In this document: piece by piece, positions 1-64,000 of the stretch | How the letters are laid out: every line of letters begins with the position of its first letter | How positions within the stretch are numbered: position 1 is the stretch's first letter | Made by a program: the position numbers and the translations under genes | Notes under the pieces: generated by a model | Seen by the model: only the letters and a program-made list of their open reading frames with translations | Databases searched by the model: none | Told to the model about the DNA's origin: nothing | Source: Bilabrum cf. latius | Taxonomy: Eukaryota | Length of the DNA stretch: 64,000 nucleotides | Assembly (NCBI GenBank): GCA_965178125.1 | Contig: OZ237736.1 | Location: 186,001 to 250,000, forward strand | Direction of reading: 5' to 3'

Positions 1-2
1 AG

Positions 3-1622
3 CATTCACCGCTCCGATCTAGATCCAACGAGCTTGGCCACTATGGTGGTCGTGCAAGCAGCCCGACAGCCGCTCAGAAGAAGTGGCTCGAAAGCCCGGG
101 TGCCTGTCAGGTGTTGCTGCGGTCGGGCAAGGTCGTTGCAGCACCTGGCGACGGCACTGCGTTCAAGCTGGACCTGATGCTCACGCCCGTGCGACCGCTA
201 GACGGGGAGGAGTGGAGACGTCACTTTGCTGACAGGTACTACCTGTACGGCTATCACGGCGAGCTCACACCGCCCAAGGTGGCACAGTTCAACACGACCG
301 TGTTCGACACGCACCAGGGGCAGGTGCAGAACCCGTACATCAACTACCTCTTCCGAGAGGACACGGTTGGGATCCTCCGCAACTGGACGGACCTGGCGCG
401 GTAGAGCGGCATGATTGCCTCCGAGGTGTACTACACGACCAGGGAGCTCAGCAACCGCGCCTACGAGCAATGGATCCTGTGGGCCATCCAGTCGGCAGGA
501 GGGGACGCGTTCTACGTGGAGACGCCTGAAGACGAGCTGCCCACGGCCAGCAGGGGCAATGCCTGGCTGCAGGAGCACCTGGGCTCGGTGCCCTACACCC
601 CCGCCTGGCAGACCGACCTGCCCTGGATGGACGCCCAGGATGCCGCGCTTCACAACAGCGGGCAGAGCCGCTGGAACAACTTTTACCTGCAAGGGCTCAA
701 CTTTGCCATCGCAAGCCCGCTCGGACCGCGCACGAACGGCGTGTACATCGACGAGACCGCCTTCTCGCGGCTGACCGCGACTAGGATGCGTAGAGCGGAG
801 GAGGCATCGGCCCTGACGCAGCTCGCCGACTCGCAAGGCCTCGCTGCTGAGGAATCCGGACGGCTGCAGCAGCAGGAAGCTCGGCAGATCGTGCGCAACA
901 ATCTGCACTCCTGCAACAAATTCGTCTGCAGGACCGGGGACAGCCAGAGCACCGTCCTGCGCGCGTCTTCTGCGCTCATCTACGCGGCGCACCTGCCTAC
1001 TTTCGACCGGCTCTGGTTCGGCGAGGGCTTCTCCGGGGCGTACAAGACGGGCCAGCCCGACTACTGGCTGGCCGAGATGAGCGGCGTGCCGTTCGGCCTG
1101 ACGGCATCCATGCTGGATATGCCTGCCCAGGCGCTGTACAGGGGCATGGCGGCGGGGCTGGAGGACAACAGGCCTGCCACGTGCGTCTGGCCGGTGTGGG
1201 TGGATCTAGGGCTCGACCAGGGGGGCGCGGATGTGTACGGATGGTGGAACGCGTCGGTCCCTGTGAGTGTGGCGTCAGTGAACGGAGAGGAAGGGCTGGC
1301 GTCGGAGGTGCTGGCGTCCGTCGCAGTGAGACGCGCTGGCTCTGGGTCGGAGATCAGTGCGGAGGACGGGGTGGCTCTAGTGGCGGTGGCCAACTTCGCA
1401 TCGGGTGCCTTGGCCAAGGGAGCGCTGCAGGTGGTGATGCAGATCGATTGGCAGGCCCTGTTTGGCGCATAGGATGTCGGGGTGGCCTCTCAGCCGAACG
1501 TGTGCGGCTTTCAAGGAGCCGAGTAGCTGCCCCTAGGCCCCAACGGGACGCTCTCAATCACCATCGGGCCGCTCGAAAGCAACACCAACGGGAGGCTCAT
1601 CGAGCTGAGGCCGTCGCAGTGA
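3..1622 (+). CDS. DUF6067-type glycoside hydrolase-like protein (5' end outside window)
   Basis: One frame is open from nt 3 to TGA 1620-1622 if three TAGs (402, 1470, ~1524) are read through. Motifs LMLTPVRPLD, NPYINYLF, YYTTRELSNRAYE, WLQEHLG, SGQSRWNNFYLQG and DRLWFGE..EMSGVPFGL match bacterial DUF6067 proteins as I recall them. Confidence 0.75.
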
Positions 1623-1832
1623 TGCAATGGCTGGTCCAACGGATACGTATGTGATGAGGGGGCGTGCCAGATTGTTGCATGCATACATAAGATATAATCT
1701 AATCTAGATCTGATCTCTTTTGAACTGGTCGAGCTCACGCCGCGGCTTTCTGACTCATCCTTATTCGCGAAACCAACTAAACTTCAACATGTCGGATCCG
1801 ACTGCTTCTCTCTAGCACTCCCCGCACGCGAT

Positions 1833-3416
1833 TCACTAACGCTTACGCTCGCCCAGATGCACTGTGCTCATGTGCGTATTGAGATGGCCGGCCCTCCCAA
1901 AGCGCTTCCCGCACACGCTGCATTCGTGCTTACGCTCGCCCAGATGCACTGTGCTCACGTGCGTCTTGAGACTGCCTGCCTGTCCAAAGCGCTTTCCGCA
2001 CACGCTGCACTCGTGCTTGCGCTCGCCCAGATGCACTGTGCTCATGTGCGTCTTGAGACTGCCTGCCTGTCCAAAGCGCTTCCCGCACACGCTGCACTCG
2101 TGCTTGCGCAAATCCAGATGCACTGTGCTCATGTGCGTATTGAGATGGCCGGCCCTTCCAAAGCGCTTCCCGCACACGCTGCATTCGTGCTTGCGCAAAT
2201 CCAGATGCACTGTGCTCATGTGCGTCTTGAGACTGCCTGCCACACCGAAGCGCTTTCCGCACACGCTGCACTCGTGCTTGCGCAAATCCAGATGCACTGT
2301 GCTCATGTGCGTCTTGAGATGGCATGCCACACCGAAGCGCTTCCCGCACACGCTGCACTCGTGCTTGCGCAAATCCAGATGCACTGTGCTCATGTGCGTA
2401 TTGAGATGGCCTGCCTGTCCAAAGCGCTTCCCGCACACGCTGCACTCGTGCTTGCGCTCGCCCAGATGCACTGTGCTCATGTGCGTCTTGAGATGGCCAG
2501 CCTCACCAAAGCGCTTCCCGCACACGCTGCACTCGTGCTTGCGCTCGCCCAGATGCACTGTGCTCATGTGCGTATTGAGGTGGCCGGCCTCACCGAAGCG
2601 CTTCCCGCACACGCTGCACTCGTGCTTGCGCAAATCCAGATGCACTGTGCTCACGTGCGTCTTGAGATGGCCAGCCTGTTTAAAGCGCTTCCCGCACACG
2701 CTGCATTCGTGCTTGCGCTCGCCCAGATGCACTGTGCTCATGTGCGTATTGAGATGGCCGGCCCTCCCAAAGCGCTTCCCGCACACGCTGCACTCGTGCT
2801 TGCGCTCGCCCAGATGCACTGTGCTCACGTGCGTCTTGAGACTGCCTGCCTGTCCAAAGCGCTTCCCGCACACGCTGCACTCGTGCTTGCGCAAATCCAG
2901 ATGCACTGTGCTCACGTGCGTCTTGAGATGGCCTGCCTGTCCAAAGCGCTTCCCGCACACGCTGCATTCGTGCTTGCGCTCGCCCAGATGCGCCGTGCTC
3001 ATGTGGCCTTCCAAGCTTTTCATAGAGCTTAATTGCTCTCGCCTCCGTCGCTTCGGCTAGGCCTACTGGGCCTAGCCGTTCATAGCAAGTATCGGCTGCC
3101 TGGCAGTATTTCTGCTCGCATTATCTCTGAGGCGCTTCATGCCTATCTTCAAAGATGTATTACCGTTATTATCACCCGACTTATCACCAGCAGTACCCGG
3201 CATCAGGTCAGCTAGGCTGGCCGCGGCAGTTTGAGTCCGAGACAGATTCCTGCTCCTGCCCTGCTGGGCAAACGATCCAGTTGAAATACAGAAATTCAAT
3301 GCTTTGCTGTCTGGATATTGATCTTCGCCAGATGAATCGCTGCCACTGGTTTCGCTAACAAGGTCAACAAGATCAACAATGTCCGAATCGCGGCTGGGAG
3401 CATAATTTAGCGCCAT
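1833..3416 (-). CDS. C2H2 zinc-finger protein, 13 tandem fingers
   Basis: ORFs 3072..3563 and 1836..3023 join in frame across TAGs at 3072, 3063 and 3057. The likely ATG is 3416 (MALNYAPS), with a basic NLS-like PKRRRR before the array. There are 13 CSVC-x12-H-x4-H units. The last TAG (1836) is directly followed by TGA (1833-1835). Confidence 0.85.
1839..2990 (-). repeat. 87-nt coding minisatellite (13 near-identical zinc-finger units)
   Basis: 87-nt periodicity; 29-aa unit HECSVCGKRFGxAGxLxTHxSTVHL(GE/DL)RK. Confidence 0.95.
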
Positions 3417-3607
3417 AACTGAATACAAGCAAATGTCTAGTAGCCTGCAAGTACAAAGTGAATCTAGGAGAGCTGTCACCGGCCAATTATTGTGTAGACT
3501 ATGACTAGATCTGGATCTATGGACCGGCGCCGCGACCGCCTGCGTACAGTGCCGTGCACCCATCGCGTCCGGCTCGTCATTTTGCTGTCGAAGGCATCGT
3601 TTGCGCC

Positions 3608-6600
3608 ATGCGGGCAGCCTATGTAATCTTAATCATTACCAGTTTGCTTTACCAAGTACACGCAAAGCCATCCAACGTTCTGTTTCTCTATGTGGACGAC
3701 ATGCGACCAGATCTTGGCGTTTATAACCGGACCTACATGCACTCCCCCAACTTCGATGCCCTCGCTGCATCCGAGGACGCCGTGGTGTTTGATAACGCCA
3801 ACGTGTAGCAGGCGATTTGCTGTCCCAGTCGAACGAGCACTTTAACTGGGCGAAGACCCGATAGCACCCACGTGTGGAATCTCGTGACGAACTGGCGTCT
3901 GGCCGGCTACGCAAACGCGACCTCGGTGTTTCAATATTTTCTGCAGCAAGGTTTTGCTTTCTCTGGTGGGCAGGGCAAGACGTTTCACCCAGTGGCCGGC
4001 CCAGGGGGCAAGATCGAAGACATTGGCTTCAGCTGGAACCAGCCCTACTTCAGGGCCCCGGGCGAATCCAAGCAGCAGTTTGCCAACTTTTCGCACGCGT
4101 GGTGGAGCATCCCAGCCTCTGAAGCAACCGATGACGAGCTTCCGGACGGATTGATTGCCACAAATGCGGTGGAAATGCTGAAAAACGCCACGTCGCAAAG
4201 CGGAGCGTGGGTGGTGGCGGCTGGGTTCCACCGGCCTCACCTGCCCGAGGTCTGCAGGCAGCCTTACACGGACCTCTACCCCCTCCAGAACACCAAGCTC
4301 GCGAAATGGCCCTACAGGCCTCACGGCTGGGGCGATGCCATTCAGTACGCCTGGGACGCAGAGTCGGGTCCACGGCATATGGGCGATTTTGCCGCCCTCA
4401 ACGTATCGTTCCCCTACGGGTACGTGCCCGAAGATTGGGGCAGGCAGCTGCGCAGGGCGTATCACGCGTGCGTTAGCTTTGCGGACCGGAACGTGGGTGT
4501 GGTGCTGGACGCCCTCAAGTCTTCTGGCCAGTGGGACGATACGACCATCATCGCGATCGGAGACCACGTGAGTTCAGTCGAGCTCAGTCCAAGATGTGAC
4601 TGGGTCGGGAAGGGAGTTATCCCTTCCATCACCCCTTGGATTCACGCGCCTGGTCCTGCCTTGCCGCATTGTGCATACCTGAAGCGTATTCACGCTGGAT
4701 CCTGACCCTACCCTCTGCGACGTGCTGATTCTCCGCCGTCTCATGATGTGGGCTGTTTGCTCGCCTTCCGTTCACCGTGCTGCCTGCCTCTGACCCTTGT
4801 TCCCGTCTGCATCACTCGCAGGGCTGGCAACTGTCCGAGCACGGGGAGTACGGCAAAAAAACCAACTTCCAGGAGGCCGTCATCGCTCCCATGATCCTAA
4901 AGCCAGCCAAAGCAGCCGTAGAGAGGCTGCAGGGGCTGCCCCGTGGCTCTCTCCCTCCTCGGCAGCCTCCCGTTTTCCTCACAGATTTCGCGGAGAGGGG
5001 CTCTGCGTACCGCCTGGAGCTGGGCATCGATTCCATAGACGAGCATGGGCACGTGGTCACGCGAGACCCCGAGGATGCGGAAGCGGAAGCCAAGGTGCAG
5101 GAGGCCCTGCAGCGGGGGGTGGATCTGACCCTCGCCCAGACGGTCCGCTCGGAGGCCTACGTCGAGTTCGTGTCGATCTACCCCACGCTTGCGGAGCTCA
5201 GCGGCATCCCCGTGCCGCCCGTGTGCCCCGACAGCGCGAAAGGAGAGCACGACACGGCGGCCTGCATCGACGGCGTCAGCTTCGCGAGGCTGCTGGCCCA
5301 CCCCGAGGAGCCCTTCATGGACGGCGCCTTCGCGCAGTATCCCACGTGCATGCACGACATCCCGCCGTGGAACGGTTGCGAGAACGAGGGGGATCCCAGG
5401 CACATGGGATACACAGTGCAGACTAGGGGGCCCGCTCCCCAAGGAACAGCAGCAGCGGGAGAACAGGCCGCCCATCCCGCCCAGCGGGAGGCTAGCTTCG
5501 TCCTGCCAGACCGCGCTGTGCCAGTGAATGCGGAGGGCCAGCGGGAGTACCGCTTCACCCAGTGGCTTCCCTTCAACCACTCGAGTGCAGAGGCGGACTG
5601 GGACACGGTGCTAGCCGTTGAGCTGTACGACCACTCCGTGGATCCCACGGAGGACTACAACGTAGCAGCCGAGCCTGCGTACTAGGCAGTGGTGCAAGCG
5701 CTGGCCAAGAAGCTGAGGGCGGGCTGGAGGGCAGCGCTGCCCAGCTACGCCAGGGACAGTGGGGAAGGCAGGAATGGCGCAGAGCATGGTTCGTCCGCGA
5801 TCAAGGAGCAGGGTGCTGGATTTGGAGCGGAGGTGGAGCCTGTTCCCCAATCCACCGGTGGGGTGCAGCCTCCCGTCCCTGGCGACTGGGTGCCCTACGA
5901 GCCCATGTGGGACGAGTTCGACGGGGACTCGCTGAACGAGAGCAAGTGGAATCCTCGCAACGTGGAGTGGGAGGGGCGCCAGCCGGGGTGGTTTGACCCA
6001 GCCAACGTGAAGGTGCAAGGTGGCAACTTGCAGCTGTGGGCCCAGCACGCTCGGCTGAACGCGAGCCTGCGTGCCAAGGGCTACGACAACTTCACGACTG
6101 CGGCAGTGCAGAGCACCACGAGCGTCTCCCACGGGCTCTTCACCGTAAGGTACCGGTCGGGCAGCAGTGCGGTGTCTTCCAGCTGGTGGTTCAGTATGGG
6201 CGGGAGGTAGGACCCCAGCGGGTGGGGGGACGAGATCGACATGTTCGAGTCGTCCGGTACCACCCGCAAGGACTACGACGGGATGCTGGCGACGCACGTG
6301 CACGTGTGGAAGGTGCCCCAGGGCATGTCCAGGGAACAAGTGGAGCAGCAGTGCAACTGCACGTACCCCAAGGAGGCCTCCAGCACCGACCCGTGCTCCA
6401 GTGGGGAGGCGATCTTCGGTGGTGTGCAGCCTCCGAGCGACGCGGCTTGGCACGTCAACACGCTGCTGTGGAATTCGACGGACATCATGGTGTTTGAGGA
6501 CGGGCAGCTGAAGGTGCATCGCACTGGGGCGTGCATGAGCGCGGCGCAGGTCATGAACTTTGATCGCGAGACCATGGGCAACTGGTTCGGATTGCCGGAC

Positions 6601-6672
6601 CCCAGCGTGCTGCCGGACCAGCCGTTCGAGGTCGACTACGTGCGTGCGTGGAAGCCATCGGGTAGTGTGTGA
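3608..6672 (+). CDS. Secreted iduronate-2-sulfatase-like sulfatase fused to a C-terminal GH16 domain (2 exons: 3608-4567, 4822-6672)
   Basis: Signal peptide, NVLFLYVDDMRP, NANV[TAG]QAICCPSRTSTLTGRRPD (CxPxR motif), GFHRPHLP and GDH|GWQLSEHG across the intron. The frame continues through TAG 5683 into WDEFDG..WEGRQPGWF and through TAG 6208 to the EIDMFE motif and FEVDYVRAW. Ends at TGA. Confidence 0.85.
4568..4821 (+). other. Spliceosomal intron (GTGAGT...GCAG), phase 0
   Basis: Removing it restores the conserved sulfatase motif GDHGWQLSEHG. Confidence 0.85.
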
Positions 6673-6946
6673 CTGCATGTTTCTTCTGGATGCAGCTCTT
6701 TCTCCCTGGCTAACACTTGGCGTGAGTGAAACGTCGGGTCTTTCGGGTTGATCTTGCTGAGCGCCTCCCTGTGAGCGTTCTCGTTCTCGTCAAATGCGGG
6801 CGGGAAACAGGGCGAGCTTGCAGAGTCTCAGCGGGTGCAACCTGCCAATGTTAGTGTTAGTCTGGTTTGGATCGCTTCAGAAATACATTAAAATGGTGCA
6901 TCCATGCATAAGATCCGGATAACAAAAGCAATCCAAGATCGAGCAC

Positions 6947-8941
6947 TCAGGCAGACACCTGCACGCCGTGCCCCATCTCGAACGCACGCGCCGTAGCAGT
7001 CACCCCATCCGCCGTCGACATGATCTGCAGCCCGGAGGCAGCACTCCCGAGATGAGACCTGCCCAGCACGGACGCCACTGACCGTTGGTCGTACCCCTCG
7101 AGGAACACCCCGTCCAGCAGCGCCCGGAGCACGTAAGGGCCTCCGAAGCTCGCACCGGTGACCCGGTCTCCTTCCCCACGATCGCTCCCATTCACGCTAT
7201 GGCCCGGCAGGGTCACCATCGATACATAGACCGTCGAGCCTGACACGCCGTCGGCCACCCGCGACGTGTCCACTAGCAGTGACGGCACGACCCCGGGGTT
7301 GTCGGATCCCTTACGGTAGCTCGACACGCAGCAACCGCGGGGCCGGGGCGCGGCCGACTGTCCGGCTCCTTTCATCGCGCAACGTGGAGGGGCGGGGGGG
7401 CTGTCCTGCGGCTTGGCGCGGACAAAGACCCACCCGGTGCATCCCCAGGTGGCGTTCTCGCATGCCGCCTTGCAGGCAGAAATGCCTTCCTTCTCGCTTG
7501 TGCCGGCAGGGAGGTCAAAGTCGCGACCGGGCGCGTCGCCGCCGGGCAAATCCGTGTTATTCATGAAGAAATAAAAGCTTCCATCGGGGTTCGAACCCCG
7601 GCCCGCCAGGAACACGCCCACGAACGCGAAGGACGAGTCGTCATCCCAGCTCCTGCCCTGGGCGCCCTACCCAGCGAGCAGCCCCACGCCCGCCGTGTAT
7701 CCGCGCCCGCTAGCTGACAGGGCATCCGATATGTAAATCGTCGCCTCCACGTCGAGGTGGGCACCGGCAGTGGCGTTGAGAATGACGGGACCTACCGGCC
7801 CGACCGTCGCGTTGGTTGCAGATCCCGCGCTCCCTCGCCGCAGCTCGCGGAGCTCCTCAATGGGCTGCACCTTAAGGTATTCCGATTCCGGGTCGAAGGT
7901 CACCTGGCGGGGCACGGACTGTGCCCCATCCCAGAACACCCCGTCGCTGTTGAATCCAGGGGTGGGCAGCCACGACCACATGAGGCGGCGCTTGGATCGG
8001 TCGTCCCAGAAGCTCTTGGAGGCCTTGCCGATGCCGTAGTCGTACCTGGGTACGTTGGCATAGGTCGGTGGCCTGTCCGGCTGGAACGTGATCTCCTCCG
8101 GGTCCAGCGTGCCGAGCCAGTACTCGTCCCCACCGCACAGCGTCTCGAAGGCGCGCTGCTGCGGCTCCATCCCGGGCAACTGGTACATCTCGGGGCATGA
8201 CACGAACTCGCAGTAGCCCGTCATGTTCCAGAGCGCGTGCTCCGAGCGCCACTCGGTGAAGTTCTCGTCCGAAGAGTAGAGCCAGACCAGCCCGGTGCCA
8301 TCGTCGGGATCGAGGTACTTGCCTCCAACGAACATCCACCACCGGCCGTCGCCTTGCACCTGGAACGCCTCCGAATCGTCGTGCAGCCGAGGGTAGGCGA
8401 ACGCCGGTGGTTCCTTCACGATCACTCTAGAGGTCCAGTTCGTCAAGTTTGGGTCGCTGCGATTGGAAGGGACGGCCATGCACTGTGTCATGTCGATGCC
8501 CCCGGGCACGCTTGCGTTCGCGTGCACGCCAGGGTAGAGAATCCTCGGCTCGCCACCTACGATTGTGGTGCTGCCCGAGAAACAGCCATGCGTATTTGGA
8601 CAACCAGCTCCATCGGGCAGAAGAGCTGATTGCGGCAGGACCACCCAATTGGCGAGGTCTTTCGAGAGAGCATGGGCCCACTGTTGCGGATGCTTGTTAC
8701 AGGCAGAGAATCCAAAGGCTCCGGCGGAGCTCGGGCAGTACTGCATAAACAAATGGTACGATCCGTGCTACTTGTCAAAGAAGGGGCCGTTCGGGTCGTT
8801 CACGTGCCCAGCTCGCGGTCGAACATGAAATATGGGTTGCCGAACGCTTAGCTCCGCGGTGCGTGTCCCGCGTGAATTCTGCGCCGAGGCAACGATCGCA
8901 ACTACTAAAATAGCGAGCTGAAAATTGGCGAAATGGCTCAT
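6947..8941 (-). CDS. Secreted GH32 (beta-fructofuranosidase family) protein with a PAN/Apple-like insert
   Basis: ATG 8941 with a signal peptide. Motifs FHVRPRAGHVNDPNGPFFDK[TAG]HGSYHLFMQY, WAHALSKDLANW, GCFSGS, YDYG..ASKSF, RRLMWSW, SVPR and LKVQPIEELRELR. Second TAG at 7667. Cys-rich TDLPGGD..ACKAAC..CTGWVFV..RCAMK segment at about 7320-7560. Ends at TGA 6947. Confidence 0.85.
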
Positions 8942-9066
8942 GCTACCCGATGCTGTTCGTGACTTTCTTGTTCAAGTTGATCCACAATGACAGTGGTTCT
9001 CGTTCTCATTGCATTCGTTTTGAACAATGTATGGCTGTCTAGCAGGATACCATCCAGTGCATAATA

Positions 9067-12000
9067 ATGAATAATTCGAAAGCTTCATTGGTCTTCACGG
9101 GCGTCGTAGCATTGATTTGGGGCTGGACTGCGAGTATTCGAATCCATGCTGCTGAGATCCATGGTCATGTGTTCTCCCGAGCGCAGCACCCGTACCATCT
9201 GGTTAATCCTATAGCTATATGTTTAAAGCGGGTCTCAGATTCTCACAGCGGGCTAAATTGCACACCAGGATCAGTGGCATTTGCCCATGCAAGGGCCACC
9301 CATGGCAGGAATGCTGACCAGCTTGAGTAGACGTGCGGTGTAGCAAACAGCTAGACATATATTGATGACTTAGGCGACTGTCTGCATCTGGCATCGGAGC
9401 CATGGTTGCAAGATAGTTCGACCAGACTGCGATACCTTGCGACCGACATATGGGCAAAGAACGGATTACTGTTCGCCATAGTGCCCCAAACGCTGGATTT
9501 TCCAATTCGGACAGAATTGATATCGATGCTCACACTAGCAGAATCCCGCAACGACGGCCTGCTCTTCAACCTAGGATCCCCTGCAATCATCCGAGGCTCC
9601 ACCAGTGCTGCGCAGATGCTGCTGGCTTGGAGGCTGCCGCCGTGGATCCTGCCCGATCAAACCATAGCTGTGCAGGTAGTGTACCATACCTACAGAAAGA
9701 ACGTGGTCCTCTGGCACCTGGACGATCGCCCCGAAGCCCCCTTCGGATACAACAGGAACGCCCGCGTGCCCAGCGATCCCATGTGGGCGGGCCGAGCCTC
9801 ACCGCATGGACTAGGGGCAGAGGGCCCGGCACCAACATATTCCACCAATGCAACGCCGATCCGTGGCACTCCCAGCGTGCTAGCATCCCTCATTGCGCTG
9901 CCGCTGGACACCCGGGCATACCTCCCTCAGTGGGCCGCGCATCACGCCAGGCTGGGCATCTCCGCGACTTTGCTGCACCGCAACGATCCGGAGGAGCAGG
10001 CCATCTGCCTCCACAACGAGATGGTGTGGAGGAGCGTGTTGCTGATTGAATGGATCGCGAAGTATTCGCAGGCGATCTCGTCGAGTGACGGCACCAGGCT
10101 CCCGCCGATGCCTCCCGGGACCAACCACACTGCGGCGGCGCAAGCCTGGCTGGCAGCCGCACAGGCGGGTCTATCCCCTGCGCGCAGGACCAGCGAAGCA
10201 CTGTGGGCGAGTCTTGGGCCGGGTCCAAAGAGCCGAGGGTGCTTGCCCTCCTACAGAGTCACGACTATCCGGCCCCAAACTGGAGGCCCGGATGCGGGCG
10301 AGTCACCACAGCCCATGCCGGTGGCCGAAGTGTCGTGGCCGTTCCGATTCTACCACTCCAAGGGCGGAATTGCAACTCAGCAGGGCGAACGGGGGTGGCA
10401 AAAGTTCTATTTCGAGGCTCAGCCCGCTGCCATGACGCACGCCCTGGTCAAGTACGCCAAGGGGATCGGGGGTGGCAGTGGGTTCGACTGGCAGCTGGTC
10501 CTCGATATCGACGAGTACCTGATCTTGCCTGGCTGGGGATTGCCCTTTTCCTTGCGTGGCGCTGCACTGGGCGGGCGAGAGATCACTTCGGCTATCCAGG
10601 AACTAGCAATGGCAGCTGATGCGCAAGCACAGAGAGACGGATACACGGATGCAGGTGCAGTCGTGTTCGAGCGAAGGAATGCCGTCGCCTCCGTGTCCTA
10701 TCGAGGCAAGTCGCTGACCAATGCCACGGCCTGCACCCCGCTCTGGCTGCTCCCTCGCAGCCTGTTCCTGCCCTCGTGTTAGAGTCGCGTGGTGGGACAC
10801 ATGCACAGCCACGACCGGGCAAAGGTCTCCACCGCGTCATCTGCATCGATACCCAAGCACTGCGCGGGCTGGACTGCGCACGGCGAGTCGAAAGACGGGG
10901 ACAAGGTGAGTGGGTCAACCCTCTGCAGTGCAGTGCTCCCAGACGGGTCCAGTGCACAGCCTCACGGCAGCATCGAAAGCGTCCCTGCCTCTGGGCAGTT
11001 CGAGGCTGCTGGCAAGCATAGGTTGGCTCTGTTGGATGCTCACCCCATGCTCCTGGAAGCACCGCGCGTCATACCAGAGGCTGGCACCCCGCGGGGAGGC
11101 AACGTCAAGAGCATGGTGCGGGTCAGGCACGCGGTGGCTTCCGAGATACACATTCACGTGCATGCCCCCTTGTCTCCTGCAGAGCTTGCGCGCGTCAAGC
11201 TCCATCGGTTGCCTTCTGCTGTTGAACAGCCCAGTAGAAGAACAAGCAGATCAGTGTAGCCAGATGCGCTGGAGGCCTCGCTGTCGCCTGTTGCTGCTTC
11301 TCACATGCCCGCCAACTGCATTCGATCTGCTGGTAGTCAGCAAGCTCCCACCGAGTGCGTGGCCTTTGCCCCCTTGTACGATGTGGAGGCACTGGTTGGT
11401 ACCGTGGTATAGTCAGACCATGGCGATAGCACCGCATTCAACGGGACAGTCGTTGGCAATATTGGGCTCAGTCGATCGGGGACTGGATCAACAAGCACGC
11501 CGATTCGTGGGCGAACACCAACGGTCGTGCACCTGGTGGAAATGTCCTGTCGCCCTGGCCCCGCCCCTCACGGCATGGCATTGCCTGCCGAAGAGGGCGG
11601 TGTCCTGCGTGGGAATGGGGCCTCGAGCCAGGAACAGGAGCATGGGAATGGGGCCTCGAGCCAGGAACAGGAGCATGGGAATGGGGCCTCGAGCCAGGAA
11701 CAGGAGCGTGGGAATGGGGCCTCGAGCCAGGAACAGGAGCATGGGAATGGGGCCTCGAGCCAGGAACAGGAGCATGGGAATGGGGCCTCGAGCCAGGAAC
11801 AGGAGCATGGGAATGGGGCCTCGAGCCAGGAACAGGAGCATGGGAATGGGGCCTCGAGCCAGGAACAGGAGCATGGGAATGGGGCCTCGAGCCAGGAACA
11901 GGAGCATGGGAATGGGGCCTCGAGCCAGGAACAGGAGCATGGGAATGGGGCCTCGAGCCAGGAACAGGAGCATGGGAATGGGGCCTCGAGCCAGGAACAG

Positions 12001-12597
12001 GAGCATGGGAATGGGGCCTCGAGCCAGGAACAGGAGCATGGGAATGGGGCCTCGAGCCAGGAACAGGAGCATGGGAATGGGGCCTCGAGCCAGGAACAGG
12101 AGCATGGGAATGGGGCCTCGAGCCAGGAACAGGAGCATGGGAATGGGGCCTCGAGCCAGGAACAGGAGCATGGGAATGGGGCCTCGAGCCAGGAACAGGA
12201 GCATGGGAATGGGGCCTCGAGCCAGGAACAGGAGCATGGGAATGGGGCCTCGAGCCAGGAACAGGAGCATGGGAATGGGGCCTCGAGCCAGGAACAGGAG
12301 CATGGGAATGGGGCCTCGAGCCAGGAACAGGAGCATGGTCGGGAGCAGGAGCAGGCAGGTGCGGATGGGACGGGGGCGCGTTGGGATTGGGCCCTGCATG
12401 GGGAGTACGATGCGTGCGCCCCCCGCTTGATGCTTGAAGCTGCAGCAGAATAGAGGCGGTTGACTGCCGCTGACGGCGTGGAGCAGTTGGGTGCGGCAGG
12501 TGCTGGCGTTGTCGGGTCCTTCGGACCAACTACCCTGCGTGCCTCCAGTGCGATTGCCGGACTTGAGGTGTTGCAAGATGAAAACGTTACATACTGA
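9067..12597 (+). CDS. Putative glycosyltransferase (GT92/DUF23-like, DxD motif) with N-terminal signal/anchor and an 11-aa repeat tract
   Basis: ORFs 9067, 9406, 10789 and 11527 share one frame and are joined by six TAGs (9328, 9352, 10780, 11257, 11410, 12451). Ends at TGA 12595. Motifs YLPQWAAHHARLGI and FDWQLVLDIDEYLI. Confidence 0.6.
11611..12336 (+). repeat. 33-nt tandem repeat x22 encoding (GNGASSQEQEH)n
   Basis: 726 nt = 22 x GGGAATGGGGCCTCGAGCCAGGAACAGGAGCAT; one unit carries CAT>CGT. Confidence 0.95.
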
Positions 12598-12925
12598 CTG
12601 ACGATTCGAAGACTCCGAGGTTGCACCCTACTGGACAAGCCCACGCCCGATGATCCGATCCCGCTCATCGTCATATCTCTTTGCGACCAAACATATCCCG
12701 TAGTTTCCTCACGACGTATTTGAATTCACTTGAAATATAGCTAATCATTGTCGATACACAGTATTTGGCAGGTAGGCGAGTTTCGTATCGTTTGGTCATC
12801 GCGTTGCGTACCAATGCGTAAATGCTTCTCCGTAGCTGCAACTTGAGCGCCATTTGACTCAGTTACAGCGATACACGGTCAGTGCTGGAGCCATCAAGGA
12901 AGTTGGTTTGGATTAAATTGTTGCC

Positions 12926-15900
12926 ATGCAACCGTCTCGGCGTGCCAAGGCTGCCATAGCACCGCCCTACCAGCTGGAGAACCCGGATATGCACGACACC
13001 TTGTGTCGCGTGGCAATGGTCGTTTACCACCACATCAAGCGGGGTGAATAGTAGGCTTGGCAAAGATACAGGTGTCGCGGAGCATGGGACCCAGGTCGCT
13101 CGCCTAAGGTAGAACAGGGTCTCGACGACCTGTCTCCCGAGCTTGAAGAATCCATTCGACTGCTTGCAAAAGTCGCCAGTGGTGGCCCGCAGGCAGGCAG
13201 TGCATTATTGAAGTTGTAGTAGCACTAGATGGGCGCTCGATAGACATAGAGCCCGCGAGAGGCGGTCAGGTCGGGCGAGCACCGTAATGGTGCAATGATC
13301 TTGTCGCCTCAGACCCAAGCGAGCACCGCCTCGGACGGCCGAAGCCTCGTGCACTCGGGCAGGTATTCTTAGGGGTCTCGAGCCATGACGGCGGAAGACA
13401 GCGGTTTCCGTGGGACGGCGATGCCTGATCTGCAGCTTGACGGCGCTCCCGGAAGTCGAGGTGGTTCCGGCACTGGATTGGCCGCCAAACCCGCCGTTTC
13501 CAGTGCAGGAAGAGGTGCATCGGACTCGGGGTACGTACCCCAAGCTCCATCGCTTGGCGGCCAGTTGTCCGGCGCTGCAGTCCCAATCAGCGGGATGCGG
13601 GCCCCACGCCCCGCAGGCCATACAGCCGTCTGGTCCGCCCGGGCGGGAGGTCTACAGCCCTAGATTGGGAGCACTGGCTCCGGATCCCATCAGCAGGAGG
13701 TGCCCGTTGGCAGCCTGCAGCAGTCGTCTTGGCACGGCCCCGCCCTCCTGCAGGCGGCACGCAGGGCCGTGGAGCCCCAGCAGCAGCAGGGCAAGGGTCA
13801 CGTGGATGGCGCGGCCGGATCCCAGACTGGCGCAGGCAGCGGTGCTGGGCTCCTCTCTGTGATGAGGGAGCCCGTTGTTCCCTAGAATGGAACGTCTTCT
13901 CTTGCGCACAGCCAGCAAGCAGCCGCGCGACCGATGGACACTGGCGGTGGGCTGGCCCTGCCATCCAGTAGCGCTGCAGCAGGGGCATCCCGACTAGCCC
14001 CTGCTTCCATTCCATCTCGCGGCGTGCCGGCTCAAGGCAAGAAGAAGAAGCCGCGGCCAGTCACCAGGGCCGGGCGACAGGGCCGCGCAGGCCTCCAGCC
14101 GGGCGGCAACGGGAATGCCGTCACCCAGAGGAGGCGCAGCCGCCTTGCACCGAGCCGGCCTCCCGCCCCTCTCCCGGCCAGGGAACAATCCGTGCTGGAC
14201 GAATCGAAGGAGGATCCGCTGGAAAGGGCTAGATCGAGCGGAGCACATGCTCTGCCCGATGGAGAAAACAAGCAGGCAATCGCTGCAGGGGCATCAGATG
14301 CGCCCTCACACTTGGCGACATCTACGCCGGCCAACTCCATTCTGGCTCCCCTGGGCCCGGACACAGAGCTGGACGTGTCGCTGCAGAGCGCAGGAGAGGG
14401 TACAGCAGAGAGCAACTCGGGCGCACCCGGTGGTGCAGCCAGCAGTGCTGCTCTCTCCGGAGTGAAGCGAGATGTAGCCGCAGGTGTTGCCGCACTCTCA
14501 CCTGGCACAGGGGGCCGGTCAGGCGCACAGCCAGGCACGTACGACCTGGAGTCAGGGAACGGAGGCTTGGCCTAGGATCAAAACCATGGCGTACAACCTA
14601 ACCGATCGATCGATGCAAGCATCCACCTTACCGGAATAGACACCACCGGTGGACTTGACTCCACGGGTGGTTTCGGGGGCGGCAGCGAGCTGAGCGAGGG
14701 CAGCGGGCTGCTGGATGACACGGTTGCCTCGGGTTCCGGCTCTGCCTCGGACGGCTGGCCGCTCAGCTCGCCGGATGCCGCTGCAAATGGCCGCAGTCCT
14801 CGCGCAACCGCGAGCCCTGGCCTCAGCTGGTGGCAGCGGGTCGCCCGGCAGGTGTTTTGCTGCGGCTGCTGCTCGCGGCGTGGAGCTGATACGGACAGTG
14901 AAGGCGGTTCCTCCTCGCCTCGGAGAAATAAAGGCAGGCGCCGTTTGAAGAACAAGAGGGGAAAGAGACGGAGGAAATCAGGAAAGTCCAAGCGCCAGGA
15001 CGGCTTCTAGAGCGATTCCACTGACGACAGCTGGGTGCAGGGCAAGTACGGCGGCGGGAGCAGCGCCTGGTCCGTCGCTGGGGATAGCCATGCCGGGGCG
15101 GATACGGGCGGCAGGGAGCACGGCGGAGGGGCCGCTGGCTCTGCCGGTGAACCGGGGTCAATCAACGGCAGCGGGGCCAGGGGCGGACCCCAAGGAGGGG
15201 ACGGACGGGGGGGCATCGTGGTAGGGTCCGTGGCCGGGACCCCCTTCCTGCTGGCCAGGTCGCACTCTCTCCTCCGAAGCAGGCCCAGGGGCCGGAAGGG
15301 GGCAGCCTCCGCAGCGAGACGGTCGAGGCAGCCCAGTACGACCAGCAGCGCAGGCATCGGGGCTGCGGACGGCGGGCTTGTGCAGCAAGAGACGCCTTCC
15401 ACGGCCGCTCTGCAGCGCTGGTGGGGCCCCGATGATCCATGGGAAGGCCTTCCAGCCGAGACCCACGCGTTTCACGAGCGGAATTACCTAGTTCCGTGCT
15501 ACCGCTACGTGATGGCTCCATCCCCTGGCGTGCTGCTGGGAGGTGCAGGCGCCCATGCAGTGCAGAGGGTGCGTCGGCGGTGGAGCGTGCCCACGCCCGG
15601 GGAGATCTTCGCCTTTGCTGCCCGGCTGTGCCTCCTCGCCCAGCTCACGCCCGAGTGTCCCATCGTCTGCCTCGTGTACCTTGAGCGGGTGCTCCAATCC
15701 AGCGGTGGACGCGTGCTCCTGCTGTCCTGCACTTGGAGGCCTCTCGTTGCCGGCTGCCTGCTGCTCGCCAGCAAGGTGTGGCAGGACCTGAGCACGTGGA
15801 ACGCCGAGGTGGCCGGGATCCTGGGGCTCTACCCGCTGCCCGAAATGAACCTGCTGGAGCGACGGCTCGTTGCCGCCCTCCGGTTCCGCTTGTTCGTGGC

Positions 15901-17125
15901 GCCACGCAGCTACGCGCAGGCCTACTTTGGCCTGCGAAGCCTCGGTGAGCGCGCGAGATTCAGGAAGGACAAGTTTCGGCAGTTCCTGGCAGCAGCTCTG
16001 CCGGATGGGTATGGTCACGGCGTGGGAGCCAAGGGCCCCGCAGCTGGGCCAGTAGGCGGCAGCAAAGGCGCTGCGATGTCGAGGCAGCAAGGAGATGGAC
16101 TGGAGGAGAAAGGCAGTCGGAGCAAGGGCACCGGTGCAGCAGGCGGGGCTGCTGGTGGGGATGCAGGCGGCAAGGGGGCAGGGATGCCGAGGGGGGCTGT
16201 GGATCGGAGCGTGTCGTTCGCCACTTCCGTGTACGGCTGGGGCGATAGCTCGGTGCTGACTGCCCCCACAATTGCGGGGCCCAAGGCCAGGGGCAAGGCG
16301 CTGGAGAGGGCTGCAGCTGCGGCTGCTGCTGCTAGCGGTGGTGAAATGGCCAGCGGCAGTGGGGGTGGAGGGGGCAGGCATGGCACTGGCGGGGCGGACG
16401 GGGGTTCCGTTGCGGGCGGGTCGGTCCGTGATCAGGTGCTCCTTGGGTACGAAGGCAAGGGGCTGCGGGGCAGGGCGTACAGGTCGGGTGCATGGGACGG
16501 TGCTGCTAGTTTGGATGGAGGCGGCAACGATGAGGAGGAGGAGGAGGAGGAGGAGATGGTCAGGACGCAGGATTCGAGGCATGGCGAGCTGACCGGCGGG
16601 GAAAGCGACTTGATGGGTGCATGGGGTGCTCCTGGGAATGCCACAGCGAGCGAGTGGGACGAGGACGGGGACAGGGACAGATCGGGGGCGGGTGCGGGTC
16701 ATGGGCATCATGCCACCAGAGGGGGTGCGGGTGTCGGCACCGCCGCGAGATCTCGCATGGGCGTGCCGATTGCGATCACGAGAGGCAGCAACCGTGTAGC
16801 CGAGAGCTCCGGCCAGGACATGATGCAGGCAGTGGAGGCCGAGGGAGAGTACGGCTCTGCGCAGCTTCGCGGGCTTGGCGTGTCGCGCGGCATGGAGTCG
16901 TTCAATTTCTCGTACGGGCCGCTCGCGCAGAGGGAGAGCGGGAGGGCGAGCACGCCTGATGTATCGCAGCAGGACGTGTCTGGCCTTTCAACCACGGCTC
17001 CTGCTCGGCCTCCCGTGCTTCTCAGGAGGGCGCAGTCAGCCGCGGGTACGGCCGGCATGCACGGGCTGGCTTCGGCTTCGGGCTAGGGCCAGGCGGGACC
17101 GTTCGGCAGCTTGCCAAGGAAATGA
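12926..17125 (+). CDS. CCNY: Cyclin-Y-like protein with long low-complexity insertions (1399 aa)
   Basis: Single 4200-nt frame from ATG 12926 (in-frame TAA just upstream at 12914) to TGA 17123, with 13 internal TAGs. N-terminal ENPDMHDTLCRVAMVVYHHIKRG and cyclin box TPECPIVCLVYLERVL..WRPLVAGCLLLASKVWQDLSTWN..EMNLLERRL..YAQAYFGLRSL both resemble cyclin Y. Confidence 0.8.
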
Positions 17126-17239
17126 CAAGGGATTCCCGACTTGCTTGAATAAGCATCAATCACCCGTAGTGCGTAAGTCTACGATTCGAAATATAGCTCT
17201 TGATGGCTGACCTTTCATCACAAAGAACTAGCGATGCAC

Positions 17240-18522
17240 TCACCGGTCGCTCTGCCCGAATTGCCCAAAAAAGTCCGCCGTCACCCCCGAAGCCTTCCTC
17301 TCCTCTTTTTCCGCCCTCTCTCTTGCCCTCCTCTCGTCCTGCTGCTTGGCCAGGGCCTGAAGATACTGCTGCTTCTTCCTCTGCTCGTTCCTCTTGGCCT
17401 CGAGCTCGTGCCGCTTGACCGCTGCCAGCTGCAGCTGCCGCTCCCGGAGCGCCGCCTCGTCAGCCGCCCTCTCCCTCCGCTTTTCCTCCTCCTTCTCCCT
17501 CGCCTGCTGCAGCATTGCCTCGGCCGCAGCAGCTCTCGCGTCAAATCCACGCCCCCGGAAGTAGTCGGGCCGGATGCGGCCGGGCCCCAGCGCAGATTCC
17601 GCGTCCTCCATCTTCTGGTCCAGTATGCCGGGCAACGTGCCCGCCATGCCCGCCTCGTCTGCCCGTCTCTCCTCCTCTGCCCTCCTGCTAATCTCCCTCT
17701 GTTTCTGCAGTGCCAGCCTCTGGTTTGCCTCTCTCACAGCGTCCCTTCTCTCCTTGGACCTCCGCTCCTCCTCCGCCCTGAAGGCATCCCTCTGCTCGCA
17801 GAACGTGTCCAGCTTCTCCCTCTCCCTCCTGTCCTCCTCCATGCGGGCCTCCTCCTCCCTGCGGCGGGCCTCCTCGCCCTCCAAGCACCAGCGGCGCATC
17901 TGTGCGGCCTGCAGCGCGCCGCGTTCGGCGGCCCTGCCGTCCTCCCCCGCGAAGACCTGCGCGGACGAAGGCCCGAGACTGGGATCGGCGTCCGCGCCGA
18001 CGCCTCGCAAAGGTTTGGATGCTTTCAGTTCCGCTGCCACTGGCCCCGTGGGCTCTCCCGCGGAGCGGGCGGCTCGCTGCTGGGCGAGCTAGCGGCTTCT
18101 GGCCTTTGCAATGGCGCGACCCTGCGCCTTCCTGGCGAGCTCCTGCTCAGCCTCAAACTTTGCAACTGCTCGCATCATGTTCTGTCTCTCTTCAGCTGCG
18201 GATTTCACAATTTAAGAACATGAACCGGTGTAAGTTGCAGTTGCGCGCCACCCGATTCAGTCGCAATTCAGCAGGCTTTGCCACTGGGTGCCTTACCTTC
18301 GATACGCTCCCTCTCCGCTTCTGCTTTTTTTCGTTCCTACTTCTCCCTAATTTGCTACTCGAGGAAAGCCTGGTCTCGCCCCATCGTTCTTAGCCCGGGG
18401 TCCAAAAATCGTTGCCGTCGGGCCTCTTTGCGAGCCCGCAGGGCTTCGATTCTCTTGGCATCCCGCTCTTCCAGAGAGAGAACGCTAGTTTGACTCCTAT
18501 GAGTAAGATCAAGCGCCGACAT
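17240..18522 (-). CDS. RIB43A: RIB43A-like flagellar microtubule inner protein (2 exons: 18522-18297, 18195-17240)
   Basis: RFLDPGLRTMGRDQAFLE[TAG]QIREK, GPSSAQVFAGED, RPDYFRG and C-terminal DFFGQFGQSDR are RIB43A hallmarks. Three TAGs; ends at TGA. Confidence 0.8.
18196..18296 (-). other. Spliceosomal intron (GTAAG...GCAG), phase 1
   Basis: Joins the RIB43A N-terminal exon in frame to the 17240..18040 ORF frame. Confidence 0.75.
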
Positions 18523-18669
18523 AGCACAAGCTAAGCCAGGATTGCGTGAAGTTCGTTCCAGTTCCGTTGATACGCGAACCCCACGTTACATTTAAAATCG
18601 AGGAAAATGTGATTTTTGGAGCACGTCTTCTCGGGCTGCAAACTTTGATTGTCCGGTCATCTTGGCAGT

Positions 18670-19837
18670 ATGGCGGCAACCGCGGCTAGGTTGCTTAACA
18701 GGCTTGCAATTGGATCCACTGTGTTGGGTGTAGGCGGATTTGCTTTGTCGAATTGCTTGTATAATGGTGAGGCAACCTGTTGTGCTCAGCTGTTTCCAAT
18801 GGCTTCTATGCTTAGTTTGCAGGTTCTGATTTCTCCTACGCGCGATAATCTTGCGTTTCATACATACCATGTTACAACTAGTGGCCTGTAGTGGCCCTAA
18901 AATGTCTCGAAGTCGTCCACATGAAGACTACGTGGACGCTTTGGACTGCTCTCACGCGTCGCCGCCAAGCCACTTGGTCGACTTTGTAGAGATCTATCCA
19001 GCTCAATGAAATCAAAATATGTATGTTGTTCCCTTCCATCCTGTTTCTGCTCGCTTCTTTGCAGTGGATGGTGGGCATCGCGCCGTGATTTGGGACCGGT
19101 TCAATGGTATCCAGCCCGGCGTGTACGGCGAGGGCACGCATTTCCGAATCCCTCTCCTCCAGTATCCTACCGTATTTGATGTTCGCCTGAGGCCCAGAGT
19201 GATCTCCACGCGAACAGGAACGAAGGATTTGCAGCAGGTCTAGATCGCCTTGCGAGTGCTCGCCAAGCCCGAGGTAGATGCTCTGCCCTCCATCTACAGG
19301 CAGTACGGCGAGGACTACTAGGAGCGTGTCCTGCCCTCTATCATCAACGAAGTGCTCAAGGCCACCGTGGCGCAGTTCGATGCCGAGCAGCTGCTCACCC
19401 AGCGCGACCGCGTGTCCCGCCGCATCCGCGAGACGCTTGAGGAGCGCGCCAAGGAATTCAACCTCATGCTGGACGACGTGTCCATCACCCACCTTGCCTT
19501 CGGCAGGGAGTTCACCCGCGCCATCGAGCACAAGCAGGTGGCCCAACAGGACGCCGAGCGCTCCAAGTTCGTGGTCATGCAGGCCGAGCAGGAGAAGAAG
19601 GCAGCCGTGATCCAGGCAGAGGGCGAGGCGGAGGCAGCGCGCCTCATCTCCGACTCGCTGGCCAAGCACGGTGACGCGGTCATCGACGTGAAGAGGATCG
19701 AGGCATCCAAGGAGATCGCGGCCACGCTGTCCCAGTCCCCCAACGTGGTGTACCTGCCCGGCTCGAGCGGTGGTGGCGCAGCCAGTGGCGGGGGCAGCGG
19801 GTCTCCGTCTCTGCTGCTGAGCGTGGGACGCAGGTGA
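18670..19837 (+). CDS. PHB1: Prohibitin 1 (2 exons: 18670-18766, 19065-19837)
   Basis: [37 protein letters not shown][TAG]IALRVL, GEDY[TAG][40 protein letters not shown]. Ends at TGA. Confidence 0.95.
18767..19064 (+). other. Spliceosomal intron (GTGAG...TTTGCAG), phase 1
   Basis: Removing it restores the conserved [12 protein letters not shown] motif of prohibitin. Confidence 0.9.
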
Positions 19838-20242
19838 TCAAGTGGGTGCTGCAATCATGGCCCTCTTTGGGGTCTTGTCGGATAGATTTGGTTTGGCGTG
19901 CACAGGAATCTGTGGTGTGTGACACAGCGACAGGACAAATTTTGAGATTCACTGATGACCACTACTCAATGTAAATCGACCCAGAGAACAAGAGCCAACT
20001 ACCACGGGTGCAACTTCAAGATCCGGATGGAGTCAGCCTAGTCTACAGGGGTCACGTCGTACTGCCAGTTCTATCCGATGGATGAGCCTCAGCCAGCCCT
20101 AACTCTCACACTGAATCTATCGAACCTGATACCGGGTGCAAGCACGAGCGTCCTGCTTCTGCCGCATCCACCCGATCCGGATCTGCTGGATCGGGTAAAC
20201 CGCCTGGGATCCTTTCGGGTCATCCTGCCCTTATGCACCTTC

Positions 20243-23200
20243 TCACATGGCCCCGCCCATCCCGTCCATGTACCTCTGGGCCTCCTCCATCCTGCCCTCA
20301 TCCACCAGCATCCCCACCAGCGCCTGCACCGTATGCCTCTACTCCTGGCTCTGCTTGCCCTTCTGCATGGCGATGGCCTCCTCTAGGTGGATCAGCACTT
20401 CGATAGTGTGTGATCGAGGCATAGTTGAAGCTCGGCAGGTCTGTAGCATGTTGTTCAATACAATGGCATAATTAGGGTGTTGCTTGCCCAGCGCGGTCTC
20501 GAAGATCTGCCTGCATTGCTCATACAGCTCCATGGCCTCGCTGTACCGGCCCTACGACTCCAGACACCCAGCCATATTGTTCAGCGTGGTGGCGTATGAG
20601 GGATGCTGATTGCCCAGCGCGGTCTCCTCGATCTGCCTGCATTGCTCATACAGCTCCATGGCCTCGCTGTACTGGCCCTGAGACTTACGACATGCAGCCA
20701 TATTGTTCAGCGTTGTGGCGTAGGAGGGATGCTGCTTGCCCAGCGCGGTCTCCTCGATCTGCCTGCATTGCTCATACAGCTCCATGGCCTCGCTGTACTG
20801 GCCCTGAGACTTAAGACATGCAGCCATGCTGTGCAGCGTGGTGGCGTAGGAGGGATGCTGCTTGCCCAGCGCGGTCTCCTCGATCTGCCTGCATTGCTCA
20901 TACAGCTCCATGGCCTCGCTGTACTGGCCCTAGGACTAGAGACACCCAGCCATATTGTTCAGCGTGCTGGCGTACTCGGGATGCTGCTTGCCCAGCGCGG
21001 TCTCCTCGATCTGCCTGCATTTCTCATACAGCTCCATGGCCTCGCTGTACTGGCCCTAGGACTAGAGACACCCAGCCATGTTGCTTAGCGTGGTGGCGTG
21101 CTCGGGATGCTGCTTGCCCAGCGCGGTCTCCTCGATCTGCCTGCATTGCTCATACAGCTCCATGGCCTCGCTGTACTGGCCCTGGGACCTGAGACACTCA
21201 GCCATGTTGTTCAGCGTGCTGGCGTACTCGGGATGCTGCTTGCCCAGCGCGGTCTCCTTGATCTGCCTGCATTGCTCATACAGCTCCATGGCCTCGCTGT
21301 ACCGGCCCTAGGACTAGAGACACCCAGCCATGTTGTACAGCGTGGTGGCGTACTCGGGATGCTGCTTGCCCAGCGCGGTCTCCTTGATCTGCCTGCATTG
21401 CTCATACAGCTCCATGGCCTCGCTGTACTGGCCCTAGGACTCCAGACACACAGCCATGTTGCCTAGCGTGCTGGCGTACTCGGGATGCTGCTTGCCCAGC
21501 GTGGTCTCCTCGATCTGCCTGCATTGCTCATACAGCTCCATGGCCTCGCTGTACTGGCCCTGGAACTCCAGACACACAGCCATGTTGTTCAGCGTGCTGG
21601 CGTACTCGGGATGCTGCTTGCCCAGCGCGGTCTCGCGGATCTGCCTGCATTTCTCATACAGCTCCAGGGCCTCGCTGTACTGGCCCTAGTATCTGAGACA
21701 CACAGCCATGTTGCCCAGCGTGGTGGCGTAAAAGGGATGCTGCTTGCCCAGCGCGGTCTCCTCGATCTGCCTGCATTGCTCATACAGCTCCATGGCCTCG
21801 CTGTACTGGCCCTGGGACTTGAAATTGCTAGCCAATTTAAAGAGAGCCGATGCGAACACTATCCAAACTTCGCTCGATTTGCCGTTGGCAACGTCTATTG
21901 CTTTGGCATCGCATTCAAGTGATAAGCAAGCCATGCCCATGCATCCAAGCCCGGCGGATCGTGTGGATATCCCTCGAAGCACTTCCTGAACGCCACTCAC
22001 ATCTGCACCTCCGACCCGCTGCATGCGCGCCAGCTCTACAACAACTGCAATTGCACCCTCGGATGGCTTGCTGCGGTGGACGCCACCGGCAGCCGCAAGA
22101 TTAGTGCCTACACAGGAGTGAGATGAGATTCCAATTCGGTCCACATCCTGTCCAGTATGCGAGACCCTGTGCATGTATGAAGCCCCTGAGTCTACCACAC
22201 CAGCTCGAGCGAAATACTGCGCAACGTCTGCAACGCCTCGAAACATACTCTTGACTCGAGCGCTACAGTGAAGTGTCTCCAATGCATCCCGGTCGGAAGA
22301 GAGCCACGGTCTACAGCTGCATCCAACAGCTAGTATCGCCTGCGATGATTCCAGGTCGCCCTTCAGCTGATCCACGAGAAGACGCACATGCCTCAGCCCC
22401 AGCCCAAACGAATGCATCACGCGCTTCAGCACGCCACGATGCACATCGAAATCAGCCTGCACATCCACATCCACAGTGCGACACACCTCCAGCGCCAGCT
22501 CATCGCGGTACCGATCCACAATCTCAGCACGAGCCTTTGCATACAGCTTCCCGATGCATTCTCGAGCTCGTGACCTGGCCCCGACATCTCCTGCCATGAT
22601 CAGGTCAGGGCTCAGGCCCTCGAATGTATCATCGCCCTCCAGCTCCCGCAGCCGATGCGCGGCCTCGGGGGGCAGCAAGCACGTCATGGCCACATTGCCA
22701 GAGTAGTACCACCGGGGACATGCCACGATCGCAACCATGACCACCTGCCTGCTGCTATCCTTGGCGATGGCACTGACACAGCCCGTGTCCAAATGGCGCT
22801 GCATGTCATCGGGCAGGAAGCGAATCCCATCCTAGCCATCAATGGAGTCGCACCAGCGCTGCAGGGCACCTGACAGGCGAGAAAATGACAACACTTTTGA
22901 TGTTCTCTCCTCGTCCCTGATGATGCAGAATGAGTCCAGCTGACCATGACACGTAGCAGGATCAATACTGGGATCAGCAGAAGCCCCGCGTGTCGTATCG
23001 ATCGCCCACACCTGCGGCTTTGCCTCATCCGACTCCATCCAGTCCATCCACACCACATCAGGAATCAGCAGCCGGTGCGTGTCCAGCACCACCCGCTGCC
23101 CGCTGGTCAGCTGATGCACCTCCACGTCGAATGGAAGATGCATGTTGACCTTCATTCCGTGCTTCTGATCGCACACGTGCTCCACATTAGGCAGTGGCTT

Positions 23201-24937
23201 CCTGTAGTCCAGATTCACACCAGTCCTCTCGATCGCGGCATACACAGCCCGGGCCAGCTCCTGCTCCTGCGGTGTGAGTCTCTTCTCATCCTCCTCCGCC
23301 AAATTCATGCGGGCGGGATCCAGTGCCTCCCTGAGGCGCTACACGCTGGCTGCATCCATGCCGCGATCCTGCAACACATCCAGGAAGGTGCGTGCAGGCG
23401 CAGGGCCAGAGCCAGCAGCAGCGGCGCCAGACGTACCATCGCCAGGGCTCGATACAACGTATTTGTGGTTCACCAGCGTTCGAACATTCCGATCCACATT
23501 CTAGGCAATCCCAAAATGCCGGGCTAGTGGCTTCACCACGTCCTCCAACTGCTCCTTGTCCTGATGCATGCTGATTCTGCCGTCCGATGAGCCCACGCGC
23601 AGAGTCGTCTCACGGACCGAGGCATCGAATGCAGCCTCAAATGCCCCAGCATCCGGATCCCGCCCATCGTGTTGCTCCCGGTACAAGGCCCGGAATGCAG
23701 CCTCATTCCATGCCATACAGCCCCGCACATCCACGCGAGCAAAAGCCTGCACGCGAAGCACGTACCAGCCACCACCAGACACATCCACTCGCACATCCAC
23801 GCACTCTAGCAGAGGCGTCGACACGTGCACGCTGTCCATCGCATGCACCCAACGACTCGCCGCCGCCTCCCGCTTCGCCGCCTTGGCCGCCATGCGCGTG
23901 CTGCCGTAGATGCCCAGGTGGTCGAATGCGAACTTCAGGAACAGACCCAGGCCCTCATGCACTGCCTTGATGCCCCCGGCCATGCCCCCCGCATCGATGA
24001 ACTTGAGACCCAGGGCCTCCTCGATCTTGGCCTTGTCCCCATCGGTGAAGCCCACGGGGTCCAGCAACCTGTCCCCGCGCCTCCATTTCATCTCCACCTC
24101 GGGGAAGCCCTCCAGCGCCTTGCGCACGTCCTGCCTGAAGAGCACACCGATGCGGTCTAGCTTTCGCTTGCGGTCCTGCTGCTCGTGCGGCCACAGGGCC
24201 ACGGTGCGCTTGGCGGCCTCGAATGCGGGCTGTCGGCCTCGGGGGCTGGTAGCCTTGTCGTCATCATCATCGTTCCCATCATCACATGGTACGTCTAAGC
24301 TTTGTCCGTCCCGTGCCGTGCCAGCATCAGCTGCCCCGCTGTACACGGAACTGATGCCTGAAGCACCAGTGGATGCCCCTGCATACCGGGCTGGGGAGGG
24401 CGCGGGATCGTCTGCCCCTGCACCCGATGCAGCAGGGGACTAGTTGGATGTAACTGCGTCTTCAATACCAGGGCCTCGATCAGTGGTCCGACCTGATGTG
24501 GGCTCGGGGCTGCTGGCCTTCGTGGGCTCGGCGGGATCGTATTGGTGGGGTAGGTCAGCGGCGGTAGTAGATTCGCCGAGAGTTGCATTACTCTATGCAG
24601 TCGATACACGTGCGTCTGCATCGCATGTAACGACGAGATTCGCCTCAATGGAAGCAGTGTTCGACCCTGATGCTGTGTCAGGAGACGGATCCGTAGCATT
24701 CTCTTGCACCGCAGCCTCGCCATTCCCAGTGGCTTTTGGCTCATCAGAACGCTCGTAATTTTGCACTACATCAGCTTCGGCTACGGTCGCGGGTTGGCTT
24801 CCGTCAACTGTGACCTGCTAGTCGCAGAGGCCAGCAGCGTTTTCTTCACCCAAGTCTTGACTTCTTTCGCTGGGGCCTGTAGCGCCTCTCGCAGCACTAG
24901 CTGGCTCATACGGAGAGCCTTTGCTTGGATCACTCAT
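20243..24937 (-). CDS. Clu-domain / TPR-repeat protein, paralogue A (11 x 42-aa TPR; 1564 aa)
   Basis: One frame from ATG 24937 to TGA 20243 with about 16 TAGs. Clu-like motifs GGMAGGIK..FLKFAFDHLGIYGS..AAKAAKRE, VGSSDGR, PFDVEVH..VVLDTHRL and VMHSFGLGLRHV, followed by kinesin-light-chain-type TPRs. Confidence 0.8.
20455..21830 (-). repeat. 126-nt coding tandem repeat x11 (TPR array)
   Basis: The AMELYEQCRQI motif recurs every 126 nt. Confidence 0.95.
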
Positions 24938-25378
24938 ACTAGCAGACGAAGTGTCGGCGATTTGTGAACCGGGAATCTGAGCCCACGGCGCCAGACCAGA
25001 AAAGAACAGTAAAGGTTGGGCAGATCTCGTGGGCGAGGATCTGAATGATTGTAGCTGGGCACTCAAGACAACGGCAAAATACACGAATACACGTATGGAC
25101 TTCTGCAGAAATCTGACACTAATCGGCCAGCCGTAGAAGGCAGAGCTGCACTGCGTGCGGAAAGGGGCGCCCCACCCAAATGGACGGAACCGCAACTAAT
25201 GCCCCTTGCGCGGCGCCAAATCTGGTTTAAATTTTACGTCGCAAAGGTTTACAATCCCGGCCTCATTCGACAAGCACAGACCCTGCCCCACGACCCCCTT
25301 GGTCTCTCCCCCCACCGCGCCACACCTGGGACCCATGACATGCACAAGATCGCCGTTGGTCGACTGCCGCCATCCCAC

Positions 25379-28151
25379 TCACAGACCCTGCGCGCCACCA
25401 CTCCCAGCCCCAGCCCCCGCCCCAGCCAGCCCCGACACCCACACACGCAGCCCCCCGCCATCGTCCCCCGTCGCCGCGAACCTCTCCTCCGCATCCACGT
25501 CGGCTGCCACCACCGGCCGCACGTGACCCGCCAGCCGCGCCATCACCGCACCGGCCGCCGACCTCGCGTGTGGGTCCACCACCGCCGCCTCCCCCGACTC
25601 GGACCCCACCAGGGCGCAGTCGCAGTGCTGCAGGAGAGCCACGCAGCCGTGGGGCGGGGCCAGCACTGGGTCCCTGGGGATCAGCGAGGGCCGCACCAGC
25701 AGGCTAGGGGCCAGCAGCCTCCCGTTCTCACGGGGATCCGCCCACCTCGCCAGCTGGGGCACACTCGCGGGCTTGCCGGCCACCACAGCGGAGGACAACA
25801 GCCCACCACCTGCAGCCGCCGCCGCAGCCGCCCTCGCGTGCAGATCCCCAGGCAGCAGCAGCAGCCTCACCACTCCCGCAGAGTCCAGCGCAGCCAGGCA
25901 CGGTCGCCTGGCGAGGCTGTCGTAGGGCCGGTACGCCAGCTCCAGCACGTACCTGCCTCCTGCCAGCGGCACGTCATCCGTGGCAGCAGGCAGCCCATTG
26001 CCGCCGGTCCTGCTCCTCCTCCCCACATTCCCAGAGGCGCCCATGGACCGACCCCCGTGGCTGCCAGACGAGGCACGGGAGGTGGCCCGCGCCCTGGCAC
26101 CCATGGGAGACACGACGGCACCAGCACCAGCACCAGCACCAGCACCAGCACCAGCACCAGCACCAGCACCAGCACCAGCACCAGCACCGGCACCGGCACC
26201 AGCGCCGCTCCTGGCCCCGCCCACGTGCCTCCCATGCGCAGACGAGCCCGAGGCAGACCCCCGAGAGCTCGACAGCACGGACCCCGCATCCGTCCCGATA
26301 GTGGCCGGGTCACCGTCCTCCCCCCACGTGTACTGCCTGCAGCTCTGGCCCGCCGACTCGAGCTCCAGTGCACCGCTGCTGCCAGTGCCCAGGCTACTCA
26401 CACCAACACCAACACCAACACCAACACCAACACCACCGTTTTGATCACCGCCCCCGATGCTGGCAGCGTCCTCTGCCACGGTCTCGATCGAGCCGCCCGC
26501 GCCTCCTCCTGCTCCTCCTGCCTGAGCACCCCTGCTGCCCCCGCCTCTGCTCACACGCGCCAGCACCCTCACGCCCACCAGGGGCCTCCCCGTCTTGGCC
26601 AGCCGCTGCATGGACCGCTCCAGCAGCAGGGCGGCGATTCTGCCCCGGAGAGTGCCCGCGAACACGGCCAGGCCAGACGGGTCGGCGCACAGGGCCGTCA
26701 CTGGCGAGCCAAGCGCGACCGTCTGCGTGGTCCTGCCGGTCGCCATGGACACCACTGACACCAGCCCACGAGGATACGAATCACCACCACCGGCACCGGC
26801 AGGGGGCAGCGCGCCGGCACCAGCACCTATCATAGCCCCCGCCTGCAGACCCGGCCCCACACCCACGCCGCGCCGCCCGTCCGCCGTGCCCACGCCTTCC
26901 GATCCACCGGTGGATGTGCCGGACCCTCCCCCGAACATCGACCGGAATGACCCCAGGAAGCCCGGCCTGCTGCTGCTGCTGCTGCCACCAGCAGCACCCC
27001 CATCCTCATCTCCATCGTCACCCACGCCCCCGTCCCCGCGCCCACCGGCAGGTCCGTAGGCCCCTGCCAGCGACTCGCCAGGCCTCGACGACCGCGCCAG
27101 CACCACCATGCCGGGCAAGCCAGCCAGGAACAGACCGTGCGTCACGGGACTAGCACACGGAGAACAGCGCGCGCCACACTCACACGGAGCTCGGGACCAG
27201 CCCCGCGTGATCCCGCGGAACCACCACCACCACCACCACCACCACCACCACCACCACCACCACCACCACCACCACCACCACCACCACCACCACCACCACC
27301 ACCACCACCACCACCACCACCACCACCACCACCACCACCACCACCACCACCACCACCACCGGTCGTCCACTGCACCCTCCACAGCACCACGGTCTGGTCC
27401 GTGCTGCACGTCAGCAGGAACGTCCCGTCCGTGCTCCAGCACAGCCCCGACACCGCCCTGGCGTGTGCCCTGGCGCTGGGCAAGCCGGCGTCAAGCGGCG
27501 AGCGGGCGGCTGACTTGCCGTCCTGATCCGATCCCGGTCCACCGGTGGATGCCTGCCTCTTCCGCCTGTCTTCCTGCTGCTTGCGCATGACAGCCTGCCA
27601 CTTGGGCAGCGGGCCCGTACCGCTGTGCCCTGCACCCGACTCAACACCGCCTGATGCCGAGCCGGCAGAACTCGACCCGGATGCCGCACTACCATGCCCT
27701 GCACTGTGGCTTTCGTCTGCGGCCGAGTCCAGACGGGCTAGCGTCTCCACCGTCGCGCCTCCCCGGCTGGACTCCCGGAAGATCCCGCAGACGGCCACTT
27801 TCCCGTCCTCTGTCCCGTAGGCGAACAGGCTCTGGATACTGGCCTGGCCATCGGCAGTGATCGATGATCCAGAGGCATTTTCTGGGCCTTCAGCACCTGC
27901 ACTCTGACCTTCACCACTCCTCGTGACAGCCCGCCTGCCCCAGCTGTCTCTCCCTGGCAAAGCAGTGGGAGGGGCAAACTTCAGGCAGGTCCCGCCGTGC
28001 ATCTGCGTGACAGGCACCCAGGTGGGCAGCACCGGCATGGGGGCCGAGCCCATTCCGATTCTGATTCCGATTCCGGATCCTGTGCCGCCGCCGCCCACGG
28101 AGGAGCCTCGAGGCCGGGTGCTGCCCCGATCAGATCCGGCCCCCTGCTGCC
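25379..28151 (-). pseudogene. 5'-truncated, frameshifted copy of the WDR13-like gene (copy 1)
   Basis: Matches 45111-47696 but lacks the first ~360 codons. At ~27161-27167 it has AGAACAG where the intact copy has AATCA (+2 nt), giving a TGA at 27142. Confidence 0.8.
27221..27360. repeat. (CCA)n/(GGT)n microsatellite, 140 nt (about 47 Gly codons)
   Basis: Pure trinucleotide tract; only 20 nt long in the intact copy (46891-46910). Confidence 0.95.
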
Positions 28152-28181
28152 AATTACTCTCTGCTAGTGTGATGTTGCCCC

Positions 28182-28739
28182 GCTGCCCCGTCCATCTACA
28201 GGCAGTCCGGCGAGGACTACTAGGAGCGTGTCCTGCCCTCCAACATCAACGTGGTGCTCAAGGCCACCGTGGCGCAGTTCGATGCCGTGCAGCTGCTCAC
28301 CCAGCGCGACCGCGTGTCCCGCCGCATCCGCGAGACGCTCGAGGAGCGCGCCAAGGAATTCAACCTCATGCTGGACGACGTGTCCATCACCCACCTTGCC
28401 TTCGGCAGAGAGTTCACCCGCGCCATCGAGCACAAGCAGGTGGCCCAGCAGGACGCCGAGCGCTCCAAGTTCGTGGTCATGCAGGCCGAGCAGGAGAAGA
28501 AGGCAGCCGTGATCCAGGCAGAGGGCGAGGCCGAGGCAGCGCGCCTCATCTCCGACTCGCTGGCCAAGCACGGTGACGCGGTCATCGACGTGAAGAGGAT
28601 CGAGGCATCAAAGGAGATCGCGGCCACGCTGTCCCAGTCCCCCAACGTGGTGTACCTGCCCGGCTCAAGCGGTGGTGGCGCGGCCAGTGGCGAGGGCAGC
28701 GGGTCTCCGTCTCTGCTGCTGAGCGTGGGACGCAGGTGA
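28182..28739 (+). pseudogene. 5'-truncated prohibitin fragment (copy 2)
   Basis: Starts in mid exon 2 after ~30 nt of junction filler, with no promoter or N-terminus. Substitutions hit conserved sites (SIINEV>SNINVV, DAEQ>DAVQ). Confidence 0.85.
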
Positions 28740-29147
28740 GCAGGTGCTGCATTCCATGGATCATGGCCCTCTTTGGGGTCTTGTCGGATAGATTTGGTTT
28801 GGCGTGCACAGGAATCTGTGGTGTGTGACACAGCGACAGGACAAATTTTGAGATTCAATGGTTGACTATTACTTCATGTGAATCGACCCAGAGCACAGGA
28901 GCCAACTACCCCAGGTGCAACTTCAAGATCCGGATTCCGGATGGAATCAGCCTATTCTACAGGGATCACGCCGCACTGCCAACTCTATGAGCCTCAGCCA
29001 GCCCTGACGATCACACAGGATCTTTCGAACCTGATACCGGGTGCAAGTACGAGCGTCCTGCATCTGCCGCATCCACCCGATCCGAATCTGCTGGACCGAA
29101 TGAACCTCCTGGGATCCTTACGAGTTATCCTGCGATCACGCACCCCC

Positions 29148-32100
29148 TCACATGGCCCCGCCCATCCTGTCCATGTACTTCTGGGCCTCCTCCATCCTGC
29201 CCTCATCCACCAGCAGCCCCACCACCTCCTACATTATGTCCCTGTACTCATGGCTCTACTTGCCCTTCTACAGCGACAGGGCCTCCTCTAGCTGGATCAG
29301 CACTTCAATAGTACGGGATCGAGGAATAGTTGAGGCCCGGCATGTATGCAGCATATTTTTCAATACAGTGACATGGTTGGGATGCTGCTTGCCCAGCGCG
29401 GTCTCGAAGATCTGCCTGCATTGCTCATACAGCTCCATGGCCTCGCTGGACCGGCCCTGGGACTCCAAACACCCAGCCATGTTGTTCAGCGTGGTGGCGT
29501 ATGAGGGATGCTGCTTGCCCAGCGCGGTCATGCGGATCTGCCTGCATTGCTCATACAGCTCCATGGCCTCGCTGTACTGGCCCTGGGACTCCAGACACCC
29601 AGCCATGTTGTTCAGCGTGGTGGCGTATGAGGGATGCTGCTTGCCCAGCGCGGTCTCGAAGATCTGCCTACATTGCTCCAGCAGCCCCATGGCCTCGCTG
29701 GACCGGCCCTAGGGCCTGAGACACCCAGCCATGTTGCCTAGCGTGGTGGCATACTCGGGATGCTGCTTGCCCAGCGCGGTCTCGCGGATCTGCCTGCATT
29801 GCTCATACAGCTCCATGGCCTCGCTGTACCGGCCCTAGGATCTGAGACATCCAGCCATGTTGCCCAGCGTGCTGGCATATGAGGGATGCTGCTTGCCCAG
29901 CCCGGTCTCCTGGATCTGCCTGCATTGCTCATACAGCTCCATGGCCTCGCTGTACTGGCCCTGGGACTCCAGACACGCAGCCATGTTGTTCAGCGTTCTG
30001 GCGTACTCGGGATGCTGCTTGCCCAGCGCGGTCTCGCGGATCCGCCTGCATTGCTCCAGCAGCTCCATGGCCTCGCTGTACTGGCCCTGGGACTCCAGAC
30101 ACCCAGCCATGTTGTTCAGCGTGGTGGCATACTCGGGATGCTGCTTGCCCAGCGCGGTCTCCTGGATCTGCCTGCATTGCTCATACAGCTCCATGGCCTT
30201 GCTGGACTGGCCCTAGGACCTGAGACACTGAGCCATGTTGTTCAGCGTGGTGGCGTATGAGGGATGCTGCTTGCCTAGCGCGGTCTCCTCGATCTGCCTG
30301 CATTGCTCATACAACTCCATGGCCTCGCTGTACTGGCCCTGGGAGTACAAACATGCAGCCATGTTGCCCAGCGTGCTGGCATATGAGGGATGCTGCTTGC
30401 CCAGCGCGGTCTCCTTCATCTGCCTGCATTGCTCATACAGCTCCATGGCCTCACTGTACTGGCCCTGGGACTCCAGACACGCAGCCATGTTGTTCAGCGT
30501 GGTGGCGTACTCGGGATGCTGCTTGCCTAGCGCGGTCTCGCGGATCTGCCTGCATTGCTCATACAGCTCCATGGCATCGCTGTACTGGCCCTGGGAGTAT
30601 AAACATGCAGCCATGTTGTTCAGCGTGGTGGCGTACTCGGGATGCTGCTTGCCCAGCGCGGTCTCGCGGATCTGCCTGCATTGCTCATACAGCTCCATGG
30701 CCTCGCTGTACTGGCCCTGGGAGTACAAACATGCAGCCATATTGTTCAGCGTGCTGGCATATGAGGGATGCTGGTTGCCCAGCGCGGTCTCGAAGATCTG
30801 CCTGCATTGCTCATACAACTCCATGGCCTCGCTGTACTGGCCCTGGGACTCTAGACACTGAGCCATGTTGTTCAGCGTGGTGGCGTACTCGGGATGCTGC
30901 TTGCCTAGCGCGGTCTCGCGGATCTGCCTGGATTGCTCATACAGCTCCATGGCCTCGCTGGACCGGCCCTGGGATCTGAGACATTCAGCCGTGTTGTTCA
31001 GCGTGCTGGCGTACTCGGGATGCTGCTTGCCCAGCGCGGTCTCGCGGATCTGCCTGGATTGCTCATACAGCTCCATGGCCTCGCTGTACTGGCCCTGGGA
31101 TCTGAGACACGCAGCCATATTATGCAGCGTGGTGGCGTACTCGGGATGCTGCTTGCCCAGCGCGGTCTCGCGGATCTGCCTGGATTGCTCATACAGCTCC
31201 ATGGCCTCGCTGTACTGACCTTGGGAAATGAAATTGCTAGCCAATTTGAATAAAGCCAACGCAAGCACTGTTGAAGCTTTGCTCGATTCGCCGTTGGCAG
31301 CGTCTATTGCTTTGCTACCGCATTCAAGTGATAAGCAAGCAATGCCTACATATCCAAGCCCGGCAGATCGTGCAGATACCCCGCGAAGCGCTTCCTGAAC
31401 GCCACTCACATCTGCACCTCCGACCCGCTGCATGTGCGCTAGCTCTGTAACAACTGCAATCGCGCCCTCAGATGGCTTGCTGCGGTGGACGCCACCGGCA
31501 GCAGCAAGATCCGTGCCTACACATGAGTCAGACGAGATCACCAACCGGCCCATATCCTGTCCAGCACGAGTGGTCCAGTACAAGTGTGAAGTTCCTGAAT
31601 CTACCACACCAGCTCGAGCAAAATACTACGCAACGTCTGCAAAGCCTCGAAACATACTCTTGACTCGAGCGCTACAGTGACATGTCTCCAATGCATCCCG
31701 GTCGGAAGGGAGCTACGGCCTACAGCTGCATCCCACAGCTAGTATCGCCTGCGATGATTCCAGGTCACCCTTCATCTGATTCGCAAGCAGACGCACATGC
31801 CTCAGCCCCAGCCCAAACGAATGCATCACACGCTTCAGTACACCACGATGCACCTCGAAATCATCCAGTACATCCACATCCACAGTGCGACACACCTCCA
31901 GCGCCAGCTCATCACGGTACCGATCCACAACCTCAGCACGAGCCTTCGCATACAGCTTCCCGATGCACTCTCGAGCTCGTGATCTACCCCCTGCATCCCC
32001 TGCCATGATCAGGTCAGGACTCAGGCCCTCGAATGCATCCTCGCCCTCCAGCTCACGCAGCCGATGCGCGGCCTCAGGAGGCAGCAGGCACGTCATGGCC

Positions 32101-34583
32101 ACGTTGCCGGAGTAGTACCACCGGGGACATGATACGATCGCCACCATGACCACCTGCCCGCTGCCGTCCTTGGCACTGGCACTGACACAGCCCGTATCCA
32201 AATGGTGCTGCATGTCACTGGGTTGGAAGCGGATGCTAGACAAGCCATCGGTGTAGTCGTCGCTCCAACGCTGCAGGGCACCTGACAGGTGAGAGAGCGA
32301 CAACACTTTCGATGTTCTATCTTCGTCCCGGATGATGCATAATGAGTCCAGCTGACCATGATACGTAGCAGGATCAATACTGCGATCAGCAGAAGCCGCG
32401 CAAGTCGTATCGATCGCCCACACCCGCGGTTTGGCCTCATCCGACTCCATCCAGTCCATCCACACCACATCTGGAATCAGCAGACGGTGCGTGTCCAGCA
32501 CCACCCGCTGCCCGCTGGCAAGCTGGTGCACCTCCACGTCGAATGGAAGATGCATGTTGACCTTCACACCGTGCACCTGCTCGCAAACGTGCTCCACATC
32601 AGGCAGTGGCTTCCTGTAGTCCAGATTCACACCCGTCCTCACGATCGCATGATACACAGCCCGGGCCAGCCCCTGTTCCTGTGGTGTGAGTCTCTTCTTC
32701 TCGTCTTCCGTCAGTCGCATGCGGGCGGGATCCAGTGCCGCCCTGAGACGCTGCACGCTGTCGTCATGCATGCCTCGATCCTGCAGCACATCCAGGAAGG
32801 TGCGTGCAGGCGCAGGGCCAGAGCCAGCCGCAGCGGCGTCTGAGGTAACATCTAAAGGTGTAAATGCAACGTATTTGTGGTTCACCAGCGTTCGAACATT
32901 GCGATCCACATACTTCGCGATCCCGAAGTGCCGGGCCAGTGGCTTCACCACGTCCTCCAGCTGCTCATTGTCCCGATGCATGCTGGTTCTGCCGTCCGAT
33001 GAGCCCACGCGCATAGTCGTCTCACCGACCGAGGCATCGAATGCAGCCTCAAATGCTCCAGCATCCGGCTCCCGCCCATCGTGCTGCTCTTGATACGATA
33101 CCCGGAATGCAGCATCATTCCATGCCATGCAACCCCGCACATCCACGCGAGCAAACGCCTGCACGCGAATCACATACCAGCCACCACCTGCCACATCCAC
33201 TCGCACATCCACGCACTCTAGCAGAGGCGTCGACACGTGCACGCTGTCCATCGCATGCACCCAACGACTCGCCGCCGCCTCCCGCTTCGCCGCCTTGGCC
33301 GCCATGCGCGTGCTGCCGTAGAAGCCCAGGTGGTCGAATGCGAACTTCAGAAACAGACCCAGGCCCTCATGTACTGCCTTGATGCCCCCGGCCATGCCCC
33401 CCGCATCGATGAACTTGAGACCCAGGTCCTCCTCGATCTGGGCCTTGTCCCCATCGGTGAAGCCCACGGGGTCCAGCGACCTGTCCCCGTGCCTCCATTT
33501 CATCTCCACCTCGGGGAAGCCCTCTAAAGCTTTGCGCACGTCCTGCCTGAAGAGCACACCGATGCGGTCTAGCTTTCGCTTGCGGTCCTGCTGCTCGTGC
33601 GGCCACAGGGCCACGGTGCGCTTGGCGGCCTCGAAGGCGGGCTGTCTGCCTCGGGGGCTGGGAGCCTCGTCGTCATCGCCATTTTCGTCCTTTCCTACGG
33701 CGAGTTCTCCAGATGCCGAGCCAGCATCGGCCGTCCCGCTTATTGTGTTGATCCTTTCTGCAGCCCCCGCCGATGCCCCTGAGTACCGGGATGCAGGTGG
33801 CACGTGATCGTCTGCACCTGCACCAGATGCAGCAGGAGGATCACGGGGAGAAGCAGGGGAGCCCGAGGCCGCCCCACTGCTTCCATGTCCGGTTGGGTTA
33901 ACATTGCCTGCTGCAGCCTCGATGCTTGAGCTAATAGCGATTGTATCGTCTGTAGAATCAGCGGATCCTGCATGGCTTGCATCCCGTGCTGCAGTGGGTT
34001 GCACTCGACTCACATCACTCGTGAAGCCAAACGATGGATGTGCAGGTGGCGGCGAGACCTGCGTGGCCTCGCCGACACCTGCTGCTCCATCGGCCGCGCT
34101 TTGCCCACTTCCATCATCGTGATCTCGAGACAGCTCCCCTCGAGATGCAGTTGTCCCTCTGCCACCACCATGTCGAGCCGGCCCGTAGACACGAAGAGGG
34201 TCACCTGGGCCCGGCCTGCCGGTTGCTCTTCCATACGGATTGGTGCCACCCCTGCTGGTCGATATTTCTGGGACTGTCCCCGCTTGCAGTGATGGCCGTC
34301 GTGGCACCGAGGGGCTTGGTCCCACGCTTGAGGCTGCAGAGCGAGGGGTCGATCCGCGGGACACAGTCGCTCCTTGGTCCCTGCTAGCCACCCCAGCTGG
34401 CCCAAGCTCATCAGATGCACCTTCGATGGCAGATCCAGGGCCAAGTGCCACACCTGAGGCATCCTTTTTTTGTTGCGGGTATCCTTGGATTCGTGTAGCT
34501 GGTTCACTCCGAGACGATGCTTCAGCGGAGCTCGATGAGCCTTCCGTCTAGGCATGGTCCAAACCTTGGCTGGAGGACGCCAT
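29148..34583 (-). CDS. Clu-domain / TPR-repeat protein, paralogue B (15 x 42-aa TPR; 1811 aa)
   Basis: One frame from ATG 34583 to TGA 29148 with about 7 TAGs. Same Clu motifs as paralogue A but a different low-complexity N-terminus. Confidence 0.8.
29360..31240 (-). repeat. 126-nt coding tandem repeat x15 (TPR array)
   Basis: 126-nt periodicity. Confidence 0.95.
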
Positions 34584-35256
34584 TGTGCTTTCTTATATTA
34601 TTATACCCTATCACACCTATGTTTACTCTATCAAGCCCACTATCAGCTATAGAGGGTCCAAATTTGCTTACTTGCTCTCAGCTTAGTTCCGATCTTTGCC
34701 TGACAGCTAGACACGAAGCTATTGAGCCACCCAGGGTGATGCTTGGTTCGTTCACTTTGTCAACGTGGGATCTGTAGAGATGATCTGGCCAAACCAAGCT
34801 TCAGGGGCAGAAAAACCAGGCTGCGGCTAGTCCTTTCTGCGGTTCTCAGCAAGTTGAGAGTGATCTGGTTAGATCTGTGCATCTGACTGGGCACAAGGGA
34901 TCGAGGGCACGCTCAATATATGCTTCATCGATGGTACGAGTACTCGAGAATGTAGCAATGCTCACTTTCTGGGGCTAGGCGGTATGAAACGGAATTGTCC
35001 AGTCGATCGGATGGATTCATGAAATTTGAGTTGCAACCACCGGCGCAAGAAAATGTTGGTTACAACCGGTCGATCGTGTGGGAGTCTAGAGGGGGAACCT
35101 GCAGCCGTCTGCGCGTATTTGATAAGACATACAATCCCGGCCTCATGCGACAAGCTCAAATCATGCACCATGACCCCTTTGATCTCTCCCCCACACCGCA
35201 CCTGGGACCCATGACATGCACAAGATCGCCATTGGCCTCTACTGCCGCCATCCCAC

Positions 35257-38005
35257 TCACAGACCCTGCGCGCCACCACCCTCACCCCCAGCTCCCGACC
35301 CCGCCCCAGCCAGCCCCGACACCCACACTCGCAGCCCCCCGCCATCGTCCCCCGTCGCCGCGAACCTCTCCTCCGCATCCACGTCGGCTGCCACCACCGG
35401 CCGCACGTGACCCGCCAGCCGCGCCAGCACCGCACCGGCCGCCGACCTCGCGTGTGGGTCCACCACCGCCGCCTCCCCCGACTCGGACCCCACCAGGGCG
35501 CAGTCGCAGTGCTGCAGGAGAGCCACGCAGCCGTGGGGCGGGGCTAGCACTGGGTCCCTGGGGATCAGCGAGGGCCGCACCAGCAGGCTAGGGGCCAGCA
35601 GCCTCCCGTTCTCACGGGGATCCGCCCACCTCGCCAGCTGGGGCACACTCGCGGGCTTGCCGGCCACCACAGCGGAGGACAGCAGCCCGCCACCTGCAGC
35701 CGCCGCCGCAGCCGCCCGCGCGTGCAGATCCCCAGGCAGCAGCAGCAGCCTCACCACCCCCGCAGAGTCCAGCGCTGCCAGGCACGGTCGCCTGGCGAGA
35801 CTGTCGTAGGGCCTGTACGCCAGCTCCAGCACGTACCTGCCTCCCGCCAGCGGCACGTCATCCGTGGCAGCAGGCAGCCCATTGCCGCCGGTCCTGCTTC
35901 TCCTCCCCACACCCCCAGAGGCGCCCATGGACCGACCCCCGTGGCTGCCAGACGAGGCACGGGAGGTGGCCCGCGCCCTGGCACCCATAGGAGACACAAC
36001 GGCACCAGCACCAGCACCAGTACCAGCACCAGCACCAGCACCAGCACCGCTCCTGGCCCCGCCCACGTGCCTCCCATGCGCAGACGAGCCCGAGGCAGAC
36101 CCCCGAGAGCTCGACAGCACGGACCCCGCATCCGTCCCGATCGTGGCCGGGTCACCGTCCTCCCCCCACGTGTACTGCCTGCAGCTCTGGCCCGCCGACT
36201 CGAGCTCAAGTGCACCGCTGCTGCCAGTGCCCAGGCTACTCACACCAACACCACCACCACCACCACTTTGATCACCGCCCCCGATGCTGGCAGCGTCCTC
36301 TGCCACGGTCTCGATCGAGCCGCCCGCGCCTCCTCCTGCTCCTCCTGCCTGAGCACCCCCGCTGCCCCCGCCTCTGCTCACACGCGCCAGCACCCTCACG
36401 CCCACCAGGGGCCTCCCCGTCTTGGCCAGCCGCTGCATGGACCGCTCCAGCAGCAGGGCGGCGACCCTGCCCCGGAGAGTGCCCGCGAACACGGCCAGGC
36501 CAGACGGGTCGGCGCACAGGGCCGTCACTGGCGAGCCAAGCGCGACCGTCTGCGTGGTCCTGCCGGTCGCCATGGACACCACTGACACCAGCCCACGAGG
36601 ATACGAATCACCACCACCGGCACCGGCAGGGGGCAGCGCGCCGGCACCAGCACCTATCATAGCCCCCGCCTGCAGACCCGGCCCCACACCCACGCCGCGC
36701 CGCCCGTCCGCCGTGCCCACGCCTTCCGATCCACCGGTGGATGTGCCGGACCCTCCCCCGAACATCGACCGGAATGACCCCAGGAAGCCCGGCCTGCTGC
36801 TGCTGCTGCTGCCACCAGCAGCACCCCCATCCTCATCTCCATCGTCACCCACGCCCCCGTCCCCGCGCCCACCGGCAGGTCCGTAGGCCCCTGCCAGCGA
36901 CTCGCCAGGCCTCGACGACCGCGCCAGCACCACCATGCCGGGCAAGCCAGCCAGGAACAGACCGTGCGTCACGGGACTAGCACACGGAGAACAGCGCGCG
37001 CCACACTCACACGGAGCTCGGGACCAGCCCCGCGTGATCCCGCGGAACCACCACCACCACCACCACCACCACCACCACCACCACCACCACCACCACCACC
37101 ACCACCACCACCACCACCACCACCACCACCACCACCACCACCACCACCACCACCACCACCACCACCACCACCACCACCACCACCACCACCACCACCACCA
37201 CCACCACCACCACCGGTCGTCCACTGCACCCTCCACAGCACCACGGTCTGGTCCGTGCTGCACGTCAGCAGGAACGTCCCGTCCGTGCTCCAGCACAGCC
37301 CCGACACCGCCCTGGCGTGTGCCCTGGCGCTGGGCAAGCCGGCGTCAAGCGGCGAGCGGGCGGCTGACTTGCCGTCCTGATCCGATCCCGGTCCACCGGT
37401 GGATGCCTGCCTCTTCCGCCTGTCTTCCTGCTGCTTGCGCATGACAGCCTGCCACTTGGGCAGCGGGCCCGTACCGCTGTGCCCTGCACCCGACTCAACA
37501 CCGCCTGATGCCGAGCCGGCAGAACTCGACCCGGATGCCGCACTACCATGCCCTGCACTGTGGCTTTCGTCTGCGGCCGAGTCCAGACGGGCTAGCGTCT
37601 CCACCGTCGCGCCTCCCCGGCTGGACTCCCGGAAGATCCCGCAGACGGCCACTTTCCCGTCCTCTGTCCCGTAGGCGAACAGGCTCTGGATACTGGCCTG
37701 GCCATCGGCAGTGATCGATGATCCAGAGGCATTTTCTGGGCCTTCAGCACCTGCACTCTGACCTTCACCACTCCTCGTGACAGCCCGCCTGCCCCAGCTG
37801 TCTCTCCCTGGCAAAGCAGTGGGAGGGGCAAACTTCAGGCAGGTCCCGCCGTGCATCTGCGTGACAGGCACCCAGGTGGGCAGCACCGGCATGGGGGCCG
37901 AGCCCATTCCGATTCTGATTCCGATTCCGGATCCTGTGCCGCCGCCGCCCACGGAGGAGCCTCGAGGCCGGGTGCTGCCCCGATCAGATCCGGCCCCCTG
38001 CTGCC
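35257..38005 (-). pseudogene. 5'-truncated, frameshifted WDR13-like copy 2 (chimera of copy 3 and copy 1)
   Basis: Same truncation and frameshift as copy 1. Diagnostic bases match copy 3 left of ~36470 and copy 1 right of ~36528. Confidence 0.8.
37048..37214. repeat. (CCA)n/(GGT)n microsatellite, 167 nt (about 56 Gly codons)
   Basis: Pure trinucleotide tract, 27 nt longer than in copy 1. Confidence 0.95.
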
Positions 38006-38035
38006 AATTACTCTCTGCTAGTGTGATGTTGCCCC

Positions 38036-38593
38036 GCTGCCCCGTCCATCTACAGGCAGTCCGGCGAGGACTACTAGGAGCGTGTCCTGCCCTCCAACAT
38101 CAACGTGGTGCTCAAGGCCACCGTGGCGCAGTTCGATGCCGTGCAGCTGCTCACCCAGCGCGACCGCGTGTCCCGCCGCATCCGCGAGACGCTCGAGGAG
38201 CGCGCCAAGGAATTCAACCTCATGCTGGACGACGTGTCCATCACCCACCTTGCCTTCGGCAGAGAGTTCACCCGCGCCATCGAGCACAAGCAGGTGGCCC
38301 AGCAGGACGCCGAGCGCTCCAAGTTCGTGGTCATGCAGGCCGAGCAGGAGAAGAAGGCAGCCGTGATCCAGGCAGAGGGCGAGGCCGAGGCAGCGCGCCT
38401 CATCTCCGACTCGCTGGCCAAGCACGGTGACGCGGTCATCGACGTGAAGAGGATCGAGGCATCAAAGGAGATCGCGGCCACGCTGTCCCAGTCCCCCAAC
38501 GTGGTGTACCTGCCCGGCTCAAGCGGTGGTGGCGCGGCCAGTGGCGAGGGCAGCGGGTCTCCGTCTCTGCTGCTGAGCGTGGGACGCAGGTGA
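38036..38593 (+). pseudogene. 5'-truncated prohibitin fragment (copy 3)
   Basis: Same sequence as 28182-28739 at +9854. Confidence 0.85.
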
Positions 38594-39001
38594 GCAGGTG
38601 CTGCATTCCATGGATCATGGCCCTCTTTGGGGTCTTGTCGGATAGATTTGGTTTGGCGTGCACAGGAATCTGTGGTGTGTGACACAGCGACAGGACAAAT
38701 TTTGAGATTCAATGGTTGACTATTACTTCATGTGAATCGACCCAGAGCACAGGAGCCAACTACCCCAGGTGCAACTTCAAGATCCGGATTCCGGATGGAA
38801 TCAGCCTATTCTACAGGGATCACGCCGCACTGCCAACTCTATGAGCCTCAGCCAGCCCTGACGATCACACAGGATCTTTCGAACCTGATACCGGGTGCAA
38901 GTACGAGCGTCCTGCATCTGCCGCATCCACCCGATCCGAATCTGCTGGACCGAATGAACCTCCTGGGATCCTTACGAGTTATCCTGCGATCACGCACCCC
39001 C

Positions 39002-42000
39002 TCACATGGCCCCGCCCATCCTGTCCATGTACTTCTGGGCCTCCTCCATCCTGCCCTCATCCACCAGCAGCCCCACCACCTCCTACATTATGTCCCTGTA
39101 CTCATGGCTCTACTTGCCCTTCTACAGCGACAGGGCCTCCTCTAGCTGGATCAGCACTTCAATAGTACGGGATCGAGGAATAGTTGAGGCCCGGCATGTA
39201 TGCAGCATATTTTTCAATACAGTGACATGGTTGGGATGCTGCTTGCCCAGCGCGGTCTCGAAGATCTGCCTGCATTGCTCATACAGCTCCATGGCCTCGC
39301 TGGACCGGCCCTGGGACTCCAAACACCCAGCCATGTTGTTCAGCGTGGTGGCGTATGAGGGATGCTGCTTGCCCAGCGCGGTCATGCGGATCTGCCTGCA
39401 TTGCTCATACAGCTCCATGGCCTCGCTGTACTGGCCCTGGGACTCCAGACACCCAGCCATGTTGTTCAGCGTGGTGGCGTATGAGGGATGCTGCTTGCCC
39501 AGCGCGGTCTCGAAGATCTGCCTACATTGCTCCAGCAGCCCCATGGCCTCGCTGGACCGGCCCTAGGGCCTGAGACACCCAGCCATGTTGCCTAGCGTGG
39601 TGGCATACTCGGGATGCTGCTTGCCCAGCGCGGTCTCGCGGATCTGCCTGCATTGCTCATACAGCTCCATGGCCTCGCTGTACCGGCCCTAGGATCTGAG
39701 ACATCCAGCCATGTTGCCCAGCGTGCTGGCATATGAGGGATGCTGCTTGCCCAGCCCGGTCTCCTGGATCTGCCTGCATTGCTCATACAGCTCCATGGCC
39801 TCGCTGTACTGGCCCTGGGACTCCAGACACGCAGCCATGTTGTTCAGCGTTCTGGCGTACTCGGGATGCTGCTTGCCCAGCGCGGTCTCGCGGATCCGCC
39901 TGCATTGCTCCAGCAGCTCCATGGCCTCGCTGTACTGGCCCTGGGACTCCAGACACCCAGCCATGTTGTTCAGCGTGGTGGCATACTCGGGATGCTGCTT
40001 GCCCAGCGCGGTCTCCTGGATCTGCCTGCATTGCTCATACAGCTCCATGGCCTTGCTGGACTGGCCCTAGGACCTGAGACACTGAGCCATGTTGTTCAGC
40101 GTGGTGGCGTATGAGGGATGCTGCTTGCCTAGCGCGGTCTCCTCGATCTGCCTGCATTGCTCATACAACTCCATGGCCTCGCTGTACTGGCCCTGGGAGT
40201 ACAAACATGCAGCCATGTTGCCCAGCGTGCTGGCATATGAGGGATGCTGCTTGCCCAGCGCGGTCTCCTTCATCTGCCTGCATTGCTCATACAGCTCCAT
40301 GGCCTCACTGTACTGGCCCTGGGACTCCAGACACGCAGCCATGTTGTTCAGCGTGGTGGCGTACTCGGGATGCTGCTTGCCTAGCGCGGTCTCGCGGATC
40401 TGCCTGCATTGCTCATACAGCTCCATGGCATCGCTGTACTGGCCCTGGGAGTATAAACATGCAGCCATGTTGTTCAGCGTGGTGGCGTACTCGGGATGCT
40501 GCTTGCCCAGCGCGGTCTCGCGGATCTGCCTGCATTGCTCATACAGCTCCATGGCCTCGCTGTACTGGCCCTGGGAGTACAAACATGCAGCCATATTGTT
40601 CAGCGTGCTGGCATATGAGGGATGCTGGTTGCCCAGCGCGGTCTCGAAGATCTGCCTGCATTGCTCATACAACTCCATGGCCTCGCTGTACTGGCCCTGG
40701 GACTCTAGACACTGAGCCATGTTGTTCAGCGTGGTGGCGTACTCGGGATGCTGCTTGCCTAGCGCGGTCTCGCGGATCTGCCTGGATTGCTCATACAGCT
40801 CCATGGCCTCGCTGGACCGGCCCTGGGATCTGAGACATTCAGCCGTGTTGTTCAGCGTGCTGGCGTACTCGGGATGCTGCTTGCCCAGCGCGGTCTCGCG
40901 GATCTGCCTGGATTGCTCATACAGCTCCATGGCCTCGCTGTACTGGCCCTGGGATCTGAGACACGCAGCCATATTATGCAGCGTGGTGGCGTACTCGGGA
41001 TGCTGCTTGCCCAGCGCGGTCTCGCGGATCTGCCTGGATTGCTCATACAGCTCCATGGCCTCGCTGTACTGACCTTGGGAAATGAAATTGCTAGCCAATT
41101 TGAATAAAGCCAACGCAAGCACTGTTGAAGCTTTGCTCGATTCGCCGTTGGCAGCGTCTATTGCTTTGCTACCGCATTCAAGTGATAAGCAAGCAATGCC
41201 TACATATCCAAGCCCGGCAGATCGTGCAGATACCCCGCGAAGCGCTTCCTGAACGCCACTCACATCTGCACCTCCGACCCGCTGCATGTGCGCTAGCTCT
41301 GTAACAACTGCAATCGCGCCCTCAGATGGCTTGCTGCGGTGGACGCCACCGGCAGCAGCAAGATCCGTGCCTACACATGAGTCAGACGAGATCACCAACC
41401 GGCCCATATCCTGTCCAGCACGAGTGGTCCAGTACAAGTGTGAAGTTCCTGAATCTACCACACCAGCTCGAGCAAAATACTACGCAACGTCTGCAAAGCC
41501 TCGAAACATACTCTTGACTCGAGCGCTACAGTGACATGTCTCCAATGCATCCCGGTCGGAAGGGAGCTACGGCCTACAGCTGCATCCCACAGCTAGTATC
41601 GCCTGCGATGATTCCAGGTCACCCTTCATCTGATTCGCAAGCAGACGCACATGCCTCAGCCCCAGCCCAAACGAATGCATCACACGCTTCAGTACACCAC
41701 GATGCACCTCGAAATCATCCAGTACATCCACATCCACAGTGCGACACACCTCCAGCGCCAGCTCATCACGGTACCGATCCACAACCTCAGCACGAGCCTT
41801 CGCATACAGCTTCCCGATGCACTCTCGAGCTCGTGATCTACCCCCTGCATCCCCTGCCATGATCAGGTCAGGACTCAGGCCCTCGAATGCATCCTCGCCC
41901 TCCAGCTCACGCAGCCGATGCGCGGCCTCAGGAGGCAGCAGGCACGTCATGGCCACGTTGCCGGAGTAGTACCACCGGGGACATGATACGATCGCCACCA

Positions 42001-44437
42001 TGACCACCTGCCCGCTGCCGTCCTTGGCACTGGCACTGACACAGCCCGTATCCAAATGGTGCTGCATGTCACTGGGTTGGAAGCGGATGCTAGACAAGCC
42101 ATCGGTGTAGTCGTCGCTCCAACGCTGCAGGGCACCTGACAGGTGAGAGAGCGACAACACTTTCGATGTTCTATCTTCGTCCCGGATGATGCATAATGAG
42201 TCCAGCTGACCATGATACGTAGCAGGATCAATACTGCGATCAGCAGAAGCCGCGCAAGTCGTATCGATCGCCCACACCCGCGGTTTGGCCTCATCCGACT
42301 CCATCCAGTCCATCCACACCACATCTGGAATCAGCAGACGGTGCGTGTCCAGCACCACCCGCTGCCCGCTGGCAAGCTGGTGCACCTCCACGTCGAATGG
42401 AAGATGCATGTTGACCTTCACACCGTGCACCTGCTCGCAAACGTGCTCCACATCAGGCAGTGGCTTCCTGTAGTCCAGATTCACACCCGTCCTCACGATC
42501 GCATGATACACAGCCCGGGCCAGCCCCTGTTCCTGTGGTGTGAGTCTCTTCTTCTCGTCTTCCGTCAGTCGCATGCGGGCGGGATCCAGTGCCGCCCTGA
42601 GACGCTGCACGCTGTCGTCATGCATGCCTCGATCCTGCAGCACATCCAGGAATGTGCGTGCAGGCGCAGGGCCAGAGCCAGCCGCAGCGGCGTCTGAGGT
42701 AACATCTAAAGGTGTAAATGCAACGTATTTGTGGTTCACCAGCGTTCGAACATTGCGATCCACATACTTCGCGATCCCGAAGTGCCGGGCCAGTGGCTTC
42801 ACCACGTCCTCCAGCTGCTCATTGTCCCGATGCATGCTGGTTCTGCCGTCCGATGAGCCCACGCGCATAGTCGTCTCACCGACCGAGGCATCGAATGCAG
42901 CCTCAAATGCTCCAGCATCCGGCTCCCGCCCATCGTGCTGCTCTTGATACGATACCCGGAATGCAGCATCATTCCATGCCATGCAACCCCGCACATCCAC
43001 GCGAGCAAACGCCTGCACGCGAATCACATACCAGCCACCACCTGCCACATCCACTCGCACATCCACGCACTCTAGCAGAGGCGTCGACACGTGCACGCTG
43101 TCCATCGCATGCACCCAACGACTCGCCGCCGCCTCCCGCTTCGCCGCCTTGGCCGCCATGCGCGTGCTGCCGTAGAAGCCCAGGTGGTCGAATGCGAACT
43201 TCAGAAACAGACCCAGGCCCTCATGTACTGCCTTGATGCCCCCGGCCATGCCCCCCGCATCGATGAACTTGAGACCCAGGTCCTCCTCGATCTGGGCCTT
43301 GTCCCCATCGGTGAAGCCCACGGGGTCCAGCGACCTGTCCCCGTGCCTCCATTTCATCTCCACCTCGGGGAAGCCCTCTAAAGCTTTGCGCACGTCCTGC
43401 CTGAAGAGCACACCGATGCGGTCTAGCTTTCGCTTGCGGTCCTGCTGCTCGTGCGGCCACAGGGCCACGGTGCGCTTGGCGGCCTCGAAGGCGGGCTGTC
43501 TGCCTCGGGGGCTGGGAGCCTCGTCGTCATCGCCATTTTCGTCCTTTCCTACGGCGAGTTCTCCAGATGCCGAGCCAGCATCGGCCGTCCCGCTTATTGT
43601 GTTGATCCTTTCTGCAGCCCCCGCCGATGCCCCTGAGTACCGGGATGCAGGTGGCACGTGATCGTCTGCACCTGCACCAGATGCAGCAGGAGGATCACGG
43701 GGAGAAGCAGGGGAGCCCGAGGCCGCCCCACTGCTTCCATGTCCGGTTGGGTTAACATTGCCTGCTGCAGCCTCGATGCTTGAGCTAATAGCGATTGTAT
43801 CGTCTGTAGAATCAGCGGATCCTGCATGGCTTGCATCCCGTGCTGCAGTGGGTTGCACTCGACTCACATCACTCGTGAAGCCAAACGATGGATGTGCAGG
43901 TGGCGGCGAGACCTGCGTGGCCTCGCCGACACCTGCTGCTCCATCGGCCGCGCTTTGCCCACTTCCATCATCGTGATCTCGAGACAGCTCCCCTCGAGAT
44001 GCAGTTGTCCCTCTGCCACCACCATGTCGAGCCGGCCCGTAGACACGAAGAGGGTCACCTGGGCCCGGCCTGCCGGTTGCTCTTCCATACGGATTGGTGC
44101 CACCCCTGCTGGTCGATATTTCTGGGACTGTCCCCGCTTGCAGTGATGGCCGTCGTGGCACCGAGGGGCTTGGTCCCACGCTTGAGGCTGCAGAGCGAGG
44201 GGTCGATCCGCGGGACACAGTCGCTCCTTGGTCCCTGCTAGCCACCCCAGCTGGCCCAAGCTCATCAGATGCACCTTCGATGGCAGATCCAGGGCCAAGT
44301 GCCACACCTGAGGCATCCTTTTTTTGTTGCGGGTATCCTTGGATTCGTGTAGCTGGTTCACTCCGAGACGATGCTTCAGCGGAGCTCGATGAGCCTTCCG
44401 TCTAGGCATGGTCCAAACCTTGGCTGGAGGACGCCAT
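39002..44437 (-). CDS. Clu-domain / TPR-repeat protein, paralogue C (duplicate of B)
   Basis: Near-identical to 29148..34583 at +9854. Confidence 0.8.
39214..41094 (-). repeat. 126-nt coding tandem repeat x15 (TPR array)
   Basis: Duplicate of 29360-31240. Confidence 0.95.
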
Positions 44438-45110
44438 TGTGCTTTCTTATATTATTATACCCTATCACACCTATGTTTACTCTATCAAGCCCACTATCAG
44501 CTATAGAGGGTCCAAATTTGCTTACTTGCTCTCAGCTTAGTTCCGATCTTTGCCTGACAGCTAGACACGAAGCTATTGAGCCACCCAGGGTGATGCTTGG
44601 TTCGTTCACTTTGTCAACGTGGGATCTGTAGAGATGATCTGGCCAAACCAAGCTTCAGGGGCAGAAAAACCAGGCTGCGGCTAGTCCTTTCTGCGGTTCT
44701 CAGCAAGTTGAGAGTGATCTGGTTAGATCTGTGCATCTGACTGGGCACAAGGGATCGAGGGCACGCTCAATATATGCTTCATCGATGGTACGAGTACTCG
44801 AGAATGTAGCAATGCTCACTTTCTGGGGCTAGGCGGTATGAAACGGAATTGTCCAGTCGATCGGATGGATTCATGAAATTTGAGTTGCAACCACCGGCGC
44901 AAGAAAATGTTGGTTACAACCGGTCGATCGTGTGGGAGTCTAGAGGGGGAACCTGCAGCCGTCTGCGCGTATTTGATAAGACATACAATCCCGGCCTCAT
45001 GCGACAAGCTCAAATCATGCACCATGACCCCTTTGATCTCTCCCCCACACCGCACCTGGGACCCATGACATGCACAAGATCGCCATTGGCCTCTACTGCC
45101 GCCATCCCAC

Positions 45111-48100
45111 TCACAGACCCTGCGCGCCACCACCCTCACCCCCAGCTCCCGACCCCGCCCCAGCCAGCCCCGACACCCACACTCGCAGCCCCCCGCCATC
45201 GTCCCCCGTCGCCGCGAACCTCTCCTCCGCATCCACGTCGGCTGCCACCACCGGCCGCACGTGACCCGCCAGCCGCGCCAGCACCGCACCGGCCGCCGAC
45301 CTCGCGTGTGGGTCCACCACCGCCGCCTCCCCCGACTCGGACCCCACCAGGGCGCAGTCGCAGTGCTGCAGGAGAGCCACGCAGCCGTGGGGCGGGGCTA
45401 GCACTGGGTCCCTGGGGATCAGCGAGGGCCGCACCAGCAGGCTAGGGGCCAGCAGCCTCCCGTTCTCACGGGGATCCGCCCACCTCGCCAGCTGGGGCAC
45501 ACTCGCGGGCTTGCCGGCCACCACAGCGGAGGACAGCAGCCCGCCACCTGCAGCCGCCGCCGCAGCCGCCCGCGCGTGCAGATCCCCAGGCAGCAGCAGC
45601 AGCCTCACCACCCCCGCAGAGTCCAGCGCTGCCAGGCACGGTCGCCTGGCGAGACTGTCGTAGGGCCTGTACGCCAGCTCCAGCACGTACCTGCCTCCCG
45701 CCAGCGGCACGTCATCCGTGGCAGCAGGCAGCCCATTGCCGCCGGTCCTGCTTCTCCTCCCCACACCCCCAGAGGCGCCCATGGACCGACCCCCGTGGCT
45801 GCCAGACGAGGCACGGGAGGTGGCCCGCGCCCTGGCACCCATAGGAGACACAACGGCACCAGCACCAGCACCAGTACCAGCACCAGTACCAGCACCAGCA
45901 CCGCTCCTGGCCCCGCCCACGTGCCTCCCATGCGCAGACGAGCCCGAGGCAGACCCCCGAGAGCTCGACAGCACGGACCCCGCATCCGTCCCGATCGTGG
46001 CCGGGTCACCGTCCTCCCCCCACGTGTACTGCCTGCAGCTCTGGCCCGCCGACTCGAGCTCAAGTGCACCGCTGCTGCCAGTGCCCAGGCTACTCACACC
46101 AACACCACCACCACCACCACTTTGATCACCGCCCCCGATGCTGGCAGCGTCCTCTGCCACGGTCTCGATCGAGCCGCCCGCGCCTCCTCCTGCTCCTCCT
46201 GCCTGAGCACCCCCGCTGCCCCCGCCTCTGCTCACACGCGCCAGCACCCTCACGCCCACCAGGGGCCTCCCCGTCTTGGCCAGCCGCTGCATGGACCGCT
46301 CCAGCAGCAGGGCGGCGACCCTGCCCCGGAGAGTGCCCGCGAACACGGCCAGGCCAGACGGGTCGGCGCACAGGGCCGTCACCGGGGAGCCCAGCGCGAC
46401 CGTCTGCGTGGTCCTGCCGGTCGCCATGGACACCACGGACACCAGCCCGCGAGGATACGAATCACCACTCTCGGCACCGGCAGGGGGCAGCGCACCGGCA
46501 CCAGCACCTGCCATAGCTCCCGCCTGCAGACCCGGCCCCGCACCCACGCCGCGCCGCCCGTCCGCCGTGGCCACCCCTTCCGATCCACCGGTGGATGTGC
46601 CGGACCCTCCCCCGAACATCGACCGGAAGGACCCCAGGAAGCCCTGCCTGCTGCTGCTGCCACCAGCACCCCCATCCTCATCTCCATCGTCACCCACGCC
46701 CCCGTCCCCGCGCCCACCGGCAGGTCCATAGGCCCCTGCCAGCGACTCGCCCGGCCTCGACGACCGCGCCAGCACCACCATGCCAGGCAAGCCAGCCAGG
46801 AACAGACCGTGCGTCACGGGACTGGCACACGGAATCACGCGCGCCACACTCACACGGAGCTCGGGACCAGCGCCGCGCGATCCCGCGGAACCACCACCAC
46901 CACCACCACCGGTCGTCCACTGCACCCTCCACAGCACCACGGTCTAGTCCGTGCTGCACGTCAGCAGGAACGTCCCGTCCGTGCTCCAGCACAGCCCCGA
47001 CACCGCCCTGGCGTGTGCCCTGGCGCTGGGCAAGCCGGCGTCAAGCAGCGAGCGGGCGGCTGACTTGCCGTCCTGATCCGATCCCGGTCCACCGGTGGAT
47101 GCCTGCCTCTTCCGCCTGTCCTCCTGCTGCTTGCGCATGACAGCCTGCCACTTGGGCAGCGGGCCCGCACCGCCGTGCCCTGCACCCGATTCAACACCGC
47201 CCGATGCCGAGCCGGCAGAACTCGACCTAGATGCCGCACTGCCATGCCCTGCACCTTGGCTTTCATCTGCCGCCGAGTCCAGACGGGCCAGCGTCTCCAC
47301 CGTCGCGCCTCCCCGGCTGGACTCCCGGAAGATCCCGCAGACGGCCACTTTCCCGTCCTCTGTCCCGTAGGCGAACAGGCTCTGGATACTGGCCTGGCCA
47401 TCGGCAGTGGTCGATGATCCAGAGGCATTGCCTGGGCCTTCAGCACCTGCACTCTGACCTTCACCACTCCTCGTGACAGCCCGCCTGCCCCAGCTGTCTC
47501 TCCCTGGCAAAGCAGTGGGAGGGGCGAACTTCAGGCAGGTCACGCCGTGCATCTGCGGGACAGGCACCCACGTGGGCAGCACCGGCATGGGAGCCGCGCC
47601 CATCCCGATTCCGATTCCGGATCCTGTGCCGCCGCCGCCCACGGAGGAGCCTCGAGGCCGAGTGCTGCCCCCATCAGATCCGGTCCCCTGCTGCCCCTTG
47701 TTCCCTGTTCCTTTGCTGGCTACCCCCCCCATCGCTGAGGGTGGCAGCGGGAGGCCCCTCGAGACCATCCTGACCGCCTCCACAGCGGCTTTCTGCCGCT
47801 GCTTCTCCTCCTCTTCGGCCTCTGCGCGCTCCGCCTCCCGCAGCCTTCGCTCGGCTGCCACGGCGGCCTGTTGTTCCCTGGAACCCTGCCCCAGTTGCCC
47901 GCAGCCCGTCCAGTTCGCCAGCCCCCTAGGCACCCCCAGCCGCAGGCTCCGCCCCACGAGCCTGAACCCCTTCGACTTGCGGTGCTTGTTCCCTGGCTGC
48001 CCGTCTGTCCCACCCGCAGCGTCATCGGAATCTGATTCCGAGTCCATGTCGTCCTCGCTGCCAGCTGCCTCCTCGTCCTCCAGCCACCGCTGCAGCTTGG

Positions 48101-48773
48101 CCCTCTCGCTCCTCTCCGCCTGCAGTGCTCGCCTCACTGCCATGGCTGCAAGACGCTGCAGCACGATGGCCTCTGCTCGGCGGTGGATCCGATGGAATCG
48201 CTGCTTGAGGAGTGCCCTGCGCCACGCGCGGTACCTTCGCGGTGGCAGGTTCGGGCCGCCTGGCAATGCGGCGGTGGCTGCGGCCCCTCCTGCTGATGAA
48301 CCACCGTCGTTTGATTCGGCAACGCCTTGTCGCTCGTTTTTCGCTCTTTCTATGATCGATTCGATTGTGCCCTGCTGTATTGCATCTTTGTCCGGTCTGT
48401 CCGAAGATTCTGCATCATTATCGGTCGAAGTGGGACAAGGCTGCAAGTCTCCGAACCTGCTTGCTGCTTGCGAAGGCCTACTGGTCCGCCCTGTCGATTC
48501 ATCTTCTCCTTGAGGAGCCGAAAGAGCACTTGCAGCGGCCAAGATGGCATCGGCTCGCTTCTGTCGAAGGAGAGCGCGTCGATAGCTGGTATGTCGTGGA
48601 GCCACGGCTGCGAGGCGGTGCAAACCGCTCCTGTCATAAGCACCTCCAAGTACATCGCCAGTTAAATGTCGCAGGCCACCCAACCGAGAGTCGTCCAGCA
48701 CTTGAAGAGATCCAGCTTCGTAGTCAATGCCCGGCAGAAACTGGTTCGCAGCGACCGTTCCGACCGTAGACAT
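45111..48773 (-). CDS. WDR13: WD40-repeat protein, WDR13-like (intact copy)
   Basis: ORFs 46944..48887 and 45111..46940 join across TAG 46944; first ATG is 48773. WD motifs HARAVSGLCWSTDGTFLLTCSTD[TAG]TVVLW, VTALCADPSGLAVFAG, CALVGSESG and LAGHVRPVVAADVDAEERFAATGDDGGGLRVW follow the WDR13 layout as I recall it. Confidence 0.7.
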
Positions 48774-49197
48774 CACGGCTGTGCTCGAAGGTGACGGCGG
48801 TAGAGCAGTTGTTCCTTGTAACAAAGATGCACAGTGTTGATGAGGACCTGGGACGCTTCTTTGGTGCTCTAGTGGAATGAAGCTCAAGCACGCGGAGTTG
48901 AAAAGGAGAACAAATATTTACCACGGCGAGCCGAAGGCAGGCCCAACACTGTGGGCCAACAGACCAGAGCTCCTAACTAGCCCCTCGTAAGCTTCAGTGC
49001 TCTGTCAAACAGAAGGTTAAGCAACCTAGGACATCATTCTACACCTGAGTGACCTCAAAACTTAGCCACGGTTCGAACGGTGCTGGAGCGGGGCACGTGC
49101 GTGCAGTTGCAGTGATCTATACCTATTTCCGTACGCAACAAAGCTGCTGCGTCGACGATTCGCATCAAGCCCCATTTTGCTGCCCAAACGAACGAGA

Positions 49198-52029
49198 ATG
49201 AGAGTGCTAGCATCTGCAATAGTGGTTGGCATATGTTTGTCTCCCTTTTCGAGTGCGCAGACAAACACATCGGCCTGTGTAAAGTATCCTTCCCTGGCTT
49301 GGTGCGATCCAAGCAAGTCATTTGAGGACCGCGCCAGTGCGGTCATCGAGCTCATGACACTCGAAGAGAAGATCAACTAGACTGCAACATACACGCCGAA
49401 GGGTGTGGGTCAGGCGATTCCCCGGCTGCACTGGCCAGAGTTCAGCTATCACAGCGAGGGGCTCCACGGCTTGCGGAATTCGTTCGATACGCTCGGCCTT
49501 AACGCTACGCTCCTGCCGCAAGCGACGGGCATGGCAGCGACCGGAAACATTGATCTGATCGATGCCATGGGGTCGATGATGGCCCTCGAGGGCCGCGCGC
49601 TGAACAACGTCGCGCAGCAAAAAGGCGTGTGGTTTCCTCGAGGCGCAGCCCTCTTCATTTGGTCCCCGACCATGAATTTAGGGAGGCAGCAGTGGGGACG
49701 ATTTGGAGAGAGCATTTCCGAGGACCCTTATCTCCTCGGACTGTACAGCGCCCGCATGGTGAAGGCCCTTCAGGGCAACGGGTCGCACTACATCGCACTC
49801 GCCGCCACCTGCAAGCACTTCGCCGCGTATTCGCTAGAAGGGATCAAGATCGACGGGCACGACTACACTCGTCACAACTTTGACGCCATCGTGAGCGAGC
49901 AGGACCTCCAGGGCTCCTACCTGCCGATGATGAGGGCCTGCATCACACAGGCCAAGCCGGCGCAGGTCATGTGCTCGTACCCCGCGCTCAACGGGGTGCC
50001 CAACTGCGCCCACGGTGATCTGCTCGAGGGAACAATCCGGGGGAAGTGGGGCTATTCCGGTTTCGTTGTGTCGGACCAGGGTGCCATTTCCAACATCGGG
50101 ACGCCGGAGCCGCAGGGACACGGGTACACGAACGGGCTGGTTAATGGATCTGCCGTGGCCATCAACGCGGGCTGCGACCAGAACGATGGAGACATTTACG
50201 CGCATAACTTGGGCGATGCCGTGACCCAGGGCCTCGTGACCCAAGATCGGATCAACCTGGCCTTGAAGCGCACCCTGACGCAGCGCTTCGCAACGGGCAT
50301 CAACGACCCACCCGCCCTTGTTCCCTGGATCAAGATCCCACCGAGCGTGCTGGAGCAGCCATCCCACCAGGCACTCGCACTCAGGGCGGCGAGGGAGAGC
50401 CCAGCCTTGCTCGTGAACAAGAACGGCCAGCTGCCATGGAGCCTATCAGCCTCCTCCACGCAAGGTGCCCTGCGGAACCGGGGCGCCGCGCAGCAGATCC
50501 GCCGCATCGCAGTGATCGGCCCGTTGGCCAACAGCTCCCAGACAATGATGGGGGCGAAGGACGACTACCACCCGTCCTTCACGGTGACCTACCTGCAGGG
50601 ACTTATGGCGGTCAGCAAGGCGCTCCTTGACGGTGAGGGCGGGGGCAAGGAAGACCGGTGCGGACAGATTTTTGGCTCCGGGTCTGTACCCTACGGCGGC
50701 GAGGTGGACGGTATGCCGGAGGAGGTGCGGGCGCTAATGGGGGCAGTGCACCGAACCGTGAATCACTGCACTGCGGTGCCCGGTCTCTCCACCCTTCCGG
50801 TGCTGACCCCTGCTGATGCCTCTGCCGCCGTGTCTTCCCTCACGGTGAGGCAACTTGAGGGCACTGAGGGCCCCGAGGGCCGGATCCATTCGTACATCGT
50901 CCGCGGTATGGACGGCTAGGACAGTCTTCAGCTCGATTACGCGATCGGATGCACGAACACCAAGTGCCAGAATGACAAGGGCTTCGCAGCGGCATAGCAG
51001 GCGGCCACGGGCGCCGATGCCAGCCTCTTGTTCCTTGGGATCGACATTCTGATCGAAAAGGAGGGGCAGGACAGGCCGGGTGTTGACCTGCCCGGCATGC
51101 AGCAGGACCTCGCCAAGGCAGTGGCTGGATCCAGCAAGGGGCCGCTGGTTGCAGTGCTTGGTAACGGCGGGCCCGTGTCTGCGCCGTGGTTGAATGAGCA
51201 CGCCGATGCCGTCATCGATGCATTTGACGGCGGGCAGAGCGGGGGGCAGGCACTGGCAGAGATCCTGTTCGGGGAAGTGAACCCAAGCGGGATGATGCCG
51301 TACACCGCCGTGCCGCCTGCCTTCGTGAGTGCGGCGCCGCTGAACAACATGTCGATGCGGGCGGGACCAGGGCGGGGATACAGGTTCTACTAGCCCGACT
51401 CCATTGGGCCCGTGGTGTTCGCCTTTGGCCAGGGACTGTCCTACACCACCTTTGAGACCAAGTGGAGCGTGTCGCCGCCAGCCAACGCGAGCACGCTCCA
51501 CATGGCCGCACTTGAGGCCACCGTGACCGTCACCAACACGGGCAAGGTGGCAGGCGGTAAGGTCGTGCAGGCCTACATGAAGCTTGACGCTCCCGAAGAC
51601 GGCATCAGCGCAGGTGCCTACGCCCCTAACCCAGTGCTGTACGGGTACCAGAAGGTCTTCTTGAACCCTGGCGAGAGCAAGCAGCTGCATTTCTCCACGG
51701 CGACCGCTCTGTCTGCATCCAGCCGTGCGCTAGAGCCCACGGATGCTGCCATGGAAGCCATGGATGCATCGGCGCGCGATGCAGGCCTTGTCAGTTAGGA
51801 GGACCTGTACCTTCTGGCCGAAGCCAGCCTCGGCTGGTGCGCGGCGTGCGACGTGGATTCGGAGGGGCAGCGGTGGCTGCGGCCCGGCCGGTACGTGCTG
51901 TCGATCGGCGCCGGCAGTGCGGATGAGGCGAGGAGGATAGCGAGAGGCGAGCTGGATGCGGCTGAGGTGCACGCGGCGCATGCCGTGGTGCGGGCGACAG
52001 GGCCCAGGGTCCTTGTGCCAGCGGTTTGA
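49198..52029 (+). CDS. Secreted GH3 beta-xylosidase/beta-glucosidase-like enzyme
   Basis: Signal peptide, MTLEEKIN[TAG], SEGLHG, WSPTMN..WGRFGESISEDPYL, CKHFAAY, VMCSY..NGVPNC, nucleophile motif VVSDQGA, EKEGQDR, GRGYRFY, FAFGQGLSYTTF and VTVTNTG. Five TAGs; ends at TGA 52027. Confidence 0.9.
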
Positions 52030-52224
52030 TATGGATCTGACTCAAATAGCACTGTTACATTATAGGTATGTTTCATCTAAATGCTAGACCGTAGTTGTGC
52101 GTTTGGGTGCTCCTGCTAATAATGTATCGAATGGGAGGAGTCACGCCGATCCGGATCCTGGTGAGAGTCAGCGTCGGTCAGGAGAGCTCGTCTCACCCCC
52201 CCACCCCCCCACTCGGTCGCTCGT

Positions 52225-53427
52225 TTAGATTTCCGCGCCGGCCTCCTCCAGCAGCTTCACGCACTCCTCATGGGCCCCCGCCTTTGCTGCCGCCAGCGGA
52301 GTCACCATCGTGCCGCCCAGCTCGCCCTCGATCTCCAGCCCGCCCGCCAGCTTGCCCAGCCTCAGCCTCCTGGCCAGCTCCAGAGGCCTGCCATCCCTTG
52401 CGCTCTCGAAAATGTACCCTGCGTCCCTCACGGTGTCCGTGGTCCTGCGCCACCTCAGCAGGGCATTCCTACGTTGTTCCCTGGGATCCCAGCCGAGCAC
52501 GTGGTGCCTTGCCTGGTCCTCCCTGGGACAACGACCGAAGAACTAGCGTACTGCGATGGTGGCGCGATCTTTGCCGCGAGTTTTGGTCGTGCAAGCGGCT
52601 TCCAGGGCGTGCATGAGTGATAGCAACGCCTAGTCTTCGGTCCTGCACCGGAGAGGAGCCGTTCTCCTGGGGCCTCCGTGGTCCTTGATTGGGATGCCTC
52701 CGTATAGCTCTCTCTGCAGCTGCCTCCAGGCGTTCAGGTGGTGGTCCCGGACCGTCTTCTTGCGGTGCAGGTGCGGGTTTGCTCCGTGCATGAGCAGGTA
52801 CAAGCAGGCTGTGACGTTCTTCTGCTCGCACACCGCGATGAGCGCTGTCCAGCCGTTGCTATCCTGCGCGTCGACATCGGCGCCGGTTAGAACGAGCTGC
52901 TTCACTGTGCCCATGTGCTTGTGCTTAGCAGCCACGATGAGCGGGGTCTAGCCTTTCTGAGAAATGAGTAAACAGTGATATATTTGGGAAGCATAATGCA
53001 ATTGCTTGGCGTCCCTGCGGCTCGCAAGATCTGCAGTACTAGTTGCTTACCGAGTCCCTCAGTTCAAGGTTTGCACCAGCTTCAGCGATAGCTTTGGTGC
53101 ATTTCTACCATCCATAACGAGCAGCATAGTGCAGTACTGTCCACTTTGTCTCAACGTGATGCTTGCCCTGCGTAGGTCGACCAGACTAGGCAACGGAACG
53201 GGTCACACGATCCTTTCTCCAAAGACTGCAAACCCATTACATAGCCTGTGATATCCGTTCCAGGGTAAAAGTTAGACGGTATTTCTCACTGGATCTGGGT
53301 CTGGGTAGTTCAAATGCCTAATCAGCGTCGAGTGATACTTGCCTTCCCTCGGAGTTGTCAGAAGGTGCATGATATCTTTCGCCTTCCGGGCACGGGCAAG
53401 CTCTACAAATTCTTGTGCCTTATGCAT
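52225..53427 (-). CDS. Ankyrin-repeat protein (predicted exons 53427-53290, 53167-53051, 52956-52225)
   Basis: WTVLHYAARYGW[TAG]KCTKAIAEAGANLELRDS|KG[TAG]TPLIVAAK..GADVDAQDSNGWTAL..TPLAAAKAGAHEECVKLLEEAGAEI followed by TAA. Two phase-0 GT-AG introns (53168-53289, 52957-53050). The first exon is the least certain part. Confidence 0.7.
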
Positions 53428-53628
53428 ATCAAATATATTCACACTGTTTGACTAGTAAAGGTTGGACAAAGCTCATTTACTCGTCGATTCTCGCAAAGCT
53501 GGAGCCAGGAACGTTCTGCTGCAGTTCGTTCTCGGTCGCTAAGGAAGGCGGCAGGTCGAGCTGTGCAAGAACAAGCCCGCCAACTCAGCACCATAATACA
53601 GCGGTGCTGTCGAAACGCGTGCCACCCT

Positions 53629-54783
53629 TCAGTCCGCTGGAGCTGCCACTGAGCTCGCATCTTGGCCGGCCATGCCGACCACCCCTGACTCGCTCGAAGC
53701 AGCCGGCGCCGCTGGTCCACCTGCGTCAGCTGCGCGCGGGGCAGTGTCGCTCGCGTCATTCTGTGCAGAATCGGTGACTTCTACCCTCCTGCGCTTCCGC
53801 CCGGCCCCGAATGCCTTGCCGCCGTCAGCACGAGGCACCGCATGCGAAGCATCCGCCGGGGTACCCTCTTCGGCTGCCGTGCGGCCTGCATCGCCCGCTG
53901 CAGCGTCCCTTGCAGCCTGCACGTGCTTCTTCAGGGCTTCTTTGCACTCCGCGAGGTGCCTCCGCAGGCGGGCAGCCTCGTCCTGCCACTGTCGTTTCTG
54001 GACCTCGGCTGCTTCCGCACGGGCTGCCGCGGCTGCTGCCTGGGCGCCCGCGCGCTCCGCTGCTTCTTTCCATTCTAAAACCACCTGTGCGCGCTCCCTG
54101 CGATCAGCTTCTTCTGATTGCGTGCCGCTATTTGCTGCGAAAGACCCGAGGTGCAGAGCGAGGGCGGCCTCGCAGCGAGTTGCTCGCTCTGCGTTGGATT
54201 CCAGAACCGCTGCAGTACGGGACTAAATGGTAGCAGCAGCCGCAAGGGCTGCAGTAGATCGTTGTTGTGCCTCAGCTGCTCGTCCTGCATCACTGCTCAG
54301 TAGCTTGAATTGCTGCACTGCTGCCTGCCCGGCGCTGAGCATCCCTTGAACGAGCTGTTCGAGCTGCTCCACGGCAGGGCGAATCGAAGCAGCCTTGTCT
54401 ACACCTCCAGCAGAACAAATAGACTTTGCACAGAGCATGAATGGCTCAACTCTAGGTAGATCAGCTAGCTCAAAACTGCCTCCCGTTGCTTTTGACGAGT
54501 TGCTCTCGTTCGTCCTGCTGGCGCTGGCTGCTCCTGGATCCGCATCTATTTCAGAGTCTTCAAATTCTATCTACATCATTGATGCATCTCTTACTGCGTT
54601 TAGCTCTTTCTACCTCTGAAGGCTGAGCTGAACAGTTTGCAGGCTTGCTTGCTCGGTCTTGTGCGAGCAGCCTACCTTTCTCAAGCAGCTGCTCGGGTCT
54701 GCACTTCCGTTGTGCGTGTAGAGACCCTGGGTACTTGAAATGCACCCTTCAAGTATTTCGAGTGCAACATCCCACTCACCCAT
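53629..54783 (-). CDS. Hypothetical coiled-coil protein
   Basis: ORFs 54610..54921, 54223..54438 and 53629..54084 share a frame joined by TAGs (54610, ~54571, 54223) and end at TGA. A/E/R-rich helical segment and basic RKRRR. Start codon uncertain. Confidence 0.55.
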
Positions 54784-55729
54784 GGGAATTCGGTAGAATT
54801 GTGTCTGCACTGAGTAGAGCTTGCGACCGAGCGAGCACTTCCGGCTTTGTCTAGGGCAATTGCTCCATGCATTAATTGAGGAATGTAGCACGAATAACGT
54901 TCTCACAACATACCAACACACTTCAATATATCTTCGTATATGTTTGCAAGTAGAAGGCCCCGTTCTTACTATTTTTCAGTATGGCGAGGTCGTGACGCGA
55001 CGCATATCTGCAAGTCTTGCAAACCCCGACACCGTGACCCCAGGCAGGGCCAGCCAAGGCTATCCTACACGTCTATCCATTAAATTTTCGCAACAAGGCA
55101 AGGATTTGTGTGTCCTTTTACCTCTCCGAAGGATATTTGGACCATAGTTCACAGTCGGAGGTCACTACTGCGTCGAACGGGCGGAGACCACCAATGAAGT
55201 ATCAGCCAGGCAGAGACTCTAATCGAGGTCTAGATTCATACGCCCGGAAAATGTCTGGCTGATATACCCTTGCTCATTGTCTCGGCAGTGCCATTTGCCT
55301 GGACGGGCTGTGCATCAGCTTGCCCTGCCCAGGCCCGACTGGCAGTCCCATCCGCTTCCAACGACACTGCCAGTGGCTGCGGTGCCTCCGCTTCGACAAG
55401 ATAGCCGCGACATGAATGGTAAATTCAGGTTGTAGCGGGGACGAAGGGGCTATACTTTGCACCCAAGTACACGGTGCAGCCCTATTTTAAGCAGCATTTA
55501 TCTGTTCCGCGAGTGTTGGACGTTGCACTATTGCACCAGGTTACCAGGTCTTGGTACACGACTGGCGACTCGTGGACATGGGTCTCAACCAGAACATAGT
55601 TCTGTAAAGCCAGGCTGAGTGGATTGATATCAAAGTTCTCGCCTGGTGGCCCAAGCGGGAGCCGCAAGGCCGTGAGTAGCGCACCTAGCTCTGTGGATTG
55701 GTGCCGAATTGTGACGATGAGCGTGGTGC

Positions 55730-55870
55730 AGAGGAACACATTGCCCCTCGCTGATGCAGCACGGTTGGCACCGGTGGCCCCTGCTGCGAACACCTGTTGG
55801 TCTAGCCCATCAGAGGACGAGGGCAGTGGACGATGTCAGTGCCACCACCAGGGCCATGATTTCGTAGGTG
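55730..55870 (-). pseudogene. Decayed duplicate fragment of the adjacent membrane-protein gene
   Basis: MALVVALTSSTALVL / DGLDQQVFAAGATGANRAASARGNV resemble MAVLVALTSSTTLVL..DGLQVATAGASGAGRAASAMSNM (57375-57520), with a deletion and frameshift between the two blocks. Confidence 0.6.
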
Positions 55871-56296
55871 CTGCGAATGGGATCTGAGATTGAGGTCGCG
55901 CGTTGGGCGCAGCACCCGCTTGAGGTGCAGGATCAGATGCGACGCAGCGGATCGGAGGAGTGAGCGGTCGAGGAGGCCAGTCCAGTGATGCAGAGCAGTA
56001 GCAGCGACCATATAACAGAGACGCATGTGATTCACTATCCTCGGCGATGACGATTTGTATTGCGTCAAAGCTGGCAATAATCAAAGACACATCCATTTTC
56101 ATCCAATGGTACCATCCACGACTTGACACAGACGCAATGATGGTCTTCGGCACGGCAGTGCTGGTCCTGCCAGCTCACGTGGCGCCGCCCTGCCTGCAAC
56201 CGCTCAGATAAACCAACCAGGTGCTGCCGGAACAACAGAACCTGATCCGAATAACACAATCACAGACTGGGCCCCAGTGCCTCAAGAACTGCGGAC

Positions 56297-59200
56297 TCAA
56301 GCGTCTGCCTGCTCGCGAGATTTATCCGGAGATGCCTCGCTCCCTGGGACCTGGCTTTTGGCCGGTTCGTCCTCGTGGGCAGCTCGAGCAAAGCCAGGAG
56401 CTGTGCCTGGCTTGCTCGAGCCACGCACCGGCTTGCCATGAGGCCACATGGGAGATTGTCCCTACAGATCTCCCCTGCCGATGAACCTGTTACCCTCGAT
56501 AGTAGAACGATCTCCCGACTCGGTGCTGCACTTGCCTTTGCTGGCAGTCTCGGGTCTTGATGACGGGCCAGCAGCTTCTCGGCGATGCTCCGCAGCCTCC
56601 TCCTCAGTGTCCACCAGTCCGGTTCGTCCACAAAGCCACTCCATCTTCGGACCAAAGACTCTTTCAAACACAGCGAATGCAGCTTTGAACCCGCCAAGGA
56701 TACCCACTGTGAGACCCAAGATGGACGAGGCCACTTGAGCCAAGGTGTAGGCTGGCGTGATGCTGGTCGTAGCAAACACTCCCGCTCGCGACACCCGGAT
56801 GCTGAGCCTCGTCACCGTGCTGGCAGGATCGATGGCATCGACAGATCGAGTCGACGTCGCCCCGCTGCGCAGGTCTTGTACTCGGAAGCCCTCCACGCTC
56901 CTGGAGCTTCCAGTCCTCGTGTCGTCCAGCACATGACCGACCAACGCCATCTGCTCGGATCTAGCATCCAGCATCTCTTGCAGGTGCATGGTGGCGTTCG
57001 AGGTGAGTGGATCAGCTGATGGAGACACTGCAGTGCCGCTCACACTGGACCAGCGGCCTCCCGCGTCTTGCGTTGCCAGGCGCCAGCTGATCGCCTGCAC
57101 GGCCCAGTGAGTGTCGAGGTCAAGCGAGGTGACTGCACTTAGGCCGCAGTCGTCACACGTGGCTCGAAGCCAGCACAGGGGTCGATCGAGCTGCTGGTTA
57201 CCAATGGACAGCTCCTGCACGGTGGCTGTAGCTGCCAGTTGCAGCATCGAATGCGCCGGTGCGTCTCCTGCCAGTGGTGCGGAAGACAACGATGCGCGAC
57301 CAGAGCTCACGGTAAGCAGGTACGACTCATTGCAGGCTGCCAGGGAGGTCGGAGACAGCACGGCATCCAGCGCCATGTTGCTCATTGCAGATGCGGCTCT
57401 GCCGGCACCGGAGGCCCCTGCCGTGGCCACCTGCAGCCCATCCGTGGTGATGGAGTTGCGATAGGCGAAATCGAGCACTAGGGTAGTGGACGATGTCAGT
57501 GCCACCAGCACGGCCATGACGGTGAACCACCCACCCATTGCCGTGGCGATCCTCCTGACAGCGGCATACTCGACGGGCTTGTGCTCCTGCGCCATGCTGT
57601 CGATCATTCGGAGTCCCGAGTGCATCGTTGGTCGTGCAGACGGCACCAGCAGCAGAAGCAGTAGCACGCAGAGCACGCATGTAGACATGATCCATGCGAT
57701 AATAACAATGCCAGATGCATCATCATTGCTGGTATCACCATCGCTTGCCCCATCTTCAGGCTCACCATTCGAGTCGCCTTGTCCTGGCTCTTGCAGACGC
57801 CGTGCAGCCACGCTATCCCCCCTCAGTCCTGCCATCACTTTGGGGTCAACCACCACCTCTGGATCCATCTGCAGCCGTCTACTGGACCCACTGGTGCTGT
57901 AGCTGCCAGTCGAAGCACTCGCGAAGGCACCCTTGGCAGCTCCAGGCAGGGGGATATCTGCCATGGATTCCTGGAGCACAGCCACAGCAGGCACAGGCTC
58001 GGGGACACCGGGCAGGCACATCGTGCCAGGCTCGCTGCATTCTGTCGGTAAATCAACGCACTCGTTGTTGCTTGAATCCAGAAGGCTACCCCCTGGGCAT
58101 CCAGAGCACGATGCCGAGCCACTATCGCTGCTCAGGCCTGCACCGCACTTGATGCAGCTGGACGTGAGGGCAGCACCAGCATATGGCATGTAGGTGGCTG
58201 GCGGACACTTCGAGCATGCAAATGATCCGTACATGGAGCTGGATACAGTGCCTGGCTCACAAGCCACACATGACTGTACGTTACCGCCGGGTGAAGATGT
58301 ACCTGGCAGGCATGGCTCGCAGGTCAAACCCGCCATCCCGACAGGGCACGACGTAACCACAGCAATGCAGTCGGAGGCGCTAGATGTGCCAGTCCCAACT
58401 GTTGTGGTCCCTTCAGGGCACTAGACGCAGTCTGACGAAGCAGTTGCCTGTCGTACCTCGCTGTAGGTGCCTTTGGGACACTCTTGGGCTCTCACACCAT
58501 CCTCGCAGTAGGCCCCTGCAGGGCACTCCACGCACAGAATCCTCGAAGCAAGTGAGTTTCCAAGCACGTCAACTTTGGATCGAAAGGTGCCAGCGTTGCA
58601 TGTGATCCCTACAGTATCAGACACATTCACGGATGAAAGCGCAAAGAGGTTGGCGAATGCCTCGGCGTGCGACGTACTGATTGGGTTGTTTCTGAAGTCT
58701 ATCGCCTCCATTGCATCATTCGCAGTGAAGGACAGCTGGGGCAGGTACTCGATCCCGTTGTCACTCAAATCTATCGTAATCGCGCTGATTAGGGGCGAGA
58801 GCGCGCCATTTAGTAGAGTAAATGACCGGTCGCCAGAGGACCCCTCGACCCTCAGATTGGTCAGTCCAGTTAGGCCAGCAAATGTTGTCTCTGTCCATAC
58901 AGACCGGCGCAGATCCAGACCTTGCAGATCCAGAGTACGAAGACTGCCTGCAAATGCGCAGTCTCGAAATCCATTCATGGCCAGGTCCTGGGTTTTGCCA
59001 AATACACGCTGTGCGCCAGGCGCCTGGATGGACAGGGAAGCGAGGGAATCGAGACCGTCGAAGAATCCACACGTGCCGTTCTCAACAGTAAAATCAGCTC
59101 CAAGAGTCAGAGCTATATCAGTCAGATCTTCAAGGTGTACTAGTAGCCCAGTTGGCCCGGCTTCCAGCATTGGGGTGTCAAGTTCAAGACGGCGAGGACT

Positions 59201-61546
59201 GCCGTGAGCGCCCGAAAAGGCGTCCGTATGCAAATGCCGCAGTCCAGGTGCCTCGATGCTCAGTTGCAAGGATGACACTGAGCCTTCGAAAAGCCTCTCT
59301 ACTGCTTCCTGCATGCTCGATGGCAGCGAGATGGACGTCAGGCCCGTCAGCCCTCGCAGCGCGCCTGCATCCAGACTCGACACCTGCGTCATGGACAGGT
59401 CCAGCGACTACAGGCCGGATGGGCCCGATCCATCCTCGGCCGATGTGAACGCGTCTGGCTCGATGGTGCTGATGGTCGACGGCAGCGAGATGGACATCAG
59501 GCCCGTCAGCCCTCGCAGCGCGCCTGCATCCAGACTCGACACCTGCGTCATGGACAGGTCCAGCGACTACAGGCCGGATGGGCCCGATCCATCCTCGGCC
59601 GATGTGAACGCGTCTGGCTCGATGGTGCTGATGGTCGACGGCAGCGAGATGGACGTCAGGCCCGTCAGCCCTCGCAGCACGCCTGCATCCAGACTCGACA
59701 CCTGCGTCATGGACAGGTCCAGCGACTGCAGGCCGGATGGGCCCGATCCATCCTCGGCCGATGTGAACGCGTCTGGCTCGATGGTGCTGATGGTCGACGG
59801 CAGCGAGATGGACGTCAGGCCCGTCAGCCCTCGCAGCACGCCTGCATCCAGACTCGACACCTGCGTCATGGACAGGTCCAGCGACTGCAGGCTGGATGGG
59901 CCCGATCCATCCTCGGCCGATGTGAACGCGTCTGGCTCGATGGTGCTGATGGTCGACGGCAGCGAGATGGACGTCAGGCCCGTCAGCCCTCGCAGCGCGC
60001 CTGCATCCAGACTCGACACCTGCGTCATGGACAGGTCCAGCGACTACAGGCCGGATGGGCCCGATCCATCCTCGGCCGATGTGAACGCGTCTGGCTCGAT
60101 GGTACTGAGACCCTACGGCAGCGTGATGGACGTCAGGCCCGTCAGCCCGCGCAGCACGCCTGCATCCAGACTCGACACCTGCGTCATGGACAGGTCCAGC
60201 GACTGCAGGCCGGATGGGCCCGATCCATCCTCGGCCGATGTGAACGCGTCTGGCTCGATGGCAGCAGTTTTATCGGGTAGTTGTACCTGTATCAGCGTTC
60301 CATTGTCAGTTCCCAAGCTGTGCCGTGGGATGACGGTCAGATTGGAACACCTTGACAGGTCTATCGCCAGCAGTCGTGGTGCTCCAAGAGCAAAGTTCTC
60401 TGGCAGCTCGTTGAGATCGGCTGGCAGCACAAGACTCTCCAATGACGTCCAACCAGCGAGAATTGGCTTAATCCGGCCTATTGGCCATTGGGATAGGATT
60501 GAGGTGGCAGATAGATCTAGCAGTGTTGCAGATCTGTCAGCAGATACGGCAGTGAAGTTCACGACCGGAGGAATGCATTCGATGGGTACTGACCATGCCT
60601 GCACGCTCGATGGCGGGCTGGACATAGAATCGGAGTCGGCCCCGAAGCAGTGCATCTAGTGTGTGCCTGCCTCGATCCCACACGTGTGGTACCCACCTGC
60701 AGACACGGCGGACCATGCCTTCACACTTGATGGCGGGGTGGTCCGGGAGTTCTAGTTGCTGGACCCGAAGCAGTGCATCTTGTCAGTACCTGCCTCGATC
60801 CCACACGTGTGATACTCCCCCGCAGAGACAGCAGACCATGCCTGCACACTCGTTGGTGGCGTGGCCCTGGAATCAGAGTTGGACCCGAAGCAGTGCATCT
60901 TGCCAGTGCCAGCCTCGATGCCACACGTGTGAGCTACACCAACAGCCACAGCGGACCATGCCTGTACACTCGATGGCGGGCTGGACATAGAATTCGAGTT
61001 GGACCCGAAGCAGTGCATCTTCCCAGTACCTGCCTCGATCCCGCACGTGTGTAACATACCAGCAGACACGGCGGACCATGCCTGCACGCTCGATGGCGGG
61101 GTGGCCCTGGAATCAGAGTTGGACCCGAAGCAGTGCATCTTGCCAGTACCAGCCTCGATGCCGCAGGCGTGACTCCAGCCCGCAGACACGGCTGACCATG
61201 CCTGCACGCTCGACGGTGCCTGTGGGGTGATCTGGGAATTCACCTCTAGCCCGAAGCAGTGCATCTAGCGAGTGCCTGCCTCAATCCCACACGTGTAGCC
61301 ATCCCCCACAGAGACAGCGGACCATGCCTGCACATTCGATGGTAAGTTAGACTGATACATTTTGTCAAAACAGTGCATTTTGCGAGTGCCTGCCTCAATT
61401 CCGCAGGTGTGGGAGATACCAGCCATTTCGAGCGACATGCGATTGCTGTACTCTAAGCACCAGTTTTCGCCCTTTGATCGCCCAAGCATCAAAATGGTCG
61501 CAACAACAATAAGTGATCTTATTAGTTTCGGCATTGCGACAGGCAT
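56297..61546 (-). CDS. Large cell-surface membrane protein: signal peptide, 7 RCC1/CR4-like repeats, LRRs, Cys-rich (TNFR/GCC2-GCC3-like) repeats, ~3 TM helices (1749 aa)
   Basis: Six listed ORFs share one frame, joined by nine TAGs, and end at TGA 56297. Repeats WSAVSAGxxHTCGIEAGTGKMHCFG, LQSLDLSMTQVSSLDAGxLRGLTGLTSISLP and CxxCPxGT; hydrophobic segments GIVIIAWI..LLLLLV, WFTVMAVLVAL and VASSILGLTVGILGGF. Confidence 0.8.
59310..60262 (-). repeat. 159-nt coding tandem repeat x6 (53-aa double-LRR unit)
   Basis: 159-nt periodicity of GACAGGTCCAGCGACT. Confidence 0.95.
60580..61420 (-). repeat. ~120-nt coding repeat x7 (RCC1/CR4-like blades)
   Basis: The MHCF motif recurs seven times at ~40-aa spacing. 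Confidence 0.9.
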
Positions 61547-61778
61547 CCGAAACTACCGATATGCCAAGAGTTTAGATGTAAATTCACATTTGGGTGCAAA
61601 AAAATCGGTACGGAACCGAACCTTCATTGACATTCCTTTCCACATCCAGCTTTGTTAGAAAATTAAATTAAAATTGTCTTCTTGTCCGCGTTTCTAGCGG
61701 TCCCTCTCCTTGTTGCCTGAAGGAGAATGACCGCCCGGTGACTGCCCGTAGATCTAATCCGAAACTCAATCGTTACAA

Positions 61779-63989
61779 TTGCGATGCAATCGTCACACAT
61801 CATGGAAGCGATCGCCGATCATGAAGGCTCAGGGTTGGGGAGATCAGGCAACTGGTTTCCTTCTGTCACGACTGAAGGTCTCGGTCCGGATCAGGGACCC
61901 AGCTACTGGCAAGACATCCAGGCCAATCCAGAAGGAGGCTGGGACCCCGCAAGGAGAAGTACTCTCACCGGCGCTCTTCCTCGTCGTCATGGGGGTCCTC
62001 CTCGAGGCCATTGCGAGAGAGCGCTCAGATTTGGGACACTCTCATGTACTGCAACCGTCACCAGGATCTAGAGGTACTCCTTGGGGACAGTGTGGCTATG
62101 CAGATGACTATGTAGCGGCAGCAACGACATGGACGGAGGCCTGTCAGGTGGTCGCGGTCGTCACTGAGCTGTTCGAACTGGCCGGACTTGAGCTTGGGTT
62201 TCGACCAGTGAGTCAATCAGGGCTCGCGAAGAAGGCTGCCATGATGCCGTTTGGACTTGCAGCCGACTCCTTTCCCCGTGGGTGGGACGACGATATCGCG
62301 TGTACAGCCACGGAAGTGAACCCATCATGGGTAGAACAGACATGGACCGTTCCCCGCGCGAAGTCGTATGTGTATCTAGGGTTGCTGATATCGACGACTA
62401 GAATCCATGCCACAGCAGCAGAGCTTGGCCCCGGCTACGAAGAGAGGGACGTGATAGCCATTGACATGGTCCCCCACGTTCGGCGGAGGGTGGCAATGGT
62501 GATGCAACAAGCATCCATCATAACCCGCGCTGCAGTTGACTGTGATTGGTCGGTTAGTCTATACTCCCAGATTCTCTATTCTGGAGCGCTCACAAGCGCG
62601 CTCTAAGGCATTGGTGTTGCTGGATGCGCCACTGGCTGGGAACACTTCCGAGGTCTGGAACAGCGGATCTCTGTGAACTACGGCGTGATCATGAATGCAG
62701 CTGTGATGAGTGTAGTGGACCGTTTCCTGGCACGCATGAGGTGGATGCTGGCCACTGGAATGGCTGACCGTATGCCATTTGCCGTCGAAGGACGTCGCTT
62801 GCCGAAAGTGGCGTTGGATTCTGAGGTATGGCTTGCGAGTGCTGCTGAAAGGACCGCACGGGACCTCTTTGAGCTCATGCGAGCCCCAGATAGGAGGGGT
62901 CTACCAGTGGTATCTCACTACATCCGGACTGCATACATGTGCCAGTAGATGTCGCAGCAGGGACCTCTTAGTGCTGCGGCGTCTCTCAGGCTTCACCTTC
63001 ATGGCAATGGAGTATCTGTTGACAACGGAGTGACTTGGCTGGGGGAGAAGGAGCTGAATCGGGCGGTGCGCCGTTGGCACTCGTCGAAGTCTGCTTCTAG
63101 CATCAGGTCTTTCAGGAACTTGAGCCCTGGATGCCACTCCGGTTAAGTCCTGGCGAGCGCAATCAGGCAGCAGAATGCAGAACAGACAGTATCACTGGAC
63201 CAGTACCATGGTCAGGTTGACGGGGTGTTCGGCCCTGGTTCACTGCCTACCACTGCAGCACTGCAACCGCGTGGCTCCGACGGGTGATTGATCCTTCGTG
63301 TCCGTGCAGGTATTTACCCTCGTTCCTGTTCCCCTACTCCAGAACTGACTGACAAGGTGGCTGTGGAGATGACTCGCCGAGAGTCATCGCTGCAGTCACG
63401 TGGTCTTCAGGCAGAGTGGGTCTCCGGTGACTGGACCAGTCGAACTTCAGAGGAGAAGGGCAAGATAAGGAAGGCATGGGCGGACCATGGCCTACGTCTT
63501 GAACCTCACCCACAACCTCTGGAGCAGGACAGGCGTGGAGTCGCCGCTGCTGAGCGAACCATTCCCACGATGCGCCGAGCAATTGCCCGCTCTAGCGCCT
63601 CTGTTGGATCGGTACGGCTTGCGACACGGGTGGTTGATGAGCTGAGTGTAAAGATCAGAACGTTTCCGTCCTGGACTGCCTGCAGGTGGTGGACTGGGGC
63701 CTCGGTGCGAGGCTGGACTGCGAGCTCATCGGATGATCTGTATGCTGCAATGCGAGCTTAGGATCGAAGGGGACATCGGGTGGCTCGCCCTTGAGGGCTC
63801 ATGCACACTCTTGAGAGGATCTGGGCGCGTGAGATGGCGACTTCGCTTCGTTGTGTCTTGCGTGAAAGGGAGTACCTGCGTCGCACATGGACGTCCCGCT
63901 GGTGGCGGATGGCATGTGTTGACGGTCCGGCTGTCCTTACGAGGATGGCTCGGGCTCACTCTCCTTCCCTCTGGTCCTTTGGTGGATGA
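61779..63989 (+). mobile_element. Degenerate, 5'-truncated non-LTR retrotransposon reverse transcriptase
   Basis: GTPQGEVLSPALF, GYADDYV, AGLEL..K and YVYLGL motifs. One frame is kept for ~2.2 kb but is interrupted by TAA 62604, TAG 62946, TAA 63144, TGA 63285 and TAG 63759. The element may extend beyond the window. Confidence 0.8.
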
Positions 63990-64000
63990 GTGGCTGAGTC

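Follow-up and report, generated by a model that had tools for sequence, protein, structure and literature searches.

A probable UAG = glutamine code in the nuclear DNA of a GC-rich, bicosoecid-like flagellate

In eukaryotes, a change in the meaning of UAA nearly always accompanies one in UAG, and the DNA analysed here (the window, a stretch of 64,000 nucleotides) raises the question of whether UAG can have been captured alone, and by which amino acid. A preliminary description had proposed that TAG is read as glutamine in the genes of this window, with TAA and TGA kept as stops. Our analysis supports that proposal through repeats, homologue columns, a diverged relative, residue likelihoods and terminators. 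The window very probably comes from the nuclear genome of a flagellate with high GC content and few introns, in which UAG specifies Gln, UGA is the main stop and UAA is a rarer stop (NCBI table 15).

Reading frames, gene content and transcripts

The GC content of the window is 57-67%, and its two strands together hold 303 TAA, 826 TAG and 1,576 TGA triplets, TAA being the rarest. When open reading frames (ORFs) are taken from stop to stop and bounded by TAA and TGA alone, eight reach at least 1,000 amino acids (1815, 1815, 1786, 1712, 1403, 1283, 1269 and 1003), whereas none does so under the standard code, where the longest is 945. Freeing TAA instead yields no ORF of that size (longest 945), and freeing TGA yields one (1088). 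The summed length of ORFs of at least 500 amino acids was dropped as a test statistic (24,122 amino acids with TGA freed versus 23,557 with TAG freed), because freeing the commonest stop triplet lengthens all frames and makes such a sum uninformative.

Sixteen ORF segments, supported by Pfam matches or as coding sequence, carry 87 in-frame TAG in 14,464 codons, which agrees with the 16 interrupted genes and the hand count of roughly 85-90 given earlier. This is a density of 6 per 1,000 codons, with a maximum of 17 in a single gene. Most of these triplets (82 of 87) fall 3′ of the first ATG, and two additional TAG lie in exon 1 of the RIB43A gene. Beside 532 CAG and 141 CAA codons in the same segments, TAG would make up about 11% of Gln codons. 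Pfam domains extend across the in-frame TAGs, and the Fn3-like domain of the GH3 gene is completed 3′ of one of them. These reading frames are genuine only if TAG is a sense codon. The genes are as follows.

3..1622, + strand: GH123-like glycoside hydrolase, 5′ end outside the window; 3 TAG; TGA end; Pfam PF19543 (1.4e-67)
1833..3632, - strand: C2H2 zinc-finger array, 13 units of 29 amino acids; 4 TAG; TGA end; Pfam zf-C2H2 (3e-65)
3419..6672, + strand: sulfatase (iduronate-2-sulfatase-like; Pfam PF00884) with a C-terminal GH16-like part (weak match); two exons in different frames around a predicted GT..AG intron, 4568-4821 (254 nt), inferred from sequence outside read coverage
6947..8971, - strand: GH32 fructosidase-like protein with PAN domain; 2 TAG; TGA end; Pfam PF00251 (6.6e-40)
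8749..12597, + strand: long ORF with a weak GT2-like match; 8 TAG (7 after the first ATG); TGA end; a tandem peptide repeat lies at 11709-12338
12917..17125, + strand: cyclin-domain protein, mainly low-complexity; 13 TAG; TGA end; Pfam Cyclin
17240..18522, - strand: RIB43A (axonemal ribbon protein); exon 1, 18297-18522, with two TAG; intron, 18196-18296, splice joint seen; exon 2, 17240-18195, with TAG at 18089-18091; TGA end at the family's usual C-terminus; Pfam PF05914 (1.1e-26)
18654..19837, + strand: prohibitin; exon 1 to 18765; intron, 18766-19063, splice joint seen; exon 2, 19064-19837; TAG at 19241 and 19319; TGA end; Pfam Band_7
20243..25378, - strand: CLU-like and TPR_12 repeat protein A; 17 TAG; TGA end; Pfam support
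29148..34592, - strand: CLU-like and TPR_12 repeat protein B; 9 TAG; TGA end; Pfam support; a copy C at 39002-44446 is identical to it (1814/1814)
45111..48917, - strand: WD40-containing protein, intact copy; 1 TAG within a WD repeat ('CSTD[TAG]TVVLW'); TGA end; Pfam WD40
49021..52029, + strand: GH3 beta-glucosidase/xylosidase-like protein; 7 TAG, 5 after the signal-peptide Met; TGA end; Pfam GH3 N, C and Fn3-like domains
52225..53046, - strand: ankyrin-repeat protein; 3 TAG (2 after the first ATG); TAA end; Pfam Ank_2
53629..54975, - strand: Ala/Glu-rich coiled-coil-like ORF with no family match; 3 TAG; TGA end; the weakest coding status in the set (GC3 0.53)
56297..61654, - strand: membrane protein with RCC1-like, BspA-type LRR and ephrin-receptor-like parts; 10 TAG; TGA end; Pfam support

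The preliminary description had also held that the reading frame never shifts, and in this respect it has to be corrected, given the introns in prohibitin and RIB43A and the one predicted in the sulfatase gene. The former two are visible in contigs from public sequencing runs, which we compared over window positions 12400-20240. Contigs X1, X2, X3 and X8 come from four runs in three studies; none of the runs listed with this DNA is registered as RNA, and X1, X2 and X8, whose RNA nature is inferred from their spliced joints alone, skip both GT..AG introns, and X3 retains both. In the spliced contigs the prohibitin, RIB43A and cyclin TAGs are covered with no other letter at any of them, and records 1 and 4 of X1 cover all 13 TAG places of the cyclin gene, again with no other letter. 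Unchanged TAG in spliced, RNA-like contigs argues against editing and mini-introns. Editing to CAG and tiny introns had been named beforehand as findings that would overturn the TAG reading, and the public contigs leave it standing.

A diverged relative and the residue at TAG

A metagenome contig, L001, has the same gene order as the window and encodes a prohibitin that is 90% identical. Its genes carry in-frame TAGs of their own, at positions that differ from those of the window in the same genes. Prohibitin differences between the two, by codon position, are 0.115, 0.047 and 0.435, and RIB43A and WD40 give similar patterns. These substitution patterns show strong purifying selection on the conserved, expressed and spliced genes that carry in-frame TAG, and synonymous sites between window and L001 are near saturation. 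As a rough control we took 80 metagenome prohibitin loci, among which 18 have some stop triplet inside the tblastn match. Outside L001, most such triplets face gaps, taken as introns, and others stand close to the C-terminus (L008, L011) or within matches that are short or of low identity and often contain a mixture of TGA, TAA and TAG (L047, L068, L069, L075, L076). When genome contigs were searched with prohibitin, the only matches were three SPFH proteins of prokaryotes, distant at 29-33% identity, and the search brought up no contig from the lineage itself.

These data bear on the idea that TAG is not translated at all, the triplets being pseudogene lesions (such as RIP-like C-to-T changes of CAG), sequencing or assembly errors, edited sites or tiny introns. 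Many TAG-rich genes are indeed duplicated, as in TPR copies A, B and C, and CAG becomes TAG by a single transition. Nevertheless, TAGs occur in single-copy conserved genes too, the same letters recur in contigs of four runs and three studies, with no TAG differences in the spliced ones, and the relative places its TAGs elsewhere in genes that show the pattern of strong purifying selection. Moreover, RIP-like C-to-T damage would also yield in-frame TAA and TGA, of which there are none. Such an origin is almost certainly wrong, and we rejected RIP-like damage, editing and pseudogenes on the evidence of the run contigs, L001 and the substitution patterns. The diverged relative uses TAG likewise.

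The identity of the residue is most directly indicated by repeated and orthologous sequences. At TPR repeat column 5 of proteins A and B, CAG or CAA occurs 17 times and TAG 9 times with no other codon (6 TAG versus 5 CAG in A, 3 TAG versus 12 CAG/CAA in B); LRR repeat column 28 of gene 56297..61654 has 3 TAG and 3 CAG; and Gln faces TAG at 10 of 21 sites when TPR A and B are aligned as paralogues (11 of 21 with a second aligner), repeat units and paralogues being non-independent observations in all of these counts. Against L001 orthologues, window TAGs face Gln at 9 of 15 sites, Lys at 4, Arg at 1 and Glu at 1, with one further TAG common to both; in the same alignments Gln faces Gln 0.69 of the time. 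The WD40 TAG, for example, is CAG in L001, one TAG of the L001 RIB43A gene falls on a position that is Gln in all five solved homologues, and a protein 80% identical to RIB43A (P0244) has Gln at the exon-2 TAG. TAG is thus interchangeable with CAG and CAA in repeats, paralogues and orthologues.

Among more distant homologues, most TAG columns are variable rather than Gln. The preliminary description had placed three TAGs on conserved glutamines. For TAG 49378 of the GH3 gene, in 'TLEEKIN[TAG]', both the coordinate and the residue hold, with Gln in 42 of 50 homologues (MAFFT) or 29 of 43 (phmmer). The sulfatase TAG at 3806, correctly located as well, sits shortly upstream of the C-x-P-S-R active-site motif; in PDB alignments it faces Gln in IDS (5fql/6ioz) and 6hhm and Ser in 6fny, that is, Gln in two of three distinct solved proteins. 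In RIB43A, however, the TAG of 'LE[TAG]QI' falls on a column with S, A, L, N and Y in five solved homologues, and the conserved Gln is the adjoining next residue. In PDB alignments the GH32 and RIB43A TAGs lie in variable or gapped columns and are uninformative, GH3 column 601 is Val or Leu, and the GH123 TAG columns are variable across 150 homologues (column 134: Ala 41 and Gln 7 of 138), a PDB search with the GH123 piece giving no match. Over 32 sites, a column-profile score ranks Gln first (+18.3), the next residue scoring -6.3.

Could TAG specify another residue? Lys, Glu and Tyr are each one mutation away. Lys is the second commonest orthologue partner, as counted above, and one RCC1 repeat column of gene 56297..61654 has Lys five times and TAG once. 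Prohibitin column 89, which is TAG in the window, is Asp in 96 and Tyr in 8 of 120 sequences, with Tyr in the Cafeteria-like group. When residues were ranked by empirical substitution likelihoods (ln units), Gln reached -24.5 in orthologues versus -38.3 for Lys, the next residue (a gap of 13.8), and -75.7 versus -118.3 with paralogues included (a gap of 42.6). In the combined set Glu is 64.8 worse than Gln, and Tyr is outside the six best residues. In addition, invariant-Gln repeat columns alternate with TAG alone, and the GH3 and sulfatase columns are Gln. We therefore consider any residue other than Gln extremely unlikely.

Termination at TGA and TAA

The 16 segments end at TGA in 15 cases and at TAA in one, the ankyrin gene, and never at TAG. 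The TGA ends of prohibitin and RIB43A coincide with the C-termini of their homologues. In-frame TAA is absent from the 14,464 codons, where about 23 would be expected if TAA:TAG tracked CAA:CAG (141:532), although the way in which the ORFs were bounded partly guarantees this absence. The L001 prohibitin ends with TAA at its conserved C-terminus, the very position of the TGA in the window gene. UAA thus terminates and is not a sense codon, as judged from a small sample of two genes (ankyrin and L001 prohibitin). The earlier statement that TAA and TGA remain stops is borne out by these ends.

A different possibility is that UAA and UAG are both Gln (table 6), UAA being just rare through GC richness and UGA the sole true stop. 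The two codons usually change together, according to the excerpted text of PMC5304391; TAA is the rarest stop triplet here, and it ends only one window gene. Against this stand the missing in-frame TAA, the TAA end of L001 prohibitin, and the sequence beyond the TAAs that bound ORFs upstream, which in most cases has a non-coding GC3 of 0.43-0.53. A table 6 code is accordingly very unlikely.

Context might also decide whether UAG is sense or stop, in the manner of UAA in Blastocrithidia and of all stops in Condylostoma. Alternatively, the ordinary tRNA-Gln(CUG), a near-cognate, could read through UAG efficiently without any dedicated tRNA(CUA); near-cognate readthrough by tRNA-Gln has been described (PMC13192750, excerpted text). 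Just 16 gene ends are in view, a tRNA gene scan found none in either the window or L001, and eRF1 is not encoded in the window, all of which leaves some room for these variants. However, no gene of the 16 ends at TAG, the observed density of TAG, up to 17 in one gene, would demand near-complete readthrough at each site, and in prohibitin, RIB43A and GH3 the domain extends beyond TAG as far as the family normally does. Context dependence or readthrough is, in our view, unlikely.

If UAG is a dedicated Gln codon, other UAG = Gln and UAR = Gln lineages suggest how it might be decoded. UAG would be read by a tRNA-Gln that arose from tRNA-Gln(CUG) and has the anticodon CUA, and eRF1 would have lost or weakened its recognition of UAG but still recognise UAA and UGA. 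With high genomic GC, UGA may already have borne most terminations, leaving UAG open to capture.

Position of the lineage and relation to known codes

An Rfam scan of the window gave no match, hence no rRNA for placement, and a protein database search returned no near-identical full-length prohibitin or GH3 for the window organism. The preliminary description had called for an 18S or prohibitin phylogeny. In a single-gene maximum-likelihood tree of 68 rows, of which only a handful carry organism names, the window and L001 group together with support 100/99, and the pair joins P0004 and a seven-row Cafeteria clade with support 97/91. The organism is thus probably a stramenopile near the marine bicosoecid Cafeteria, in line with the earlier impression that it was not ciliate-like. 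Given this grouping, an independent origin of the code is likely, and the window most likely represents a new, independent member of the known code type in which only UAG has become Gln.

In the excerpted text of McGowan et al. (2024, PMC11687900), the UAG-only Gln cases known in 2024 are Iotanema, Protocruzia and two phyllopharyngean ciliate lineages. Iotanema spirale (Fornicata), as described in the excerpted text of Panek et al. (2017, PMC5304391), resembles our case in that a non-ciliate flagellate has reassigned UAG alone, to Gln, with UAA and UGA as terminators. Its primary stop, however, is UAA, whereas TGA ends 15 of 16 genes here, and it is a metamonad, unrelated to a lineage that is stramenopile-like by the prohibitin tree. 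The evidence here also differs in drawing on genomic DNA and on another species that has diverged. The ciliates, with Protocruzia tuzeti and the two phyllopharyngean lineages, share the codon, the amino acid and the uncoupling of UAA from UAG (PMC11687900, excerpted text). The window differs in showing no ciliate affinity and in its 57-67% GC, long genes and GT..AG introns. Ciliate macronuclear genomes are typically AT-rich.

The UAR = Gln code (table 6) of many ciliates, hexamitin diplomonads, Ulvophyceae, Streblomastix and Amoeboaphelidium (PMC11687900, excerpted text) is similar in that Gln captures a stop codon, presumably through a mutated tRNA-Gln anticodon and a change in eRF1. There UAA is also Gln, whereas in the window TAA is absent from the 14,464 codons and ends genes. 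The heterotrophic stramenopile flagellate Cafeteria roenbergensis / burkhardae is likewise GC-rich, with about 70% GC in a compact genome of 34-36 Mbp (10.1101/751586), and among named groups its prohibitin clade is closest to the window and L001. Yet the excerpted text of that source mentions a non-standard code for the mitochondrion only, and the Cafeteria prohibitin is predicted at full length (282 amino acids), with Tyr at the TAG column common to the window and L001.

Full-text literature searches, mainly of journals open without subscription, found no stramenopile or bicosoecid reported to have reassigned UAG in its nuclear code. This lineage could be the first among stramenopiles to have an altered nuclear code, with an independent and fairly old origin of UAG = Gln that left UAA and UGA as stops, in a bicosoecid-like, GC-rich clade numbering at least two to three species (those of the window, L001 and P0244), a claim we regard as evenly balanced between true and false. 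If it is true, such a case adds an example with UGA, not UAA, as the main terminator, and is relevant to the question whether GC pressure and the usage of stop codons influence which of the stops is captured. In practical terms, standard-code gene callers truncate the proteins of the window organism, and genomes, MAGs and transcriptomes of the clade annotated with table 1 would be badly fragmented.

The same DNA is present in public runs labelled with several different organisms, so that a flagellate in co-culture may have gone unnoticed as its source. As both DNA and spliced transcripts are available from several such runs, the organism may be in culture. It could then provide a tractable model, outside the ciliates, for the separation of UAG and UAA recognition by eRF1.

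Open reading frames, codon counts and terminators

The window is eukaryotic nuclear DNA with a GC content of 57-67%; a tRNA scan of the 64 kb found no tRNA genes, and an Rfam scan matched no families within it. We enumerated stop-to-stop ORFs for every alternative stop set. Reading TAG as sense yields eight ORFs of at least 1,000 aa (maximum 1,815 aa), compared with none under the standard code (maximum 945 aa), none when TAA is freed, and one when TGA is freed (1,088 aa). Summed ORF length is uninformative, because freeing the commonest triplet extends all frames (both strands together hold 1,576 TGA, 826 TAG and 303 TAA), and the longest ORFs together with domain continuity were used in its place.

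Protein families found by Pfam scan of the TAG-open ORFs
GH123-like hydrolase
Iduronate-sulfatase-like enzyme with a fused GH16-like part
GH32
C2H2 zinc-finger protein, 13 units
Cyclin-domain protein
RIB43A
Prohibitin
CLU/TPR_12 proteins, three
WD40 proteins
GH3
Ankyrin protein
RCC1/LRR membrane protein

Sixteen supported ORF segments, comprising 14,464 codons, contain 87 in-frame TAGs, in agreement with the 85-90 counted by hand in the preliminary description, and 82 of the 87 lie downstream of the first ATG of their own ORF. RIB43A exon 1 carries two further TAGs. The same set holds 532 CAG and 141 CAA codons, so that about 11% of the putative Gln codons are TAG. The segments terminate at TGA in 15 cases and at TAA in one (the ankyrin gene), never at TAG, and the TGA codons of prohibitin and RIB43A coincide with the usual C-terminus of each family. 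No in-frame TAA occurs, against about 23 expected if TAA:TAG equaled CAA:CAG, although this absence is partly a product of how the ORFs were delimited; sequence beyond the upstream bounding TAA mostly has non-coding GC3 (0.43-0.53). The strongest single evidence for TAA as a stop comes from L001, a stretch of a diverged relative that was recovered by a prohibitin scan of metagenome contigs and is a portion of a 16.4-kb contig. Its prohibitin ends in SIGRR followed by TAA, exactly where that of the window ends in SVGRR followed by TGA. The proposal that TAA and TGA both still act as stops is supported, for TAA on a small sample of two gene ends.

The residue read at TAG

The preliminary description had placed TAGs of GH3, sulfatase and RIB43A on conserved Gln positions. 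For GH3 (MTLEEKIN[TAG]) this is confirmed, with Gln in 42 of 50 homologues aligned by MAFFT and 29 of 43 by phmmer. The sulfatase TAG, two residues ahead of the C-x-P-S-R motif, likewise aligns to Gln in human iduronate-2-sulfatase (5fql/6ioz) and arylsulfatase 6hhm, though to Ser in choline sulfatase 6fny. The RIB43A assignment (LE[TAG]QI, in exon 1) was mistaken: five solved homologues have S, A, L, N and Y in this column, and the conserved Gln is the next residue. The TAG of RIB43A exon 2 corresponds to Gln in P0244, a Logan-derived RIB43A protein of 80% identity. Gln ranks first in a profile-style score over 32 sites (+18.3, runner-up residue -6.3) and over the 12 external sites only (+5.1 versus -0.9), but in alignments to distant homologues the majority of TAG columns vary or favor another residue, as in the following examples.

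Residues of distant homologues at TAG columns
Prohibitin column 63: N 44, S 33, T 20, Q 19 of 120 homologues
Prohibitin column 89: D 96, Y 8 of 120 homologues
GH123 column 134: A 41, Q 7 of 138 homologues
GH3 column 601: V 50, L 20
GH3 column 733: S 30, D 23, Y 22

In repeats within the window, column 5 of the 42-residue TPR unit is CAG or CAA in 17 units and TAG in nine, with no other codon, and column 28 of the 53-residue LRR unit is CAG in three and TAG in three. In other repeat columns TAG stands beside TCG (Ser), AAG/AAA (Lys) or variable residues. Between the paralogous repeat proteins TPR_A and TPR_B (75% identical), TAG occurs in 25 alignment columns, where its partner is Gln in 10, another residue in 11 (V, G, A, P, K, L, W, E, R, E, Y), TAG in one and a gap in three.

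The relative carries in-frame TAGs of its own. L001 and the window share the gene order cyclin-like C-terminus, RIB43A (minus strand) and prohibitin (plus strand), with the WD40 orthologue next, and their prohibitins are 90% identical (88% by tblastn). Orthologues were compared for prohibitin, both RIB43A exons and WD40. TAG is present in one species only at 15 sites, opposite Gln (CAG or CAA) at nine, Lys at four, Arg at one and Glu at one; one further TAG is common to both. In the pair matrix from these alignments, Gln stands opposite Gln at a frequency of 0.69 and Lys opposite Gln at one of 0.03, and the empirical-matrix score favors Gln over Lys both at the orthologue sites (-24.5 versus -38.3) and with the paralogue pair added (-75.7 versus -118.3). 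One L001 TAG falls on a RIB43A column that is Gln in all five solved homologues and in the window.

Differences between window and L001 at codon positions 1 / 2 / 3
Prohibitin: 0.115 / 0.047 / 0.435
RIB43A exon 2: 0.195 / 0.160 / 0.572
WD40: 0.301 / 0.213 / 0.637

This codon-position pattern shows strong purifying selection across a long divergence. The shared TAG (window 19319-19321, L001 prohibitin codon 86) lies in a column where 96 of 120 homologues have Asp and the Cafeteria-like group has Tyr; it likely arose by the path GAY to TAY to TAG, an old replacement of Tyr by Gln that took place before the two species separated.

Introns and transcripts

The reading frame had been described as never shifting. 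This is contradicted by the introns that the genes contain, two of which are skipped in public contigs.

18766-19063: prohibitin intron (GT..AG), skipped in public contigs
18196-18296, minus strand: RIB43A intron (GT..AG), skipped in public contigs
4568-4821: predicted 254-nt sulfatase intron (GT..AG), dividing a motif between GDH and GWQLSEHG, with exons in different frames

The region 17200-25400 is present in runs from ten studies under several organism labels. Contigs of four public sequencing runs (X1, X2, X3 and X8) were aligned to 12400-20240. Both splice joints occur in contigs of X1, X2 and X8, and the X3 contig is unspliced through both introns. From the splice joints we infer that X1, X2 and X8 are RNA, run types being only guessed by the database tool. 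The spliced contigs show no other letter at the prohibitin TAGs (19241, 19319) or the RIB43A TAG (18089), and all 13 cyclin TAG places are covered by X1 contigs, again with no other letter. Since the TAGs covered here are unaltered in unspliced and spliced contigs, they occur in DNA and spliced transcripts alike, which argues against editing or tiny introns at these sites. RIP-like C-to-T damage was also considered, and rejected, as it should have produced in-frame TAA and TGA, of which there are none.

Known codes, placement and neighboring features

The code of this organism is of the already known table 15 type, to which the organism most likely adds a new, independent lineage. UAG alone is reported as Gln in Iotanema spirale, Protocruzia tuzeti and two phyllopharyngean ciliate lineages, as Leu in an uncultured rhizarian and as Ser in Scotinosphaera (McGowan et al. 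2024, PMC11687900). The primary terminator of Iotanema is given as UAA (Panek et al. 2017, PMC5304391), whereas here it is TGA. By analogy with other lineages, UAG would be decoded by a tRNA-Gln(CUA), and eRF1 would no longer read it.

The nearest named prohibitin is that of Cafeteria roenbergensis (71% identity). In a maximum-likelihood tree of 68 prohibitins, the window and L001 group together (support 100/99), and then with P0004, another prohibitin row, and a seven-row Cafeteria clade (97/91). As this is a single gene with few named rows, a relationship to bicosoecids within the stramenopiles is a lead and falls short of a placement. The full-text literature searched, which takes in few subscription journals, contained no report of nuclear stop reassignment in a stramenopile, and the text consulted in the Cafeteria genome preprint (10.1101/751586) mentions a non-standard code for the mitochondrion only. 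As its RIB43A gene shows, the organism assembles an axoneme. More than half of the sampled words of 17200-25400 occur in runs under three organism labels (three studies), with 0.27 under a fourth, and small shares turn up in metagenomes labeled protist, algae and marine; the flagellate may have been co-cultured with other organisms or have contaminated their cultures.

Apparently secreted carbohydrate-active enzymes cluster at 1-8971 and 49021-52029 (GH123, the sulfatase-GH16-like fusion, GH32 with a PAN domain, and GH3), which hints at osmotrophic or polysaccharide-degrading habits. The closest named match of GH3 is from the choanoflagellate Didymoeca costata (48% identity over about half of the query), possibly reflecting gene transfer.

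Positions 27201-36800 and 37055-46654 form a tandem duplication (period 9,854 bp), near-identical across about 9.6 kb, with 31 mismatches, nearly all at both edges; it could be a very recent event or an assembly artefact. Each copy holds a TPR gene (TPR_B and TPR_C, identical at 1814/1814), a partial prohibitin (28173-28739 and 38027-38593) and WD40 gene fragments. Long (CCA)n microsatellites at 27221-27358 and 37048-37212, whose minus strand reads as poly-Gly or poly-Trp, sit in the glycine tract of the WD40 gene at the duplication boundaries. This tract has just 7 Gly in the intact copy (45111-48917), and the upstream copies are apparently frame-broken. In L001 (3001-6762) a convergent WD40 gene directly follows prohibitin; in the window (18654-28739) a TPR gene separates the two, and their junction is kept in the duplicated fragments only. 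This arrangement suggests an insertion or amplification of the TPR genes in the window lineage.

A weak reverse-transcriptase (RVT_1) fragment at 61758-62606, with no in-frame TAG and adjoining ORFs of doubtful coding status, is probably a retroelement remnant. Finally, a GT2-like ORF contains about 24 tandem copies of the 11-residue unit GNGASSQEQEH (11709-12338), over which the opposite strand is likewise open.

Follow-up and report, generated by a model that had tools for sequence, protein, structure and literature searches.

Changes of the nuclear genetic code are rare, and such changes usually occur in AT-rich genomes. Codes in which both UAA and UAG (UAR) encode Gln, of the NCBI table 6 type, are described in many ciliates, in Ulvophyceae, in Hexamita, in Streblomastix strix and in Amoeboaphelidium protococcarum (PMC11687900), and the Amoeboaphelidium genomes are given a GC content of ~40% (PMC10608142). 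A change of UAG only, with UAA kept as a stop, has been described in the fornicate Iotanema spirale, the ciliate Protocruzia tuzeti and some phyllopharyngean ciliates (PMC5304391; PMC11687900). According to the paper of 2017, a parting of ways between UAG and UAA had been undocumented until then (PMC5304391), and a paper of 2024 counts only a handful of lineages with such a split (PMC11687900). TAG is also read as Gln in the 'code 15' bacteriophages (PMC9523058).

Our results indicate that the window, by which we mean the whole stretch of 64,000 nucleotides analysed here, comes from the nuclear genome of a eukaryote with a high GC content and few introns, that this eukaryote reads UAG as Gln and mostly stops at UGA, and that UAA is probably a rarer stop, which makes a code of the NCBI table 15 type. 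We estimate the probability of this reading at roughly 0.9. The kind of code change is a known one, and it appears in a lineage for which we found no report of such a change; a search of the literature on stramenopiles and bicosoecids returned no change of UAG in a nuclear code.

As in Iotanema, Protocruzia and the phyllopharyngeans, TAG is used in the window as a sense codon together with the Gln codons, TAA is kept out of the reading frames and is probably used at gene ends, and UGA is a stop. In contrast to those cases, the organism is another one, with a GC content of ~60% (61% by the base counts of the window) and a position on the Cafeteria side of a prohibitin tree, and the tRNA and eRF1 that are described there are postulated here. 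The UAR codes share with the window the change from stop to Gln and the use of CAG and TAG side by side, but TAA is not a sense codon in the window, and the GC content of 61% is far from the ~40% of Amoeboaphelidium. An aphelid origin of the window was rejected on this difference and on the lack of near-identical proteins at NCBI. In the code 15 phages the same codon has the same new meaning; however, it is the late genes that are recoded there, whereas the window is part of a eukaryotic nuclear genome, has spliceosomal introns and is recoded in every gene examined.

Reading frames and gene ends

In 15 genes or exons supported by Pfam (13,827 codons), TAG occurs in frame 82 times, and TAA and TGA do not occur at all. 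The out-of-frame densities of the three triplets lead one to expect 76.5, 37.5 and 245.5 occurrences, respectively. No supported gene lacks an in-frame TAG, the triplet is as dense as one that is not a stop, and neither the base that follows it nor its position along the genes shows a striking bias. When TAG is taken as a sense codon, the longest frames grow from 945 to 1815 codons, and with TAG as Gln frames of 1712, 1815, 1815, 1786, 1403, 1283, 1269 and 1003 codons are opened. Protein similarity runs on in frame past the TAGs to conserved C-termini. The supported genes or exons end with TGA in 14 cases and with TAA in one. The following features bear on these ends and on the comparison with a related contig:

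12926..17125, plus strand, cyclin-domain gene with 13 in-frame TAG, ending with TGA, syntenic with the related contig L001
17240..18195, minus strand, RIB43A exon with a TAG at 18089-18091; intron at 18196-18296
19064..19837, plus strand, prohibitin exon 2 (Pfam Band_7) with TAGs at 19241 and 19319 and the stop TGA; intron at 18766-19063 upstream
52225..53046, minus strand, ankyrin-repeat ORF with 3 in-frame TAG

L001 is a metagenome contig with a GC content of 0.59 and the same gene order as the window; its prohibitin is 88% identical at the protein level. Its four genes contain 18 in-frame TAG and neither TAA nor TGA. The proposal that the fourth of these genes is a TPR gene (246 of 1030 residues identical) was rejected, and it is a WD-like gene.

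The reading that UAA and UAG both encode Gln (table 6 type), TAA being merely rare in a GC-rich genome, takes its strength from the predominance of TGA at the gene ends, from the position of TAA as the rarest stop triplet of the window (153 on the plus strand), and from the fact that UAG reassignments are mostly coupled to those of UAA (PMC5304391). We nevertheless judge it very improbable, given that the CAA/CAG ratio of 0.247 predicts about 20 in-frame TAA, and the out-of-frame density nearly twice that number, where none is found. Moreover, reading TAA as sense leaves the top of the list of frames unchanged and extends frames only upstream of start codons, and all the upstream in-frame TAAs lie before such starts. 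The case for UAA as a stop comes from two gene ends only. The ankyrin ORF, the only one of the supported genes of the window to end with TAA (52225-52227), shows no continuation of its repeat beyond that triplet, and in L001 the prohibitin gene has TAA in exactly the place of the window's TGA. Since TAA is absent from the frames and present at two gene ends, TAG alone appears to have changed, which refines the initial annotation.

TAG at conserved glutamine positions

The clearest cases are found in a family of TPR genes:

20243..25378, minus strand, paralogue A, a gene with a CLU domain and kinesin-light-chain-type TPR (Pfam TPR_12, E 1.9e-156; CLU, 1.1e-06); ORF read with TAG as Gln, putative start
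20438..21823, minus strand, the eleven 126-nt TPR units of A
29148..34583, minus strand, paralogue B, with 15 TPR units and 9 in-frame TAG
39002..44437, minus strand, paralogue C, a near-identical tandem copy of B with the same 9 TAG

Paralogue A contains 17 in-frame TAG and ends with TGA. B and C belong to a duplicated block (26160-37067 and 36002-46910) in which 99.2% of the positions match. TPR_12 is found with 509 and 652 bits (Pfam cut-off 30.1; E 3.3e-201 for the second), and the match to CLU is a weak one in the N-terminal part. The 11 units of A and the 15 of B are spaced by exactly 42 residues, the unit length of the kinesin-light-chain-type TPR arrays (Pfam TPR_12, TPR_10); in A and B the array is joined to the CLU domain. 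In a search of 5.8 billion proteins, the first 800 residues encoded by the TPR gene had only one weak relative, for which reason the CLU and TPR family, as it is built here, appears to be lineage-specific. A TAG-free stretch of B found only CLU-domain clusters in a protein atlas.

It had been proposed initially that the invariant Gln of the SQG motif is written TAG at 20552, 20930, 21056, 21308, 21434 and 21686 and CAG in other units. All six of these triplets (CTA on the plus strand) do lie at column 4 of the 126-nt units of A, and B has TAG in the same column at 29709, 29835 and 30213. Over the 26 units of A and B (C, whose units do not differ from those of B, was left out of the count), column 4 is CAG in 16, TAG in 9 and CAA in 1, with no other residue. 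A has further TAGs in column 2 (20936, 21062 and 21314). In units A4, A6 and A7 both TAGs are common to all three, and the codon has been spread by duplication of units, so that fewer than nine mutational events lie behind the nine TAGs of column 4. The TPR repeats show the meaning of TAG so clearly because they combine an invariant Gln with units that are copied by duplication and conversion.

The paralogues exchange the two codons in the same way. At the Gln of SVQRL, A has TAG (23339) where B has CAG; at that of VAQYF, B has another of its TAGs (31626) where A has CAG. From residue 330 on, the TAGs of A and B are paired with CAG 13 times, with TAC and GAG twice each, and with AAG, TTG and TGG once each. 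At the variable sites noted at the outset, TAG stands opposite GAG (21062), AAG (23501) and TGG (31713, TAG in B and TGG in A). Outside the TPR family, four genes are informative:

3458..4705, plus strand, sulfatase exon with a TAG (3806, residue 117) just ahead of the CxPSR motif
45111..48887, minus strand, full-length WD-repeat gene (copy 3) with a TAG at 46944-46946 in CSTDQTVVLW
49177..52029, plus strand, GH3 beta-glucosidase-like gene with 5 in-frame TAG
56297..61645, minus strand, gene for an RCC1/LRR/ephrin-receptor-like membrane protein with 10 in-frame TAG

In the WD genes, copies 1 and 2, which are truncated at the 5' end (~25379-28245 and 35257-38099), have CAG at the CSTDQTVVLW site, as had been observed in the initial annotation. 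Column 18 of the LRR (LQSLDLS) is CAG in three and TAG in three of the six 53-residue units. In GH3, the TAG at 49378 (residue 68) corresponds to Gln in 28 of 40 homologues, and the other 4 of the 5 TAG sites are variable or in gaps. Residue 117 of the sulfatase is Gln in three of the four PDB alignments shown, namely those to iduronate-2-sulfatase (5fql, 6ioz) and arylsulfatase (6hhm), and Ser in choline sulfatase (6fny). In prohibitin, the homologues have Asn (45), Ser (33), Thr (19) or Gln (19) at residue 60, which is a TAG in the window.

The exchange extends to L001, which has CAG at the RIB43A TAG (18089) and at the WD site (46944). The window and L001 can be compared at 12 well-flanked TAG sites, where the partner of TAG is CAG in six, CAA in two, TAG in one and an Arg codon in three. 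The partners at all 22 aligned sites together are CAG (7), AAG (3), CAA (2), AGA (2) and, once each, CGT, GAA, CAT, AAC, GGT, TAG, CGC and GGC; several of these partners are two or three bases away from TAG.

One could suppose that translation of TAG yields a different amino acid from Gln, or is ambiguous through near-cognate read-through. The single TAG common to the window and L001 (19319, residue 86 of prohibitin) would agree with this, given that the homologues have Asp there in 95 of 120 cases, Tyr in 8 and Gln in none, as would the variable sites at which TAG is paired with codons for Lys, Glu, Arg, Tyr, Leu, Trp and Ser. However, the only partners at positions that are otherwise invariant (column 4 of the TPR, column 18 of the LRR, the WD40 site, residue 68 of GH3 and residue 117 of the sulfatase) are CAG and CAA, and 9 of the 12 partners at well-flanked orthologous sites are CAG, CAA or TAG. 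Among paralogues and repeat units, a single base separates TAG from most of the partners that are not Gln codons, as would be seen for any sense codon. There is, in our view, only a slim chance that TAG stands for anything but Gln.

Codon exchange and DNA damage

The statement that TAG behaves as an ordinary sense codon, and not merely as a product of C-to-T damage, holds beyond the paralogues for which it was made, in the comparison with outside homologues, in unedited spliced RNA and in the exchange with L001. Damage by deamination or by repeat-induced point mutation in decaying duplicated genes would account for the change from CAG to TAG, which is a C-to-T change at CpA, for the finding of the clearest cases in tandemly duplicated genes, and for the lack of any TAG site common to A and B. 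At the aligned sites of A and B, there are 0 pairs of TAG with TAG, 13 mixed pairs and 52 pairs of CAG with CAG. The zero fits a fast turnover of the codon and would also fit recent independent hits.

Deamination of this kind should leave CAA to TAA and CGA to TGA changes in the same genes, and A and B differ by 14 single-base pairs of CAG and TAG with no pair of CAA and TAA, none of CGA and TGA, and no change from TGG to TGA. Scaled to the 82 TAGs of the 15 genes, ~15 (14.9) TAA and ~36 (36.1) TGA are predicted, none of which is found in frame. In addition, TAG is present in the single-copy prohibitin gene, which is spliced and has a high contig depth, and in RIB43A; the intact WD copy has TAG where the truncated copies have CAG; L001 has TAGs in the same genes, with one site in common; and similarity is maintained in frame past the TAGs. 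These results leave damage with a probability close to nil.

A comparison of exchange rates between A and B, within the window, points in the same direction. In the core outside the repeats, CAG and TAG are mixed at 2 of 23 sites, a small number that fits a synonymous-like rate, as had been predicted for the whole genome. The synonymous pairs of CTG and TTG are mixed in 4 of 39 cases and the synonymous third-position A/G pairs in 25 of 309, and the non-synonymous first-position C/T pairs in 4 of 147.

RNA contigs

Contigs from two sequencing runs, X6 and X8, show the GT..AG splices 18195>18297 and 18765>19064. Both runs are taken here as RNA, since their contigs are spliced; none of the listed runs is on record as RNA. 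In these spliced contigs the TAGs of RIB43A (18089) and prohibitin (19241 and 19319) are kept as T, with no other letter, and contigs of runs X1 and X2 have the same letters, with the listed variants lying away from the TAGs. Correction of the TAGs in RNA by U-to-C editing, or their origin in sequencing or assembly errors, is therefore practically out of the question, as all three covered TAGs are T in two runs without a difference.

Placement, mechanism and implications

In a FastTree of prohibitin, the single gene tree on which the taxonomic placement is based, the query groups with Cafeteria, a stramenopile, and green algae and fungi are far from it. The best prohibitin match in the protein databases searched is 73% identical, and these databases contain no intact copy of the proteins of the window. 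The organism may be in culture, given that near-identical DNA and spliced RNA occur in the runs of four studies, which bear four different organism labels. Three more distant prohibitin loci (~70% identity) lack TAG in frame, and their frames do not lengthen, a weak sign, on short contigs, that they use the standard code. At 17 other loci, stops inside the matches occur only in gaps, in introns or at ends.

As for the mechanism, UAG would be read by a tRNA-Gln, most simply one that descends from tRNA-Gln(CUG) and has the anticodon CUA, and eRF1 would be blind to UAG while still recognising UGA and UAA. The tRNA and Rfam scans gave no match in the window or in L001, and the eRF1 gene lies outside the window.

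We tentatively propose, at somewhat less than even odds, that this is an independent and undescribed change of UAG alone to Gln in a small clade of heterotrophic flagellates that have GC-rich genomes and are relatives of the bicosoecids, common to at least two organisms (those of the window and of L001), that it is the first nuclear code change in stramenopiles, and that it arose in a GC-rich genome. If true, a GC-rich flagellate would supply one more independent case, and with it a data point against the view that UAG and UAA have to change together, and a possibly cultivable organism would be available in which to study the loss of UAG by eRF1 with UAA kept. In practice, standard gene callers would fragment nearly every gene of this genome.

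One more gene of the window shows the two triplets side by side:

1833..3563, minus strand, C2H2 zinc-finger array gene with 13 units of 29 residues and 4 in-frame TAG

In this gene, one of the TAGs immediately precedes the TGA stop.

Sense reading of TAG across the window

With TAG read as sense, the longest frames grow from 945 codons to 1815, and no such gain is obtained in the window when TAA is read as sense. The Pfam gene set is ordinary eukaryotic: GH123, a C2H2 zinc-finger array, sulfatase, GH32, a cyclin domain, RIB43A, prohibitin, WD40, GH3, ankyrin and LRR/RCC1. Within 15 Pfam-supported genes or exons (13,827 codons), TAG occurs in frame 82 times, against 76.5 expected from its out-of-frame density; TAA and TGA never do, against 37.5 and 245.5 expected. 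The stop is TGA in fourteen of these genes or exons and TAA in the remaining one. The count leaves out TPR gene copy C, two truncated WD copies, fragments of prohibitin, ORFs lacking clear Pfam support (53629-54921 among them) and a reverse-transcriptase fragment (61758-62606) with a Pfam match under the cut-off. If TAG is Gln, the Gln codon shares are CAG 71%, CAA 18% and TAG 11%. In the zinc-finger gene (1833-3563, minus strand) a TAG immediately precedes the TGA stop and may or may not be translated.

Otherwise invariant columns pair TAG with Gln codons: TPR column 4, LRR column 18 (CAG 3, TAG 3) and the WD40 site. The TAG at GH3 residue 68 corresponds to Gln in 28 of the 40 homologues aligned (the best 40 of 120 listed), and that at sulfatase residue 117, just ahead of the CxPSR motif, to Gln in two iduronate-2-sulfatase entries and one arylsulfatase, and to Ser in a choline sulfatase. 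The picture is not a simple one, since of the five TAGs in GH3 four lie at variable or gapped columns. Among 120 prohibitin homologues, one TAG column holds Asn 45, Ser 33, Thr 19 and Gln 19 times, and the other holds Asp in 95 and Tyr in 8.

Codon exchange among repeats and paralogues

The TAG-bearing TPR genes are on the minus strand, and thus each TAG is CTA on the plus strand. The features concerned are:

19283-47695, tandem region of three ~9.85-kb units, each with one CLU/TPR gene and 3' pieces of prohibitin and of a WD gene
20243-25378, minus strand, paralogue A, a single 1711-residue frame when TAG is taken as Gln
29148-34583, minus strand, paralogue B, fifteen TPR units
39002-44437, minus strand, paralogue C, fifteen TPR units
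45111-48887, WD copy 3, the sole full-length WD copy in the window

Paralogue A has eleven 42-residue kinesin-light-chain-type TPR units (Pfam TPR_12, E 1.9e-156), with a weak CLU-domain match in its N-terminal part, and is ~90% identical to B and C. The blocks holding B and C (26160-37067 and 36002-46910) are 99.2% identical, which might point to duplication in the very recent past or to an effect of the assembly.

The initial annotation read TAG at the SQG Gln at 20552, 20930, 21056, 21308, 21434 and 21686, and all six are indeed TAG, each falling on column 4 of its TPR unit. Among the 26 units that A and B have together (those of C equal B's and were not added), column 4 is CAG in 16, TAG in 9 and CAA in 1, and the variable column 2 is GAG in 9, AGA/AGG in 7, AAG, TAG and TAC in 3 each and ATT in 1; Gln columns 6, 16, 19 and 28 contain no TAG. 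Units A4, A6 and A7 have both TAGs in common; a few events have thus been spread by unit duplication, and cells in these counts do not equal events. The reported exchanges elsewhere were also recovered, with TAG facing CAG between A and B at 23339 and 31626, AAG at 23501, TGG at 31713 and GAG at 21062, and at 46944 TAG in WD copy 3 with CAG in copies 1 and 2.

A synonymous-like rate of CAG/TAG exchange had been anticipated. Across the 842 aligned codons of the non-repeat core, A and B are mixed for CAG/TAG at 2 of 23 sites and for the synonymous pair CTG/TTG at 4 of 39. Pooling gives 25 mixed sites of 309 for third-position A/G synonymous pairs and 4 of 147 for non-synonymous first-position C/T pairs. 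The repeat region, where units are not aligned one to one, gives 11 of 42 for CAG/TAG. No aligned site has TAG in both A and B.

Decay of the genes by C-to-T change is excluded as the source of the TAGs. Comparable numbers of CAA>TAA and CGA>TGA changes would have indicated it, and single-base pairs between A and B comprise CAG/TAG 14, CAA/TAA 0, CGA/TGA 0 and TGG/TGA 0. Scaled to 82 TAG, a C-to-T model predicts 14.9 TAA and 36.1 TGA, none of which is seen, and it is the intact WD copy that has TAG and the truncated copies that have CAG. The proposal that TAG is an ordinary sense codon, not merely C-to-T damage, stands both as observation and as interpretation.

RNA editing of TAG is likewise ruled out. 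The contigs from sequencing runs X6 and X8 connect position 18195 with 18297 (RIB43A, GT..AG, minus strand) and 18765 with 19064 (prohibitin, GT..AG), and so come from spliced RNA; over the TAGs at 18089, 19241 and 19319 they have no differing letter. Runs X1 and X2 have the same letters, with listed variants that touch no TAG; some of the variant contigs may derive from the tandem units, which carry prohibitin fragments. An RNA contig with prohibitin exons reaches 20294 (19838-20294), overlapping the 3' end of the convergent gene A (stop at 20243).

A syntenic relative and known codes

Metagenome contig L001 (GC 0.59) encodes a prohibitin with 88% protein identity to that of the window and shares the gene order cyclin-like, RIB43A, prohibitin, WD-like; its four genes contain 18 in-frame TAG, 0 TAA and 0 TGA. 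There are 22 aligned TAG-site pairs in all. At well-flanked sites (at least 5 of 8 flanking residues identical), TAG partners are CAG 6, CAA 2, TAG 1 and Arg codons 3. Well-flanked pairs within the Gln set are CAG/CAG 33, CAA/CAG 12, CAG/TAG 6, CAA/TAG 2, CAA/CAA 2 and TAG/TAG 1, indicating that TAG is kept or swapped much like the minor codon CAA. The L001 prohibitin stops with TAA at the same residue as the window's TGA, the window's ankyrin ORF terminates with TAA, and TAA is absent in frame; together this points to reassignment of UAG alone. Three more distant prohibitin loci (L002, L003 and L007, ~70% identical) gave no TAG signal.

Lineages listed in PMC11687900 as reading UAR as Gln include ciliates, Ulvophyceae, Hexamita, Streblomastix and Amoeboaphelidium, and for UAG only Iotanema, Protocruzia tuzeti and phyllopharyngean ciliates; UAG-only changes were presented as new in 2017 (PMC5304391). 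Amoeboaphelidium genomes have ~40% GC (PMC10608142), in contrast to 61% in the window. In the literature searched, with most subscription journals outside its reach, no nuclear UAG reassignment was found in stramenopiles or bicosoecids. By analogy with other lineages, reading UAG as Gln would involve a tRNA-Gln that reads UAG and an eRF1 of narrowed specificity.

The window DNA is eukaryotic and nuclear, given its spliceosomal introns and flagellar protein gene. A prohibitin FastTree of 121 sequences groups the query with Cafeteria roenbergensis in a nine-member clade (local support 0.97), much farther from green algae, a red alga, a plant and fungi. This placement is no more than a lead, as the tree covers a single gene and most of its rows are unnamed.

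Organisation of the window

Each tandem unit carries the 3' two-thirds of the WD-repeat gene and a prohibitin fragment that begins near exon 2 residue 77 and keeps the residue-86 TAG. WD copies 1 and 2 contain a long triplet microsatellite (about 27240-27340 and 37070-37190), poly-Gly in the gene frame and poly-Trp in another; shortly after it the frame changes relative to intact copy 3, and these 5'-truncated copies are therefore probably pseudogenes. In L001 (1-8762) the WD-like gene directly follows prohibitin with no CLU/TPR gene between, and the tandem CLU/TPR block may thus be an insertion or expansion particular to the window's organism.

The sulfatase N-terminal part (3458-4705, plus strand) lies upstream of a frame at 4777-6672 (plus strand) in which one stretch resembles a sulfatase C-terminus and there is a weak GH16-like match; these different frames may be exons of one gene (3458-6672) joined by an intron. 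The TAA-bounded ORF at 61758-62606 (plus strand, weak RVT_1 match) is probably a retroelement remnant. The gene at 8863-12597 (plus strand) has a weak glycosyltransferase-2-like match and, near its C-terminus, ~23 tandem copies of the 11-residue unit GNGASSQEQEH.

Follow-up and report, generated by a model that had tools for sequence, protein, structure and literature searches.

Stop codon reassignments in nuclear genes are few, and those in which UAG has changed without UAA are rarer still; such cases inform the co-evolution of release-factor specificity and suppressor tRNAs. The UAG-only change to Gln (table 15 type) is described for Iotanema spirale (a fornicate), for Protocruzia tuzeti (a ciliate), and for two lineages of phyllopharyngean ciliates (PMC5304391, PMC11687900), and the change of UAR to Gln (NCBI table 6) for many ciliates, Ulvophyceae, Hexamita (hexamitins), Streblomastix, and Amoeboaphelidium (PMC11687900, PMC5304391), the last with genomes of ~40% GC (PMC10608142). 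All three stop codons are read contextually in Amoebophrya sp. ex Karlodinium veneficum, the genome of which is described as AT-rich (PMC12005148), and TAG has become Gln in crAss-like phages using phage code 15 (PMC9523058).

The DNA analyzed here (the window; 64,000 nucleotides) has a GC content of 55-70% and long, mostly unbroken genes, including prohibitin, cyclin, WD40, and ankyrin genes, together with a reverse transcriptase fragment and probable introns. As in the table 15 type, TAG in frame in intact genes appears to be Gln and TAA was not used as sense (0/16,438 codons). On the other hand, the GC content, the unbroken genes, and a prohibitin nearest to that of Cafeteria among the named taxa differed from the table 15 lineages, and TAA was seen at the end of 0 of the 13 long ORFs of the window and of a metagenomic contig (L002). 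The reading of TAG as Gln, with TGA as the sole stop seen, was similar to table 6, whereas no in-frame TAA was found where ~32 were expected. A match to Amoeboaphelidium was rejected because of its GC content (~40% against 55-70% in the window; PMC10608142). In-frame TAG is shared with Amoebophrya sp. ex Karlodinium veneficum, in which it is probably Gln via a cognate suppressor tRNA; this match was rejected since that genome is described as AT-rich and carries in-frame TAA and TGA, while TGA was strictly terminal here (13/13) (PMC12005148). Phage code 15 concerns the identical codon with the identical new meaning, but the window is eukaryotic chromosomal DNA.

UAG is very probably decoded as Gln in this GC-rich eukaryotic nuclear DNA, with genes ending in UGA. 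The narrower proposal, that UAG alone has become Gln, with UAA kept outside the frames and UGA as the only gene end, in a GC-rich non-ciliate lineage without a reported variant nuclear code, is tentative, and we hold it with more doubt than confidence. The change is of a known type, possibly in a lineage without an earlier report. No account of UAG as Gln in stramenopiles or in any other GC-rich lineage outside the ciliates was found in the literature searched, which left most subscription journals outside. If the proposal is true, UAG would have been separated from UAA independently once more, for the first time in that part of the tree, and a GC-rich lineage with TAG as Gln would test the need for AT-biased genomes in code change. 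Annotation under the standard code would break up most long genes, both in this genome and in related ones.

Architecture of the LRR gene

The LRR gene (P0001; 56297..61654, minus strand) consists of 1785 codons with 10 TAG, and is open only when TAG is read as sense; under the standard code it falls into pieces of 652, 328, 158, 180, and 170 aa. The stop codon is TGA (56297-56299), and the start is probably Met37 or Met41, ahead of a hydrophobic signal-like stretch. RCC1-like repeats, BspA-type LRRs, a Cys-rich ephrin-receptor-like module, and a membrane-spanning C-terminal domain follow one another in the predicted protein. Pfam gave matches to LRR_5 (PF13306) in five stretches (E = 2.5e-30; 105.4 bits, against a cut-off of 27.7) and to LRR_8 (E = 1.2e-38), and the LRR_5 score above the gathering cut-off classifies the predicted product as a BspA-type LRR protein. 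The six units of the array described below, LRR_5-like repeats of 53 residues, are similar to those of BspA-type surface proteins (PF13306), from which this protein differs by the joining of LRRs to RCC1-like repeats, the ephrin-receptor-like module, and the multi-span C-terminal domain. This conserved domain had no Pfam family match, and three relatives of the C-terminal part were obtained in the database search.

The RCC1-like region (60591..61342, minus strand) contains approximately seven repeats of ~120 nt. The TAGs at 61265-61267 and 60656-60658 each lie in such a repeat at a position occupied by AAG/AAA in the other five repeats, and a further TAG is located at 60752-60754 (all minus strand). 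Downstream of the array in the protein, TAG is found at 58421..58423 (Q1078) and 56462..56464 (Q1731), both on the minus strand.

Codon states in the six-unit array

Tandem Repeats Finder detected an array at 59313..60261 (period 159, 6.0 copies, 97% matches, score 1772), corresponding to six tandem units of 159 nt (53 codons), 97% alike, at 59307..60260 on the minus strand. The motif CAGCGACTNCAG on the plus strand, that is, CTG-NAG-TCG-CTG on the coding minus strand, occurred exactly six times at a spacing of 159 nt. When the units were aligned, both states of the variable codon were present in the assembled sequence, in three units each, as the first-pass annotation had described with the same positions. 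TAG (plus strand CTA) is found at 59408..59410 (Q749), 59567..59569 (Q696), and 60044..60046 (Q537) in units 6, 5, and 2 in protein order, and CAG (plus strand CTG) at the equivalent positions 59726..59728, 59885..59887, and 60203..60205 in units 4, 3, and 1, all on the minus strand. A fourth TAG in the array (Q514; 60113..60115, minus strand) lies at unit codon 49 in unit 1, where the other five units have TCG (Ser).

The same annotation had taken this alternation as the behavior of a synonymous site, and this argument did not hold. In the codon-register alignment, 12 of the 53 unit codon columns were variable among the six units, eight of them non-synonymously, and unit codon 19 (TAG/CAG) covaried perfectly with unit codon 35, at which GCG (Ala) and GTG (Val) alternate. 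There are therefore two unit subtypes, TAG with Ala (A) and CAG with Val (B), assembled in the order B-A-B-B-A-A (CAG-TAG-CAG-CAG-TAG-TAG). Since the non-synonymous Ala/Val site alternates in the identical pattern in the same six units, the alternation does not show synonymy. This perfect linkage also means that the 3:3 pattern is explicable by one mutation copied via duplication or conversion, and the split, as judged from the alignment, can represent as few as one mutation and not three independent events. The TAG/CAG site of the array corresponds to residue 2 of the L-x-x-L-x-L stretch, a variable position in the LRR consensus, and many residues occur there in the homologue P0127 (on contig L002; see below). 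Because of the linked Ala/Val site, the variable LRR position, and the occurrence of TAG opposite TCG and AAG/AAA, the array alone is insufficient for assigning a residue to TAG.

These features fit a simple history. The BspA-type LRR region of this receptor-like surface protein probably grew recently by tandem duplication of the 53-codon unit. One change between C and T at a Gln codon (CAG to TAG or the reverse) probably arose in one unit, together with or near in time to the Ala/Val change, and further duplication or gene conversion would have produced three TAG and three CAG units. If both codons are read as Gln, the change would have been silent.

Integrity of the repeats and of the gene

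It is very unlikely that all six units really carry CAG and that the array TAGs arose as errors of assembly or consensus in a tandem repeat that was collapsed or mis-polished. An array that is 97% identical over 954 nt is difficult for short reads, and the read depth in array bins was many-fold above that of the flanks. However, the linkage of TAG to GCG and of CAG to GTG over 48 nt in all six units argues for true subtypes and is unlike random polishing errors. Moreover, independent runs confirmed TAGs located outside the array, and 98 in-frame TAGs are present in long ORFs other than the LRR gene. The runs were compared using Logan contigs of four runs over 56100-59470, a stretch with one array unit. 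The tandem joint (59470 to 59313) was present in 4/4 runs; the TAG at 58421..58423 was enclosed by contigs of 938-993 letters without a single difference in 4/4 runs (three studies), and the TAG at 56462..56464 by contigs equally free of differences in runs X1 and X4.

Alternatively, the LRR gene may be a decaying pseudogene, in which nonsense mutations were copied between units. Pseudogenes are frequent in repeat-rich surface-protein families, the majority of the variable unit codon columns in the array are non-synonymous (8/12), and none of the runs listed with the LRR-gene stretch is on record as RNA. Nevertheless, the 1785 codons contain no frameshift and no in-frame TAA or TGA, whereas 50 and 42 of these triplets occur in the two alternative frames, and on this reading all the other long genes of the window would be pseudogenes as well. 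At least 26 codons were altered by the differences listed between the runs and the LRR gene, 13 of them synonymously, and a diverged allele in runs X6 and X7 carries a +1 and a -1 indel, separated by 7 nt, which together restore the frame. The architecture is also retained in the homologue on L002. By all tests run, the LRR gene is predicted to be coding, and its decay is extremely unlikely.

Probable assignment of TAG to Gln

Repeat arrays and recent paralogues permit a database-free reading of a variant code only at positions shown to be invariant; judging from the alignments, the TPR array described here has such a position and the LRR array does not. Two TPR/CLU genes lie on the minus strand: gene A (20243..25378; 1711 codons, 17 TAG, 11 TPR units of 42 aa) and gene B (29148..34592; 1814 codons, 9 TAG, 15 TPR units), both ending in TGA. 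Copy C (39002..44446) differs from gene B by 1 nt. Position 8 of the TPR unit was CAG in 16, TAG in 9, and CAA in 1 of the 26 units, and never coded for another amino acid. Among the 22 aligned pairs with TAG between genes A and B, TAG was opposite CAG in 11 and opposite TAC in 3. Since CAG and TAG are related by a transition and CAG is the commonest Gln codon, some excess of such pairs is expected by mutation alone. Between the two genes, dN/dS was 0.47 across 1636 codons and 0.40 in the non-repeat domain of 836 codons, indicating that these TAG-bearing genes are under purifying selection.

The GH3 glycosidase frame (49021..52029, plus strand), with seven TAG, two of them ahead of the likely start, spans the full length of the family only when TAG is read. 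At the TAG at 49378-49380, Gln was found in 30 of the 32 homologues with a residue there (37 aligned). The share of Gln by column was 37/180 for the seven TAG columns, 262/1201 for CAG, 34/105 for CAA, and 624/25748 for the remaining codons. The named homologues (42-50% identity) were from choanoflagellates, Mataza, and diplonemids, and were uninformative as to taxon. A prohibitin (Band_7) exon (19055..19762, plus strand) contains TAG at 19241-19243, in a column with Asn in 20, Thr in 8, and Gln in 7 homologues, and at 19319-19321, in a column with Asp in 34/40. The best named prohibitin match was the stramenopile Cafeteria (73% pairwise identity, against 64-66% for other named taxa), and neither ciliates nor fornicates were among the named best matches; these pairwise identities are a weak pointer to the taxon. 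In a BLOSUM62 likelihood over seven TAG columns of GH3 and prohibitin, Gln ranked first, with a lead over Thr of only 0.87 log units; the homology evidence for Gln is thin when taken alone.

There is a very small chance that TAG is sense with another meaning (Ser, Lys, Glu, Tyr, or Leu) or is ambiguous. TAG is opposite TCG five times and AAG/AAA five times within the LRR gene, Ser is opposite TAG in four of the seven TAG pairs between P0001 and P0127, and the pairs with TAC and the conserved Asp column of prohibitin, given above, point in the same direction; UAG as Ser, Leu, or Glu is known in other eukaryotes (PMC11687900). The sites pairing TAG with other residues are, however, variable sites, while CAG, CAA, and TAG are the sole codons at the invariant TPR position, the GH3 column is Gln in 30/32, and the likelihood places Gln first. 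The conclusion of the first-pass annotation that TAG is Gln was accordingly retained, whereas its claim that the array establishes this without any database was not: the predicted assignment to Gln rests on the TPR repeats, the paralogue pairs, and the Gln column of GH3, and not on the array.

We give almost no weight to a standard code in which U-to-C editing of mRNA restores CAG from UAG. Editing would have to be specific at ~0.66% of codons (108/16,438) in nuclear transcripts, and we know of no precedent for nuclear editing on such a scale. With UAG decoded directly as Gln, by analogy with other lineages with this change, a tRNA-Gln with the anticodon CUA would be expected, together with an eRF1 that has lost release at UAG. 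A tRNA scan found no tRNA genes in the window, L001, or L002, and the window contains no eRF1 gene.

Stop codon usage and TAA

The number of ORFs of at least 1000 aa in the window was 0 under the standard code, 8 with TAG as sense, 0 with TAA as sense, and 1 with TGA as sense. Frame counts were made in 13 long ORFs delimited by TAA and TGA (16,438 codons; 11 from the window and 2 from L002). Frame 0 contained 108 TAG, 0 TAA, and 13 TGA, all of them terminal, so that TGA ended 13/13 and TAA 0/13 of the ORFs, while the two off-frames contained 314 and 321 TGA and 37 and 62 TAA. In seven of the long ORFs, the upstream boundary was TAA, probably within untranslated leaders.

These counts bear on whether both TAA and TAG are Gln (NCBI table 6), with TAA scarce through the high GC content, a reading that we consider unlikely. 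Ends in TGA throughout, with none in TAA, are expected if TGA is the sole stop; TAA was the rarest triplet on the plus strand (153, against 396 TAG and 712 TGA), and UAA and UAG are usually reassigned jointly (PMC5304391). Under equal treatment of the two codons, however, ~32 in-frame TAA would be expected from the 108 TAG and the ratio of CAA to CAG (157/533), and none was found in this small sample, in spite of the off-frame occurrences. When TAA was read as sense, the ORFs gained 6-163 codons at 5' ends only, and the longest extension overlaps a GH32 gene on the opposite strand. The code therefore looks TAG-only, and TAA appears to be without a new meaning, as far as the frames themselves indicate.

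Homologue on a metagenomic contig

P0127, a homologue of P0001 on the metagenome contig L002, had the same domain order and 46% identity over 839 aa. Its frame of 2403 codons is open only when its 25 TAGs are read, and the LRR_5 (PF13306) score was 209.5 bits. The neighboring gene on L002 requires 9 TAG to be read, and ORFs under the standard code reach at most 539 aa on this contig. In the alignment of P0001 with P0127, Gln was opposite none of the seven TAGs, the partners being Ser (4), Glu, Lys, and Asp; the absence of a Gln partner is attributable to variable sites at 46% identity. At the DNA level, there was no similarity between the window and L002 with E below 1e-10. Two database fragments, P0125 and P0126, end exactly at positions at which their relatives have Gln, and appear to have been cut short at TAG by standard-code annotation. 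Environmental metagenomes contain at least one distant relative of the lineage.

Reading of stop codons in the window

When TAG was read as a sense codon, eight ORFs of at least 1000 amino acids were found in the window, compared with none under the standard code, none with TAA as sense, and one with TGA as sense; every one of these TAG-containing long ORFs was terminated by TGA. In 13 long ORFs (16,438 codons), TAG occurred 108 times in frame 0, and 141 and 89 times in frames 1 and 2, respectively. The corresponding values were 0, 37, and 62 for TAA, and 13 (all terminal), 314, and 321 for TGA. Both this organism and a distant relative (see below) use TAG as a sense codon; TGA is the stop codon in use, and TAA is kept outside coding frames. 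If TAA were treated like TAG, approximately 32 in-frame occurrences would be expected from the CAA/CAG ratio (157/533), and reading it as sense only extended ORFs upstream, by 6-163 codons. TAA was found as the gene end in 0 of 13 long ORFs (window and L002, a metagenome contig). These results favored a change in TAG only, of the table 15 type. In the long ORFs of the window and L002, TAA behaved as if unused, rather than clearly as a stop or sense codon. The only long ORF ending in TAA was a tandem repeat at 1698..3032 ('AQMHCAHVRLE...' units in one frame), which was open in multiple frames of either strand and probably does not represent a gene.

LRR gene and its six-unit array

At the minus-strand locus of P0001, an LRR protein, the standard code cut the ORFs to 652, 328, 158, 180, and 170 amino acids; with TAG as a residue, a single frame of 1785 codons (56297..61654) with ten TAGs and a TGA end was obtained. 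This frame contained no TAA, and no TGA before its end, while the other two frames held 50 and 42, and it is coding, not decayed. The translation consisted of a hydrophobic signal-like stretch after Met41, approximately seven RCC1-like repeats (~40 amino acids each), an LRR region including six 53-residue units, a Cys-rich module, and a C-terminal domain with several hydrophobic spans and no Pfam family match, in this order; Pfam matches were RCC1_2, LRR_5 (BspA type, 105 bits), LRR_8, and Ephrin_rec_like. An RVT_1 reverse transcriptase fragment (61758..62606, plus strand) was located just upstream of the gene.

The array (59313..60261) was described by Tandem Repeats Finder as 6.0 copies with a period of 159 and 97% matches (score 1772). 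Six occurrences of the minus-strand motif CTG-NAG-TCG-CTG were found at a spacing of exactly 159 nt, with TAG at 59408-10, 59567-9, and 60044-6, and CAG at 59726-8, 59885-7, and 60203-5; this motif search reproduced the array coordinates and codon states reported in the first-pass annotation, which had also claimed that the alternation assigns TAG to Gln without any database. When the six units were aligned in codon register, 12 of 53 columns were variable. The TAG/CAG column was unit codon 19 (order along the protein, Q q Q Q q q, where q is TAG), and unit codon 35 alternated between GTG (Val) and GCG (Ala) in the identical pattern, indicating two unit subtypes; the 3:3 split may have originated from a single mutation that was later copied. 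Since a non-synonymous site alternated in the same manner, the alternation did not demonstrate synonymy. Furthermore, unit codon 49 was TAG in one unit versus TCG in five, and TAG was found in two RCC1-like repeats of this gene versus AAG/AAA in five. The TAG/CAG site corresponded to residue 2 of the L-x-x-L-x-L stretch, a variable position in the LRR consensus, and many different residues were found at the equivalent position in the diverged units of P0127, the P0001 homologue on L002. The array was, therefore, consistent with TAG as Gln without assigning it: the assignment itself was upheld by the TPR repeats, paralogues, and GH3 described below, while the array failed as its sole proof because of the co-varying Val/Ala site and the TCG and AAG/AAA partners. 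As an illustration of how unit duplication has spread a silent difference between CAG and TAG, the array is real and tidy.

The stretch was present in eight sequencing runs from four studies, none of which was recorded as RNA. Positions 56100-59470, containing only one array unit, were compared with Logan contigs of four runs from three studies; one run is possibly the assembly source and would then not be independent. The TAG at 58421-3 was inside contigs of 938-993 letters with zero differences in all four runs, and that at 56462-4 was within contigs with zero differences in runs X1 and X4. In runs X6 and X7, the allele or strain was a diverged one: 67 differences were counted over 56100-56972, including two indels located 7 nt apart (56479 and 56486), one of +1 and the other of -1, which together restored the frame. 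Among the listed differences, 26 codons were changed, 13 of them synonymously. The tandem joint of the array was visible in all four runs.

Amino acid assignment of TAG

The best internal control for TAG was a pair of TPR genes on the minus strand, A (20243..25378) and B (29148..34592). At invariant position 8 of the TPR unit (26 units of 42 residues), we found CAG in 16, TAG in 9, CAA in 1, and no other codons; at variable position 6, TAG was present among Lys, Arg, Glu, Ile, and Tyr. In 22 codon pairs with TAG between A and B, the partner was CAG in 11, TAC in 3, GAT and GAG in 2 each, and GCA, AAG, TTG, and TGG in 1 each. The dN/dS values were 0.47 (1636 codons) and 0.40 (836-codon non-repeat domain), which places these TAG-bearing genes under purifying selection. 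A block of ~9.85 kb with a TPR/CLU gene and a partial WD40 gene was present as a tandem duplicate (27220..37067 and 37074..46910; 99.6% identity), with a 1-nt difference between TPR gene B and its copy C; a third, older copy (~90% identical) was found around 19283..24265. Very long triplet runs, which differed between the duplicated copies, were found at 25379..28245 (minus strand) and its copies; translated in the frame of the WD40 gene they gave ~50 Gly, and a different frame gave ~50 Trp.

The TAG at 49378, in the GH3 glycosidase (49021..52029), was located within an N-terminal LEEKINQ motif; 37 homologues were aligned, and of the 32 with a residue in this column, 30 had Q. Over all seven TAG columns of this frame, Q accounted for 37/180 homologue cells; its share was 262/1201 in CAG columns, 34/105 in CAA columns, and 624/25748 in the columns of the remaining codons. 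Of two TAGs in the prohibitin exon (19055..19762), the column of one was variable (N 20, T 8, Q 7), and that of the other (19319..19321) was Asp in 34 of 40 homologues, which counts against a conserved Gln at this site. TAG was absent from all strongly conserved Gln columns of prohibitin, and the codon may be avoided where a site is critical. In a BLOSUM62 likelihood analysis of seven usable TAG columns, Gln ranked first, with Thr only 0.87 log units behind; CAG, GAG, AAG, and TAC, as controls, each gave the right residue by wide margins. Homology within 64 kb favored Gln, if thinly, the main weight being on repeats and paralogues, and Gln is the best-supported meaning of TAG.

Distant relative on a metagenome contig

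The standard-code fragment of the P0001 C-terminal part had only three database relatives (39-44% identity), two of which ended exactly at the residue where the others have Q. One was encoded on metagenome contigs L001 and L002 (99.96% alike). The longest standard-code ORF of L002 was 539 amino acids; with TAG as sense, a 2403-codon frame with 25 TAGs and a neighboring frame of 1476 codons with 9 TAGs were obtained. The former contained RCC1-like, LRR_5, Cys-rich, and membrane domains in the P0001 order, and shared 46% identity with P0001 in an 839-residue alignment. A search for DNA-level similarity between L002 and the window found none with an E-value below 1e-10, indicating a distant relative and a trait older than one species. 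In seven aligned TAG pairs between P0001 and P0127, the partner was never Gln (S in 4; E, K, and D in 1 each); at such a distance, these sites were on variable positions. For the conserved C-terminal domain of ~470 residues (56297..57700), the only relatives found were three unnamed environmental proteins (P0124-P0126) and P0127.

Known code variants and origin of the window

This kind of code change is already known: previous reports list UAR or UAG as Gln in ciliates, ulvophytes, hexamitins, oxymonads, Amoeboaphelidium, and Iotanema (PMC5304391, PMC11687900). By analogy with other lineages, a tRNA-Gln(CUA) would decode UAG, and eRF1 would have lost the ability to recognize this codon. UAA is not expected to be read by a CUA anticodon (PMC11687900), which would explain a TAG-only change. 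In an incomplete coverage of the literature, we found no report of UAG as Gln in a stramenopile or other GC-rich non-ciliate, and the lineage with this reassignment may be new. Amoeboaphelidium (~40% GC; PMC10608142) did not fit the window (55-70% GC), nor did Amoebophrya sp. ex Karlodinium, which is described as AT-rich and reads all three stops (PMC12005148).

Judging from its gene content (prohibitin, a cyclin domain, WD40 and ankyrin repeats, and a reverse transcriptase fragment) and probable introns (a sulfatase domain over two frames, a prohibitin exon without a start, and GTAAGC at an L002 frame boundary), the window DNA is eukaryotic. The best named match of prohibitin was Cafeteria (73%), followed at 64-66% by red and green algae, plants, Cantina, Aplanochytrium, and Leptophrys; this single-gene pairwise comparison points weakly to a heterotrophic stramenopile affinity. 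A cluster of secreted-looking carbohydrate-active enzymes (3..8971 and 49021..52029), comprising GH123, an apparently intron-split sulfatase, a GH16-like domain, GH32 with a PAN domain, and GH3, suggested a polysaccharide feeder. A 1282-codon frame at 8749..12597 (plus strand) contained ~22 tandem copies of the 11-residue HGNGASSQEQE in its C-terminal part.
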